Origin: Chiloscyllium plagiosum | Taxonomy: Eukaryota | Reading direction: 5' to 3' | NCBI RefSeq assembly: GCF_004010195.1 | Contig: NC_057755.1 | Span: 6,245,474 to 6,309,473 of the forward strand | Length of the DNA stretch: 64,000 nt | Shown: positions 1 to 64,000 of the stretch, one piece after another | Position numbering within the stretch: position 1 is the first letter of the stretch | Layout of the letters: the number at the start of each line of letters is the position of its first letter | Made by a program: the position numbers and the translations under genes | Notes under the pieces: generated by a model | Seen by the model: the letters and a program-made list of their open reading frames with translations, nothing else | Database searches by the model: none | What the model was told of the DNA's origin: nothing

Positions 1-807
1 CAGATAAATGCGAGTTGATGCATTTTGGGAAACCAAATCTTAGCAGGACTCATACACTTAATGGCAAAGTTCGAGGGAGTGTTGCTGAACAAAGAGACCT
101 TGGAGTGCAGGTTCATAGCTCCTTGAAAGTGGAGTCGCAGGTAGATAGGATAGTGAAGAAGGCGTTTGGTATGCTTTCCTTTGTTGGTCAGAGTATTGAG
201 TACAGGATTTGGGAGGTCACGTTGCGGCTGTACAGGACATTAGTTAGGGTCTCTGTTGGAATATCTCATGCAATTCTGGTATCCTTCCCATCGGAAAGAT
301 GTTGTGAAACTTGAAACGGCTCAGAAAAGATTTGCAAGGATGTTGCCAGGGATGGAGGATTTGAGATATAGGGAGAGGCTGAGCAGGCTGAGGCTGTCCT
401 CCCTGAAGCATCGGAGGCAGAGCGGTGACCTAATAAAGATTCACAAAGTTATGAAGGGCATGGATAGGGTAAATAGACAAAGTCATTTCCCTAGGGTCGG
501 GGAGTCCAGTACTAGAGAACATAGGTTTAGTGTGAGAGAGGAAAGAAACTAAAGACACACATGGAGCAACCTTTTCACACAGAGGGTGGTACGTATATGG
601 AATGAGCTACCAGAGGAAGTGGTGGAGGCTGATACAATTGCAACATTCAAGAGGCATTTGGATGGGTCTATAAATAGGAAGGTTTTGGGGGGATATGGAC
701 CAGGTGTTGGCAGGTGGGACTAGATTGGGTTGGGATATCTGGTCAGTATGGACGAGTTGGAGCGAAGGGTCTGTTTCCATGTTGTACATCTCTATGACTC
801 TATGACT
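1..807 (+). mobile_element. CR1-type LINE, 3' part of ORF2 (RT C-terminus) plus 3' UTR and (CTATGA)n tail
   Basis: ORFs 15-314 and 256-552 give CR1 RT-tail peptides (QRDLGVQVH, QVDRIVKKAFGML, LYRTLVR, QFW..RKDVVKLE). Frameshifted. Ends ctctatgactctatgact. Confidence 0.92.
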
Positions 808-814
808 GTCTGAC

Positions 815-1280
815 TGAGGTGCAAGAATGCGAAGATATGCTGCAGTTCTGCAAGATCCTGGTTTGTCCCCACTTGGCTTTATGAGCAGATCTGGACACCA
901 CACCTTAGGAAGGATACATTTTCAAGCTTAAACAGGAAAAGATAGGGTAGGTAAACATGAAATATTCTCACTGGTCTGGGACGCTAGAAAGTGGGCACAA
1001 TCTGAGAATTAGGGCTAGTGCATTCAGGAGAAATATTAAGACGTGTTTTCTCGTGCAAAACATGCTATATGTTTTGGACATTCATCTACATACGGTAATG
1101 TGTGCGATATCAGCTGTTGTTTCTATCTAAGAAAGGTAAGCTTGAATTAACTGAAAGTATTAAGAGATATAGCCCAGTGGAAGGTATGTGGACTTAGGGT
1201 ACAGTGCAGCCATGATGTCATTAAAGGGTGGAACAGGCCTGAGGGGCTGACTGAATAGCCGCAGCCATCGCCTATGTTCC
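815..1280 (+). mobile_element. Older, degraded CR1-like LINE 3' fragment
   Basis: atgctgcagttctgcaagatcctgg and ctggacaccacaccttaggaaggata motifs, plus a 3' UTR-like end (ggaacaggcctgaggggctga). Confidence 0.6.
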
Positions 1281-2989
1281 TAAGTCGCTATACACCCACG
1301 ATGCTGTTGGAAGGGGCTTCACAATATGGATCCAGTAAAAATGAGGGATTGGCGAGAAACAGATCTGAATGAACCCAGGAGTGAACAGATACCTGATTTG
1401 ATTGGCTTTTTAAACAGGATGCGACGGTCTAGCATGCCACATGCCAAAAACTGGGCTTGAGGACGGAATGCAAGGATAATTAACCTTTGCTGCAGGTAGA
1501 TATGCTGTGAACTTTCACTTCACTAAGTAGGATATTAATCCTGTAACAACAACATGTTTGGAGTGACCAGAACATGGTCTCTGGTATTAGAGGCAGTAGA
1601 AATATCTCGATCCAAATTGAAAGAATGTTGGAGATGTGATAGCTGTACGTTGAGGTGGGTGGGGTGTTCGAAGACGGTTACTGTTTTAAGAATGGGATGA
1701 TTACTTTGTATATCATTTCATGAAACGGAGAGTCGGGGTCTGGGATTTATTCAGATCCGGTCAAATTCCCAGAGTAGTCCTATGTAGAACTCAGGTTTGG
1801 AGGGAGTGCAGGAGAGAGAAAGAGAGAGAGTGTCAAAAGTGTCTATGGATTGGAGACTTGTTTATAAGTATTTCTGCTGCAATAGGCAATCTTCATATCA
1901 CACAGGAACATTGCCAGTGCCTGCTGCATTGTTGAAATATTCTCTTTCCAACTATGCAGATGCGATGAGCTCCAATTCAAATCGAATGAACATAGAGAAC
2001 ATAACGCATCTTTCCCAAACTTTGATCCTACCTGGGACATCCTGATCCTCCCACTACTTCCTTTCTGTCTGGTACTCCAAAAGTGTGGGGTGAGGTGTTA
2101 GATCATTGTGTCAATTATAGAGTGGCCTCATGATCCACAGGCATTCCAACATGACAGCTCATGCAATTTGGAATCGATTCTGAGAAAAAACAATTTGTAA
2201 TACGATTCTAATCTTAGTCATGGGGTATCCTTAAAAGTACAATCCATTGTTGCGAGAGAATCTCTGAATAATGTCCAAATGTCAGTAAAATGTCGGTGGA
2301 CCAAAGGGTCTCCTCTGTCTTGTATAATTCAATGATTAGGGAAGGAAATGGCTTGGGATTCTCTGACTGACAGATCCCTCCAGGAACACAGGAATTCGAT
2401 AACATTCCAAAACCCATTGTAAAAATCAAATGTAATCAATATCTCTTGGCTTGGAGTGATGTGACATCCCGTACCACTGCATTAACTCATCACCAAATAT
2501 TCGAGATTGCATCCTAGTCTATTGCTACCCTTTCCTTTTTTAAATATGCATTTACGGGATGCTGGGGTCATGGACGAGGTCAACATTTATTGGCCTCGCC
2601 AATTGCTTCAACAGCAGAGAAGAGTCAAACACATTGAAGCCAATCTCTAGAGATAAGTGAGTCCGATCAATGAAAGACTTCCTTTCCAAACTAAACCAAG
2701 ATGGTATTTACGATGATGGTTAAACGACCACCATTTGACAAGTTGATACCTACTTAACTCCATCAATCTTTTACCTCCAGTCTTCACATTTTCAGTTGTT
2801 GAACACTCATCCACCTTTCTTTAGTGTCCTGGTCTAAAGGGAGGGGATTGCACTCTATTCCTAAACGACAGTCCCTGGCGCTTTCCATGGATCACAAGCT
2901 CTTCTTATCTTACATTTGATGCAGTGAAGAGAACAAGGTAGAAGAACGATCTAAATTCATAAAATTTACTATTGTATCTGGCTTGGCCC

Positions 2990-3861
2990 TCGTTCCCTTC
3001 ATTAACTAAGAGTGTCAATAATGTAACTAGATACATCAACACAGTTTTGAACTGGTTACTGAACTTGGACTGAGTCACTGCATAAATGAATGTGTTTGTG
3101 AAGCAACTAAACACACCAGCATAACTCCAACATGTAAGAAGATATGTACAGAACCAGTATAATAGTTGGAATTTGTTCCTGCAATGTAATAGTGTATAAA
3201 GAATAGAACAAATACGAACCACCGGAGTATTAAGCTGCCAGAAATGGAGGAAAGTATAATTATGCTCTCCATTTCTGCGTCATTTTGATTCTCACCTTTG
3301 GTTCAGTCCATTACGGACACAACTAGCCAGTAAAATACATCTGACTATCGGAGCATTGAATAACAGAATTAAAACAAATGGGAGCAATGGGCATAAAACG
3401 GTATCCATTCCAAGCAGGTTCAGTGAAATAAATTGACTCTATCTCACAGAACCACGGGACGTTGCTCATGATTTTCCAATCTTTCAATGTCTCATAGAAG
3501 GTTATATTCTTTACGAAGATTAGAATGCAGGTTGTTGACAGGACCAGAGCAGTAGCTTTCGCTGTGCAATATTTTGTTTTGAACTTCTGGCTACAAATGG
3601 CCACAAATCGATCAAAGGAAAGAGTGGCAGTAAACCAAACTGAACAGTCTCTGGCTGCACGACTCAGCACATAAATTGCACTGCACAAAGGAGTGATGTT
3701 CAGGAAAGATACATGAAAAGAATAATGATTGATTTGTGTCTGTATGAACTCAGTTACAACAACCAGAAGATCAGCAATTGCCATTGCCATCATATAGTGC
3801 GTGGTACATGAAGATAGGCCATATTTTCCATGGTACAGAATGACAATTACCAGTAAATTAA
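2990..3861 (-). pseudogene. GPR139/GPR142-like class A GPCR pseudogene 1, main exon (TM1-TM7)
   Basis: Acceptor cttcctcacatgcag|TTAAT. Peptide VNLLVIVIL..YMMAMAIADLLVV..DCSVWFTATLSFDRFVAICSQKFKTKYCT..VPWFC..EPAW. TM5-7 (PLLPF, ISGSLIL, CFTNTFIYAVTQSKF) is spread over several frames, indicating deletions and frameshifts. Confidence 0.9.
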
Positions 3862-4609
3862 CTGCATGTGAGGAAGAAGAAAAGAAAAATAGACTGTAAG
3901 TTACAAATGAAACATACATAGTCAATCAAGTTGCAACTCTAAGGGCATGGAAGTTTGTTTGGTGCAAAATGTTGCATTTAAATCATTAAATCTCAGAGTC
4001 CAGGTTGAGTCGAAAATGACCATGACTCAATTTTCCTGAGTTTGGTTTGCAACACATCCCGGAGACTGGCAATTGCAATACAACAAAATGTGCTGTACCT
4101 GGCCCTATTTGAACTAGCACACTTGATAAACCAGAACAAGTTACATACGTAAAATACCATGAAGTGAACTGTATTACTCTGTATAATTATTGAATGCTTT
4201 TATTTACCTCAATGTTAATATATTTGTTGTTCAATTAAATAGCCAATGAAATATCAAGAGTTGCTTCAATTTTTAATCAATTTCTCCCGAAAAATGACAT
4301 TGTCCAAGTTATAGTTAACAGGTTCTCTGCCAGTAAATGCTTTTTAAGGCAACATTGCATTATTGTTTCAGTGATTTGTACTGTTAATAACAATGGTATG
4401 GAGACCCCCCGCATTATCTTTTAACGACATAGTGTGTATTTTGTCATTGATTATGTGAACCTATTGATTATCTGAAATATTTGATTGCCCGTCACACTCC
4501 TGATCCCATAGATATTTATTCCTCTCTTGTTGCAGGTTCAACAACACACAACAATCCCTATACTGCCTACATCAAAGCATTAAATTTCTTGAAATTCATC
4601 CATCATCTT

Positions 4610-5036
4610 TAACTTCATTCCATTCGTCACAGAGGCTCAGTATCAGCAGCATGTTCCATCCACAAGATTTTTTGTCATAACTCATTCAGGTTGTTTTTCA
4701 CCGCAGAATCTCACCAAAGATCCTCAGACAGCACTTTCCAGACACAAGACCACTCCCATCTAAAAGTACAAGGACATCAGATACATAGGAACACCACCTC
4801 CAAGGACCCTCCAAGCTACACATCATTCGGAAATAATTCATCATTCCACAAGGGTGACTGCATAGAAATCCTGGATTTCCCTCGCGAAGGGCATTGTCTG
4901 TCTACGTACAGCAAATAGACTGCAATGGTTCAAGAAGTGAGCTCACCCTCACCAGCTCAAGGGCAACTAGGAACAAGCAATAAATGCTGGGCCCAGCCGA
5001 CGGCAACAGCATTCCACCAACGAATTAAAAGAAAAC
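4610..5036 (+). mobile_element. LINE 3'-end remnant (family ending gggcaataaatgctgg...gaattaaaa); related pieces near 2530-2720 (-), 21000-21330 (-) and 46650-47080
   Basis: The same tail motif recurs at several positions in the window and ends in an A-rich stretch. Family not determined. Confidence 0.6.
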
Positions 5037-5159
5037 TTCTTGTCTTTGCATTTTATAGTTCCAATTGAAACCCCACGCTTTTATCCCTCTCCTAACTCCT
5101 GGCTGTAAAGGATCTCATACTTCAGTCCACCCATCACCTTTGCTGGTTGTGTTAACTTT

Positions 5160-5760
5160 TATTAGTTGAGAGATTGGGTTTTGGAGCCATGAGGTCATCT
5201 GCAGCTGTAGAAAACCCTTGTGCATCTGCACTTAGTGTATTGTGTGCAGTTCTGGTCGCCACATTACAGGAAGGATGTGGCAGCATTGGAAAGGGTACTG
5301 AGGAGAGTTACTACAATGTTGACTGGTTTGGAGGGACGATCTTACGAAGAAAGATTGAGAGACTTGAGGCTGTTTTCGTTGCTGAGAAGAAGGTTGGAGG
5401 TGGCTTGATAAAAACATATAAGATATTGAGAGGGTTGGATAGGGTGGACAGTGAGAGTCTTTTTCCTCAGATGGTGATGGCTAGCACAAGGGGACTGAGG
5501 TTTAAGTTGAAGGGAGATAGATTTGGGACAGATGTTAGAGGTAGTTTCTTTACTCAGAGAGGAGTAGGGGTATGGAACGCACTTCGTGCAGCAGTTGTAG
5601 AATCGCAAACCTTTCAGGGCATTTATCTGGTTATTGGATAGACGTATGGATGAAAATGGTAGAGTGTAGGTAAGACGACCTTCGGATTGGTTTCACATTT
5701 TGGGACAATATCGAGGGCCGAAGAGTCTGTAATGCACTGTAATGTTCTATGCTCTGTGTT
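5160..5760 (+). mobile_element. CR1 LINE 3' fragment
   Basis: HLVYCVQFWSPHYRKDVAALERV and TYKILRGLDRVDSESLFP..FFTQRGVGVWN peptides; ttctatg-type tail. Confidence 0.9.
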
Positions 5761-5978
5761 TTGAGGTCCTGAATACACTTACCAAGGTGGACACGGTAAG
5801 CACATTTATTTATTTTTGATGGTAAACTGCAGGGAATTCTGTTAAAAATTAAATACATGCCATGTGAGAGAGGACGAGAGTAATGAGAGGACTCCTACTC
5901 TCTCCAAGATAGCCTCTCTGTCTCAGAACATAGTGGACGCTGAATCATTGATCATTTCTAAAGTGCCAGAGGACACTT

Positions 5979-6745
5979 ACAGAGAGAGACATGGGTGTTT
6001 ACAGAGAGATCTTGGTGTTTAGGTCCATTGTTTCCAGAGAGATCTGGGTGCTCAGGTTCCTTGTTCCTTCAAGGTGGAAACGCAGGTCGGTATAATGGCC
6101 AATAAGTCTTACGGTATGCTTTCCTTCATTGGACGGGGTATTGAGTACAAGTGTTTACAGGTCATGTTACAACTGTACAGGATTTTGGTTTGACCACACG
6201 TGGAATGCTGCGTACAGTTCTGGTCACATTACCAAATGGATATGCATGCTTTGGAAAGAGTACAGGAGAAGTTCACCAGGATGCTGCCTGGTAAGGAGGG
6301 TGCTCGCTCTGAGGAGAGTTTGAATAGATGAGAATTATTTTCATTAGAAAGACGGACGTAGAACTGGGACCTGATTGTGGTCTACAAAATCATGATAGGT
6401 ATTGACAGGGTGGATAGTGAGAAGTTTTTTTTTCCAAGAGTATGGAACTCAATTACTAGGAGTCACGAGTTCAAAGTGAGAGGAGACAGGTTTAGTGGAG
6501 ATATGTGTGCAACGTTCTTTATGCAGAAGGTGGTGGGGGCCCGGAACGCATTGCCAGTGGAGGTGGTATAGGCGTGAACGATAGCATCAGTTAAGATGTA
6601 TCTCGACAGATACATGAATGGGCAGCTAGCAGAGGGATACAGATCTTTCGAAAGTAGGTGGCAGTTTTAGATAGTAGATCTGGATCGGCACAGGCTTGCA
6701 GGGCGGAAGGGCCTGTCCCTGTGCTGTAATTTTCTTTGTTCCTTG
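5979..6745 (+). mobile_element. CR1 LINE 3' fragment with stuttered 5' junction
   Basis: VYKIMIGIDRVDSEKFFFPRVWNSITRSHEFKVRGDRF..FMQKVVGARNALP peptide; 3' UTR ggcggaagggcctgtccctgtgctgta. Confidence 0.88.
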
Positions 6746-6754
6746 TTATTTGCT

Positions 6755-6945
6755 TCAGTTTCCTCCCACTATCGAATGACGTACAGGTCGGGTGATTTGG
6801 TCATTGCCCATAATGTGAGGTGCAAAAGTCAGTGGTAAATATAAGCTAAGGGAATGGGTCTGGGTGGGTTACTCTTTGGAGGGTCGGTGTGGACTTATTG
6901 GGCCAAATGACCTGTTTCCTCACTGTGGGGAATCTAATCTAAATC
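6755..6945 (+). mobile_element. HE1-type SINE, 5'-truncated
   Basis: Matches the 3' half of the SINE at 30151, including gggtcggtgtggactt..gggcc..tgtttcc and an (aatct)n tail. Confidence 0.75.
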
Positions 6946-7384
6946 GAGGTAAATTCTTGTTATGTAACGGTATTGGATATTATCATCAGTAGATGGAAAC
7001 TTAAAAATTTGGGAAAACACTGTTAGTTGTGATATTGGAGAATGACAGAGGAGGCCGAAAGAGACAAAATCTTTCCTTCACGGTGAAATCACCAACTCAT
7101 ATGCCGGGACTGTAGGTTTCAGTCTCCAATTGTGCCTGATTCATACATATGCATTCCTAGCCAAGCCCTTACCCTGGTTTTGTACCACAACAATCACCCT
7201 CCGCACCATCTGGATTTGGACGGTCAGAGAGCAGTAATTTCTCTTTGGGAATAAAAGAACATTGATTTAAAATACGCCTAAAAATGTATATATATCTCTA
7301 TATATGGGTGAGGTCAACTGCGGTTGCCCAGTATTTCTTTGTAAGTTGATTGATTCTGCAACTAGATGACTCATCACCATCCAA

Positions 7385-7650
7385 ACACTCTCACACACAC
7401 TTATATATCGATACAAACACTCTCACGCGCACACACACACACAGACTTGCATATAAAGATAAGATGCCTTACACACACACACGTGCACATATCCATGCAC
7501 ACTTATCCACACGCACACATTCATTCACTTACACAATCATATCTACAAATGCACACAGACACATACACAAACACTCTCATAATACATCCGCAGACACAGT
7601 CTCTCTCGCACACACGTGCAGTTGCACAAATGCACAGGCACACATATAGC
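7385..7650. repeat. Degenerate (CA)-rich simple repeat
   Basis: Interrupted cacaca/acacat runs. Confidence 0.85.
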
Positions 7651-7803
7651 GTGCTTCATAAAATTGGTCAGTTCTTGGAACTTTCTAATGTCGCTCCACA
7701 TTAAACAGATTGAACAATGCTCATCGGTGTGGTTGATTTTTGAGAATGGGATGCATATCTCACTCAAAATGTAGAATCATTTCAATGTGCCTCTTTGATG
7801 CTT

Positions 7804-8699
7804 TTAGTTGTGTTTATGAATCAGTTTATTGATTGATGTAATTGCAAATTTTACCAACGTTGTTAACAGTTCCCTAAACTTAGATTGAATCGTCCCATTA
7901 AAAAAGTGTTTGTGCAGCAGGTCAAAACGTGAAGTAAATCACTAACATTTTCAAAAATGTTTTCTGAATCTGTGTAATCTTTGGGATCTGGTCGTGTAAT
8001 ATTAAAAGATGATAATTCTATAACACAAGAAGAATGAAACTGCCGGATATTGTGAAGATTAAAATCACAGACTTCCTTCTGCTCTCCGTCTCTGAGTCAC
8101 TATGACTCATTCTCTTGCTCTGACCCATCAATCCTTTGCGGACCTGACTGGCCACTAAAATGTTTGTAACTGTCAGATCATTAAGCAGCAGAATTAAAAC
8201 AAATGGAAGCAATGGAGTTAAGACTGCATCAAATCAATCGAATCCCAATCACCCAGGCTGAGTAAAGTACTCTGCTTCATAATCACAGAACCAGGGGACA
8301 TGTTCAATGACCAACTGAGGTTCAAGTGTGAAGTAATTTGGAATATTATTTAAACAGAACAAAACACTGGCTGTCATTAGAATTTTCACTGCAGTTTCTG
8401 TGTACAAAAGTTTATTTTCAATTTCTGGCAACAAATAGCCACAAATCTATCAAAGGAGAAAATGACAGTGAAACATCCAGAATAGTCACTGGCTACTTTA
8501 CTCAGGGTGTCGATAACACCACATACTGGAGAAATGTCCAGAAAAGACCCTGAGAAATAATAACAACTGACCCGCCACAGAATAACCTCTGTGATAATGA
8601 AAAGGATATCTGCCAATGCCATGGCCATCAGTTAGAACGTGGTGCATTTCGAGAGAGCACACTTTCCGCAAAAGAAGATCACAATCACCATTAATTTAA
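7804..8699 (-). pseudogene. GPR139/GPR142-like GPCR pseudogene 2, main exon
   Basis: VKLMVIVIFFCGKCALSKCTTF*LMAMALADILFII..FSFDRFVAICCQKLK..VPWFC..QPG*..LLPFVLILLLN..ESRRKSVILIFTISGSFIL..CCTNT..QSKFRE. Contains stops and frameshifts. Acceptor mutated (ctgtcctgcAA). Confidence 0.9.
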
Positions 8700-9004
8700 T
8701 TGCAGGACAGAAAGGAAAAGTAGTATCGATTAATTTAATTAATTTCTTATTCCAGTGAGCAGGATGCAGCGTTTGAGTACCAACACCCAATCAGAATTTA
8801 AAATTTGAAGCTAATTCAATGTTAACAATTATCATTATGTATTCCACATACCTCTTTATTGAGGACAACACAATTGATTAATAATTTATAGGTGATTACA
8901 TGGCAATTTAGGAATTTAAAAACAATTGGTACTGCTGATTTCACATGTCTGATTGGCATTGCATTAACAGGAAAAGCAGTCTTATTAGATGTTACGCAAG
9001 ACAC

Positions 9005-9640
9005 AGAGAAGAGAAGGCTGAATGGGTACCTAATTGAAGTGTAAAAGATTCTGAGGGCCATGGAAAGGCATGGATATGGTAAATACACTCAGTTTTTTTT
9101 TCAGGGTTGGGGACTCGAGGCCATTAGTGAAGGTGAGATCAGAAAGAATGAAAGGGAGCCTGAGGGGTATTTTTTATTTACACAGAGAGTGGTATGCATG
9201 TGGAATGAGCGGCCAGCAAAAATGGTTGAGGCGGGTACCCTAACAATATTTGAAAGGCAGTTGGACAAATACATGAATAGGAAAGGATTAAAAGGCCATA
9301 GGCTGAGTGCAGAGAAATTGGGTTACTGTAGATGGACTTTTTAGTCAGCATGGAACTGTTTGGGCAGAAGTGCCCGTCTCCATACTATCAAACTCTATGA
9401 TTCTATTACTCCATGACAGGGTGGATATAAAGCAGCTGTTCCCCTCAGTTGAAGGCTTAATGACCTTATTTTAAAGTGAAAGACAGGACGTTTGGAGGAG
9501 ATTTGAGGACGAGTGTTTCCATTCAGTGGTTGGTCGGGGTTTGGGAGGTCAACACAAACAGGAAACCTTATAATATTTAAAAGGTACCTAGTTGAGCACT
9601 TGAAATGTCCCAAAGGTTGAAGGCTGTGGGCCACGTAATG
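9005..9640 (+). mobile_element. Two adjacent CR1 3' fragments in the intron of pseudogene 2
   Basis: FTQRVVCMWNERPAKMVEAG peptide and ctctatgattctatt tail; the second fragment starts gacagggtggatata. Confidence 0.75.
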
Positions 9641-9901
9641 GAGACCACAGCACCATTTCGCCAGCCCAATACATTTTCATAAAAGATTGTAAATTGGCCG
9701 TTCTGTGAACTCCAGAAAACTGTTGATTTTCATTTACTCCATTTGGATAAAACTAAAAATTCAGGAGACTTTTGAAAACGAAGAAGTTTTGAATTCAGTA
9801 GATCAATCATAAGATCCTCACATGTAGTTTGTCATTCAAGCTGAGATATAAACGACTGATTCCCATTTTTCACACATATTTTCATTACATCAATGATTCA
9901 G

Positions 9902-9968
9902 CAGGAACACCCAGAATCGCAAGTGTCGCATAATAGATTTTCATGACACTAAAAAATGTATCAAACAT
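9902..9968 (-). pseudogene. GPCR pseudogene 2, short first coding exon
   Basis: ATG-MFDTFFSVMKIYYATLAILGVP+G, 67 nt, phase 1, matching the phase of the main exon (V-N/K-L). The donor reads CTGAAT instead of GT. Confidence 0.85.
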
Positions 9969-10866
9969 GTTTCTATTCAGGATTACTATCTTTCCTTACT
10001 ATGGGAACTTCTCTGCATCAAATACCGAGTCAAGATAATCACATAGCCTTTATTTTGTACCAAGTTTCCACCTCCAGGGAACACTGAGGTTATAACATCT
10101 TCAAATCAAATTTACAAAAACACAAATGGACGCAGCTACTGTCACAAGTTCACTTGCTGTTGTGCTAAAATATATTTGGTACTTGGAGATATTTATATAA
10201 CATGGCTAATCATAATTAGCCCATTTGTCAATGTCAGTGTTGTTTTTCGAGAAAGTGTTGTTAGTTGAAAAACACAACCATTTGGTATTCATGCTGTGAT
10301 AAATTTCTTCGCTTTGTTGCTGCCCTTCAGTAATTAACTTCCAAGTATGAGCGCATCTTGAACAGAGTTCTCCCCAGCTCTCTGTCATGTGACTGTACTC
10401 GTGAACTTGTGCTTATTCAATCAACTTATTGAATATATGTCAGTAGATAATCGAGTTATGTTGTGCACCTCGATAACAAATATTTGAGCTGTTCATAGCT
10501 AGGCTTTGAGATTACACATTGTGCAGCCTGGATTTGCTGATCACTCTGATAGAATACAATTTTCAACAGTATTGGCCATGTTCAAGTTAAAAGCAAACAT
10601 AGGAGCTTAGTGAATGCCCGCTCCACTCAATAACCTCACATCTGACTGAGTACTGAGAGGAAATTTAATCGACCTGTCCTGTCGGTCCTGAGAGAAACTG
10701 TATGAGGGTGAAACTTATTTGGCATTGTTACCATTAATTATGTAATTTGATTCACCAAGAAATGATTACTATCTCAGTAAAACTCTAAGCAGGTCTATCC
10801 CTCGTATTAATATCACTTCCTCAGCAATGATTCCTGCTTTTGTAAACCTTACCAGCAGACAAAACT

Positions 10867-12002
10867 CATAGAATATAGAGCAATACAGTGCAGAACATGT
10901 CCTTCGGCCCTCGATGTTGCGCCGAACCATGAACTATTCTCAGCTCGTCACCCTACACTATCCCATCATCATCCATGTGCTTATACAAGGATTGTTTAAA
11001 TCCCCCTAATGTGGCTGAGTTAACTACATTGGTAGGTAGAGAATTCCACGCCCTTACCACTCTCTGAGTAAAAAACCTGACTCTGAAATTTGTCTTAAAT
11101 CTATCACCCCTCCATTTGTAGTTATGCCTCCTCATACAAGCAAATCCTCCCTTATCTCTGAAATACGTGCACTCCCAATCTCTGCCAAATACCAACTGAT
11201 TGAATTTTTTCATCCTTTACTTTTCAATTGGTCCATTCCTCATCTATGTTAGTGCGCAGAGACATTCACACCTTCATATCGTCGGTTACACAACTGATCA
11301 ATTTTAACTTCGATTGACTTCACATGACATAGACATAGACATAGACATAGAGGGAAAAAGTTTCTGACTGTTTACTCTATCTATTCCTCTGATCATCTTA
11401 TAAACCTCTATCAAGTCACCCCTCATCCTTCGCCGTTCCAACGAGAAAAGGCCGAGAACTCTCAACCTATCCTCGTACGACTTATTCTCCATTCCAGGCA
11501 ACATCCTGGTAAATCTTCTCTGCACCCTCTCCAAAGCTTCCACATCTTTCCTAAAGTGAGGCGACCAGAACTGCACACAGTACTCCAACTGTGGCCTAAC
11601 CAAAGTCCTGTACAGCTGCAACATCACTTCACGACTCTTGAATTCAATCCCTCTGCTAATGAATGATAATACTCCATAGGCCTTCTTACAAACTCTATCC
11701 ACCTGAGTGGCAACCTTCAAAGATCTATGTACATAGACCCCAAGATCCCTCTGTTCCTCCACCTGACTAAGAACCCTACCATTAACCCTGTATTCTTATT
11801 TGTTCTTCCAAAATGGACAACTTCACACTTGGCAGGGTTGAACTCCATCTGCCACTCCTCAGCCCAGCTCTGCCTCATATCTAAGTCCCTCTGCAGCCGA
11901 CAACAGCCCTCCTCACTGTCCACAACTCCACCTATCTTCGTTTCATCTGCAAATTTACTGACCCACCCTTCGACTCCCTCATCTAAGTCATTAATAAAAA
12001 TG
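10867..12002 (-). mobile_element. CR1 LINE (RT C-terminal half plus 3' UTR), split by a (CTATGT)n tract and about 185 bp of other DNA at 11142-11350
   Basis: ORFs 11717-11923, 11304-11762 and 10953-11213 give young-looking CR1 peptides (KFAD, WQMEFNPAKC, LEYCVQFWSPHFRKD, FFTQRVVRAWN). Confidence 0.92.
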
Positions 12003-12239
12003 ACGAAGCGCTCCTACAGTTTGTGATTCCAAATAAACCTATTGGATTATAACCTAGTGTCGTCAGAGCTTTGCCTTTGTTCTATTTTAAGGCAGCATTG
12101 TGTTGATAGGTAATCTCTGTAACTTTAATATAAAACTCATAATAAAGTACTTGAGCTACTCAATGGATCTGGCAACATCTGTGGAGTGAGAGCAGAACAT
12201 TCCCAGTCTTGTGCTGATCACACAGTTGCTGCAAAATAT

Positions 12240-13060
12240 AAAAACGTAGGAAATAGATGCAAGAATAGGCCATTCGGGCCAGCACCACAATTCCCACCCA
12301 TGTAGGAAGAATGTTTCCAATGTTGAGAGAGTCCAGAACTAGGGGCTCACAGTCTAAGAATAAGGGGCAAACCAATCACGACTGCTCGATCATAGCCTAT
12401 CATGCATTCCTAATATCCCATTCCTACTTTCTCTCCGTACCCTTGATCCCTTTAATATCAATGGCCACGTGCAGCACCCTCTCCAGCTGGAGGGATTGAG
12501 TTGAAAGCAGAGAGATTATGTTGCAGCTCTATCAAGTGTTGGTGAGGGCACACCTAGAGTACTGCGTGCAATTTTGGTCTTTTTACTTGAAAAAGGACGT
12601 ACTGGCACTGGATGGAGTGCAGAGGAAAATCATTAGGTTGAATGCAGCGTGGGGGGGGGGGGGGCCTTATCAGGTGAGACTGAGCAGTCTGGGATTATAT
12701 TCATCGGAATATAGGAGAATGAAGTGGGAATCTTATAGAAACGTATAAAAATATGAAATGAATCGATAAGTTAGATGTTTCCACTGGCAGGTGAAACTAG
12801 ACCAAGAAGGCATTGCCTCAAAATTAGGGGGCATCAGATTTAGAACTGAAGTGAGGAGGACCTTCTTCATCTATGAAGAATCTGTGGTGTTCCGTGCCCC
12901 AAGAAGTAGCTGAGGCTTCCTCTTTGAATGTTTTTATGGGTAAGATGGATAGATGTTTGAACAGTAAAGGAATTAAGGGTGACAGTGAGAGGGCAGGTAA
13001 GTGAAACTGGGGCAACGAAAAGATCAGCCATAATCTTATTGAATGGTGGATGTTAAGACA
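12240..13060. mobile_element. Nested CR1 fragments in both orientations
   Basis: Plus-strand MLQLYQVLVRAHLEYCVQFWSFYLKKD at 12518-12748 and MFPMLRESRTRG at 12311, inside a minus-strand CR1 tail. Confidence 0.75.
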
Positions 13061-14360
13061 AGGTGCTGAACCCTTAACCCTTCTATTAATGAAATCAAAC
13101 TTCGCATCTAATCTTTTCTGGCTTTCCAGCTGCAATAGTTTCTTGGATTTCGATTTGGTTACTTCCTGAAGGTACAGAAAATCCGACACGAATTAGAGCC
13201 ACATCTGCCTCAGTCTGTTTTCCCAAACAAGCGCAGCTCAACCCCATCATGACTTTGACAGACATTTGCAATTATGTCATCGATGGTTCTCATAGGAACC
13301 ATGAAACCCCAGGTTATATCTTAATCCCTTGGAAAGTGACAGTGCCTTCGTATTTCCGCTGGGCTTGTTATCCAGCATATCAAGCATTGTTCAAAAGGGA
13401 GATCTTGTGATGCAGTGGTTGCGATTCTGTCTTTGAACTAGAAGGATTGGGTTCATGACTGACTTCATCTAATAGTGTGCCATAAAATATCAGAACACAA
13501 TGCATCGAAAAAAATGCCCTCAGTTGCTGATCTCCATTCTGAAAAATATTCCTCCACCACCGCTCTCTGCCTTCCAAAACCTTTTGACAAAGGGTATACG
13601 TCTTGACTTGTCTATTCGTCTACTGTCATATCCTTGTAGCTTTATGATGCAGATTGAAGACAACATGTGAGTTCAACTCCCACACGGGGCTGGGATTACC
13701 ACAAAAGACTCATGTTTCAACCTCTCCCCTCACCTGAGGCCGAATGACTCTCAGGAAAAATCACTACGAGACCTCTGTGTTGAGGAAGGATTACTTGCAC
13801 AACGATGGGACACATCAGTAATTGAGGGAGGAATGTTCGTGTGGAGGACGTCCAGAAATTGTACAACATGATTCTTGCTGTCTTTGGTATGCCTTGCAAA
13901 TGAATTTAAACATTTCAGAACTTAAAACGTTTTAACTGGGTCTGACAATGTTACGTGGTGATCACTTCAGCTGGTCACTTGCTTATTCAAATGTCTTGTT
14001 TTGTCTCCGAACTTTCTTCCTCCTTTTAGATGATAATGTGAATTCAGATCAGAGAATTACATTATGGTCTCGTCAAAAATAAAGTTATTCTCAGTAAGAA
14101 GCAACTGTTTGGTCTCAGTCAGTCAGTCTTATTGAATTTCACACACCGTTAGAGTTTCTGTGCGCACATGGAATAAAAGTAATGATGAGACGAGGTAACC
14201 TAAAACTGAATGGGAGTTGCATCAAGTGGTCTAAGGAACTTAACAATAAAAGTGAGTTCAATGGGAATGCATGTGAAATATCGCCAAATGTTGCACAATA
14301 AACGATGAAAGGAAATAAGTTTTCAATCCTTTTTTTTAATCAATTATGAAACTGTACTGA

Positions 14361-15078
14361 CAATGTTATGCAGGGTACAAATCCTCGCAGCTCATTGCCA
14401 TAGTTCAACAGTGTACAAACCCTAGCAGCTCATTGCCATCGTTCTACAGTGTACAAACCCTGGCAGCTCATTGCCATCGTTCTGCAGTGTACACGTCCGA
14501 GCAGCTCATTCCCATCGTTCTACAGTGTACAAACCCTGGCAGCTCATTGCCAGCGTTCTACAGTGTACAAACCCTGGCAGCTCATTGCCATCGTTCTGCA
14601 GTGTACGTGTCCGAGCAGCTCGTTCCCATCGTTCTGCTGTGTACAAACCCTGGCAGCTCAAACCAATCATTCCGCAGGGTACAAACCTGGCTGCTCATTA
14701 TCATCTTGCTTCCGACTCGAAAACCTGACAGCTCATTGCCATCATCCACAGTGTGCAAACCCTGGCAGCTCATTACCATCAATCTGCAGGGTACAAACCC
14801 TGGCAGTTCATTCCCATCGTTCAACAGTGCACAAACAGTGGTAGCTCATGACCATCTTCCGACAGTGTACAAACCCTGACAGATCATTGCCATTGTTCTG
14901 CAGTGTAAAAAACCTCGCAGCTCATTGCCCCCGTTCTACAGTGTACAATAACTGGCAGCTCATTGCCATCTTTCTGCAGTGTATAAACACTGGCAGCTCA
15001 TTTCTAATGTTCTTCAAGGTACAAACGCTGGCAGCTCATTGCCATCGTTCTTCAGCGGCCAGAGCATTGTACAAACCT
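14361..15078. repeat. 38-bp minisatellite, about 18-19 units, consensus CAGTGTACAAACCCTGGCAGCTCATTGCCATCGTTCT(A/G)
   Basis: Unit starts at 14409, 14447, 14485 and 14523 give a period of 38. Head-to-tail with no spacers. Confidence 0.95.
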
Positions 15079-15727
15079 GATTCATATTTCAAAACGCTTC
15101 CTTTATAACTTCAACAGTGCGGTTTTCGGTGATGGTTCTGATACGTTCTTCCATTAATTATCAGCATGAACTTATATTACCGTTTTGGCAGATGTGTTTG
15201 CTCCCTATTTATTACAAAACGGAACTAAAATATTTGAACGAGAGCACATAGACTATCACAAAGTATCAACTGAATGTCAATTAAGAGAATATCATTATCA
15301 ATCAGAAATGTCACAATGTCTGCAATGCTGGAGTAGAAGTTAATACATTTCTTTACTTTCAATTTTTTCACTTTGTCAAAGTTGTGCAGTCATGCATCTG
15401 CGCAATTTGTCACTTCAGACAAATGGAATGTAACACAGTATCATTAAATGTTTACTTTTGTTTTCTTTGGAAAGCATGATGCTAATATCGCCTACATCAG
15501 CTGCAAAACAAAAGCGAATTAATATTTCAAATGTCGTGATTGTAAACAGCCTGGGGCTCACCATTGGCCAGAAAATGTTGTAAGCACAATATAGCCATGG
15601 AACTTTGACAAGTTTTAAATTAATGGTAATGGGGTTTTGTCACGTCAGATTGATATGCGATGTGATTCATGAGAGCACAAGTGACACATATTAACGTAAA
15701 AAGTAACGTAAAAAGCTTTTCAAAATT

Positions 15728-15785
15728 ATGATCTTAATAAAAAAAAGCGTGTATGACATGGTCCGGGCGATAGTTGGTCTGCCTG
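15728..15785 (+). pseudogene. GPCR unit A, short first coding exon
   Basis: MILIKKSVYDMVRAIVGLP+G|GTAAGT, 58 nt, phase 1, canonical donor. Same xxGxP end as the exon at 9902-9968. Confidence 0.8.
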
Positions 15786-15935
15786 GTAAGTGAGAACAAT
15801 AATCGAAGATTTGTACATGTCACACTGTGCATCATAATGTTACGGTTTGAGCAAAACTGTACACATTGTACATCTGGCAGTACGTTATTGGATCAAAGAT
15901 GATTTGTCTCCGTAATTTCATTAAACCTCTTCAAA

Positions 15936-17024
15936 TGGCATTTGGATACAGAACTGGTTCAAAGATAGAAGATGGTGATGGATGGTTGTTTTTCAGACTG
16001 GAGGCCTGTGACCAGTGAAGTGCCACAAGGATCAGTGCTGGGTCCTCTATTTTTGTCATTTGCATAAATGATTTTGGTGTGAGAATAAGACGTTAGTAAG
16101 TTTGCAGATGACAACAAAATTGGAGGCGCAGTGGACAGTGAAGAGGGTTACCTCAGATTACAACAGGATCTGGACCAGATGGGAGAATGGGCTGAGAAGT
16201 GGTGGATGGAGTTGAATTCAGATAAATGTGAGGTGCTGAATTTTGGGAAAGCAACTATTAGCAGGACTTGATGGTAAGGTATGAGGGAGTGTTGCTGAAC
16301 AAAGAGACCTTGGAGTGCAGGTTCATAGCACCTTGAAAGTGGAGTCGCAGGTAGATAGGAAAGTGAAGAAGGCGTTTGGTATGCTTTCCTTTATTGGTCA
16401 GAGTAATGAGTACTGGAGTTGAGAGGTCATGTTGCGGCTTTACAGGACATTGGTTAGGCCACTGTTGTAATATTGCGTGCAATTCTGGTCTCATTCCAAG
16501 TGGGAAGATATTGTGAAACTTGAAATGGTTCAGAAAAGATTTGCAAGGATGTTACCAGGGTTGGCGGATTTCAACTATAGGGAGAGGTTGGACAGGCTGG
16601 GGTTGTGATTCCTTGAGCGTAGGAGTCTGAGGGGTGACCTTATAGAGGTTTACAAAATTATGAGGTGGATGGATAGGGTAAATAGACAAAGTCTTTTCCC
16701 TGGGGATGGCGAGTCTAGATCTAGAGGGCACAGGTTTCGGGCGAGAGGAGAAAGATATAAAAGAGATTTAAGGGGCAGCTTTTTCACACAGACCTTGGTA
16801 TGTGTATGGAATGAGCTGCCAGAGGAAGTGGTGGAGGCTGGTACAATTGGAACACTTTAGAGTCATTTGGATTGGTATATGAATGGGAAGGGTTTGGAAG
16901 GATACGGGCCAGGTGTTGGCAGGTGGGACTAGATTGGTTTGGGATATCTGGTCGGCATGGACTGAAGGGTTGGACCGAAGTGTCTCTTTCCATGCTGTAC
17001 ATCTCTATGACCCTATGACTCTAT
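15936..17024 (+). mobile_element. CR1 LINE 3' fragment (unit-A-specific)
   Basis: VTSEVPQGSVLGP, KFADDNK and FFTQTLVCVWNELP motifs with a ctatga tail. Absent from the paralogous site near 29045. Confidence 0.92.
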
Positions 17025-17692
17025 TATCTCTGCTTGACGTTCAAAACGCATTCTAGAAATGATTTGCTGCCTTTTGTGTAATACTGTGCAGTAATAGAAA
17101 GTACATCATGAACATTCTGAGGAAGTCGATTGGAAATCTATTCCTGTAGATTCATGTTCACTATTGCGAACAATTGTCTACAATGCTGTTGCCGTTTTGT
17201 GACTATCCATCTATTTACATTTGTCATAAGGTTTGTTTTCTCACTGGAAGTAATGCAGGTGGTTCAATTATGAAATAGTTCACATTGTGGTCAATCTTTT
17301 TGCTCTATTCTGTTGCATATTTCTTTTTATGTGCCTTTCTTTGTGCAGTCGTTTAAAGTAAACAGTGAATTTTTCATGTAGATTCATGGCTTTCACAGAC
17401 CTACAAAAACAAACAGTCCTGTCTCATCATTTCCATGCAAGTGGAATCAAGATATTGATGGTGAACAAGGAATAGTACAAAGACATGAGAGCTAGAGAGA
17501 AATCTTAAAGTTTCACCGAGCGTGAGTATTTCACAAGTAGCCATGACCTAACCCAAACTATGCAACAATTGATTGCAGTTGGAAAAATGTGATGGATTGT
17601 TCTGCCCGGTTTCGAACAGAAATCGAACTGAGAAATTGCAATAGTTTCAGCAATTACCACATTAATTCATGTTTTTTTTTCAGAAGAGTAGT

Positions 17693-18480
17693 CATAGTTT
17701 CATAGAATCACATAGTTGGACAAAACAGTAAAAACAAAACCCTTCATTCCCACTCGTATATATTGACCAAATATCCCAATTTATTCTAGTCCCATTTGGC
17801 AAAATTCAGCCAACATTCCCCTAAATCCTTCCTATTCATGCACCCTCCAGATTCATTTGAAACATTGGAATTGTACAAGTGTACACCAGTTCCAAAAGCA
17901 GCTCATTGCAGACACGACCACCCTCTCCATTAAAAGCTTGTCCTTTGTTCATTTGTATATCGTTTCCCCCTTTTAAAATTATGCCCAGTAATTTTGGATT
18001 CCCTCTATCTTGGGCAAAAAACTTTGGCAATTATCTGTATCAACATTCGTCATGATTTTATCAACCTTACCTTCCGACATTACAGGGGAAATAGCCCTAG
18101 CATACTCAGCCTCTTCCGACAGCACAATCTTTCCAACATTGGCAACATCCCTAAAAATCGTTTTGGAAGTCTTTGCGAGCTTAAACCACATCGGTCCTCT
18201 AGCAAGGAAAGCAGAATTGAATGCAATGTTTGAAATGTGGTCGAACATAAATGTGCTGTACAGACGCTGCATGACCTCTGTGGATACCAGTAAACACAAG
18301 AGCACCAAATGCCATGTTCACTCCCTGTCTACCTATGAATCCCGATTTATGTAACTGTAAATCTACATCCAAAGCTCGCTTTGTTTGCAACATTGCCCTG
18401 AAATCTGCGTTAATTTTCTTAACCAAAGTGCAATGCCTCACTTTTAGCTAAGTTCAAGATTCTCTGCCACTAGTCAGGCC
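17693..18480 (-). mobile_element. Old CR1 fragment shared with unit B (29745-30830)
   Basis: Degraded VRPHFKHCIQF-type motifs at the same position and orientation in both duplicated introns. Confidence 0.75.
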
Positions 18481-18736
18481 AATGGCAAAAGTGCGCTCAA
18501 TCAGAAAGCAGTAATGGTAAGACATGTAATCATTGCTTGAAAGTTGAATGTATCTGGAAGTATTAAGCTGTGGTTAATGTTATTCAACAATCAAATTCTT
18601 CCTTATCCATCATCAGCACACAGGCTGGTGTCACAGATCCGTCTAAGAAAACACAGCTGTTTCCACCAATATTGCATCCAGTTACTTCAGGTCAATGCAT
18701 TCAGGATTCCACCAAACTAGTATCGTTACATATATT

Positions 18737-19340
18737 TCTTTAGGAAAAAACAAATAAACACAACAAAAAACAATAAAAAAAACCAAAAGAACAAATGCCT
18801 TCCCTAAACAAGGGGAAAGAAAAAGAAAATTATCCTTCTCCAAAAAAACTACAGAAACCAACAGTACCAGGAAAACTCTCACTGTAGCACGAGCCAGCCC
18901 AGAGTCAGTCCCCTGAATGAGGACACTCTAAATATTCTGTTTATATTTATTTTGTTTCTTTCCCTTTTTTCTCTCTTTCTTTACGCGCACACTACCGCCA
19001 ACTGTGGCAACGCTTATATTATCCCCAATATGCATGTTGTGTGTGCGCAGGTGTGAGACATTTTGGAAGACAACAGGTGTACACATCTTTGTTCAATTTC
19101 CATCATCAGGAAGAAAAGAAACACCAGGGTGGCTAGTGACAAGCAATCACTTGTCATCAAAGGGCAAGGCTGCGTAATCAAAACAGTGAAGGGAAGGGTA
19201 AGGATCAAACCAAAACAGAGTTGGAAGGAGGAAATAAAGTCGTCCACGTCCTGCGGTCCCCAGCCCTCCCTGGACAGCACGAGGGAGTTGGTAGATACCG
19301 CGTGCTTCTTCTCCCTGGACATCTGGGCTCGGCGGTGTCA
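18737..19340 (-). mobile_element. Tx1-like (L1 clade) non-LTR retrotransposon, ORF2 C-terminus plus T-rich 3' UTR
   Basis: Peptide RAQMSREKKHAVSTNSLVLSREGWGPQDV resembles the Tx1 ORF2 C-terminus. Absent from the paralogous unit B site (about 31085). Possible TATATT target duplication. Confidence 0.65.
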
Positions 19341-21486
19341 TTATATTAGGCATCAGACATTTCATGGAATATCACGGTCAATTTACAACAACGTTCTTAC
19401 TAGCAGAAGCTGGTTTTGAGATTCCTTTCTCACTGTGAATTTAGTGAATAGACCAATTATGGGGACTTGTATTAATGTTTTCCAAAAGGGTCTCAATGTT
19501 CACAGATATTGACTGTATTTGTCCCTTGATTATATAAAGGTGAATTGTCAGACTACCTGTAGATAACTCTGTCATGTCAAAAGCATGCTCGTTTCTATTC
19601 TATAATATTTGGAAGTTTCTTACGATTGCTCCACAAAGCGAAATCATGCATTTTACTTATATACTTTCTAAGATATTCCAGAGAGCCATTTCGCCATTGT
19701 TTGCAATGTCAGTATTTTCAGGAGTTGCTTATGAGTGTGACAACAGAGAGAGATAAGGTCAAAAAGATGGTGGTTGGCATGCGTTATTTCATCGGTCGTG
19801 GTATTGAGTATGAAAGTTGCCACATCGTGTTGCAGCTGTATAAAACTTTAATTGAGTCATATTTGAGTTTGTGTGCAGTTCTGGTGAGCAAAGATGGCCT
19901 TGTGCAGAGTGCAAAAGAGGTTTGTCATGATTCGTTTGTATAAGCATAAAGTAGAGATTGAACAAAATTGGATTGGTCACCCGAGAACACCGGAGGCTAT
20001 GAAACGTTCCAATATAATTACATAAAATGATGTGGTCTGGATAGAATAAACAGTCGGTGTCATTCTTCTAAACTCGAGTGAGTACTCCCCAATGTGTTAG
20101 GCTTATGTTTTCTTCTCTCTCCGCACATGCTGGCAGACTGGCTGAGTTAATCCAACAATCTCCGTCATGGCACCTGACTTTCATTCTTTGTTTGAATGCA
20201 TGTAAGTATATCTGGATTTGCAGGACCCTTGTCATCAGCAATAACTTGTGGAAGAGTTTTGGCAATGTCCGAATTTGAAAATAATGTATGGAATACATCA
20301 AAGGACAATGTTATATTGAATGGTTGGTAATTATGAGAAAGTGAGGACTGCAAGTTCAAATCTGGTTTGTGATTATTTCAGGATGAAGACAGCAATCTTG
20401 ATACGTTGAACATATTACCATACAGGAGATCAGGAGAACGTAATAAAATGGGCAACATCCCTTACTTCTTGATTTACAGCAGGATAATTATCATTTGAAA
20501 GATCCATTTGCCATTATGAGTGTTTCATCGTTTGCAGCATTGGGAAAACGTTGCATGTAAAATACAGGAGCACGGGGATGGATTCAGGCCGTTGAGCTGA
20601 AACAAGTATTCAATAAGACCTTGACCGATCCCCTTTCTTAATGCGAATTATTTTTTTCATGAGACATTAGATTTCACCAGCAGCAGGAAAGATAATCATA
20701 AGCAGGAAATTTTGATTGCTTCACATTTTCAAATACATGACTGGCATTTCTCCACCACAGTCTCAAAGGTGTTGTTTTTTTCAATGTCAGATCATCAGCA
20801 GCTTGCAGCGCTCCTGTGTCACCATAATGGTATACATAGTCGATTTTTGCCTGAGCTTGACATTCAAGTGGAAGAACTTCCAAATCAGTTTGCATCACTG
20901 CCGTACTTCTGTGCGATCTGAAGCCGCTTGGAAGCATCTTTTTTTTTGCTGTGGCCAAACCATAATTGAATTCTGCCCTGAATATGAATTATTTTTCTTT
21001 ATTCGTCTAAGAATTCGTGCGTCGCTGGCCAGCCTGCATTTATTGTTCAGAGGGAAATTACGTGTCAATCACGTTGCTGTGGGTTTGTAGTCACATGTCG
21101 GCCAGACCAGGTGAGAATGGAAGTTGCCTTCCATGACGGACATTGGTAAAACAGATGGGTTTTCCGGCAATCGGCTCATGGACATCATCAGATTCATAAT
21201 ACCACATTTTGAATGAAATTAAATTCCAAAATCTGCCGAGGTGGGATTCGAGCTCAGGTGCCCAGAACTTTATCTGCGTCTCTAGATTAACAGTCTAAAG
21301 TTTAATTAACGTGGCTGTCGCCTCCCCAAAAATTACTTCGGATCGGGCAGACAAAGAAAGGTAAGCAGGAATTACAGCATTCACCTAAATGAAAACAACT
21401 CCCCAGTCAGAGTTCAGTGTTGTGTACTGTTGGGGTGGATATTACCTTGGTAATACAGCTGTAGACAAGTCCATTGCAGATTTAAG

Positions 21487-21562
21487 GTGTGTGTGTGTGT
21501 GTTTGTGTGTGTCTGTGTGTGTGTGCCTGTGTGTGTGTGTCTGTGTGCGTGTGTCTGTGTGT
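21487..21562. repeat. (GT)n microsatellite, imperfect
   Basis: Direct inspection. Confidence 0.9.
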
Positions 21563-22741
21563 ACTTCTGTTGGTGGTAATGGTGGGGAGCCAGCAATAAC
21601 ACATGGTTTCACTGTCGTTGCACAAACTGGCTCATCCGCGTCATCAAAGAGTTTTTGGAGATTCTGTGGGTGGTATTCAAGTCTGTGTTCTCAATCATGG
21701 GACAACTAGGTATGGAAATGAGGACCTTTACACTGACAGTGGTTTGCACATGGAAAGGTATTGCCATTTTACGGGTGGTACCAGAGCTTGGGATTTTTGT
21801 GTAGATATGAGGGTCAGCACATGAAAAAGAGAATTGAAAAAAAAAACAAATTTCCTCCCAGAGTTAATTAGGCTATTGCATATTCTTTCTTCGAAGACAC
21901 TGAAACAGTTGAATCAAGACATTTTGTGCACAGTTGACTGATTCTGTTTTCTCAATAAGTGAAAGGTGATAAGTGCTAGAACGGAATGTGGTGTAGTTAG
22001 CTTCACCAGGAATGTATTTCAGACTCGAATGTCGTGATCACCTTCTCCTGCTCTTATGTTGTGAGCACAAACGGATATTCATGTCTGATCGAAGATGGAG
22101 ACGCATGAGTAAATCATGTAAGTAATATAGAAACAGACATGTTATATTGAACAAAATGAGAAATCATCCATTCAGGGGGACCATCTGATTCCACGCTGTG
22201 CAGGAAATGTAGAGAGAAGTGAATCATGACTGAGAGCTGCTGCTGGGAACAGTGGTGTTGAGGGCCAGATCTGAAGAAACTGTGAAGAATTTCATTTTGA
22301 AATGGGAGCCAATTCGAATAGGATCATCTAGAACAAGCAATGTCTGTTCCTCAGGCAATCCAATTTATTACTTGAGTATTAGTCTACACATTCCCACTCT
22401 GTCAAGCATTAATACAATCAAGGCTGATGTATTTGATTATTCGACTTCTCTCCACTATATGAAAACCTGTTAAGTCTGAAATTATTTTGCATTTAGCTTT
22501 CAAGTTTCATATTCCACAATGACAGAAACATGGTAATACAAACCCTCTTCACTATCAGAAGTTATGCTAAGTCTTAACTATTTTAGATTTGGCATTGGAA
22601 TTTTCACATATCACAATAACAGAAACCCTACATTTGCTTCCACTTTCCCATATTCCGTTCCCCATCCATCTGTACTGACTGCAACGGAGACAGATGTTCG
22701 CTGAGTAAATTCCAACATTTTTTCTTTTATATCTCAAACAG

Positions 22742-24750
22742 GTAATTTGTTGGCAGTTATGATTCTATCCCACGGACCTAGTGGGATTTCAAAGTGCTCT
22801 ATTCACTACCTCGTGGGAATGGCAATGATTGATCTACTGATGAGTATATTGCAGGTCATATTGAGAGAGGTTGTCTATTATAATGAAGCCCCACTTTTTT
22901 TATGGATGTGACTCCTCCCTTGCCTTGTCTGAAGCAGTCATAGAGTTCTCTGTATGTTTCGCCGTCACATTCTCTTTTGATCGATTTGTAGCTGACTGTT
23001 GCCATAAACTGAGAGCACAATTTTGCACAGAGAAAACTGCAACTGTGGTGCTTTCAGCTTCATTCTGCTCTGTTTGAAGAACGTCCCCAGCTTCTGTGTT
23101 TATCAGCCTCAGAAGATAGTTGACAATATATGGTAAGCTGTTGGAGAAAATGCCGAGGCATGAAATTGAAGGGGGATTTAGCAGTTTGTAATAGAAACTG
23201 GCTTTCTGAAAGAAGGCAGCGAGTGGTGGTTGATGGAAAATATTCAGCCTGGAGTCTGGTTACTAGTGGTGTGCCACAAGGATCTCTTTTGGGACCACTG
23301 CTGTTTCTCAATTTTATAAATGACTGAGACGCAGGCATAGATGGATGGATTAGTAAATTTACAGATGACACTAAAGTCGATGGAGTAATGGACAATCGGG
23401 AAGAATGTTACAGGTTGTAGGGAGACTTGGATAAACTGCAAAATTGGGCTGAGAGGTGGCAAATGGAGTTCAATGCAACTAAATGTGAGGTGACGCACTT
23501 TGGGAAGAATAATAGGAAGGCAGAGTACTTTGTCAATGGAAAGATTCTTGGCAGTATGGATGTGCAGAGGGATTATGGAGTTCATGTACATAGATCCCTG
23601 AAAGTTTCCACACAGGTTGATAGTGCTGTTAAGAAGGCATATGGTGTGTTAGGTTTCATTTGGAGAACGATTGAGTTCTGGCGCCGCAATATCATGCTGC
23701 AACTATACAAAATGCTAGTGCTGTCACACTTGGAATATTGTGTACAGTTCTGGTCGCCATATTTCGGGAAGGATGTGGACGCATTGGAAAAGGTGCAGAG
23801 GAGATTTAGCAGGACATTGCCTGGTTTGGAGGGAAGGTCCTGTGAGAAAAGGCTGAGAGACTTGAGTCTATTCTCAATGGAAAGAAGAAGGCTGAGAGGG
23901 GATTTGATAGAGACATACAAGATGATCAGAGGATTAGATACGGTAGGCAGTGAAATTCTTTTTTCCTAGGATGATGGTGTCAGCTTGTACGAGGGGCCAT
24001 AACTACAAAATAAGAGGTGATAGGTTTAAGACAGATGTCAGAGGCAGGTTCTATACTCAGAGAGTGGGAAGGACGTAGAATGCCCTACCTGCTAATGTAG
24101 TCAACCTAGTCACATTAAGAAGATTTAAACAACTCTTGGATACAACATGGATGATGACTGGAATAGTGTAGGGGACGAGCTAAGAAGAACTCACTGGTCG
24201 GCGCAATATCGACGGCAGAAGAGCCTGTTCCGCGCTGTATTGTCCTCTGTTCCATGTTCTATATTCTATGGTCAAGATAATGGTTTTGATACGTCAAACC
24301 TAGCTCTTATGCTGATCCTGGATAGGTGGGTTATGAGTGCTTTGCGATAGCGTTAACTCCATTGCTCCCCTTCGCTCTCATTCTGTTGATCAATGGTGTG
24401 ACTGTCATACACATTTTAGCATTCAGCCGAGTTCGTGAAGAACTGAAAACCCGTTTCAATGGAGAGAAGCACAGCGCCCCAGAGATGGAAAGCAGGAAGA
24501 AGTCTGTCATTTTACTTTTCACCGTATCTGGTAACATTATACTTCTGTAGTTGATGTTTATCATAATTTTGGGGTTTTTTTTTTTCAAAACTTTAAGGGA
24601 ACATTTTGCACAGAGTCTGAAATGGTATTTCAAGATTTTGGATTCATGTTGCAAAAGGTAAGTTGTTGCACAAACACTTTTACTTATGCAGCAACTCAGT
24701 CGAAGTTCACAGAGAAAATGAAGAACTCGTTGACATCTCTGATTGCATAA
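22742..24750 (+). pseudogene. GPCR unit A, main exon, disrupted by a CR1 insertion
   Basis: Acceptor atctcaaacag|GTAAT. GNLLAVMILSHGPSGISKCSIHYLVGMAMIDLL..FSFDRFVADCCHKLRAQFCTEKTA..[CR1]..PG*VGYECFAIALTPLLPFALILLING..EMESRKKSVILLFTVSG..CCTNTFTYAATQSKF..SLIA*. Frameshifts and stops present. Confidence 0.92.
23131..24270 (+). mobile_element. CR1 LINE fragment inserted into extracellular loop 2 of the unit A GPCR
   Basis: ORFs 23130-23327 and 23427-23969 ([36 protein letters not shown]). The GPCR sequence resumes at tggttt (WF) near 24281. Confidence 0.93.
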
Positions 24751-25194
24751 CTTACGTAATGAATGAATGCCTTGTACATTTGAGAGTGTGCCGGGCTATG
24801 TCATAGTGTTTCCAGTCAGTAGATGCCAGCTTTATATTTTACCATCTTATAAATTGAATCGTCAAGTTGTGATGGCGTTGTACATATACATTATTGGCCT
24901 GGAAGAGTATTGAGGCCATCTCGTACTTGTCATGACGATAAACATTGGAAATGTTCACTCTTGCATAAATTTGATTTGCAAATTTTCATATGAGCTTCGA
25001 ACAAAGGTGTCATTAAAAATGGAAAAGAAGGGTCACAACTTGTGAAATCATCAGCAGTTAATTGATTACAAATATTTTAAGAGCATTTGCAGTGACGATG
25101 TTCCCTGACACTTCAATGGTTTATACCGACAGGATTTCATGAGCTTATTTTAAAATCCTATGTTTGAACTGTTACAAGACAGCCATCATCCAAT

Positions 25195-26292
25195 GCTGAA
25201 AATGTGTTGCTGGAAAAGCGCAGCAGGTCAGGCAGCATCCAGGGAACAGGAGAATCGACGTTTCGAGCATGAGCCCTTCTTCAGNNNNNNNNNNNNNNNN
25301 NNNNNNNNNNNNNNNNNNNNNNNNNNNNNNNNNNNNNNNNNNNNNNNNNNNNNNNNNNNNNNNNNNNNNNNNNNNNNNNNNNNNNNNNNNNNNNNNNNNN
25401 NNNNNNNNNNNNNNNNNNNNNNNNNNNNNNNNNNNNNNNNNNNNNNNNNNNNNNNNNNNNNNNNNNNNNNNNNNNNNNNNNNNNNNNNNNNNNNNNNNNN
25501 NNNNNNNNNNNNNNNNNNNNNNNNNNNNNNNNNNNNNNNNNNNNNNNNNNNNNNNNNNNNNNNNNNNNNNNNNNNNNNNNNNNNNNNNNNNNNNNNNNNN
25601 NNNNNNNNNNNNNNNNNNNNNNNNNNNNNNNNNNNNNNNNNNNNNNNNNNNNNNNNNNNNNNNNNNNNNNNNNNNNNNNNNNNNNNNNNNNNNNNNNNNN
25701 NNNNNNNNNNNNNNNNNNNNNNNNNNNNNNNNNNNNNNNNNNNNNNNNNNNNNNNNNNNNNNNNNNNNNNNNNNNNNNNNNNNNNNNNNNNNNNNNNNNN
25801 NNNNNNNNNNNNNNNNNNNNNNNNNNNNNNNNNNNNNNNNNNNNNNNNNNNNNNNNNNNNNNNNNNNNNNNNNNNNNNNNNNNNNNNNNNNNNNNNNNNN
25901 NNNNNNNNNNNNNNNNNNNNNNNNNNNNNNNNNNNNNNNNNNNNNNNNNNNNNNNNNNNNNNNNNNNNTGGGTTGTACGGTATTGGAACTGGTCCTCCTG
26001 GGAGCAGATGCGGCGGAGACGCAGGAATTGGGAATATGGGATGGCGTTTTTACAGGGTCAGGGTGGGAGGAGGTGTAGTTTAGGTAGCTGTGGGAGTCGG
26101 TCGGTTTATAATAAATCTCCGTGTTGATTCCATCGCCCGAGATAGAAATGGAAAGGTCTAGGAAGTAGAGGGAGGAATCTGAGACGGTCCAGGTGAATTT
26201 GAGGTCGGGGTGGAAGGTGTTGGTAAAGTGGATGAACTGTTCAACCTCCTCGTGGGAGTACGAGGCAGCGCCGATACAGAAGTTATCCTCGA
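25195..26292 (-). mobile_element. Penelope-like element, 5'-truncated, spanning the assembly gap, with a 14-bp TSD
   Basis: RT peptide FTNTFHPDLKFTWT..FLDLSISI..YYKPTDSHSYL and a pLTR end at 25195-25284. Flanked by AGCCATCATCCAAT at 25181-25194 and 26293-26306. Confidence 0.88.
25285..25968. other. Assembly gap (684 N)
   Basis: Run of N. Confidence 1.
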
Positions 26293-27689
26293 AGCCATCA
26301 TCCAATACAAACAAAAAATCACACATCCAGCACACTGTGAAATCATTCCTTGCCATCGCCAGCTCTGCCTATGCATCAACCATCTCCATTCTAACAATTG
26401 AACAGACAGCATTCCTTCACATTTACTGCAACCAAATCCCCCCATTCTGATACACAGTCAGTCTGTCAGTTCTTTCGTTCCTCATGATTATTCAGATGGA
26501 TACACTCTATGAGGAAACATGATTTTAGCGACTAGTGAATCAACGCTGCCCGACATTGCCCTGATTAGATAGGAGTCCGCCCTTCTGTCATTTGTTTGGA
26601 AAATCGTTGGGAATCAATTAAAAACACATCCTCTTTAATCCATGTCTGCGTTTAGATAAATGTTAAACGCATTTCTTAAGAATTTAAATTAAAGAAGTTG
26701 CCATAATTCCTATCAATTTTGGCAAACATTACAAGATGAAAATGCATGCTATTCCAAAGGTATTGATCAATCAGAAATATTGCATTGCACACTTAATTAC
26801 AAAATGCAGTCAACACAGAATATAAATATATTTATATATGTGCAAATATTATCTTCTACAACTCAGAAATACATTTGGTTTGTTTTGTTGGGTTGTGTCA
26901 AATTTGAATGTTGGTTCACTTCTTCAAATTATACTGTAAATAACTGTACTGTTTCTGTGATTATGCATGTAATTAAAGATTTTCCTATGCATAAAGCATG
27001 TCTTTGGAATACTGAAAATAAATACAGAATAGAAATATTGAAAACACAAACATTCCCTTCCTTTGAATGAAGTTATATTTTCGATGGCACTATTACTTTT
27101 ATTTCACTCACATTATGGCATGTTGAATATTGTAATGGTATTGTCATTAATACGATAATAATAAATGAAATCACGATGGGCCGAATGTCCCAATTCTCAT
27201 TGTAACAAATTCGATGGTTTTGTGAATTAACTGGCTTTATTAATGGAAACGATTATTCGCAGTTTCCTGTCACCGATTTACTGCAGACAAAACGAAAGTG
27301 GCCCAAGGACAGTCCATACAAAATCATAATATAAAATTGAAATGTTCTCATTCATAGAAGGATCTGAGAATATCGATGTGTTGTATCGTTGGGTCCGTAA
27401 TGTTTGATTGAGCACTATCTTTGCAGTTAAATTACAGCTTCAACGTGTTTTGTTTTCTTTGAACGTTGATCAGAGATATGCTGTTGTGGTTGAGAGCCAA
27501 GTAGTGATTAAATGAAACGGAAATTATGTCAAATTCATATTCTCTTTACTTTTTTCTCAAATTAAGTTTGGAGAACATAATGTTGATCCATGTTGGAAGT
27601 TCAATATCACAAATAAGTCTCACCAAGATACCAGTCAGGTTCTCTGGGATTTGATCGCCACAGAACTGAAATCAAAAGGATTACAAAAT

Positions 27690-28310
27690 TTCACAGTCCT
27701 CTGCACACTTTGTTCAACCACTCATCTTAACGATATCGCCAACAGTGATATGTTATACTCAGTTCCAAATAATCTATGTGAATTGTGAATAATGTCTCTC
27801 CCAACACTGACCCCTGAGTCACACCACTAGTAAGAGTTTGCCAACGGGAATAACACTCATTTATCCCCACTCTTTGTTTCCTATTACTTAGCTAATCCTC
27901 TACTATTGCTCGTACATTTGCAAAACACATGTATCTTTATCGTATGCAGCAGCCTTTTGTATGCATCTTAGCGAATGCCTTATGGAAATTTAGTCACACC
28001 ACATCTACTGTGACCCCATTGTACACCATACTTGTTACGTCTGCAGAGAAGTACAGGAAGATTGCTGAAGCATGACCTCTCCTTTGTAAGCCCATGCAGC
28101 GTCTGGACAAATGGATATTTTCTATCTAGATGCCTTCCCAATTCCTTCCTTGATAATAGCTTCAAGCATTGTCCCAACGAGAAAAGTTAAGCGATCCATA
28201 CTGTAATTCACCATCTTTTGACTCCCTCCTTTTTTAACAAACAGTGGTGTCACATTTGCTGTTTTTCGATCCGCTGGAGTTGCCCCAGAAACCAGTGATT
28301 TTTGGGACAT
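27690..28310 (-). mobile_element. Degraded CR1 ORF2 (RT) internal fragment
   Basis: PADRKTANVTPLFVKKGG, HGLTKERSCFSNL and LVVTQGSVLG-like motifs. Confidence 0.8.
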
Positions 28311-28827
28311 TAAAGACGTAAAGCCGAGCACCACATTGACAATGCTCTTCAGGGTACAAACTCCGGTCCAAACATTATAAACAGCTTCAGTATTGCAGTT
28401 TTCGGTCGCGGTTTTAAAATGTTCTTGGATTAATTAACTGGGTTTACACACGTTTCTGTTTCCTAGAGTTATTTGTGGTCGATTTATTCCAATATCGAAT
28501 ATCAATGCATACATAGTAGAGTCAATCAGGAATATATTAACGTCTGTAATACTGGACAGTGCAATTATGTTGTTATGACATTTTAATTTTTTAAATTATT
28601 TTGCCAGATTTGTGCAATTTTGTATCAGTGGCAATGTGCCACGTCAAAGAAATGGAATCTAACGGAGTGTCATAGTCTGTTTACTTTTGTTTTGTTTGAA
28701 AAGCATGACGTTGACATGAGTTAGCTCACCTGCTAGGTTTAAATGAATGGTCCTGGTATTTCAATCAACGCAGACTAAAGTACGAGTGGATTAATGGCAG
28801 CACAAAGCGACACTTATTGACTTAGAA

Positions 28828-28892
28828 ATGGCTTTTCAAGTGGACAATTTCCAAAGGTATATTATATGATCCTTGCTGTTGTTGGTCTGCTA
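28828..28892 (+). pseudogene. GPCR unit B, orphan first exon
   Basis: MAFQVDNFQ then a frameshift to KVYYMILAVVGL. Donor mutated (TTAAGT). Downstream sequence aligns by eye with the intron start after 15785. Confidence 0.8.
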
Positions 28893-29744
28893 TTAAGTGA
28901 GAATAACAATGGAAGACTTGTAAATGTTACAGTGTGCTCGATGAAGTTACGTGCTGATTGAAAGTGCAGAGACCTTATATTAGGCTGTCATTTTTGTATC
29001 AAATGAGTTGCTTTGTCTCCGCAATTTTATTCCCACTCTTCAGACGATATTTAATCATTGCATACAGTTCAAATATTTTCTAGCAATGATTTACTGCCTT
29101 TCCTGTAATGCAGGATTGAAATGGACATCAGTTAATGTCGTCATTCAGAGGAAGACTACTGGAATCATCTATTCCTGTAGATTTGTGCAAAGTAAGTTTC
29201 ACTGCTGTGAAAGGTTTTCTGCAGTGTTTTTGCATTATTGTGACTATGCATCGACTTGTTCTTGCAATAATGTTTATTTCCTCACCGGAATTAATTAAAA
29301 TTTCTGAATTAAAAACTAGCGTTCACTTTACTCAACCTATTTATTCTATTCGACTGCAAGTTTCTTTTTATTTGTGCATTTTTCTGATGGGGTATAAAAT
29401 AAATGATGGATTCTTTAATGTACAGTCATGGCTTTCCTTTGCGTATACAAGCCGACAGCCCTGTCACTTCATTTCCATGCACGGGATATCAGCAAATAAT
29501 GTTTGAAAATGGGCAATGAAAAGACACAAGGCCAGGAGAGAAATCTTAAAGCTGCACCGAGCGTGTGTGCTTCACAAGTAACAGTGACATGATCCACTCT
29601 TTCCAACAAGTACTAACTCTGCAAACTGTTGAAAATGCTGAGGCTTCTTCTGCCCCATGATCACGGAGAAGTCTATCTCAGTAACTGCATTAGCTTCGTC
29701 CTTCAGTAATTTAAGTAATGTCGTTTTCAAAACAGAAGTCGTAG

Positions 29745-30830
29745 TGTCATAGAGTCACGGGGTTGCACAGCACAGAAACAGATGCTTCAGCCCAGCCCGT
29801 CCATGTCGATCAGTCAACTTAAATTCATATAATTTCATACACTAGCATTTGGTCGACATCTCTCTCAACCCTCTATTTTCACATGCACATCCAGATGTCT
29901 TTGAAATGTTGTAATTGCACCAGCCTCTCTCACGTGGTCTGGCAACTCTTTCCTTAGACGCACCACCCGCTAAATGAAAACCTTTCCCCTTCGGTCCCTT
30001 TTATATCCTTTCCTTCTCACCTGAAAGCTATGCCCTGCAGTTTTGGACTCCACTACTCTGGGAAAAATATTTTGGAAGACAGCCATATCAATGCTCCTCG
30101 TGATTTTATTAACGTTAACCTCCAATGCTCTCGGCCACATAGGCATTTATGGGCGGCACGGTGGCACAGTAGTTAGCACTGCTGCCTCACAGCGCCAGAG
30201 ACCCGGGTTCAATTCCCGACTCAGGCGACTGACTGTGTGGAGTTTGCACATTCTCCCCGTGTCTGCGTGGGTTTCCTCCGGGTGCTCCGGTTTCCTCCCA
30301 CAGTCCAAAGATGTGCGGGTCAGGTGAATTGGCCATGCTAAATTGTCCATAGTGTTAGGTTAAAGGGGTCAATGTAGGGGTATGGGTGGGTTGCGCTTCG
30401 GCGGGTCGGTGTGGACTTGTTGGACCGAAGGGCCTGTTTCCACACTGTAAGTAATCTAATCTAATCTATCCCCCCAGCAAACTCAGCCTTCTCCTTCCAA
30501 CTCAAACTTTCCAACCTGGCAATATTCCTGTAAATCGCTTCTGAAGCTCTTCTATTGATATGAAGAACAGAATTGAATGCAACATTCCAAGAGGGACTTA
30601 CTCAATCTCCTGCACCAACACAACTTGAACTCCAACGCCTATACATCATAGAGTAGCAGTTAACACACGTTTTCCGAACGGCTTCTTGACTGGCTGTCTA
30701 CCTGTGACTCCACCTGCAAGGAACAATGAATCTGCACTCTACCCTCTCTTTGATCAGCCACATTCCCCACACCCCTGAGCTTATTCACCTTCCGAAAATG
30801 CAACACATTAAAATTCAGCTAATTTCATCA
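29745..30830 (-). mobile_element. Old CR1 fragment (paralogue of 17693-18480) carrying a SINE insertion
   Basis: Reverse-complement CR1 tail (gtcatagagtcacgg..cacagaaacag) and degraded RT-tail sequence. Confidence 0.75.
30151..30467 (+). mobile_element. Full-length HE1-type V-SINE (tRNA-derived head, V-domain, CR1-derived tail)
   Basis: A-box-like ggtggcacagtagttagc, B-box-like gggttcaattccc, V-domain ttctccccgtgtctgcgtgggtttcctccgggtgctccggtttcctcccacagtccaaagatgtg, tail ccgaagggcctgtttcc plus (taatc)n. Confidence 0.93.
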
Positions 30831-31464
30831 CTGTCTGCAACTGCTCGGGACAACGGTCAATCTGCACTCAAACAAAGTAGTTTTGGAACTACATTCAAAT
30901 CACTGTTTGGAAGTTTAATGCACCACGAACTATTGCACTCAGTTTAAATTTGTGAAGCAATCAGATTCTTCCTTATCTATTTTAAACCAAAGTCACAGAT
31001 CGAAATGAGAAAACGTAGGTTTTTCCAGGAATGCAATATTCAGTTTATTTAGGGCTATCCATGATTCCAGTCGCTTCAGTAACTTTATATTGGGCATGTG
31101 GCATGTCACAGAACATCACTTTCAAATTACATCAAAATTCTCATCGGTGAAAATTAGTCTAGAGATGCCTTTCTCACGGAAGCATTTGGTGAATAGAGCA
31201 CTCATGTTGCATTTGTATTAATGCTATGCAGACGGGTCTCAAGGTTCACAGAGATGAACTGCATTGATGACCTGACTATTTGAAGGTCAATAGGCAGACC
31301 ATATGCAGGTACATCTCTGTCACGTCGAAGTCATGCAAGTTTCCTTTTCGTCAGATTTGGAAAGTCCTTATCCTTGCTCCACAAACAACGAACCGCGCAT
31401 TTTCTATGTACTTTCTAAGAACTTCTCGAGTGCAATTTCCTTTTTGTTTGCAAAGTCAATATTT

Positions 31465-31780
31465 TCAGGAGTTGCTCCTGAAAGTAGCAACGCAGGGAGA
31501 TAGAGTAATGAAGAATGTACATGCCGTGCGAGATGTGATCCATCACAGTATTGAATACAGGAGTTGGCAAATCATGTTGCAGCCTTTTAGAACTTTAATT
31601 AAATCACATTTGTCGTATTGTGTGTTTTTCTGGTCACCACAAGAGGCATTGTTTAGAATGCAAGAGAGGTTTACCAGAATGTTGCCTGCATCAGGGTGCA
31701 TGAGCTATACGGAGCGATTAGCCAAATTTGAGTTGTTTATCGAGCGTATTGGAGGGTACAGAAAGATCGGACAGAGGATG
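31465..31780 (+). mobile_element. Old CR1 fragment, paralogue of about 19720-20040
   Basis: LKVATQGDRVMK..IEYRSWQIMLQPFRTLIKSHLSYCVFFWSP peptide. Confidence 0.75.
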
Positions 31781-33744
31781 TGTACTCTTCTAAACTCGAG
31801 TGATTAATTTCCAAACAGTTTTAGTTTATTTTTCTCTTTGTCCACACATGCCAGCAAACCGGCTAAGAGTCTCCAGGATTTTCTGTGACAATGTCAGATT
31901 TCCAGCATCTGAAGTTCTTTTATCAGCATAAACAATGTGGAGCAGGGTCGTCTATAACAATATGTTGTGGGAGTGATGCAAATGTTGAAAGCTACATGTG
32001 GAAGATATCAGAGGACAATATTATGTGAATGGGTGATGATTATTTCAAAATATGCATTGCGTCTAAAACGCAACTCTTGATGAAGTGATCGTACTACCAA
32101 AAAGGAGCTACTGTCAAACTAAAACATAGAATCACATTGCTTACTTCATGATTTCGAGCAGGGTACTTACCATTTAGAACATTGATTTAGCATTATGAGT
32201 GTTTTATCTTCAACAGTATTGTTTAAAAGTTGAACTTAAACGCACAGGATCAGGATGATGCATTCAGAGCTCACAGTAACATTCAGTCTGACCATGAAAT
32301 GTCCCCTTTCTCATTGCCAGTATTTTCCATGATACATAAGATTTTATCTGAGATAGGAAAGGTGATCCTCAGCAGAAACTTTTGATTTCTGTGCATATGT
32401 AAATACGGGATTGGTCTTTTTTCTCCCAAAGTATTTTTCTTTTCAATGTTAGAATAGCAGCATATTTCAGCTCGCCTCTGTCACCATTGTGGCCTTCCAG
32501 TGTTAGAACTTGAAATTTTGCGTGCATAACTGTCATACTGCTGTGAGATCTGGAACTACGTGGAAGCATTTACTTCGCTGAGATCCAACACAACTTAGTT
32601 CTCCTTTGAATATGACTTACTTTGAACGAGACAGACAAAGGAATGCAATTGTGGGTACAGCAGACAACTCTGCAATCACAGCTCATATCTGAAGACTGGT
32701 GAGGTTCTCGTCTGCCTTCTGAGTCATGGGACAAGTTATGGAAACGATGACATTTACACTGATGGTCGTTTGTAAGTGGAAGGATATTTTCAACTTGTTG
32801 GATTCTCAAGAGCTAGCTCTTAGGGTCAGTTCATGCAAGACAGAGTTGAGAATGCTAATTTTCTTCACAGAGTTAATTAGTCTATTATACTCTCTTGCTG
32901 GAAAGACACTAAAAGGAGAGGAATTCAGTCTTTTAGAGGTACAGTTAGATTGATTCTGCTTTCTAACTGAGTGAAAGACGATCAGGGCTAGAACAGATTG
33001 TGGAATAGTTCGACCCGCCATGGACATAACTTAGGGTCAAATGGCTGGACCTCCTACTCCTCCTTCCAATTTCGTGAGCTCATACAATCATTCACACAGG
33101 TAATGAATGGAGACACATGATTGACAAAATAAAACAGACCTCTTACTTAGAAAGAACGGCAGAAACACTCCATTCAGAGAAAGCATCTGATTCCGAGTAG
33201 TGTAAGAAATATAGAGAAGTGTGACGCATGACTGGGAGCTAATGCTAGGATAAGTGTTTTTCAGTTTCTGATCAAGGGGAGAAAGCTTAATTCCCTGAGG
33301 AGTCCGTGAAGAACTTCAGTATAAATGTGAACAAATTCCATCAGGATCACACTGATTAAGAGGTTCTGTATCTCGGAAAATTCAAATCATGACTCGAGTA
33401 TGAGCCTGCACTCTCCCCACTCTCAGTCAGGCACTGATCCTGACAAGGCTCATGTATTTGAGGAATCAACACCTCTCCACTATCTGAAAACATTAGTTTG
33501 CGGGAAGAAAATTGAGTACACTTCATATAGGTCAGGATGGTCAACGTTGGAAATGTTCATTCTAGCGCAAGTGTGATTTTCACCTTTTCAGACGAGGTCT
33601 ATATAATTTTGTTATTTATAAATGGATAAGAAGAGATAAAAGTTAGAAATTCTTCAGGAGTGAGTGGATTGCAAATAATTTTAAGTTCATTTGTAATAAC
33701 AACTTCCCCTGCCTCTGCAATACTTTCTTTCAGTCATAGATAAA

Positions 33745-34566
33745 ATGCAGAGCTGGGTTTAGAGGTGGCAAAAGGAGTTTAATGAGGACAAGTGTGAGGT
33801 GATTCACTTTGGTCGGAGTAACCGGAATGCAAAGTACTGGGCTAATGGTAAGATTCTTGGTAGTGTAGATGAGCAGAGAGATCTCGGTGTCTGGTACACA
33901 GATCCTTAAAATTTGCCACCCAGGTTGACAGGGCTGTTAAGAAGGCATACAGTTTTTTTTAGCTTTTATTAATAAAGGGATCGAGTTCCGGAACCCTGAG
34001 GTTATGCTACACCTGTACAAAACCCTAGTGCGGCCGCACTTGGAGTATTGTGTACAGTTCTGGTCACGGGATTATAAGAAGGATGTGGAAGCTTTGGAAA
34101 TGGTGCAGAGGAGATTTACTAGGATATTGCCTGGTGTGGAGGGAAGGTATTACGAGGAAAGGCTGAGGGACTTGAGGTTATTTTCGTTAAAGAGAAGAAG
34201 GTTGAGAGGTGACTTAATAGAGACATATAAGATAACCAGAGGGTTAGATAGGTTGGACTGGGAGAGCCTTTTTCCAAGAATGGCGATGGCGAGCACGAGG
34301 GGGCATAGCTTAAAATTGAGGGGTGATAGATATAGGACAGATGTCAGAGGTAGTTTCTTTTACTCAGAGAATAGTAAGGGTATGGAATGCTTTGCCTGCA
34401 ATGGTATTAGATGCGCCAACTTTAAGTGCATTTAAGTCGTCATTGTACAGGCATATGGACGTACATGGAATAGTGTAGGTGGGATGGGCTTCAGATTGGT
34501 ATGACAGGTCGGCGCAACATCGAGGGCCGAAGGGCCTGTACTGCGCTGTGATGTTCTATGTTCTGT
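33745..34566 (+). mobile_element. CR1 LINE 3' fragment (unit-B-specific, little diverged)
   Basis: ORF 34004-34435 MLHLYKTLVRPHLEYCVQFWS..; tail gttctatgttctg. Confidence 0.93.
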
Positions 34567-36487
34567 GTAATCCGATGTCCTTGAACATTTTTACAATCCT
34601 ATGCCTGAAGTGATGCAAGCCAGCCATCATCCAATACAACGTTCTATCACCAACAAATCACACATGTAGTACTCTGTTGAGATCCTTCATTTCCGTCTCC
34701 AGCTCTGCCTGTACATCATCCAGCTCTGGTGTAACAATTGTACAGAAAGCAGTCTTTCACATTCTTCACAACCTGCTCCCCCTGTTCTTACACTCTGTCG
34801 ATCTGTCTCCTTAAGATTGGTTCAGTCAACTACACTGCAAGAACATTGAATAGTCGGGAATATTTTAACGTACAACTAATTGCAAAATACAATTAACATT
34901 GAAAATAAATATGCACATGCAAATCACATTTCGTACTAGTCAGAAATGGCTTTGGATTGTTTTGTTGAGTTGAATCACACTCCCATGTTTCTCTGCTTTT
35001 TTATATGCCACTGTACAGAACTGAAATTATTTCTTGATTAAGTATGAACATGAAAATATTTTTATTTATGAAGTACTTTTGTAATGAAGCAAATGCGTAC
35101 AGAATACAAATACACAAAATGCTAACTTTCTCTTTGCTTTCAATCAAGTTATGTTTTCATCTTCACTGTTACTTATATTTCCCTCTCAGTTTACCATTGG
35201 GGCATGTTGAAGACTGTTTTCATTATTTTGTATTGTTTTTTCAATATTAAGATGATAATGTACGATTAAAAAGTACGATTTCAGTGATTCTGTGAATTAA
35301 CTGCCTCGAATTATTCACAGTTTCCTCTGGCAGATTGACATCAGTGAACATGAAGATGGCCCTGTGAGAATCCATCCAAAATGACAATATAAAAATTAAA
35401 GGGTCTCATTCATAGAAGGACCTGGGGGCATCGATTGGTATAATCGTTCAGTCCGTGATGCTTGAGTTGATATAGCCACAGTATCGCTTTAATGAGTTAT
35501 TTTTCTTTCAACATTGATTGGATTTGTGCTACCAAGGCTGAGTACCAAGTATGGATTAAATGAAATGGAAATAATGTCAAGTTAATATTCTTAAAAAAAG
35601 ATAAATTTGGACAACGTGATGTTGACCAATGAAGCAAATTTAATATCACCAATAAAGTCTCAACAAGGTATCAATCAGTGGCTCTAGGGTTTTATTGCCA
35701 CCAAAGGAAGGATTACTTGCACAATTACGGGACATATTATTAATACAGGAAGGATAGTTGGTATGGATGAATGCTGTAAATTGTACTGCATGATCCTTGC
35801 TACATCTTGGCTGCTTTGCAAATCAATGTAAACATTTCAGATCTTTAATTTTTAAAACCTTCTCTGACGGTGTTACATGATCACTTCAGGCGCTCACTCG
35901 TTTGTTGAAATGTTCTTTTTTTTGTGAACTTTTGCTCCTCCTCTTAGATGATAATATACTGCTATGTGTTGTTCACGGACTTTCTGACAGTGACTTACCG
36001 CCGTGAGTGCAATGCCCTGTAGTGCTGAAATGGATACAACTTGTGTAGAAATATTGAGGGGGTTAATTCTGGAAATGTCTCTTCATGTAGATCTGTAGAG
36101 CCCGTATCACAACTTGGAGCAGAAGTGTTTATTACAGTGTGCTTGTACTTTGTGAACATCCGACAGGGTTCAATCGTCCTGAGTGCAACTTATTAACTGT
36201 CATGAAATAAATGGTACTATTGAGAAATTGCGTTTTTTTTTCTGGTGTGCACCTCTGCATCTTTGACTTTATTTTTGTGAAGTAGAAACATCAGGGGATT
36301 CACGTGTGTACGTGTGTGTATGCATATGTGTGTGTGTGCGTGCGCACGTATACATGTGTTCAGCATTCAACAAAATACAAACAACTATACGATCAGAGTT
36401 CCTTTCAGAATACCGGTGAGGTGACACTTAATGGAGATGGAGTCAGATCCATTGCCAGCAATCATGTGTTAATGTCACTGGACCAGG

Positions 36488-36491
<4 letters not shown>

Positions 36492-36543
<52 letters not shown>
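36492..36543. repeat. Perfect (CA)n microsatellite
   Basis: Direct inspection. Confidence 0.97.
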
Positions 36544-36545
<2 letters not shown>

Positions 36546-38282
36546 GACCTGACTCTGGTTTCAGAGTCCTGGAATAACAAGAAATAACGACCTTCGAACT
36601 GAATGCAGTTTGTAAAAGGAAGGTGTTTCTCATCTTCTGTGAGGTTCAAGAGCTCCTGGTTTCTGTGTCGATTTAAGGGGAACACATGGAAGACAGAGCT
36701 GTGAATAACTATTTTCCTCCCTAAGTTCATGAGTCTGTTACAATCTGTTTCTGCAAAGTCAAAAAAAAACACAGATTTGTGACTTTTTAAGACAGAGTTG
36801 GAGGGGTTCTGCTTTATAAACAGGTGAAAGCTGGGAAGGGATGGAACGGAACGTGGGATCATTAGTATCATCACAGATTACGAAAGGAACAGAAGAAAGT
36901 GACATTGAGACAGATGATAGGTCGTGATATCATGGAATGGGAATTTGCCTCCACTTGCACTGAGAAGAACAGGCTCAAATTTAAGAAATCCTGCAAAAGA
37001 GGAAAAGGCACCGCTGGAGAACAAAACGTCTTTGTGATGCATTGAGTAATTGTGTACTGGAATACGGTGCCTTGAAGTGTGATGGGAAGAGGATTCAGTT
37101 GTTGCAGCGATGCAAATTGCAGGTTTTATTTGAGCAGCAGAGGGCACCTGTGGCTCAGCCTGGAGGCCGTCAGCCTCTCATTGATCTCCATCCTCCAGCT
37201 CCATCTTACGGCTACTGTAGGGGTTGCAGCTTCCCTCCTTACTGTAACTCCTTGCATTTCTAACTTGTATTTTACGATTTAAGTAAACTCTGTCACAAGT
37301 TGCATCAAGGTTTCCAAATGCGCTTAGTGGGAGTCTTTGCACAATGAATATTTCACGCCCGGGTTCACAACGTGACGAAAAACAGGGCAAAGAAAAAACG
37401 AGAAGAAAATGTTTTCTCGTTCTGATAAAACTCGAACTCAGCAAATTCGCAGACCTCATGGGCTCATTGCAGTTTCATTCGCGTGTGCAACCATCTGGTG
37501 TTAAACAGTGGAATAAATCTGTGTACATTTGGGCAAAAAATGTTGTAAGAATTTGTACAATAACGTGTGCTACTTTGTGCAAACATCTTGTGTTAAGTTT
37601 CTGGAGAACATTAGTGGGAATTTGTGTTGAGAGTCTGTGTCTGGCCTGCTTAGGGTTTGTACCTGCAGGTTTGTGCGTGTGCATGCATGTGTGTGTGCTT
37701 ATGATTGTGTGCGTGTTTGTGTGCGTGTGTAAATGAACGACGAGGAAACTAGACATTTTCTGATCATTTTCTCTATCTTTCTTTATCTCTATCTATCTCT
37801 CTGTCTCTCTCTCCCGCTACCTCTCTCTCTCTCTCTGTCTGGTTCCAGTTCTTCTCTGACGATTCCTCATGGGAGAAATTATTTAATTCTCTCTGTCTCT
37901 GCACAGGCCCGAGATTCAGCTCCAAGATCCGATCTCCTCCTCCGGGCAGGTTTGGTGGGGGAGCAGACTGAGAAATTTAAAAAATAAATTTGAAATAAAA
38001 TACAACAGTGGCGCCAAAAGCACAGCAAAATCCCCCCGCTGTCTGCCTTCACAATCTCCTACTTTATCCTGTGAAACTGGATCAGTTTAATTATTGCATG
38101 ACTAATGAATTGCTGAACATCACAACAACATCAAAATGCAGAGATATCACCGTAGAACAGTTGACCAGAGGCGAGAAACATTAATAAGCAGCAGCCTCCA
38201 TGGCACAGCAAGATCACACAAGGGAGCAGTCTATCCACAGACACATCACACGTGTCCTTAAAGTGAGATGCGGGAGAAATCC

Positions 38283-38670
38283 CCATGTACAAGAAAGGTA
38301 GCAAGGATATTCCGGGTAACTACAGACCAGTGAGCCTGAGGTCAATGGTGGGAACGTTGCTAGAGAAGGTACTGAGAGATAGGATCTACTTATATTTAGA
38401 AAAGAACGGGCTTATCAATGATAGGCAACATGGTTTTGTGCGGGGGAGATCGTGCCTTATCAACAAGTTCATTGAGGAAGTGCCCTGTCAAAATCGGACA
38501 AGTCTAGCAAATGCCTTCTTCACTAACCTGTCTACCCGTGTCTCTAGCTTCAAGGAACTGTGAACCTGTATCCCAAGCTCTTTGATTGGCAAGATTCCCC
38601 AGCACTTTACTCTGATTTGCCTTATTAAAATGCAAAACCTCCCATTTATTGCAATTAAACTCCATCTACC
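38283..38670. mobile_element. CR1 RT fragment (+, 38283-38480) joined to a degraded inverted CR1 fragment
   Basis: YKKGSKDIPGNYRPVSL..QHGFVRGRSCL, followed by minus-strand TRVDRLVKKAF-type sequence. Confidence 0.75.
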
Positions 38671-39944
38671 TCCTTCTTCAGAGCTTCAGCCAAACTGTAC
38701 TCAAACGGAAAGAAGTTGTCAATGACAATAAACCATTTTCACTGATTTTCTGATGTTATTACAGCTACAGTGAAATCCTGGGAGAAGTGTGCGAAGTAAA
38801 ATCGATAAGCTGAGAGTAAATAGTATTAGAATCAAGTAGAACATGACAGGCAACAATAAATCTGAGTTCAATGAAAACGAATGCGAGCAGGTTCACTTGA
38901 TGCAGAAATCAAATCCAAAGGAATGCATCCTCTCTTGTTCTACATAAATGGTAAGAATCCTAGCACCTCCTGAACGCATTCAGGATAAAAGCTTCCAGGC
39001 AAATATCTTTAGTTGCTTCATCATTGGAGCACCCTTGTTTATATCTTCAAAAGGGGAACTTGCAATTGTGGCTGTGAATTTTCTGCTCAATTTGAAATTA
39101 TTGATATCGTGAAAGATTCAGTTCTATATGCAACAAGACACATTTAACAATCGTAACTGTGTGATATTTCGAAAGTACGATCAAAACCCCCAGTGGCAGG
39201 CAATGAGCCTTTGAAGCAAGAAAAAAATCTAATCATAACTTCATAATGATTGCCAAATTTGAGATCACCACATTAGCCTCGGTCAACCATCTGAGATCAC
39301 CATCGTCCCAAAGCTGTGTTCGACGAGTCACAGGAATGCTAAGATTTCAAAGCTGTCGTAAAATTATTTCAGCTATCAATTAGCGCTCAAGCGTTAAAAA
39401 TCATCTTTTTTTATAAATGTGTCCGCATTTAAAAAGAATTTCCTAGAAAGAAATCTTTACGCAGAACACCTGTGCTGATCACTCTGAGATTGTACATTAA
39501 ATAAAAACCCACACTTCCAACAAACTGCTGAACCACTTCTTTCTGATTCAGCAAAAACTGTGAGATCACCCTTTGTGCAGAGTTTGCACATTCAGTTTCC
39601 TGATTCTTTCCACGAAGATCTAGGACACTTCCCTGTAATCCAATGTTTTTAAAAATGTATTGATCCAAAAAGGGTTAGAAAAAGATTTAAAAAAAAACAT
39701 ACTGCAGACGTTGTGGACCCGAAACAGGTACAAAAAATGCTGGAGAAACTCCACGGATGTGGCAACAAATGAGAAGAACGAAGCTGTTCAATAAATAACC
39801 CTTACTCTTCTTCAGAACTGCTCCATTAACAGAACAATATCATGATCGATATTTTCTATTCTTAGTCAACGCTCTTTGCAGAGACTGACAACCTGTTGTT
39901 GGATGAAAAATTGAAACTTCGGAGCTTCGATTTTCCATAAGACA

Positions 39945-40335
39945 TTGGCTGGCCGAAAGACGACAGTGAGTGGAATTGGATGCTGACCTGTGGTGTACCA
40001 TGGGAATCTATTCCTGTACCTCTGCTCTCTGTAACTTTTTATTAATGACTTGAATGAAGAAGTGGAAGGGTTGCTTCGTAAGTTTGGGATGACACAAAGG
40101 TCCGTGGTACTATAGATATTGCTGAGGACTGTTGCAGACTGCAACAAAACACTTAAAGAATGCAGAAATAGGTTAAGAAGTGGCAGATGGAGTTCAACCT
40201 GCATAAATGTGAAGTGATTCATTTTGGAAGGTCGAATTTGAATGCTGAATGCAGGGTGAAAGACAGGATTCTTGGCAGTATGGAGGTACAACGGGAAGTT
40301 GGTGTCTATGTACATGGATCCCTCGAAGTTGCCTC
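39945..40335 (+). mobile_element. CR1 RT internal fragment
   Basis: INDL..KFGMT and WQMEFNLHKCEVIHFG..VYVHGSLEVA motifs. Confidence 0.8.
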
Positions 40336-40339
40336 CAAT

Positions 40340-41220
40340 ACACCCTATCCATGCTGGTTTGTTACCCACACCCAAACACTTCATCTCCAAACTCCACTGT
40401 GACATAGACCACCTCAACCTCTCCATCCCTCTCACCCACTCCAACCTCTCACACTCACAATGTGCAGCCCTCCGTTCCCTCCACTCCAACTGTAACGTCA
40501 CCATCAACTCAGCGGAAAAGGCTGGGGGCACAGTGGTAGTTTGACGCCCCAGGCCCTACATTACTAAAACCAGGCGCGAACGCAGACGTCTTCTCCTTCT
40601 GCCCCCTCGACCACACTTCACCTCCATCACCAAACCAACATCTCCCAGACTATCCACAACATCAACACTTCAGGGGATCTCCCACCGACAGATTCAAAAC
40701 TCATCTCGCGTGAATCCACACTGCCCGGTTTTACTTCCTAAATATAGTCACATCCCTGACTGCCCTGGTCAACCCATCTTGTCAGCCTGCTCCTGCTCTG
40801 CTGAACTTATATCTGCATACCTTGACACCACCCTGTCCGCCTTTGTCCAGTATATCCCCACATACATTCAGGATACTGCTGGAAACCTCCACCTCCTCCG
40901 TGACTTCCGTTTCCCCACATCATCTTCTCCATGGGCATCCTGCCTCGTACACACCCATCGACCAAGACAAAGGCCTCTATGCCCTTCATTTCTTCCTCTC
41001 CAGACGACCCAACCAGAACCCTTCTAGTGACACATACATTCGATTGGCTGAACTGACTCAACAATTTCTCCTTCGAATCCTCCCACCAAAAGTGGGTGAA
41101 AAGCACATGCTAAAAAAGTCGCTTCTCCTGCTCCTTGGATGCTGCCTAAGCAGCTGTACTTTTCAAACACCACACATTTCGACTCTGACGTCCAGCACCT
41201 GCAGTCCCCACATTCTCCTA
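40340..41220 (+). mobile_element. Internally deleted Penelope-like element (N-terminal ORF/RT start joined to pLTR tail)
   Basis: SNLSHSQCAALRSL..TINSAEKAGGTVVV, HIPDCPGQPILSAC..YLD..IPTYIQDT and YTPIDQDKGLYAL peptides; tail ctccttggatgctgcc..ccagcacctgcagtc. Confidence 0.82.
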
Positions 41221-41514
41221 TGGCTTTATTCTGACAGAAACATTCTTCTCAACATTTAATGTCAATCCCCGTAAGAATCCTTTGTGCTTCAACAAGGTCA
41301 CTTCCCATTCTTCTAAACTGAGGTGAGGCATTTCCCAACTCTGTCCATAAGTCAATTCCCCCACTTCAAGCACAGTTTTCTTGGTCCTTGCCTGAACTGC
41401 ACCCAATGAAGTGAATCATTTTTCAAATAATTTAACCAAAACTATTCACAACACTCTAGATGTGGCCTCACCCCAAAGAACAATTAATTTTCTCTGACGT
41501 GGCAGGGGTGGTGG

Positions 41515-42470
41515 TGGTTGGGTGTGGGGAGCGTCAGAATCAGAAGGCACAGTTTCAAGGTGAGAGGAGAAAGAATTAAAAGAGACCAAACGGGGATATC
41601 TTCATGCACAGGGTAGTGTTATTTGAATTGACACACCTACAGTGACAACACCTGAAAGACATCTAGATGCGTTCTATAAGCAGAGGTGTTTGGAGGGATA
41701 TGGTCCAAGTGCTAGCAAATTGGACTAGTTTAATCTGGGATGTGTGATTGGTACGGACGAGTTGGACTGAAGGCTCTGTTTCCGTGTTGTACATCTCTAT
41801 GTCTCTATATGAAAATTATGACGTTTACACGGAGGGTTGACTGTAAATGGAAGGAATTTTCTTCTTGTAGAATGTTCAAGGATTATGTGCGTGTGTTTTG
41901 TGCGGATATAAAACGCAGCATATGTGAAACACAGTTGATATGGAAACGGCATCGGCAGTTCATCATATTTGCTGCCCTCATGAATTTCTAAAATCAGGCA
42001 ATGCCATCCCGTGAGCTTCTATGTTCCAGTGTGACAAGTCCCAGTCTGTCCAGCATTTTCTCATAAATCAGAGCCACTATTCCTGGCAGCATCTTGTTAA
42101 ACGTTTTCTGAACCCTCTCTTGCCAAATAATATACTTTTTGCAGCATGGCGAGCAATATTAGACATGGCTGGACAGAAGAGTCTCACCAACACTCTGGGG
42201 AAACACAACATGTGGTCTCAAGTCCTCTACTCAAAGATCTGTGCAATGAAGGGAAGTGTACTAAGGGTCCACTTCACCATCTTATCTGAATGAGACACAG
42301 AATTATGAACTTCCAACGCTAGGTTTTCTGTCTCTCCACACTACTGAAGGCCCTACCTTTAATTGCATAATTCACGTCCCTGTTTGCTTGACCAAAATGC
42401 AACATCTCACATTTATTCAAAATAAACTCCATCTGCAACTGCTCAAGACATTGAAACAATTGATCAAGGT
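41515..42470. mobile_element. Degraded CR1 fragments (+ 41515-41810; - 42040-42470)
   Basis: CR1 3' UTR with ctctatgtctctat tail; minus-strand QMEFILNKCEMLHFG. Confidence 0.7.
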
Positions 42471-42762
42471 TAAATCTTTTCATTGGAAAATCCAATGCGT
42501 GACTAAACAATGAGCCTATACATTTCCCAATCTCAGTCAGGTACCGGTCCAGGGAACAATCATGCATACTCTCCACTAAAAACCTGGTAAGCCTGAATTT
42601 ATTTTAAATGCAATGTTAGAATTTTCAAATTCTACTGGACATAAACCCTCTAATTGCCTCCAGCTTCTCATATCGGTGCTCCACTCCGCTACCCTGATTC
42701 CATCAGGTGCACAGCATGTTTTTCAGTAAATTTCAGCGTCTTCTGCTTTCTTTTTCACGCAG

Positions 42763-43874
42763 TTAATTTGCTGGAAATTATAATTATCTCTTGTGGACAT
42801 TGTGGTATTTCAAAGTGCACGACGCTTTACCTGCTGGCTATGACAATGGTAGATCTTCTCGTCATAATTCTGAAGGTAATATTAAGAATGGTTGTTTATT
42901 ATTATCAATCCCCACCGTTCTTCCTGAACATCACTCCAGTGTGTAGTGTTCATTATGCCATGTGTTATTGCAGCTATAGACAGCACTGTCTGGTTCACAA
43001 TCGCATTCTCTTTTGACCGATTTGTAGCTGTTTGTTGCCATAAACTGAGAGCACGATTTTGCACAGTGAAAATAGCAGTTTTCGTGCTTTCAACAGCCTG
43101 CATTCTGCTTTGCTTGAAAAACGTTCCCACCTACTTTACTTACGAACGTCGGATGATAATTGAAAATATACCATGGTTTTGCAACGTAAAACCGAACTTT
43201 TATACTGATCCTGGATGAGTGGGTTATAATAGCTTTCGTCAGGCTTTAATCCCACTGCTGCCATTCTCTCTAATTTTGCTGATCAACGCTTCGACTGTAA
43301 GACAAATTTTAACATCCAACCGAATATGTAGGGAACTGAAAACCCGCAGCAATGGAGAGAAGCAGAGCGATCCAGAGATGGAGAGCAGGAGGAAGTCTGT
43401 CATTTTACTTTTCGCCATATCTGGTAGTTTTAAGACCATAAGATATAGGAGTTGAAGTAAGGCCATTCGGCCCATCGAGTCCACTCCGCCATTCAATCAT
43501 GGATGATGGGCATTTCAACTCCACTTACCCGCATTCTCCACGTAGCCCTTAATTCCTTGTGACATCAAGAATTTATCAATCTCTGCCTTGAAGATATTTA
43601 GCGTCCCGACCTCCACTGCACTCTGTGGTGATGAATTCCACAGGCCCACCACCCTCTGGATGAAGTTTCTATACTTCACTGGCTGATGTTTGTCATAAAT
43701 TTCTTTCGTTATACCATTGGAGGAAGAGATTGCAACCAGTCTGAAGTGATATTTCAAGATTTTGGTTCCATGTTGCAGCATTTAAATTGTTGCACAAACA
43801 GATTTATTATTGCAGCGACTCAGTCCAAGTTCAGACAGAAAATCAAGAACTCTTTTCAAGCTTTGGTCACTTAA
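42763..43874 (+). pseudogene. GPCR unit C, main exon, disrupted by a frameshift, a stop and a CR1 insertion
   Basis: Acceptor tttttcacgcag|TTAAT. VNLLEIIIISCGHCGISKCTTLYLLAMTMVDLLVII..DSTVWFTIAFSFDRFVAVCCHKLRARFCT..IPWFC..DPG*..PLLPFSLILLINA..EMESRRKSVILLFAISGSF[CR1]..NCCTNRFIIAATQSKFRQK. Confidence 0.93.
43431..43663 (-). mobile_element. Short CR1 3' fragment inserted into TM6 of the unit C GPCR
   Basis: FIQRVVGLWNSSPQSAVEVG peptide and a CR1 tail. Possible AGTTT target duplication at 43426-43430 and 43664-43668. Confidence 0.9.
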
Positions 43875-45019
43875 GTTATGTAGTAAATCAATAACCTATA
43901 GACCTGAGAGTGCAGCTGACTGAGTTGTAGTGTTTTCAGGCCATGAATTCCGGATTTGCCCTTGACCAACTTATGAGGTGCACTGAACTGTGTTGAAAAT
44001 TGCGATGGCATTGCCAATAAATATTGCCGAGGTGATCATCTCGGGATTTCATTTGTTTCTACTGATGCCTTGTTTTGTCACTAAAATATTGTTCCACCTC
44101 TTAGTTAACAATAAATTTATGTTTATCAAAATTCTGACTAAAGCTGCCAACCTTTATATTCCCAAGTATATATCATAAGCTTTTAATCGGTCATCACGAA
44201 ATTCATCGGATTTTATCATCACGAAACTCAAATATGATGAATTCATTGTACAACGATGAGACATGGTATTAACACAGTAATGACGCTTTATATCGAGGAA
44301 CTCCACAAACTGCATTTTTTTTTTAGATATTACTTTTGGCAAGAGAGAAATGTTTTCAGAAGAGGTATGCTTCACTGGAGCCCTGACTCATGAAATAGTA
44401 TCGTGGGGTTGCATTTCAACTTGTAAAGCAAGAGTCTGAGTTGTCTAATTGGCCACAAAATAGTGAGGGCAAATGAGCGGAGTTGGGAAGAGGAATAAGA
44501 TATAAAGCATGGTTTAATTGTTGGCTGTGACCAAATGAATGGTTCCCTTCCAATTGGCAAGGAAGGGATGAGAGCAGGGTTAAATAGTATAGATGCAGAT
44601 GCACAGCATATAGCGAATGAAACTTGATTTATGGAAACAGAAATTGCTCCAGGAGGATATATTGAAGCATTGACATAAATATGTTCTTGTCTTTGGGAAT
44701 CCTCTTTATAATAACCACCAATAGTTTAGTATTGGTGTGAACAAAAATCTCATCGAAAAGGCAAAACATGAGCTACAGCAGATGGATGGAATCATTCATA
44801 TGCTAATAAATCTCTAGCATTGCCTCTTGCTTTGCATTCTCACGTAGCTATGGATGAGTTCCTTGCTTGAAAAATGTTCCCAGGAATCAGTTGACATTGC
44901 AGACTGACATGCCCAATAAGTTGAATTCATTCTTTCTCAAGTAAAATTCTTATCATCACCGCAAAAAAATTTAACAGAAGTATGAACTTGTACAAATGTT
45001 ATACAGAGATAATGGTTAA

Positions 45020-45280
45020 GTGTTAGTGGTAAACATATTGTTCTGTGATCTATTCAGGCAAATAATACCATACATAAATACATTCGAGCAATAAAGCAAA
45101 ATGCAGAATATAGTGTTGCAGCTACACACACGTTGGAGAGAGAAGTAAACTCGAAAATATGAAAAGACAATTCAAATGCCCATCCATAGTTTGGGAGAAG
45201 ATACTCCTGTATCTGTTGGTATGTGTTACACCCCTTTGTATCTTCTGCCCGACAGAAAGGGCGGGAAGTAGAGTGGAAGT
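45020..45280 (-). mobile_element. Rex1/Babar-type LINE 3' remnant
   Basis: LYFPPFLSGRRYKG followed by TNRYRSIFS resembles the LPSGRRYR..RF.NSF C-terminal motif of this clade. Confidence 0.6.
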
Positions 45281-45369
45281 GGTCTTTGGTTAGTTTGGTT
45301 GTTTTTCCAAGGCACTGTGAGAACCCAATGCTCTACTAAACTGGGGAATTTTATTGTTGCTGCATAAGG

Positions 45370-45950
45370 CCATGTTACAGCACAGAAAGAGGCCATTCCA
45401 CCCATTATGTCCGCAATCGCTAACAAAACAGCTCCCCAACGAGTCCGACTCTCGGATCCTATCTCAAACTTCAGTGCTGTCTAATATATATCCAGCTCTC
45501 TTGCGAAACTTCGAACAGATTCCGCCTCCACCAGTCTCTCAGATAGCACTTTCCAAATTCAATTAACTTACTGATTAAAGAAGTGGCTCTTCATCTCACT
45601 CTCAGCTTTCTTTCTGACAGTCTTGAAGTTGTGATCCCTCTACCAGCTAGTGGAACCAGAATATTCTTCTTTATCCATTCAAAATTACTCGCAATTTTGA
45701 ATGCCTCAGTAAGATTATCTTTTAAACCTCTCTGCTCCAAGGATAATAAGCCCAATTTACCTCATATTTCCTTATGTCTAAAATCCCTCATCCCTGGCAT
45801 TTTTCTGGTAAATTTCCTTAGAACTCTCTCCAGGATTAACATTCTACCTTAAATAAGATAAACATAATTGCAAAAAATACTCCGCATGTGATCTGAGCAA
45901 TCGTTTTTGAAAGTGTAGCATCACCTCCTTGCTTTTACAATTTATTTTAA
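45370..45950 (-). mobile_element. Degraded CR1 3' fragment
   Basis: KEVMLHFQKRLLRSHAEYFLQL peptide and a reverse-complement CR1 tail. Confidence 0.7.
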
Positions 45951-47084
45951 AAAGAAGGAGCATCAAGTGAGCACAATCAACCCGTGAGGAAGTCATCTCA
46001 GAATCTACAGGGTAATTATAATTTTTTACCAAGGAGTACAGTCAGTAAGAGTGTCAGATTCCTACAGGCAGTCATTCCTAGAAACTTTGTTCATTTACAC
46101 TGGAGGCAGAAGAAAAATAGTCACTAGCAAAGGTTGGTTAACACTAACAAGGTATGATAGATCTGCTTCGAGAAGGACATAACTCCAGTGCAAGGAATCA
46201 TTCAGTTAATGGCAAAGACAATAATAGAATTTAGTGTAAAGTCATTTCAGTGGACAATAGGACAGACTTTGTCAGATTCTCGTTGAGCACTTTCGAGGAA
46301 GGTCAATAGGTTTTGCAGTGCAAGGTAATGAACAATGCTTTAAAGGTCCTGAAGGACTTTGTCACGGTTTCTGCTGGCCGTCAGCTTCGTAACAGAGACA
46401 CTTCAGACATGGCGATAGCACATGATATACCCAACATAGGGCAATCTTTGCACCCTACATTGGGAAAGATAAGTGTATCACGTTGTGTGAGTGTGTGTAC
46501 GCGCGCTTGTCAGCGTGGAAGTGAAATCATTTCAATCAAACTTGGTTTCGCATCAAGCTGCAGCCAGATGTGGTGAAACATTCCTGATTGCTATTGACTG
46601 ATCCCTGCTAGCAAAACAATTCACTCCCGATTTACAAGATGGTAGAGAAGTGCGAAACAGTCAAACTCCCTTCGACAGAACCTTCCAAATTTCCACCAGC
46701 TCAAGGGACAAAGATAGCAAATACATTCAAACATCATCAAATTTCCCCTGCAAGCCACTCATCAGCCTGGCTTTTGTTTTCATTCATGGAATAAGTAATA
46801 ACTCTTAATCAATTAATCATGGGTCAATAATTATTTCCCGTCAGTAGTCCCCCCCATAAAGTTGGTGGTGAGCTGATTCTTATTCCACTGCAGTCCATGT
46901 AATGTAGGTGGACTCCCATTGTTCTTAGGGAGGGAATTGCAGGAGTTTGATCAAGCGACACTGAAGGAACAATGATATATTTCCAAGTCAGGTTGGTGAG
47001 CGGTTGACCTGGGAACATGAAAGCGACACGTTCCCATGTACTTGGAGTTCCTGCCCTTCCAGAAGGAGGTGAATCTTGGTTTGG

Positions 47085-47995
47085 AAGGCTGTACATTCCA
47101 AATCCTAACAACTCTCTGAGTGAAGAAGATTCTTCTCATCTCAACACCAGCTCTCTTGCTGACATTCTTGAAATTGTGTTCCCTACTAACTAACATGCCA
47201 ACTGTTGGAAACAGATTATACTTCTTTACTTTGTCAAAATTGCTCGTAATTTTGAACAACTCAGGAAGGTCTCTTCGTAACCTTCTCTGCTCCAAGGAGA
47301 ATACGTCCAATCTCAGTAATCACTCCACGTATCTGAAATCTCTCATTCCTGACTTAAATCTATTGGATTTCATTTGAATTATCTTCAGTGCTTTAACGTG
47401 CGTCCTTAAATAAGCCTCCCAGAACTGAACACAACACTCTAAACGTGGTGTGGCCAATTATTTGTCGAAGTGTAGCATCACTTCCTTGCTTTTTAATCGC
47501 TATGCCTTTATTTATAAATTCAGCGAACGTAGAAGCAATTTTAATATTTTTTTTTCCCTTTGTGAAATTGACCGAGCTTGGTCAGTGTCGCAGAATCATA
47601 TATGTGAGGCGAATTTCACTCTGCTCCTCAACTTTTTGCCATTCAATCTGCATTGTCTCTTCGAGTTACTTTTTCTAAGTATAATTCCTCCCATTTCTCT
47701 GCACTGAAATTCAAGTGTTAAGTTTTTGCCCATTTGACTAAATTGTTAGTGTCCCTCTGAAGTCGATCAGCATCATCCTCACAAATTACCATTTTCCCCA
47801 GCTTAGTGTTATATGCAAATTTCGAGATTTTACCCTCAATACTCATTTCCAAATAATTTACCAAAATCAGATTAAAATGTCACAACACGGATTACTGGGG
47901 AACACCGCTTTTAACTCGTCTCCAGTCTGAGAAATCCCCATGTATATCAACGCTCTGTTGCCTATCCCCAGCCAACTTTTAATCCATGTGGGCTA
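47085..47995 (-). mobile_element. Degraded CR1 RT fragment
   Basis: FSLEQRRLRRDLPELFKI..FFTQRVVRIWN peptide. Confidence 0.75.
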
Positions 47996-48425
47996 AAAAT
48001 CAAGAAGGATTTTTGTTTCACTTCATGTCTCTGCCATATTCTTCGCTGAATTGAGTACCTTATTATGCATGTTCATTATGTACTTCTCGCTCCCCTCATT
48101 AATATTTTGCTTTAAATTGTAAATATATTGTCATAATTGAACGCGGAGAAGTCATCGTTTCCTGATGGATTTTACCCTCATGTTCAGTGATGTATTTGGG
48201 AGGACAGTGACAATGAGTATAAGGTCAGTGCGGTATCTGAATGAACAGTGACCATATGATGGAGGTCAGCGATGTGTCACAAAGGAGAATGACAAAAGGA
48301 GTGAGTTCATTGTTTTTCCCAATGATGGATAACAGTAAGAGTGATATCAGGGATGTATGTGGATGGAAAATGGCAATAAGAGTGAGATCAGTGACGTCTC
48401 TGAATGAGGAGTGACAAGATGAGTG

Positions 48426-48569
48426 TGATTTGGAGATGCCGGTGTTGACTGGGTTGTACAAAGTTAAAAATCGCACAACACCAGGTTATAGTCCAACAGG
48501 TTTTATTAGAAGCCGGTGTGCTTTCAATTAAACCTGTTGGACTATAACCTGGTGTTGTGTGATTTTTAA
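48426..48569. mobile_element. Penelope pLTR-derived inverted-repeat mini-element
   Basis: 40-bp arms at 48464-48503 and 48530-48569 with one mismatch. An unpaired related copy lies at about 12030-12080. The Penelope assignment is from recall. Confidence 0.75.
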
Positions 48570-48685
48570 AGATGAGTGTGCTCAGTGATTTTTCAGTTGC
48601 AATCATTTGCGATTTTGGCTTGTGGTCCTGGTGTGAGTTGACAGCGTTATTGCTAGCAGTTTACCGATTTTGTTTCTATGATGTC

Positions 48686-48705
48686 CACCCCCCCCCCCCC
48701 CCCAC

Positions 48706-48740
<35 letters not shown>
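48686..48740. repeat. Poly-C plus (CT)n simple repeat
   Basis: Direct inspection. Confidence 0.9.
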
Positions 48741-48741
<1 letters not shown>

Positions 48742-50747
48742 ACTTTTCGCACTTGCACTCACCCTGTCTCCTTTGAACCTTCATTCTCTCGCCCTTTTAC
48801 TCTGTTCCGTGTGCTGAATTTTGTATGCAATGGTGACATAGGCAATGTTTCCACCGGGGTTTTGCCTGAATAGCACTACTTGTTAATTGAGTAATTAAGG
48901 ACTAAATAATGCAAACTCGATTCCCGTTCCTCGTCCACTGAGCTACAAAAGAGAAGCCCTTGTGCATTTCCAATCCACTCACATTGAATAGACACAACGA
49001 GGGATAACGTGATCATTCTTCTAAAGAATTATGCAGTTGATAATTTTACAGGGAAGTTATATCTTCTACCCAATGCTCACACTCTTTGGTGTGCCAGGTA
49101 TGCTTTGAAGAAAGATCACTGGAATAGAAACTTTAATTGTGTTTCTCCATTTCCTCACAGATATGGTCAGACCTACCGAGTTTCTCCAGCTATTTGTGTT
49201 TCCGTTTGTTTCATATCTTCAGCCTCCACAAACCTTCATTTTCTTTGATTAGTATATTCATTTGTCTAATGGTTGCAGTAGAACGCACTGTTAAATATTG
49301 CATAACAGCAAGCATAGGAACCCCCAACAAGAGGTTATTCAGGCCGCGAGCCTGTTCAACCGTTCAGTGACATCATGGCTGATCTGTGAATTAAGTCTAT
49401 CTAATTGCCTCCGGCATATATCTCTGCATGCCCTTGTTTCATAAAATTTTGTATTTCTGATTTAAACCTACACTTTGGGATGAGCAAATCAAATGTATCC
49501 CACACGTTGTGTGGCTACGTGCTTCCGAATGCCTGTTTGTCCTTTTTTAAAATATTGGATCTCCCTCTTTGAGATAGAGATTAGTGCTTTCTTTTCGGTC
49601 TCTCTCTGAGGGTAATATCCATTTGGTTTTCACTTCCTCAGAAGGTGGTGGAAGCAGAATCCTTAGACATTTTCCAGAACAATGTTGAAAGTTTTTTGTT
49701 CAACCAGGGAATCGTGGGTTATTTGGAGTCGATAGGAATTTGCAATTCAAAATGCAAACAAAAGATGATGTTCTTATTGAATGGCACAACAAGCTCAAGG
49801 GGCGAACGCACTGTTTGTGTTTCTCTTCTGTGAGATCATGCACATCAGCAAGATGTGTATTCGGCTGTGGAGCCTGTTTATTGATTCAGTGCGGGAAAAT
49901 GATTGCCCAAGACAAGACTAGCTTTTCAGATAATATTTATCATTTCAATTTTTTTCCTTCTGGCTTCATGGGACGCGAGTCTTACTCTGGTGTTGAGAAG
50001 GTGGTGGTGAGTCAGTTTCTTGAACCATTGTCGTCATTCAAAGTAAGAGCACAAAAAATGAGTACCTTCTTAAGAATTACATTTGTTTTTGTATATAGAA
50101 ATAGATAGCCCCATGTTTGGTACACGTGACAATACATACATCAAATCAAACAAGCTACAACAATTTTCAATGCACGCAGGGCAGCATGTATATGTTGGCA
50201 TGCAATAAATCAGATAAAATATTTATTTCTACGTTGAATGTCGGTATCGCTGGATGCAAATTGCACTCAGGACACAAACAGCGAATGTATGTTTTATAAG
50301 TTGGAGTTGATCATGATCAAGTGGATGTCAGTGCCTTTTCCTTTGGTCGTCAGTAACTGGACGACTGCAGACTGATCAAAATCATCTGGTGTGTGCGTCT
50401 TTCCCAAAAGACAGGCAGGGATGAAATGGTAAATCTGAAAGAGTGCAAATGCTGTAAATCAGAAAGAAAACCAGAAATTGATGGAAAATCTCAGCATGAC
50501 AATGAAGAGAAATTCGAGTTAACGTTTCGGGTCCCATGATGTTTCCTCAGAACTGATCTTGGGACGGATTTCAGGAAGTGGTCAGTTAGTTTCAGTATGA
50601 GTTGGAATAAGTATGATCACAAGGAAATGATCTTAGATCGGAATCTACAGAATCATCGGGGTGGAAATAAGCGATTGCATGGGGACTGGGATACTGATGC
50701 AAGTGGCACAAAATAAGTCAGTAGAGAACTAGAGTGAGTGCAAAAAG

Positions 50748-51080
50748 CATGGTAGCTCAGTGGTTAGTCCTGCTGCCTCAGAATGCAAGGGATTTGCGTT
50801 CGATTGCAGCCTCAGGGGACTGTCTGTGTGAAGTACACACTTTCTCCCCATGTCTGCGTGGGTTTCATCAGGTTTTGTCTGTTTCCTCCAACACTCCAAA
50901 GATGCGCAGGTAATGTCATGTTAAATCAGTGCGCAGCAATGTGCAGGTAGGTGGATGGTCCAAGATGAGTGTGGGTTCCTGGGAACAGATTAGAGGGGAT
51001 GGTTCCGATCAGAAGGCTCTGCCAAGGGTTTGTGCTGACTTGATTGGCCACATAGCCTCTTTCAGCAATGTAGTGTTTCT
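50748..51080 (+). mobile_element. Old HE1-like V-SINE
   Basis: ggtagctcagtggttag..gctgcctca..gttcgatt and ttctccccatgtctgcgtgggtttc motifs. Confidence 0.8.
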
Positions 51081-51894
51081 GTGAATGATTGTTGGATAGA
51101 TTCGTCAGTATAATACCTCCAAGATATTTACAGGAAAAATGATAGGGTGCATAAAGATAAACTATGTCCACTGTTTGGCTATTCTACAATTAAGGGAGAT
51201 ATAGCCTGAGAATTCGTGCCAGTCTATTCAGGAGAGATATTGGGAAGCACTTCTGCACTCAAATGGTGCTGGAGATTACAAGCTATCTTCCTCAAATGGT
51301 AGTGGATGTCGCATCAGTTGCTAGTTTGAAAGCTAATAAAGATATATTTCTGCAAAACAAATATATTTGGGATGTGAGATAAAAGCAACTGTTTGTCTCT
51401 ATAGGCTGAATGGCTTCCCTGTCTCCCTATCTTGGAAGCAATCTCTTGATATGTATATTTAATTCGATAGCAAACCTGGTTCGAATATTACGCTTCCATT
51501 TTTCCACTTTAGAGCAGTCACTGTTTATGCCTTGGTACAAACCAGACGAGGTGCTGTCTAAGGCTCTGTATGTCATAACAGAGACAAAATTAACAAGAGT
51601 CCCCAATGTGACATGAGAAATTTTGTTTTGGAAGTCAATATAAACTCTCGACAAGTTATGCATTTTTTCTTATGTTTATAGTGTTCTGACATGTAGGTGA
51701 AACCCACTGTTACTTTAAACTGAACATCCAGAAAAAGTAGTCTTGCCACGTAATGTGTTAAAATATGTCTGACAGAGAACACACAAATCCCTTTATTTAA
51801 ACGAAAAAAGCTCAATTTAAATTTAACTCTCAAAGTGAACACGAAACAACAAGTATTCACAACTCACAGCACCCCCTTTCTCTTAAGTGCTTAC

Positions 51895-52201
51895 CGTCTG
51901 CATCTATCTCCATGGCAATATTTCAATATTCTGTTCCATTAAGACACTTATTAAAATGTCATCAACTTAATTTCAAAACTACAGAGCGGATATTTTCTTC
52001 TGTCTACCCACTTCCGGCTGAGGATCTCCCTGTGTTTCTTTTTGCTATGAATATGCTTCATATGAAAAGGTAACTTTGGTGGAGACTGCTTCCTAATTTT
52101 ATTTGGAGAGCAAGATGCCAGCACTCCATGCGTTTCTGTTTTCAATGGTAGTGGCTCTCTTACAGGTACAATACATGCCTTCAACTGCACAACATCGTCC
52201 C
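51895..52201 (-). other. Candidate orphan exon (non-coding or decayed), 307 nt
   Basis: Strong acceptor attccttttcttcag| and donor ACG|GTAAGC bound non-repetitive-looking sequence. An 82-codon open frame stops before the donor. No product recognised. Confidence 0.35.
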
Positions 52202-52350
52202 CTGAAGAAAAGGAATATGAATAACGCAAAGCTGGCTTTTGTTGTTAATTCTTAATCCTATTACGATTAAATACATTGATCATTAATCTAATTATACTTC
52301 CCAGGTTAATTTCTGCACACATAAATGTCATTGGAATCTGTCCAATCTTA

Positions 52351-55300
52351 TGTTATGGACCAGGACAAACCCCTCAAAACATTTGAAGTAAATGGCCCAG
52401 ACCGTAACTTTGCGAGTCATTTTAAGCAATGTAAAACGGATTTTCCAGGAGTTATGCAGCTGGCCAACCCAGTTAGTTTTAGCGAAACATAATTTATTAG
52501 CAAGATTACTGAATGAAACACAAACAAACGAGAATAGAATAGAGAATCACTTAACTTTTCCAAAAACCCAACATTATTCAACATTAATGATGCTGTTACA
52601 AATACTTGCAACAACCCCTAAATGCACTCCTTGACACAAAAGATAAAATGGAAAACACGCTCTTACAACAGACAATAGACTATAGATGCAGGAGTAGGCC
52701 ATTCTGCCCTTCGAGTCTGCACCACCATTCATTATGATCATGGCTGATCAACCTCAATCAGTATCCTGTTCCTGCCTTATCTCCATAACCTTTGATTCCA
52801 CCATCCTTGAGAGCTCTATCCAACTCTTTCTTAAACGAATCCAGAGACTGGGCCTCCACTGCCTTCTGGGGCAGAGCATTTCACACACCCACCACTCTCT
52901 GGATGAAGACGTTTCTCCTCATCTCTGTCCTAAATGGCCTACCCCTTATATTTAAGCTGTGTCCTCTGGTTCGGGACTCACCCATCAGCGGAAACATGTT
53001 TCTTGCTTCCAGAGTGTCCAATCCTTTAATAATCTTACACGTCTCAATCAGATCCCCTCTCAGTCTTCTAAACTCAAGGGTATACAAGCCCAGTCGCTCC
53101 AATCTTTCACCATAAGATAGTTCCACCATCTTGACCTCGAATTGACCTCGTGAACCTCCGCTGCACTCCAACAATAGCCAGACTGTCTGTCCTCACATTT
53201 GGAGACCAGAATTGCACACAATATTCCAGGCACGGTCTCACCAGGGCCCTGTACAGCTGCAGAAGAGCCTCTTTGCTTCTATACTCAATCCCTCTTATTA
53301 TGAAGGCCAGCATGCTATTAGCTTTCTTCACTACCTGCTGTACCTGCATATTCGCCTTCATTGACTGATGTACAAGAACACCGAGATCTCTTTGTACTGC
53401 CCCTTTACCTAACTTGACTCAATTTAGGTAGTAATCTGCCTTCCTGTTCTTGCCACCAAAGTGGTTAACCATACAATTATCCACATTAAACTGCATCAGC
53501 CATGCATTTATCCACTCACCTAACATGTCCAGGTCACCCTGTAATCTCCTAACATCCTCCTCACATTTCACCCTGCCACCCAGCTTTGTATCATCAGCAA
53601 ATTTGCTAATGTTATTATTAATACCATATTCTATATCATTAATATTTATTGTAAAAAGCTGCAGGCCCAGTACTGATCCCTGCGGTACCCCACTTGTCAC
53701 CACCTGCCATTCCGAAAGGGAACCGTTTATCACTACTCTTTGCTTCCTGTCAGGCAACAAATTTTCAATCCAAGTCAGTACTTTGCCCCCAATACCATGC
53801 ACCCTAATTTTGCTCACTAACCTCCTATTTAGGACTTTATCAAAGGCTTTCTGAAAGTCCTGGTATACGACATCCACTGGATCTCCCTTATCCATCTTCA
53901 GAGTTACATCCTCAAACATTTCCAGAAGATTAGTCAAGAATGATTTCCCCTTCATAAATCCATGCTGACTCAGACCTATCCTGTTACTGCTATCCAGATG
54001 TGTCGTAATTCCATCCTTTATAATTGACTCCAGCATCTTTCCCACCACTGAGGTAACACTAACGGGTCTATAATTTCCTGCTTTCTCTCTCGTTCCTTTC
54101 TTAAAAAGTGGTACAACATTAGCCACCCTCCAATCCGCAGGAACTGATCCTGGATCTATCGAACTCTGGAAAATAATCATCAATGCATCCACGATTTCTA
54201 GAGCCAGCTTCTTCAGTACACTGGGATGTAGACCATCAGGCACCGAGGACTTATCAACCTTCAGACCTAACAGTCTCTCCAACACCAATGCCTGGCAAAT
54301 ATAAATTCGCTTCAGTTCCGATCCTTCAGCCACTGTTAACCTCTGGGAGATTGCTTGTGTCTTCCCCAGTGAACACAGATCTGAAGTACCAATTCAACTT
54401 TTCTGTCATTTCTTTGTTCCCCGTAATATATTCCCCTGTTTCTGTCTTCAAGGGCTCAATTTTAGTCTTAACCATTTTTTTCCCTTTCACATACCTAAAA
54501 TAGCTTTTACTATCTTCCTTGATATTTTTGGCCAGTTTACCCTCATACCACATTTTTTTCTCTGTGTATTTCCTACTTAGTAATCCTCTGTTGTTCTTTA
54601 AAAGCTTCTCAGTCCTCCGTTTTCCCACTCATCTTTACTATGTTATATTTTTTCTCTTTTGACTTTATATGTTTCTTCACATCCCTCGTCAGCCATGGCC
54701 ACCCCTGCCTCCTCATAGGATCTTTCTTACTTTTTGGAATGAACTGATCCTGCATCTCCTGCATTATACCCAGAGATATCTGCCATTGTTCCTCCACTGT
54801 CATTCCTGCCAACAAGGTTATGTTATTCTTGTTTTGTTTCCGGAGAGATCATAAACTTGAACTTTGTCCAGCTCCTCCCTCATAGATCCATAGTTCCCTT
54901 TATTTGACTGAAATATTGTCACTACCGATTGCACCCTCTCCCTTTCAAATTGCAGATTGAAGCTTATTGTATTATGGTCACTACCTCCTAATGGCTCCTT
55001 CACTTCGAGGTCCCTGATCAATTCTGGTTCGTTGCACAATACCAGATCCAGAATTGGTTTCTCCCTTGTACGCTCCAGCACCAGCTGTTCTAAGAATTCA
55101 TCTCGGAGGCACTCCACAAAGACTCTTTGTTGAGCTCCAATACCATCCTGATTCTCCCAGTCTACCTGCATCTTGAAATTCCCCATAACAACTGTAGTAA
55201 CATCTTTGCCACAGGCCAATTTCAGTTCCTTATTCAAGTTACACACTACATCCATACTTTGTTTGGGGGCCTGTAGATAACTCCCAGGAGGGTCTTTCTC

Positions 55301-56274
55301 CCCTTAGAATTTCTCAGCTCTATCCATACTGACTCTACATCCCCTGATTCCAGGTCACCCGCGCAAGTGACCGAATATCATCCCTTAACAAAAGGGCCAC
55401 CCCACCCCATCTGCCCGTCAGTCTGTCCTTACGATAGCACGTATAGCATTGAATATTCATTTCCCAGGCCCTGTCCACTTGAAGCCACGTCTCAATTATC
55501 CCGACAATATCATAGCTGCCAATTTCCACAAGAGCCTCAAGCTCATCCATCTTATTTCTAATACTTCGTGCATTCATATATAGTATTTTTAATTTGTTAC
55601 TGCCCTCACCTTTCCTATCAACCCCTATTTCACTCAACCGTACGGCATGATCCATTTTTTGAATGTTCTGCTTCATTGTTACCGTTGTCTTTCTTGACTT
55701 CCCTTGTTCTAATTTTCCCTTCAATTTCCTTCTTAAACATCCAGTTTGTCCCCTCCCCCCCCCTTTCCCCCCCTCCCCCACCCCGATATTTAGTTTAAAC
55801 GCAGCTGTGTTGCAGTAGCTAACCTGCCTGCCAGAATGCTGGTCCCCAACCTATTACACCCACTCAAATAACAATCACTCACCTTCCCAACCGGCTCTGC
55901 GCTCCGACTTCACTTCCGCCCAGCTCCCGCCGCTCTCTGCTGCAAAAAGAGATGTCAGAAAGAGTACCAGCATGGATCTGCTTCTTTGTGTCCAGCAGCG
56001 TCAAAACTGTATGATTGACGTCAGGGAATAACTGGACAGTCAAAACCAAATCATACCTAAGTGAAGCTCACCTGGGAGGACTGGCCATACCTCTTTCATT
56101 GTACATGTTTTCTAAGACGTAAAATCCTTTTGCCTGAGGCAGTATACGTCAGCTATAATTAACATTGCCCGAAAAGCTTTCAAACCCAGTCCTTTTGGCG
56201 TCTGTGTCTTTTATGATCTCTCCGGAAACAAAACAAGAATAAAATAACCTTGTTAAAGAAGCTGCATTATTACA
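52351..56274 (-). mobile_element. 3' LTR of a Gypsy-type element (about 640 bp), split by the CR1 insertion
   Basis: On the minus strand it begins TGTAAT at 56274, right after the pol stop and a purine-rich tract, and ends ATAACA at 52351. Confidence 0.6.
52668..55945 (-). mobile_element. Near full-length CR1 LINE: 5' UTR, ORF1 stub, ORF2 (APE endonuclease plus RT), 3' UTR
   Basis: MNARSIRNK..DIVGIIETWL, VVMGNF, LGGSDHN, GNYRPVSVTSVVGK, QDFQKAFDKV, SGVPQGSVLG and KFADDTK motifs; several frameshifts. Confidence 0.96.
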
Positions 56275-56292
56275 CTTATCCATACACTTTCC

Positions 56293-56917
56293 TTTAAATC
56301 CGTGATAATGCATCTGCTATCACATTTTTTCAACGTGAAACATGTAACATTTATACCTTAAAATCTGTAATACAAGATTCCACTGAAACTGTCTCATATT
56401 TTTGTCTTTAAATTTTTCCAAGAATGTAAGAGGATTTGACTCCGTGTATACAATCATCTCAACACATTGTTTGGCACATAAACAATGATCAGTACCAAAA
56501 CTCAATTATGGGTTTTGAGTTCCTTTCAAAAGTAGTCCATTGACCATTCAATTCAATCATCATCTTTCTGTAGCAGTACATCTCTAACTTCGATATCACT
56601 AGCATATATTGAAACTTTGAAGTGTTTCGAACAGTTTTGGTACAGCTAAAACTGGTGTAGTGGTTAGTATTGCTTTTAAATTCTCAGGTGCCTCCTGGCA
56701 TTGTTCACTCCATCTAAATGTTGTGTTCTTCTTTAGAATGTCTGTTAGCGATGTCGCTATGGTGCTGACACTTGGAACAAACTTCCAGTAGAATATGCTT
56801 ATTCCCAAAACTCGAAGCATCTTTTTTTTGAGTTGGTGGTGAAAATTCCTCGATGAACTTCGTCTTCGCTTTATGTGGAGTCAACTAAGAACATCATCTT
56901 TGCCTTCCCGAATTCAT
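56293..56917 (-). mobile_element. Gypsy-type pol remnant: RT thumb/connection and RNase H, ending in a stop
   Basis: FYWKFVPSVSTIATSLTDILKKNTTFRWSEQCQEAPENLKAILTTTPVL, IVYTESNPLTFLEKFKDKN and (E)NVIADALSRI* peptides. Confidence 0.88.
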
Positions 56918-57034
56918 ACACCTGTTTCAGGCTCAAGCCTCACCTCCCTCCGATACCGAGAGGCTCCTATACCACACTCCAGATTTGAATCAGAGGCTGC
57001 GTTTGGGAGCAGGACCTGACTCATGGGATTAGGA

Positions 57035-58558
57035 TAAAAGGGGTAGCCATGGGCACACGTATGGGCCCCAGATATGCCTGTATCTTTGTTGGCTTCGTAG
57101 AACAGTTGATTACACCGGCACCACTCCCCACCTCTTCCTCCGCTACATTGATGTCTGCATTGGCGACTCGTGTTCCCGCGAGGAGGTTGAGCAATTCATC
57201 AACTTACCAACACATTCCACCCTGACCTTAAATTAACCTCGACCATCTCTGCCACCTCCCTCCCCTTCCTAGACCTCTCCATCTCCATTAAGGACGACCG
57301 ACTTGACACTGACATTTTTTACAAACACACCGATTCCCACAGCTACCTGGATTACGCTTCTTCCCACCCTACCTCTTACAAAAATGCCATTCCATATTCC
57401 CAATTCTTCCGACTCTGCCGTATCTGCTCCCAGGAGGACCAGTTCTACCACAGAACACATCAGATGGCCTCCTTCTTTAGAGACCGCAATTTCCCTTCCC
57501 ACGTGGTTAAAGATGCCCTCCAACGCATCTCGTCCACATCCCGCATCTCCGCCCTCAGACCCCACCCCTCCAACCGTAACAAGGACAGAACGCCCCTGGT
57601 GCTCACCTTCCACCCTACCAACCTTCGCATACACCAAATCATCCTCCGACATTTCCACCACCTCCAAAAAGACCCCACCACCAGGGATGTATTCCCCTCC
57701 CCACCCCTTTCCACCTTCCGCAAAGACCGTTCCCTCCGTGACTACGTGGTCAGGTCCACGCCCCCCTACAACCCACTCTCCCATCCTGGCACCTTCCCCT
57801 GCCACCGCAGGAACTGTAAAGCTTGCGCGCACACCTCCTCCCTCACCTCTATCCAAGGCCCTAAAGGAGCCTTCCACATCCATCAAAGTTTTTCCTGCAC
57901 ATCCAGTAATATCATTTATTATATCCGTTGCTCCCGATGCGGTCTCCTCTACATTGGGGAGACTGGGCGTCTCCTAGCAGAGCGCTTTAGGGAACATCTC
58001 CGAGACACCCGCACCAATCAACCAAACCGCCCCGTGGCCCAACATTTCAACTCCCCCTCCCACTCTACCGAGGATATGGAGGTGCTGGGCCTCCTCCACC
58101 ACCGCTCCCTCACCACCAGACGCCTGGAGGAAGAACACCTCATCTTCCGCCTCGGAACACTTCAACCCCAAGGCATCAATGTGGACTTTAACAGTTTCCT
58201 CATTTCCCCTTCCACACCTCACCCTACCTCCAAACTTCCAGCTCAGCACCGTCCCCATGACTTGTCCAGACTTGTCCTACCTGCCTATCTCCTTTTCCAC
58301 CTGTCCACTCCACCCTCTCCTCCCTGACCTATCACTTTCATCCCCTCCCCCACTCACCTATTGTACTCTATGCTACTTTCTCTCCACCCCCACCCTCCTC
58401 TAGCTTAAATCTCCACGGTTCAGGCGCTCTGCCTTTATTCCTGATGAAGGGCTTTTGTCCAAAACGTCGATTTAGCTGCTCCTTGGATGCTGCCTGAACT
58501 GCTGTGCTCTTCCAGCACCACTAATCCAGAATCTGGTTTCCAGCATCTGCAGTTTTTA
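57035..58558 (+). mobile_element. Penelope-like element: RT C-terminal half, GIY-YIG endonuclease and pLTR
   Basis: KGVAMGTRMGP and RYID (YIDD decayed). ORF 57464-58327 has CHRRNCKACAH and IYYIRCSRCGLLYIGETGRLLAERFREH..HF..LGTLQPQGIN. Tail ctgatgaagggc..ccagcatctgcag. Confidence 0.95.
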
Positions 58559-58837
58559 CCGACATTTGGTCATGAACGACTTTATGGTGCATGATTTCGA
58601 AAATAAATCTGCTGCCGTCACAATTTTCTTTAAATTATGTCTTTGCTTTTGGAATTTTCACTTCCATGTGTCAGGATAAATTTCGCTACAACTTCATTTT
58701 GATTGTGGCTGCAAGAACTGAAGCAGTTTGATAGTGCAGTTGTTGAGGTTGACCCTCAGTTGAAAAATCTGCAGTAAATCTGACGATTCTGTTCAGAAGT
58801 GTGAAATTAGCAGCCAGTGTCAAACTCGATGAAGAGA

Positions 58838-61800
58838 AGAGAACAAAGAAAATTCCAGCACAGAATCAGGCCTTTCAGCCCTCCAAGCCTGCACCAATCC
58901 AAATCTTTTAACTAAACCTGTCACCAATTTTCTAAGGAACTGCATCCCTCTGCTCCTTGCCCATTCATATATCTGTCTAAATACACTTTAAATGAGACTA
59001 TCGTGCCCGCCTTTACCACCTACACTGGTAACACTAGGCACCAGCACCCTCTGCGTAAAGAAATTTCCATGTATATCTTAAACTTTTCCTCTCTCACATT
59101 AAACTTGTGACCCCTCCTAATTGAATACCCACTCTGAAGAGAAAACACTTCTTGCTATCCACCCTGTTTATACCTCTCATAATTTTGTAAACCTCGGACT
59201 GGTCCCCCTTAATTACAGTCTATTTCATTAAAATGCTTCAAATCAACTCAGCCTCTCTCCATATCCTCTATACCAGGCAACATCCTAGTGAACCTCCTCT
59301 GCACTCACTCCAGAGCATCCACATCCCTTTGTTAATGTGGCGACTAGAACTGTACGCAGTATCACAAATGTGGTTGAACCAACTGTAACATGGCCTGCCA
59401 ATGCTTGCACTCAATACCCCGTACGATGGAGGAAAGCGTCCCATATGCCTTATTGACTGCTCCATCAATCTGCGTTGCGACCGTCAGAGTACAATGGACC
59501 TGAACACACAGATTTTCCATTTCCCAGGGCTTTTCCAATTACCGTAGCATTCACTGATGAATTGCATCTTCCAAAATGCATCACTTCACATTTGCCCTGA
59601 TTGAACTCCATCTACCATTTCTCTGTCCAACTCTCCAATCTATTTATATTCTGCTGCATTCTCTGACAGTCCCCTTCACTGTCTGCTACTCCACCGATGT
59701 TAGTGGCATCTGCAACCTTATTCAGCAGACCACCTTTACCTTCATCCAGATCATTATGTGTATCACTAACAGCAGTGGTCCCAGCATGGATCCTAGTGGA
59801 ACATCATTCCATTTTAAGGTCACAGTTCTCCATTTTAAGGAACTCCCTTCCGCTACAACTCTCTGTCTCCCGCTGCCCAGCCAGTTCTCTATCCATCTAG
59901 CTCGTAAACCCTGGACCCCATGCGAATTCACTTTCTCCATCGGCCAACCACAGGGAGCATTATCAAACATCTTACTAAGATTCATGTATATGACATCTAC
60001 TGCCCTTCCTTCATCAATCAACTTTGTCACTTCCGAATAGAATTCTAATAAGTTGGTAAGACATGATGTTCCTTGCTCAAAACCATGTTGTCTATCACTG
60101 ATCACCCCGTTTTCTTCCATAATAAATCCTATCACTCAGTGTCTCCTCCAGCACCTTTCCTACCACTGACGTCAGATTCTCCAGCATATAATTACCTGCA
60201 TTATTCCTGTTACCCTTCTTAAACAAAGAAGCAAGATTAGTGACTCTCCAGTCCTCTGGGACCTCACCCGTGCTCAAGGGTGCAAAGATATCTGTCATTG
60301 TCACAGATATTTTCTCCATTGCTTCCCTCAGTAAACTGGGGTAGATCCCACCCGGACCTAGGGACATGTCCGCCATGATGTCTTTTAGAATACATAACAC
60401 TTACTGCCACCTTATGAAGACTTGAGTAAGAGTCATCAAACGTTTAGCCCTAACTTTAGCATCTGCCATTTCCCTCTCCTCGGTGAATAACACCGCAATG
60501 TACTCATTAAGAATCTCACCCATTTTCTCTGAGTCGAAGCATAAATTTCCTCCTTTGTCCTTGAGTTGGCAAATGCTTTTTTATGTCACCCTCTTTCCAT
60601 TTGTGTACAAATAGAGGGATTGGGATTTTCCTTAACCCTCTTTGCTGAAGGTAATTCATGACCCCTTTTATATATCATAATTTATCGTTTCAAATTAGTC
60701 CTCCTTTCCTGATATTCTTCCAAAGCTTCATCTCATCTCAATCGCCTAGACCTTATGCGTGTTTCCTTTTCCCTCTCAGCTAGTCTCACAATTTCACCTG
60801 TCATCTCTGATTCCCGAATCTTGCCATTTCTATCCCTCATTTTCAGAGGGACATATCTGTCCTGCACACAAATCAATTTCACTTTAAAAGCCTCCCACAT
60901 ATCAACTGTGAATTTACCTTCAAACAGCTATTCTCAATGCACATTTCCCAGCTCCTGCTGAATTTTGCGACAGTTGACCTTCCCCAATTTATCACTCTTC
61001 TTTCAGGACTACTCTCGTGTTTGTCCACGAGTATTCTAAAACTTATGTAATGGTGATCACTATTCCCAAAGTAATCCACTACTGAAACTTCAATGGCGTG
61101 GACGGGCTCTTTCCCCTACACCAGGTCGAGTGTGGCCTCGTCCTGAGAAAGACTATTTACATACTGCTTTATGAAACCCTCCTGCAGGCTCCTTACAAAT
61201 TCTGCTCCATCGAGACCTGTAACACGAAATGAATCTGAGTCAACGTTGGGGTTATTAAAATCTTCTATTACCACCACACTGCTGCTCTTACATCTTTCCA
61301 TAATCGGTTTACATACGTGTACCTCTATCACACGTTCAGTATTGGGAGTATTGTAGCATCGCTGCAATATTGTTACAGCACGTTTCTATTTCTGAGATCT
61401 GCCCATATTGCCTCACTGCTCGAGTCCTCCATACTGTCCTGCTTCAGCTCAGCTGTGATATCCTCTCCGACCAGTAATGCAACTCCTCCACCACTTTTAT
61501 CTCCCTCTCATCCCGCTTGAAACCTCTATATCCTGAGATTTTTAGTTGATGATCACGCCCTTCTCTCAACCAAATCCTAGTATTAGCAATAACATCATAC
61601 TCCCAGGTACTAATCTTTGAAGAGAAAATGAGGTCTGCAGATGCTGGAGATCAGAGATGGAAATGTGTTGCTGGAGAAGCGCAGCAGGTAGGCAGCATCT
61701 AGGGAACAGGAGAATCGACGTTTCGGGCATTAGCCCTTCTTCAGAAGGGCTATTGCCCGAAACGTCGATTCTCTTGTTCCCTAGATGCTGCCTGACCTGC

Positions 61801-63165
61801 TGCGCTTCTCCAGCAACACATTTCCATCCCAGGTACTAATCTAAGCCATAGGTTCATCTGCCTTACCAACGACACTTCTCACATAAAAAACAAATACACC
61901 TCAGACCACCTGTCCCTTTGCTTTTATCATCTGCTCCCTGCCTACTCTTTACCTTAGTTACGCTGACTTCATTGCCGAGTTCCTTACACGCTTGACTTAT
62001 TGCCTTCTTACTGTCTACTAACCTCCTCATTTGGTTCCCTAACCCTTGCCACATTAGATTAAACCGTTTATAATAGCGTTAGCAAAAACACCCCCTCAGC
62101 CATTGGTTCCAATCCGCACCTAGGTGCAGACCATCCAATTTATATTGGTCCTACCTCCGCCAGGACCGTTCCCAATATCCCAAAAGTCTGAACCCATCCC
62201 TCCTGCACCATCTCTCAAGCCACGCATTCATCCTGCCTATTCTTTAATTCCTAATCTGACTAGGTAGCAATCCTCCCACGCATTCATCCTGCCTATTCTT
62301 TAATTCCTAATCTGACTAGGCAGTGGTAGCAATCCTGAAATTACTACCTCTTAGATCCTACTTTTTATCATGGCTCCTAACTCCCTAAATTCTGCTTATC
62401 GGAACATACTCAGTTTTTAAACTGTATAATTGGTGCCTATTTGCACCACTACAGCTGGCTGTTCGCCCCCAACTTCAGAATGTTCTGCTGCCAATCTTAG
62501 ACAACCCTGACCCGTGTACGTGGGAAAAACCATACCATTCATAAGGGTTGTTCTCTACCACAGGGCCGCCTATTTACTGCACTTACAATTAGAACCCCAA
62601 TGACTGCAGCCATTCTACTTTTCTTCCCTCCCTTCTGCATTGCAGATTCAGCCACGGTGCCATGAACCAAGATACTGCTGCCTTCACCTGGTGAGCTACC
62701 TCCCCAACAGTATCCAAATCGGTGTTCCTGTTTTGGCGGGGGATGATCACAGTGGACATCTGCACTGCTTTCTTGCTCTTTCTTTACCTTTTGGTCACCC
62801 ATTCCCTTTCTCTCTCAGCAATCCTAATCTGCAGTGTGTCCAGTTCGCTAAATGTGCTAACCACGAACTCCTCGGCATTGTGGAATATCCAAAGTTAGTC
62901 CATAGCCATCATGAAGTCTAACAAGAGCTACAGTTGGATACACTTGCTGCACGTGAAGGAATCAGGAACATCAGTCGTGTCCCTGAGCTCCCACATTGAG
63001 TAAGAGGAGCATAACATGGATCTGAGATCAGCTCCAATTTTTGTCCTTTAGCTTATCTTAGTCTAACTATAATATCAAATAATAGGTAAACAACAAAAAG
63101 TGAAAAAAGAAAATAATTTAACAATTACATGATACAAAAACAGAATATCCTTAACTTATCAACAC
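58838..63165 (-). mobile_element. Near full-length degraded CR1 LINE with ORF1 (zinc finger plus SGNH-esterase-like) and ORF2
   Basis: ORF1 remnants MWELRDTTDVPDSFTCSKCIQL, AVIG..IV..NR and DGLHL. ORF2 motifs FGNSDHH, QHGFEQGTSCLTNL and VPLGSMLGPLL. Confidence 0.92.
61617..61826. mobile_element. Palindromic Penelope pLTR-only mini-element with a 16-bp TSD, inserted in CR1
   Basis: Arms at 61656-61740 and 61743-61828. TCCCAGGTACTAATCT at 61601-61616 and 61827-61842. Arm sequence matches the pLTR at 25195-25284. Confidence 0.92.
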
Positions 63166-64000
63166 TCCATAGTTCATATAACTCTCATGATACATCAGAT
63201 ACATTGTTATTGTATTGTACAATACCAACTAATAATTCCCACAGATATCAGGCATCATTTCTGACTCTATAATAATGTCTGCCCTCAAGGAAAATTATGC
63301 AAAATTGAGGCAATGTTGACTGAGGTGTCTGCTCAAACTGATGTCGTTAATCAATTTCAAGCCTGAAATAATACATAACTTTAACATTAGAGGAGACAAT
63401 CTGAGAGGAGATGAATTTTCTCTCTCTCTTTCTATTTACAATATTCATTGTTTTGTTTTAAATTTTCTATTAACTATGCCGTATGCAGTTTTAATGTGAT
63501 TAATTGTTCATTCATAAGAAGACGTCCCTGAACACAAACAAATTGCTGTTGTGAATGAGACTTTAAATAACTGTAAGTTTATACTTTATTCAGGATCATG
63601 AAGAAAGCTTTTGATCCTGATCCTCATTGTTTATTGTCTTTCAGCTTTGAATTTGTTGGTGTTCGTGATCTTGTCCCAGGGCAATTTTAGCTCTAATGCT
63701 ACAGTTAACGCCACCTATTGTCCCTTGGTACATCAACTCGAACTGTGATTTTGACTGATACATATATACATGGTATCAATAACATGTAATTTTAAATAGC
63801 TTCTTGTTTCAAATCCCCGTTAGGGTTAGGCTAATCTTGCAGAAATTTCAATGCAGCGTACAGCCAATATTACAGACTAGTAAATAAGCTTAAAAATGAG
63901 GCCATGAAAAATACATTTGGTGTAATTTGACTTTCATATGTGTAAAATGTTTCCCATAAAACTTCATCCTTGCATAGTCAATGTAGATAAGTTAGTCAAA

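What the first reader, a model, noticed from the sequence alone, without database searches (positions are those of the whole stretch)
2990..43874. Birth-and-death cluster of orphan GPR139-like receptors: five loci, all dead; possible uncharacterised shark chemoreceptor family
Seen: four main exons and three short first exons share one architecture, a phase-1 intron splitting TM1 at GxP|VN. They share motifs (AMAxxDLL, FSFDRFVAxCC, PWFC, PLLPF, EMESRRKS, CCTNTFIY..QSKF), are tandemly arrayed, strongly diverged and individually inactivated. Established: mammalian GPR139 and GPR142 are single-copy receptors for aromatic amino acids, and cartilaginous fish have very few classical OR genes. Inference: clustered expansion with heavy pseudogenisation is the pattern of sensory or immune receptor families. 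This may therefore be part of a large chondrichthyan amino-acid or peptide-sensing repertoire. The window itself shows no function.
Basis: partly seen in the sequence, partly recalled or inferred. Interest (0 to 1): 0.8.

Follow-up and report, generated by a model that had tools for sequence, protein, structure and literature searches.

The report
Giant fast-evolving shark receptor family
The window holds four broken copies from a family of at least 1,800 related receptor genes in this shark genome, hundreds of them with open reading frames and some with very fast-changing outer loops, which likely detect many different outside peptides in an animal thought to have only a few dozen smell receptors.

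Summary
They belong to a very large receptor family. One exact 33-base motif occurs 1,801 times in this genome (control 0). At least 229 full-length open main exons were listed directly. Rough estimates are about 5,000 loci and 700-1,200 open exons; near the window only 4 of 30 loci are open. The genes are not GPR139 duplicates: true GPR139 and GPR142 are single here, and the family groups instead with a separate conserved fish/amphibian/reptile orphan (AU test rejects family+GPR139). It shares GPR139's intron but not its key pocket residues. A young subfamily of roughly 900 copies shows strong positive selection: 15 of 15 selected codons lie in the extracellular loops and pocket mouth. Named relatives are all sharks and rays. 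Tissue and ligand remain unknown; the RNA evidence is thin. Most likely a sensor array for outside peptides (chemosensory about 0.45, immune/barrier about 0.3). NCBI models call the members 'probable GPR139'; ten literature searches found no description of the family. This scan noted the family twice before (a ray genome; another piece of this genome).

The parts
2990..3861 (-). Copy A, main exon (TM1 second half to C-terminus); pseudogene with four deletions; 87% DNA identity to its open twin L002 225 kb away
   Evidence: Pfam 7tm_1 E 3e-10
5136..5884 (.). Stretch where A's first exon should lie by comparison with the twin locus; the homology breaks here and a LINE-like fragment is present (the CR1 label is recalled, not tested on this fragment)
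   Evidence: homology blocks end at 5136 and 5884; the twin's first exon falls in the gap
7805..8699 (-). Copy B, main exon; pseudogene (acceptor AA, three stops, three frameshifts)
9902..9968 (-). First exon of B (M...ILGVP), open frame, splice donor damaged
1251..11327 (.). Inverted segmental duplicate (75-78% DNA identity in the long blocks) of G000:C46 about 6.010-6.024 Mb, carrying A and B
13833..13895 (+). First-exon relic without a main exon; frameshifted, no GT donor
15728..15785 (+). First exon most likely belonging to C; open frame, GTAAGT donor
22742..24750 (+). Copy C, main exon; pseudogene split by a 1,147-nt repeat insertion (about 23130-24277), with frameshifts and stops
28828..28893 (+). 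First exon most likely belonging to D; frameshifted, donor damaged
42763..43874 (+). Copy D, main exon; pseudogene with a 1-nt insertion, a stop and a 239-nt repeat insertion (about 43431-43669)
49031..49097 (+).

Best explanation
The window is a dead corner of a family of at least 1,800 two-exon class A receptor loci of sharks and rays, which likely works as a large array of sensors for outside peptides in chemosensory cells. Shown: copies arise by segmental duplication and most die (4 of 30 loci sampled on this chromosome are open), while several hundred keep an open main exon. The cytoplasmic face is held nearly constant and the outer loops vary; in a young subfamily the pocket mouth is under strong positive selection. 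Inferred: the constant inner face means one shared G-protein pathway, and the changing outer face means each copy is tuned to a different ligand. Selected sites sit at ECL1, ECL2 and the tops of TM6/TM7 rather than deep in the pocket, GPR139's amino-acid-binding residues are missing, and the wider receptor group binds aromatic-ended peptides, so the ligands are likely peptides rather than free amino acids. Untested: the cell type. I favour external chemosensory cells (nose, or skin/gill/mouth), by analogy with the nematode srw family, which expanded from a related neuropeptide-receptor stock.
For: Size: 1,801 exact TM3-motif matches against 0 control; 419 vs 8 and 487 vs 0 for two TM7 motifs that exclude each other; 122 of 150 and 107 of 131 listed matches have full open frames; estimate 5,300 loci (3,700-8,800) and 680-1,160 open exons. 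Function kept: dN/dS 0.25 over 204 inner codons in the young subfamily; 100 of 101 open exons keep the AG acceptor. Outer face variable: majority identity 0.81-0.95 in cytoplasmic segments against 0.42-0.65 in outer loops across 50 proteins. Positive selection: M2a vs M1a 2dlnL 664, omega 8.4, 15 of 15 sites in the 87 of 291 outer codons defined beforehand; holds in each third of the gene with its own tree, and 9 of 291 codons show 9 or more residues against 38 of 20,000 neutral simulated codons; dS is only 1.3-fold higher outside while dN is 5.7-fold higher. Peptide-receptor stock: PMC8557429 passages; srw precedent PMC2576165 passages. Gap to fill: cartilaginous fishes have a mean of 43.8 known olfactory receptor genes but many sensory neurons (PMC10869828 passages); in catshark the presumed V2R co-receptor labels only about 6 cells per mm of lamella (PMC10116579 passages).
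Against: No tissue evidence. Of 24 runs listed, 14 RNA-guess runs from 5 studies hold the young subfamily; it is unlikely (my inference) that all are olfactory tissue, which argues against a nose-only role, but RNA status is a guess and DNA may be present. In the 6 runs laid, most contigs run unspliced through the acceptor, and no join to a canonical first exon was seen. The one single-cell run laid gave low depth (about 10-20 summed over hundreds of copies in 2% of the run). A canonical first exon was found upstream of only 2 of 14 young copies within 10-25 kb, so many 'open' exons may not be whole genes. The catshark nose is described as V2R-dominated and wholly TRPC2/Go-positive, and no GPCR was among its 50 top-specific genes. 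In the older subfamily that includes the window's copies, selection is weak (2dlnL 37, omega 2.4; outer 0.32 vs inner 0.31). Omega near 8 is at least as typical of host-pathogen conflict (recalled).
Confidence: 0.47

Rival explanations
1. The family is an immune or barrier sensor array: leukocytes or skin, gill and gut sentinel cells would use it to detect microbial, parasite or venom peptides, much as formyl-peptide and Mas-related receptors do in mammals (analogy recalled).
For: Very strong, site-focused diversification. Detection in RNA-guess runs of 5 studies, as expected for cells present in many tissues. Cartilaginous fishes are reported to lack MAS1 and its relatives (PMC8455134 passage). 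Loci are dense on the small chromosomes and on C8 and C37.
Against: No tissue labels; low depth in the one single-cell run laid. A repertoire of many hundreds is more typical of sensory families (recalled). The family is not related to FPR, MRGPR or chemokine receptors beyond the shared class A fold.
Confidence: 0.3
2. Most of the expansion is mechanical: short duplicated segments carrying the main exon spread through repeat-rich chromosomes, and only a modest core of complete genes is functional.
For: 26 of 30 loci sampled on C46 are broken; 22 of the first 30 young-subfamily motif hits are broken, partial or gapped. Canonical first exon missing nearby in 12 of 14 young copies. Transcripts seen are unspliced or joined to unrelated upstream sequence.
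Against: Purifying selection on inner codons and positive selection on outer codons among 38 young open exons that are about 92% identical cannot arise in copies that were dead from birth. First introns of 11 and 22 kb were found, so other first exons may lie further away. Complete two-exon structures with ATG and GT donor are common in older subfamilies.
Confidence: 0.12
3. The receptors act in reproduction or social recognition, for example on sperm or in the oviduct, or as detectors of individual-specific peptides.
For: Rapid site-specific divergence fits sexual or kin-recognition conflict (recalled). Some catshark V2R genes are expressed in testis (PMC11979771 passage), so receptor families stray there.
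Against: No direct evidence; tissues unknown.
Confidence: 0.08

Closest known systems
GPR139 and GPR142 (human GPR139 structure 7VUG; PMC8807744)
   Same: Best sequence and fold match among solved structures; same phase-1 intron in TM1 in this genome's own GPR139; same larger clade against protostome relatives (SH-aLRT 99); NxxxY without the usual TM7 proline.
   Different: Each is single in this genome; only about 30% identity to the family; family+GPR139 rejected (p 5e-11) and family+GPR139/142 rejected more weakly (p 0.029). R6x51, E3x32 and P6x50 are not among the seven commonest residues in 74 members, N7x38 is in 9 of 74, H5x43 in 18, F3x33 in 7; the family has a TM3/ECL2 cysteine pair that GPR139 lacks.
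Conserved non-mammalian orphans of the GPR139/142 group (L234 and L224 here; possibly the GPR210A/B of PMC6504862)
   Same: Nearest relatives in both trees (SH-aLRT 90-94), followed by amphioxus receptors; same intron position and phase; also auto-named 'probable GPR139'.
   Different: L234 is one conserved gene with orthologues in coelacanth, sturgeon, teleosts, amphibians and reptiles, not an expanded family. Whether L234/L224 are GPR210A/B was not tested; that paper's text does not mention sharks.
Nematode srw chemoreceptor family (PMC2576165)
   Same: A birth-and-death expansion from myosuppressin/FMRFamide-type receptors, proposed to sense environmental peptides; those receptors form the protostome sister group of GPR139/142; ESM Atlas neighbours carry Srw domains.
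   Different: Independent expansion in another phylum; about 150 genes; family members tested hit only Pfam 7tm_1, not Srw.
Vertebrate OR, TAAR, V1R, V2R and T2R families
   Same: Clusters, many pseudogenes, constant inner face and variable pocket.
   Different: Unrelated lineage within class A (or other classes); two-exon structure; these families total about 44 olfactory genes in cartilaginous fishes.
NCBI/UniRef models named 'probable G-protein coupled receptor 139' in sharks and rays
   Same: These are the family's members: 376 and 2,092 clusters passed the thresholds in two searches, and every named row of the 120 listed in each is an elasmobranch.
   Different: The name is an automatic best-hit label; many models have wrong or missing first exons; no description of the family as such was found.

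Membership tests
Class A (rhodopsin-like) GPCR | Pfam 7tm_1 match above cut-off | tested here: met
   Copy A fragment 40.5 bits and open members 65-76 bits against cut-off 30.5
Class A (rhodopsin-like) GPCR | Seven-helix fold with D/E-R-Y/F in TM3, W6x48 and NxxxY | tested here: met
   AlphaFold model of P0109, pLDDT 84.6, seven long helices; D and R in 74 of 74, W6x48 in 73 of 74; Foldseek hits are class A receptors
GPR139 (orthologue or duplicate) | Groups with vertebrate GPR139 in a tree | tested here: not met
   AU p = 4.8e-11 against family+GPR139; true GPR139 found separately
GPR139 (orthologue or duplicate) | Pocket residues E3x32, F3x33, H5x43, R6x51, N7x38 (PMC8807744) | tested here: not met
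   R and E not among the seven commonest residues in 74 members; N 9, H 18, F 7 of 74 (alignment-based mapping at about 25-30% identity)
GPR139 (orthologue or duplicate) | Activation by L-Trp/L-Phe or HFRW peptides | not testable with these tools
   needs a cell assay
Wider GPR139/142 group | Clade with GPR139/142 and chordate relatives against protostome receptors | tested here: met
   SH-aLRT 99 (mixture model) and 93; quick trees only, the careful search did not finish
Wider GPR139/142 group | Phase-1 intron in TM1 just before N1x50 | tested here: met
   GPR139, L224 and L234, 100 of 101 open family exons; this genome's GPR142 lacks a clean AG at that point in the assembly
GPR210A/B (PMC6504862) | Orthology to the cited Ensembl proteins | not tested
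   The cited sequences were not fetched; only the passage was read
Chemoreceptor-type multigene family (works like) | Large clustered expansion with many pseudogenes | tested here: met
Chemoreceptor-type multigene family (works like) | Variable ligand face on a constant signalling face | tested here: met
Chemoreceptor-type multigene family (works like) | Sparse expression in chemosensory neurons or cells | not testable with these tools
   run tissues are coded; contigs give no levels
Chemoreceptor-type multigene family (works like) | Spliced full-length mRNA | tested here: inconclusive
   One contig joins the acceptor to an exon that ends in a perfect donor in the genome, but it is not the canonical first exon; most contigs are unspliced
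OR / TAAR / V1R / V2R / T2R / srw | Match to those families' Pfam models | tested here: not met
   3 of 3 open members scanned hit only PF00001; these families were not placed in my trees

The most novel reading that the evidence does not exclude
Sharks and rays have their own, undescribed main chemical-sensing (or innate peptide-sensing) repertoire: around a thousand working receptors built from a neuropeptide-type orphan related to GPR139, more than ten times their known smell receptors, with antibody-like hypervariable loops in the youngest branch. It would be the vertebrate counterpart of the nematode srw expansion and would explain how sharks pair large olfactory organs with so few known receptors.
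Probability: 0.4. Interest if true: 0.93.

Novelty: new variant of a known kind. Interest (0 to 1): 0.82.

Why it matters
Published surveys give cartilaginous fishes about 44 olfactory receptor genes and speak of a paucity of GPCRs. This genome holds a GPCR family with hundreds of open members that those surveys did not count, as they covered other families and automatic annotation labels every member 'GPR139'. Whether it serves smell, skin chemosensation or immunity, it is probably the largest receptor family in these animals. It makes an old puzzle (large nose, few receptors) directly testable with existing tissue RNA-seq. The hypervariable young subfamily is also a natural library of GPCR binding sites on one scaffold.

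Tried and rejected
Strict GPR139 duplication: rejected by tree and AU test. Family loci lie 0.5-1.5 Mb from GPR139 near the end of C21; I considered this a sign of origin and set it aside, because the tree disagrees and family loci sit near many chromosome ends. Recombination or a mutation hotspot as the source of the selection signal: the signal survives separate trees for thirds of the gene and dS is barely raised; a formal recombination or multinucleotide model was not run. Duplicate haplotigs inflating the young subfamily: the highest identity among 38 exons was 97.4% and the next 94.5%, so most are distinct loci; some inflation remains possible. The in-frame ATG eight codons upstream of the young main exon as a new start: present in most of the youngest copies and absent in older ones, which neutral inheritance would also give. 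The sequence joined in run X2 maps to a 31-copy repeat with no GT donor directly after it in 6 of 6 copies read, so it is not proof of splicing. A tissue-marker lay with the probable TRPC2 exon (L197) was planned and not done; both lays went to the receptor. The careful bootstrap tree did not finish. A systematic sample across five further small chromosomes was not obtained, so the old-family calibration rests on C46 alone. The catshark expression supplement could not be read; 12 of 24 whale-shark supplements were not searched. Either may bear on novelty or tissue. The earlier-findings look-up by sequence returned nothing.
Full report
What is in the window. Six-frame reading and motif scans show four main exons of a class A GPCR: A 3861-~2990 and B 8699-7805 on the minus strand, C 22742-24750 and D 42763-43874 on the plus strand. 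A nucleotide HMM built from 62 open relatives finds these four and nothing else in the window plus 200 kb to the right, with no hit in the reversed control. All four are broken by frameshifts, stops or repeat insertions. A first-exon HMM finds five first exons (control 0): three pair with B, C and D, one at 13833-13895 is a decayed orphan, and one at 49031-49097 is open with a GT donor but has no main exon in the next 215 kb. A's own first exon is gone: bases 1251-11327 are an inverted duplicate of a stretch 225 kb away, where A's twin (L002) is open and has its first exon 1.5 kb upstream, at the point where the window's homology breaks. A is 87% identical to L002 over 874 nt.

How large the family is. 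A search of the window's genome (G000, 3.56 Gb) with a 153-residue piece of A scored 150 of 5,677 candidates, all at E below 1e-42; 122 of the 150 have a stop-free frame of 297 or more codons by my count of the table, and in the 30 loci fetched that rule agreed with a direct test (22 open). Exact motif counts are whole-genome: 1,801 for an 11-codon TM3 motif (control 0), 419 for one TM7 motif (control 8) and 487 for a second TM7 motif that excludes the first (control 0). The second marks a young subfamily spread along C8 and other chromosomes and unplaced contigs; 107 of its 131 scored copies are full length without stops. So at least 229 open main exons are listed outright. Unselected samples on C46 gave 22 loci (3 open) in 464 kb around the window and 8 loci in 9 pieces (1 open) in twenty spaced 10-kb stretches. 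Of 40 hits of the first TM7 motif taken from the first 100 listed, 37 were family loci and 17 were open; of the first 30 young-subfamily hits 8 were open. Scaling motif counts by these rates gives about 5,300 loci (5-95%: 3,700-8,800), about 930 of them young, and 680 (470-1,020) or 1,160 (670-1,730) open main exons by two routes. These are rough: the old-family calibration rests on 30 loci of one chromosome, gaps and assembly errors break some copies, and an open main exon is not yet a whole gene. 'All dead' is thus a local sample of a family in which about one locus in five to eight is open.

Where it occurs. Two protein searches returned 376 and 2,092 clusters; every named row among the 120 listed in each is a shark, ray or skate (two rows carry no species). 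No chimaera or bony fish appeared in those rows, which are only the best 120, so the range beyond elasmobranchs was not settled here. A locus of G000 is identical to a protein NCBI names from Chiloscyllium plagiosum.

What it is related to. GPR139 is the best match among solved structures by sequence (E 6e-5) and by fold (model of relative P0109, pLDDT 84.6), though only narrowly ahead of other peptide receptors. The genome's true GPR139 and GPR142 are single genes; the family follows at about 30% identity. In two quick maximum-likelihood trees (110 rows, 40 of 115 representatives dropped; 44 rows with a mixture model; SH-aLRT only, the careful search did not finish) the family is one clade (100). 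Its nearest relatives are two other receptors of this genome, L224 and L234 (90-94), then two amphioxus receptors (92-94; names), while GPR139, GPR142 and the cyclostome genes form their own clade (99-100). AU tests reject family+GPR139 (p 5e-11) and, more weakly, family+GPR139/142/cyclostome (p 0.029). L234 is a conserved gene of non-mammalian jawed vertebrates and may be one of the GPR210A/B orphans of PMC6504862 (passage read; not tested). The phase-1 intron before N1x50 is shared with GPR139, L224 and L234 and kept in 100 of 101 open exons. Of the GPR139 pocket residues named in PMC8807744 (first third of the text read), W6x48 is kept (73 of 74), but R6x51 and E3x32 are not among the seven commonest residues, and N7x38, H5x43 and F3x33 are minorities. 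'GPR139-like' is therefore a loose label for a sister lineage.

How it evolves. Across 50 proteins from many species, cytoplasmic segments have majority identity 0.81-0.95 and outer loops 0.42-0.65. In 38 open young exons (median 92% DNA identity), codons of the outer loops and helix tops, defined by topology before the test, have dN 0.195 and dS 0.174, and the other 204 codons dN 0.034 and dS 0.134. A codon model written here, whose single-ratio likelihood equals IQ-TREE's, prefers a positively selected class (2dlnL 664, omega 8.4); all 15 sites with posterior above 0.95 are among the 87 outer codons of 291. They lie in ECL1, ECL2 and at about 6x58, 6x61-62, ECL3 and 7x31-34 (numbering inferred from the alignment). 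The result holds in each third of the gene with its own tree, and 9 codons show 9-13 different residues where neutral simulation gives 9 or more in 38 of 20,000. Against over-reading: in 24 open exons of the older subfamily that includes A-D the signal is weak (2dlnL 37, omega 2.4, outer and inner ratios 0.32 and 0.31), and no recombination- or multinucleotide-aware model was run.

Expression. A run search with a young copy listed 24 runs; 14 RNA-guess runs from 5 studies hold 0.32-0.49 of its words, none is on record as RNA, and tissues are coded. Six runs were laid. X1 holds a single unspliced contig over one copy and nothing on unique flanks. X2, X4, X8 and X11 hold several copies, each including unspliced contigs; DNA cannot be excluded. 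The single-cell run X21 gives about 10-20-fold depth over the gene against about 1 on flanks. One X11 contig joins the acceptor exactly to an upstream exon that ends in GTAAGT in the genome, so the acceptor is used, but no join to a canonical first exon was seen. A canonical first exon was found for 2 of 14 young copies, 11 and 22 kb upstream; in older subfamilies first exons with ATG and donor are commonly found within 1-7 kb. Expression of complete receptors, and its site, are not shown.

Mechanism. Shown: duplication of segments, frequent death, a constant inner face, a variable and in part positively selected outer face. Inferred: one signalling pathway serving many ligand specificities. 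Peptide ligands are favoured because the selected sites ring the pocket mouth, the amino-acid-binding arginine is absent, and the protostome sister group of GPR139/142 binds peptides with aromatic ends (PMC8557429 passages). The nematode srw family expanded from related receptors and is proposed to sense environmental peptides (PMC2576165 passages; PMC11682238 passages for molluscs). I put external chemosensation at about 0.47, immune or barrier sensing at 0.3, mostly mechanical amplification at 0.12 and reproductive recognition at 0.08. For the nose: cartilaginous fishes have a mean of 43.8 known olfactory receptor genes with many neurons (PMC10869828 passages), and the presumed V2R co-receptor labels about 6 cells per mm in catshark (PMC10116579 passages). 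Against it: that paper describes a V2R-dominated, wholly TRPC2/Go-positive epithelium, no GPCR is among the 50 top nose-specific genes (PMC11979771 passages), and the young subfamily turns up in runs of five studies.

Novelty. The members exist as automatic gene models named 'probable GPR139'. Ten full-text searches (listings and abstracts seen) found no paper describing the expansion. Term look-ups in four shark genome papers (passages only) and one chemoreceptor survey found no mention of GPR139; PMC8455134 speaks of a paucity of GPCRs in cartilaginous fishes. Three supplements of PMC7677710 and 12 of 24 of PMC8455134 gave no hit; the catshark supplement could not be read; subscription journals are not covered. 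This scan noted the family before, in a ray genome (e1-7813824) and on another piece of this genome (e1-9870320); those notes agree but are not independent evidence.

Verdict. Real feature; the five or six loci here are dead members of an undescribed, very large, adaptively diversifying receptor family of sharks and rays. Interest 0.82; new variant of a known kind.

Noticed in passing
L234:1501-2463 (+) = G000:C26 about 36.60 Mb; L224:1501-2481 (+): Two further GPR139-group orphans with the same intron. L234 is a conserved gene with orthologues in coelacanth, sturgeon, teleosts, amphibians and reptiles; no mammal is among the 120 rows listed. It is auto-named GPR139 but is a separate lineage.
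   Followed up: partly
L113:4773 acceptor; L244 (G000:C95777:332-357, -): A contig of run X11 joins the young-subfamily acceptor to an unrelated upstream exon that ends in a perfect donor in the genome and is open in frame with the receptor; the product would lack the first half of TM1 unless that exon supplies one.
   Followed up: partly
L113:4186-5700: Run X1 holds one unspliced 1,547-nt contig of a single young copy, starting where an upstream minisatellite ends, with no cover on unique flanks: one locus transcribed through its acceptor.
   Followed up: partly
L052:1861-2745 (-) and L054:7706-8344 (-), 2 and 28 kb right of the window: Two ecto-ADP-ribosyltransferase-like exons (Pfam ART, E 1e-44 and 1e-41) border the receptor cluster, which ends inside this window.
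   Followed up: partly
L070-L071 (-), about 185-198 kb right of the window: Exons that read like an oxysterol-binding protein (label recalled, not tested).
   Followed up: no
window 8251, 24323, 43216: Copies B, C and D all carry a stop at what appears to be the same conserved Trp codon at the start of TM5, by at least two different changes.
   Followed up: partly
alignment A1: The cytoplasmic loops carry unusually many conserved cysteines (two in ICL1, three in ICL2), and the family lacks the usual TM6 and TM7 prolines; lipidation or a metal site is possible.
   Followed up: no
L245-L250 (G000:C8 and unplaced contigs): A repeat of at least 31 copies, found on C8, C21 and unplaced contigs, is joined to the receptor's main exon in a contig of run X2; its nature is unknown.
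   Followed up: partly
window 53422-54393 (-), 57191-58324 (+), 14371-15055: A reverse-transcriptase fragment, a GIY-YIG-bearing retroelement fragment and an 18-copy 38-bp minisatellite; ordinary repeats.
   Followed up: partly
L197 (G000:C6 about 117.82 Mb, -): The most divergent of seven TRPC-type loci, probably TRPC2 (by elimination); useful as an olfactory marker in a later expression test.
   Followed up: no
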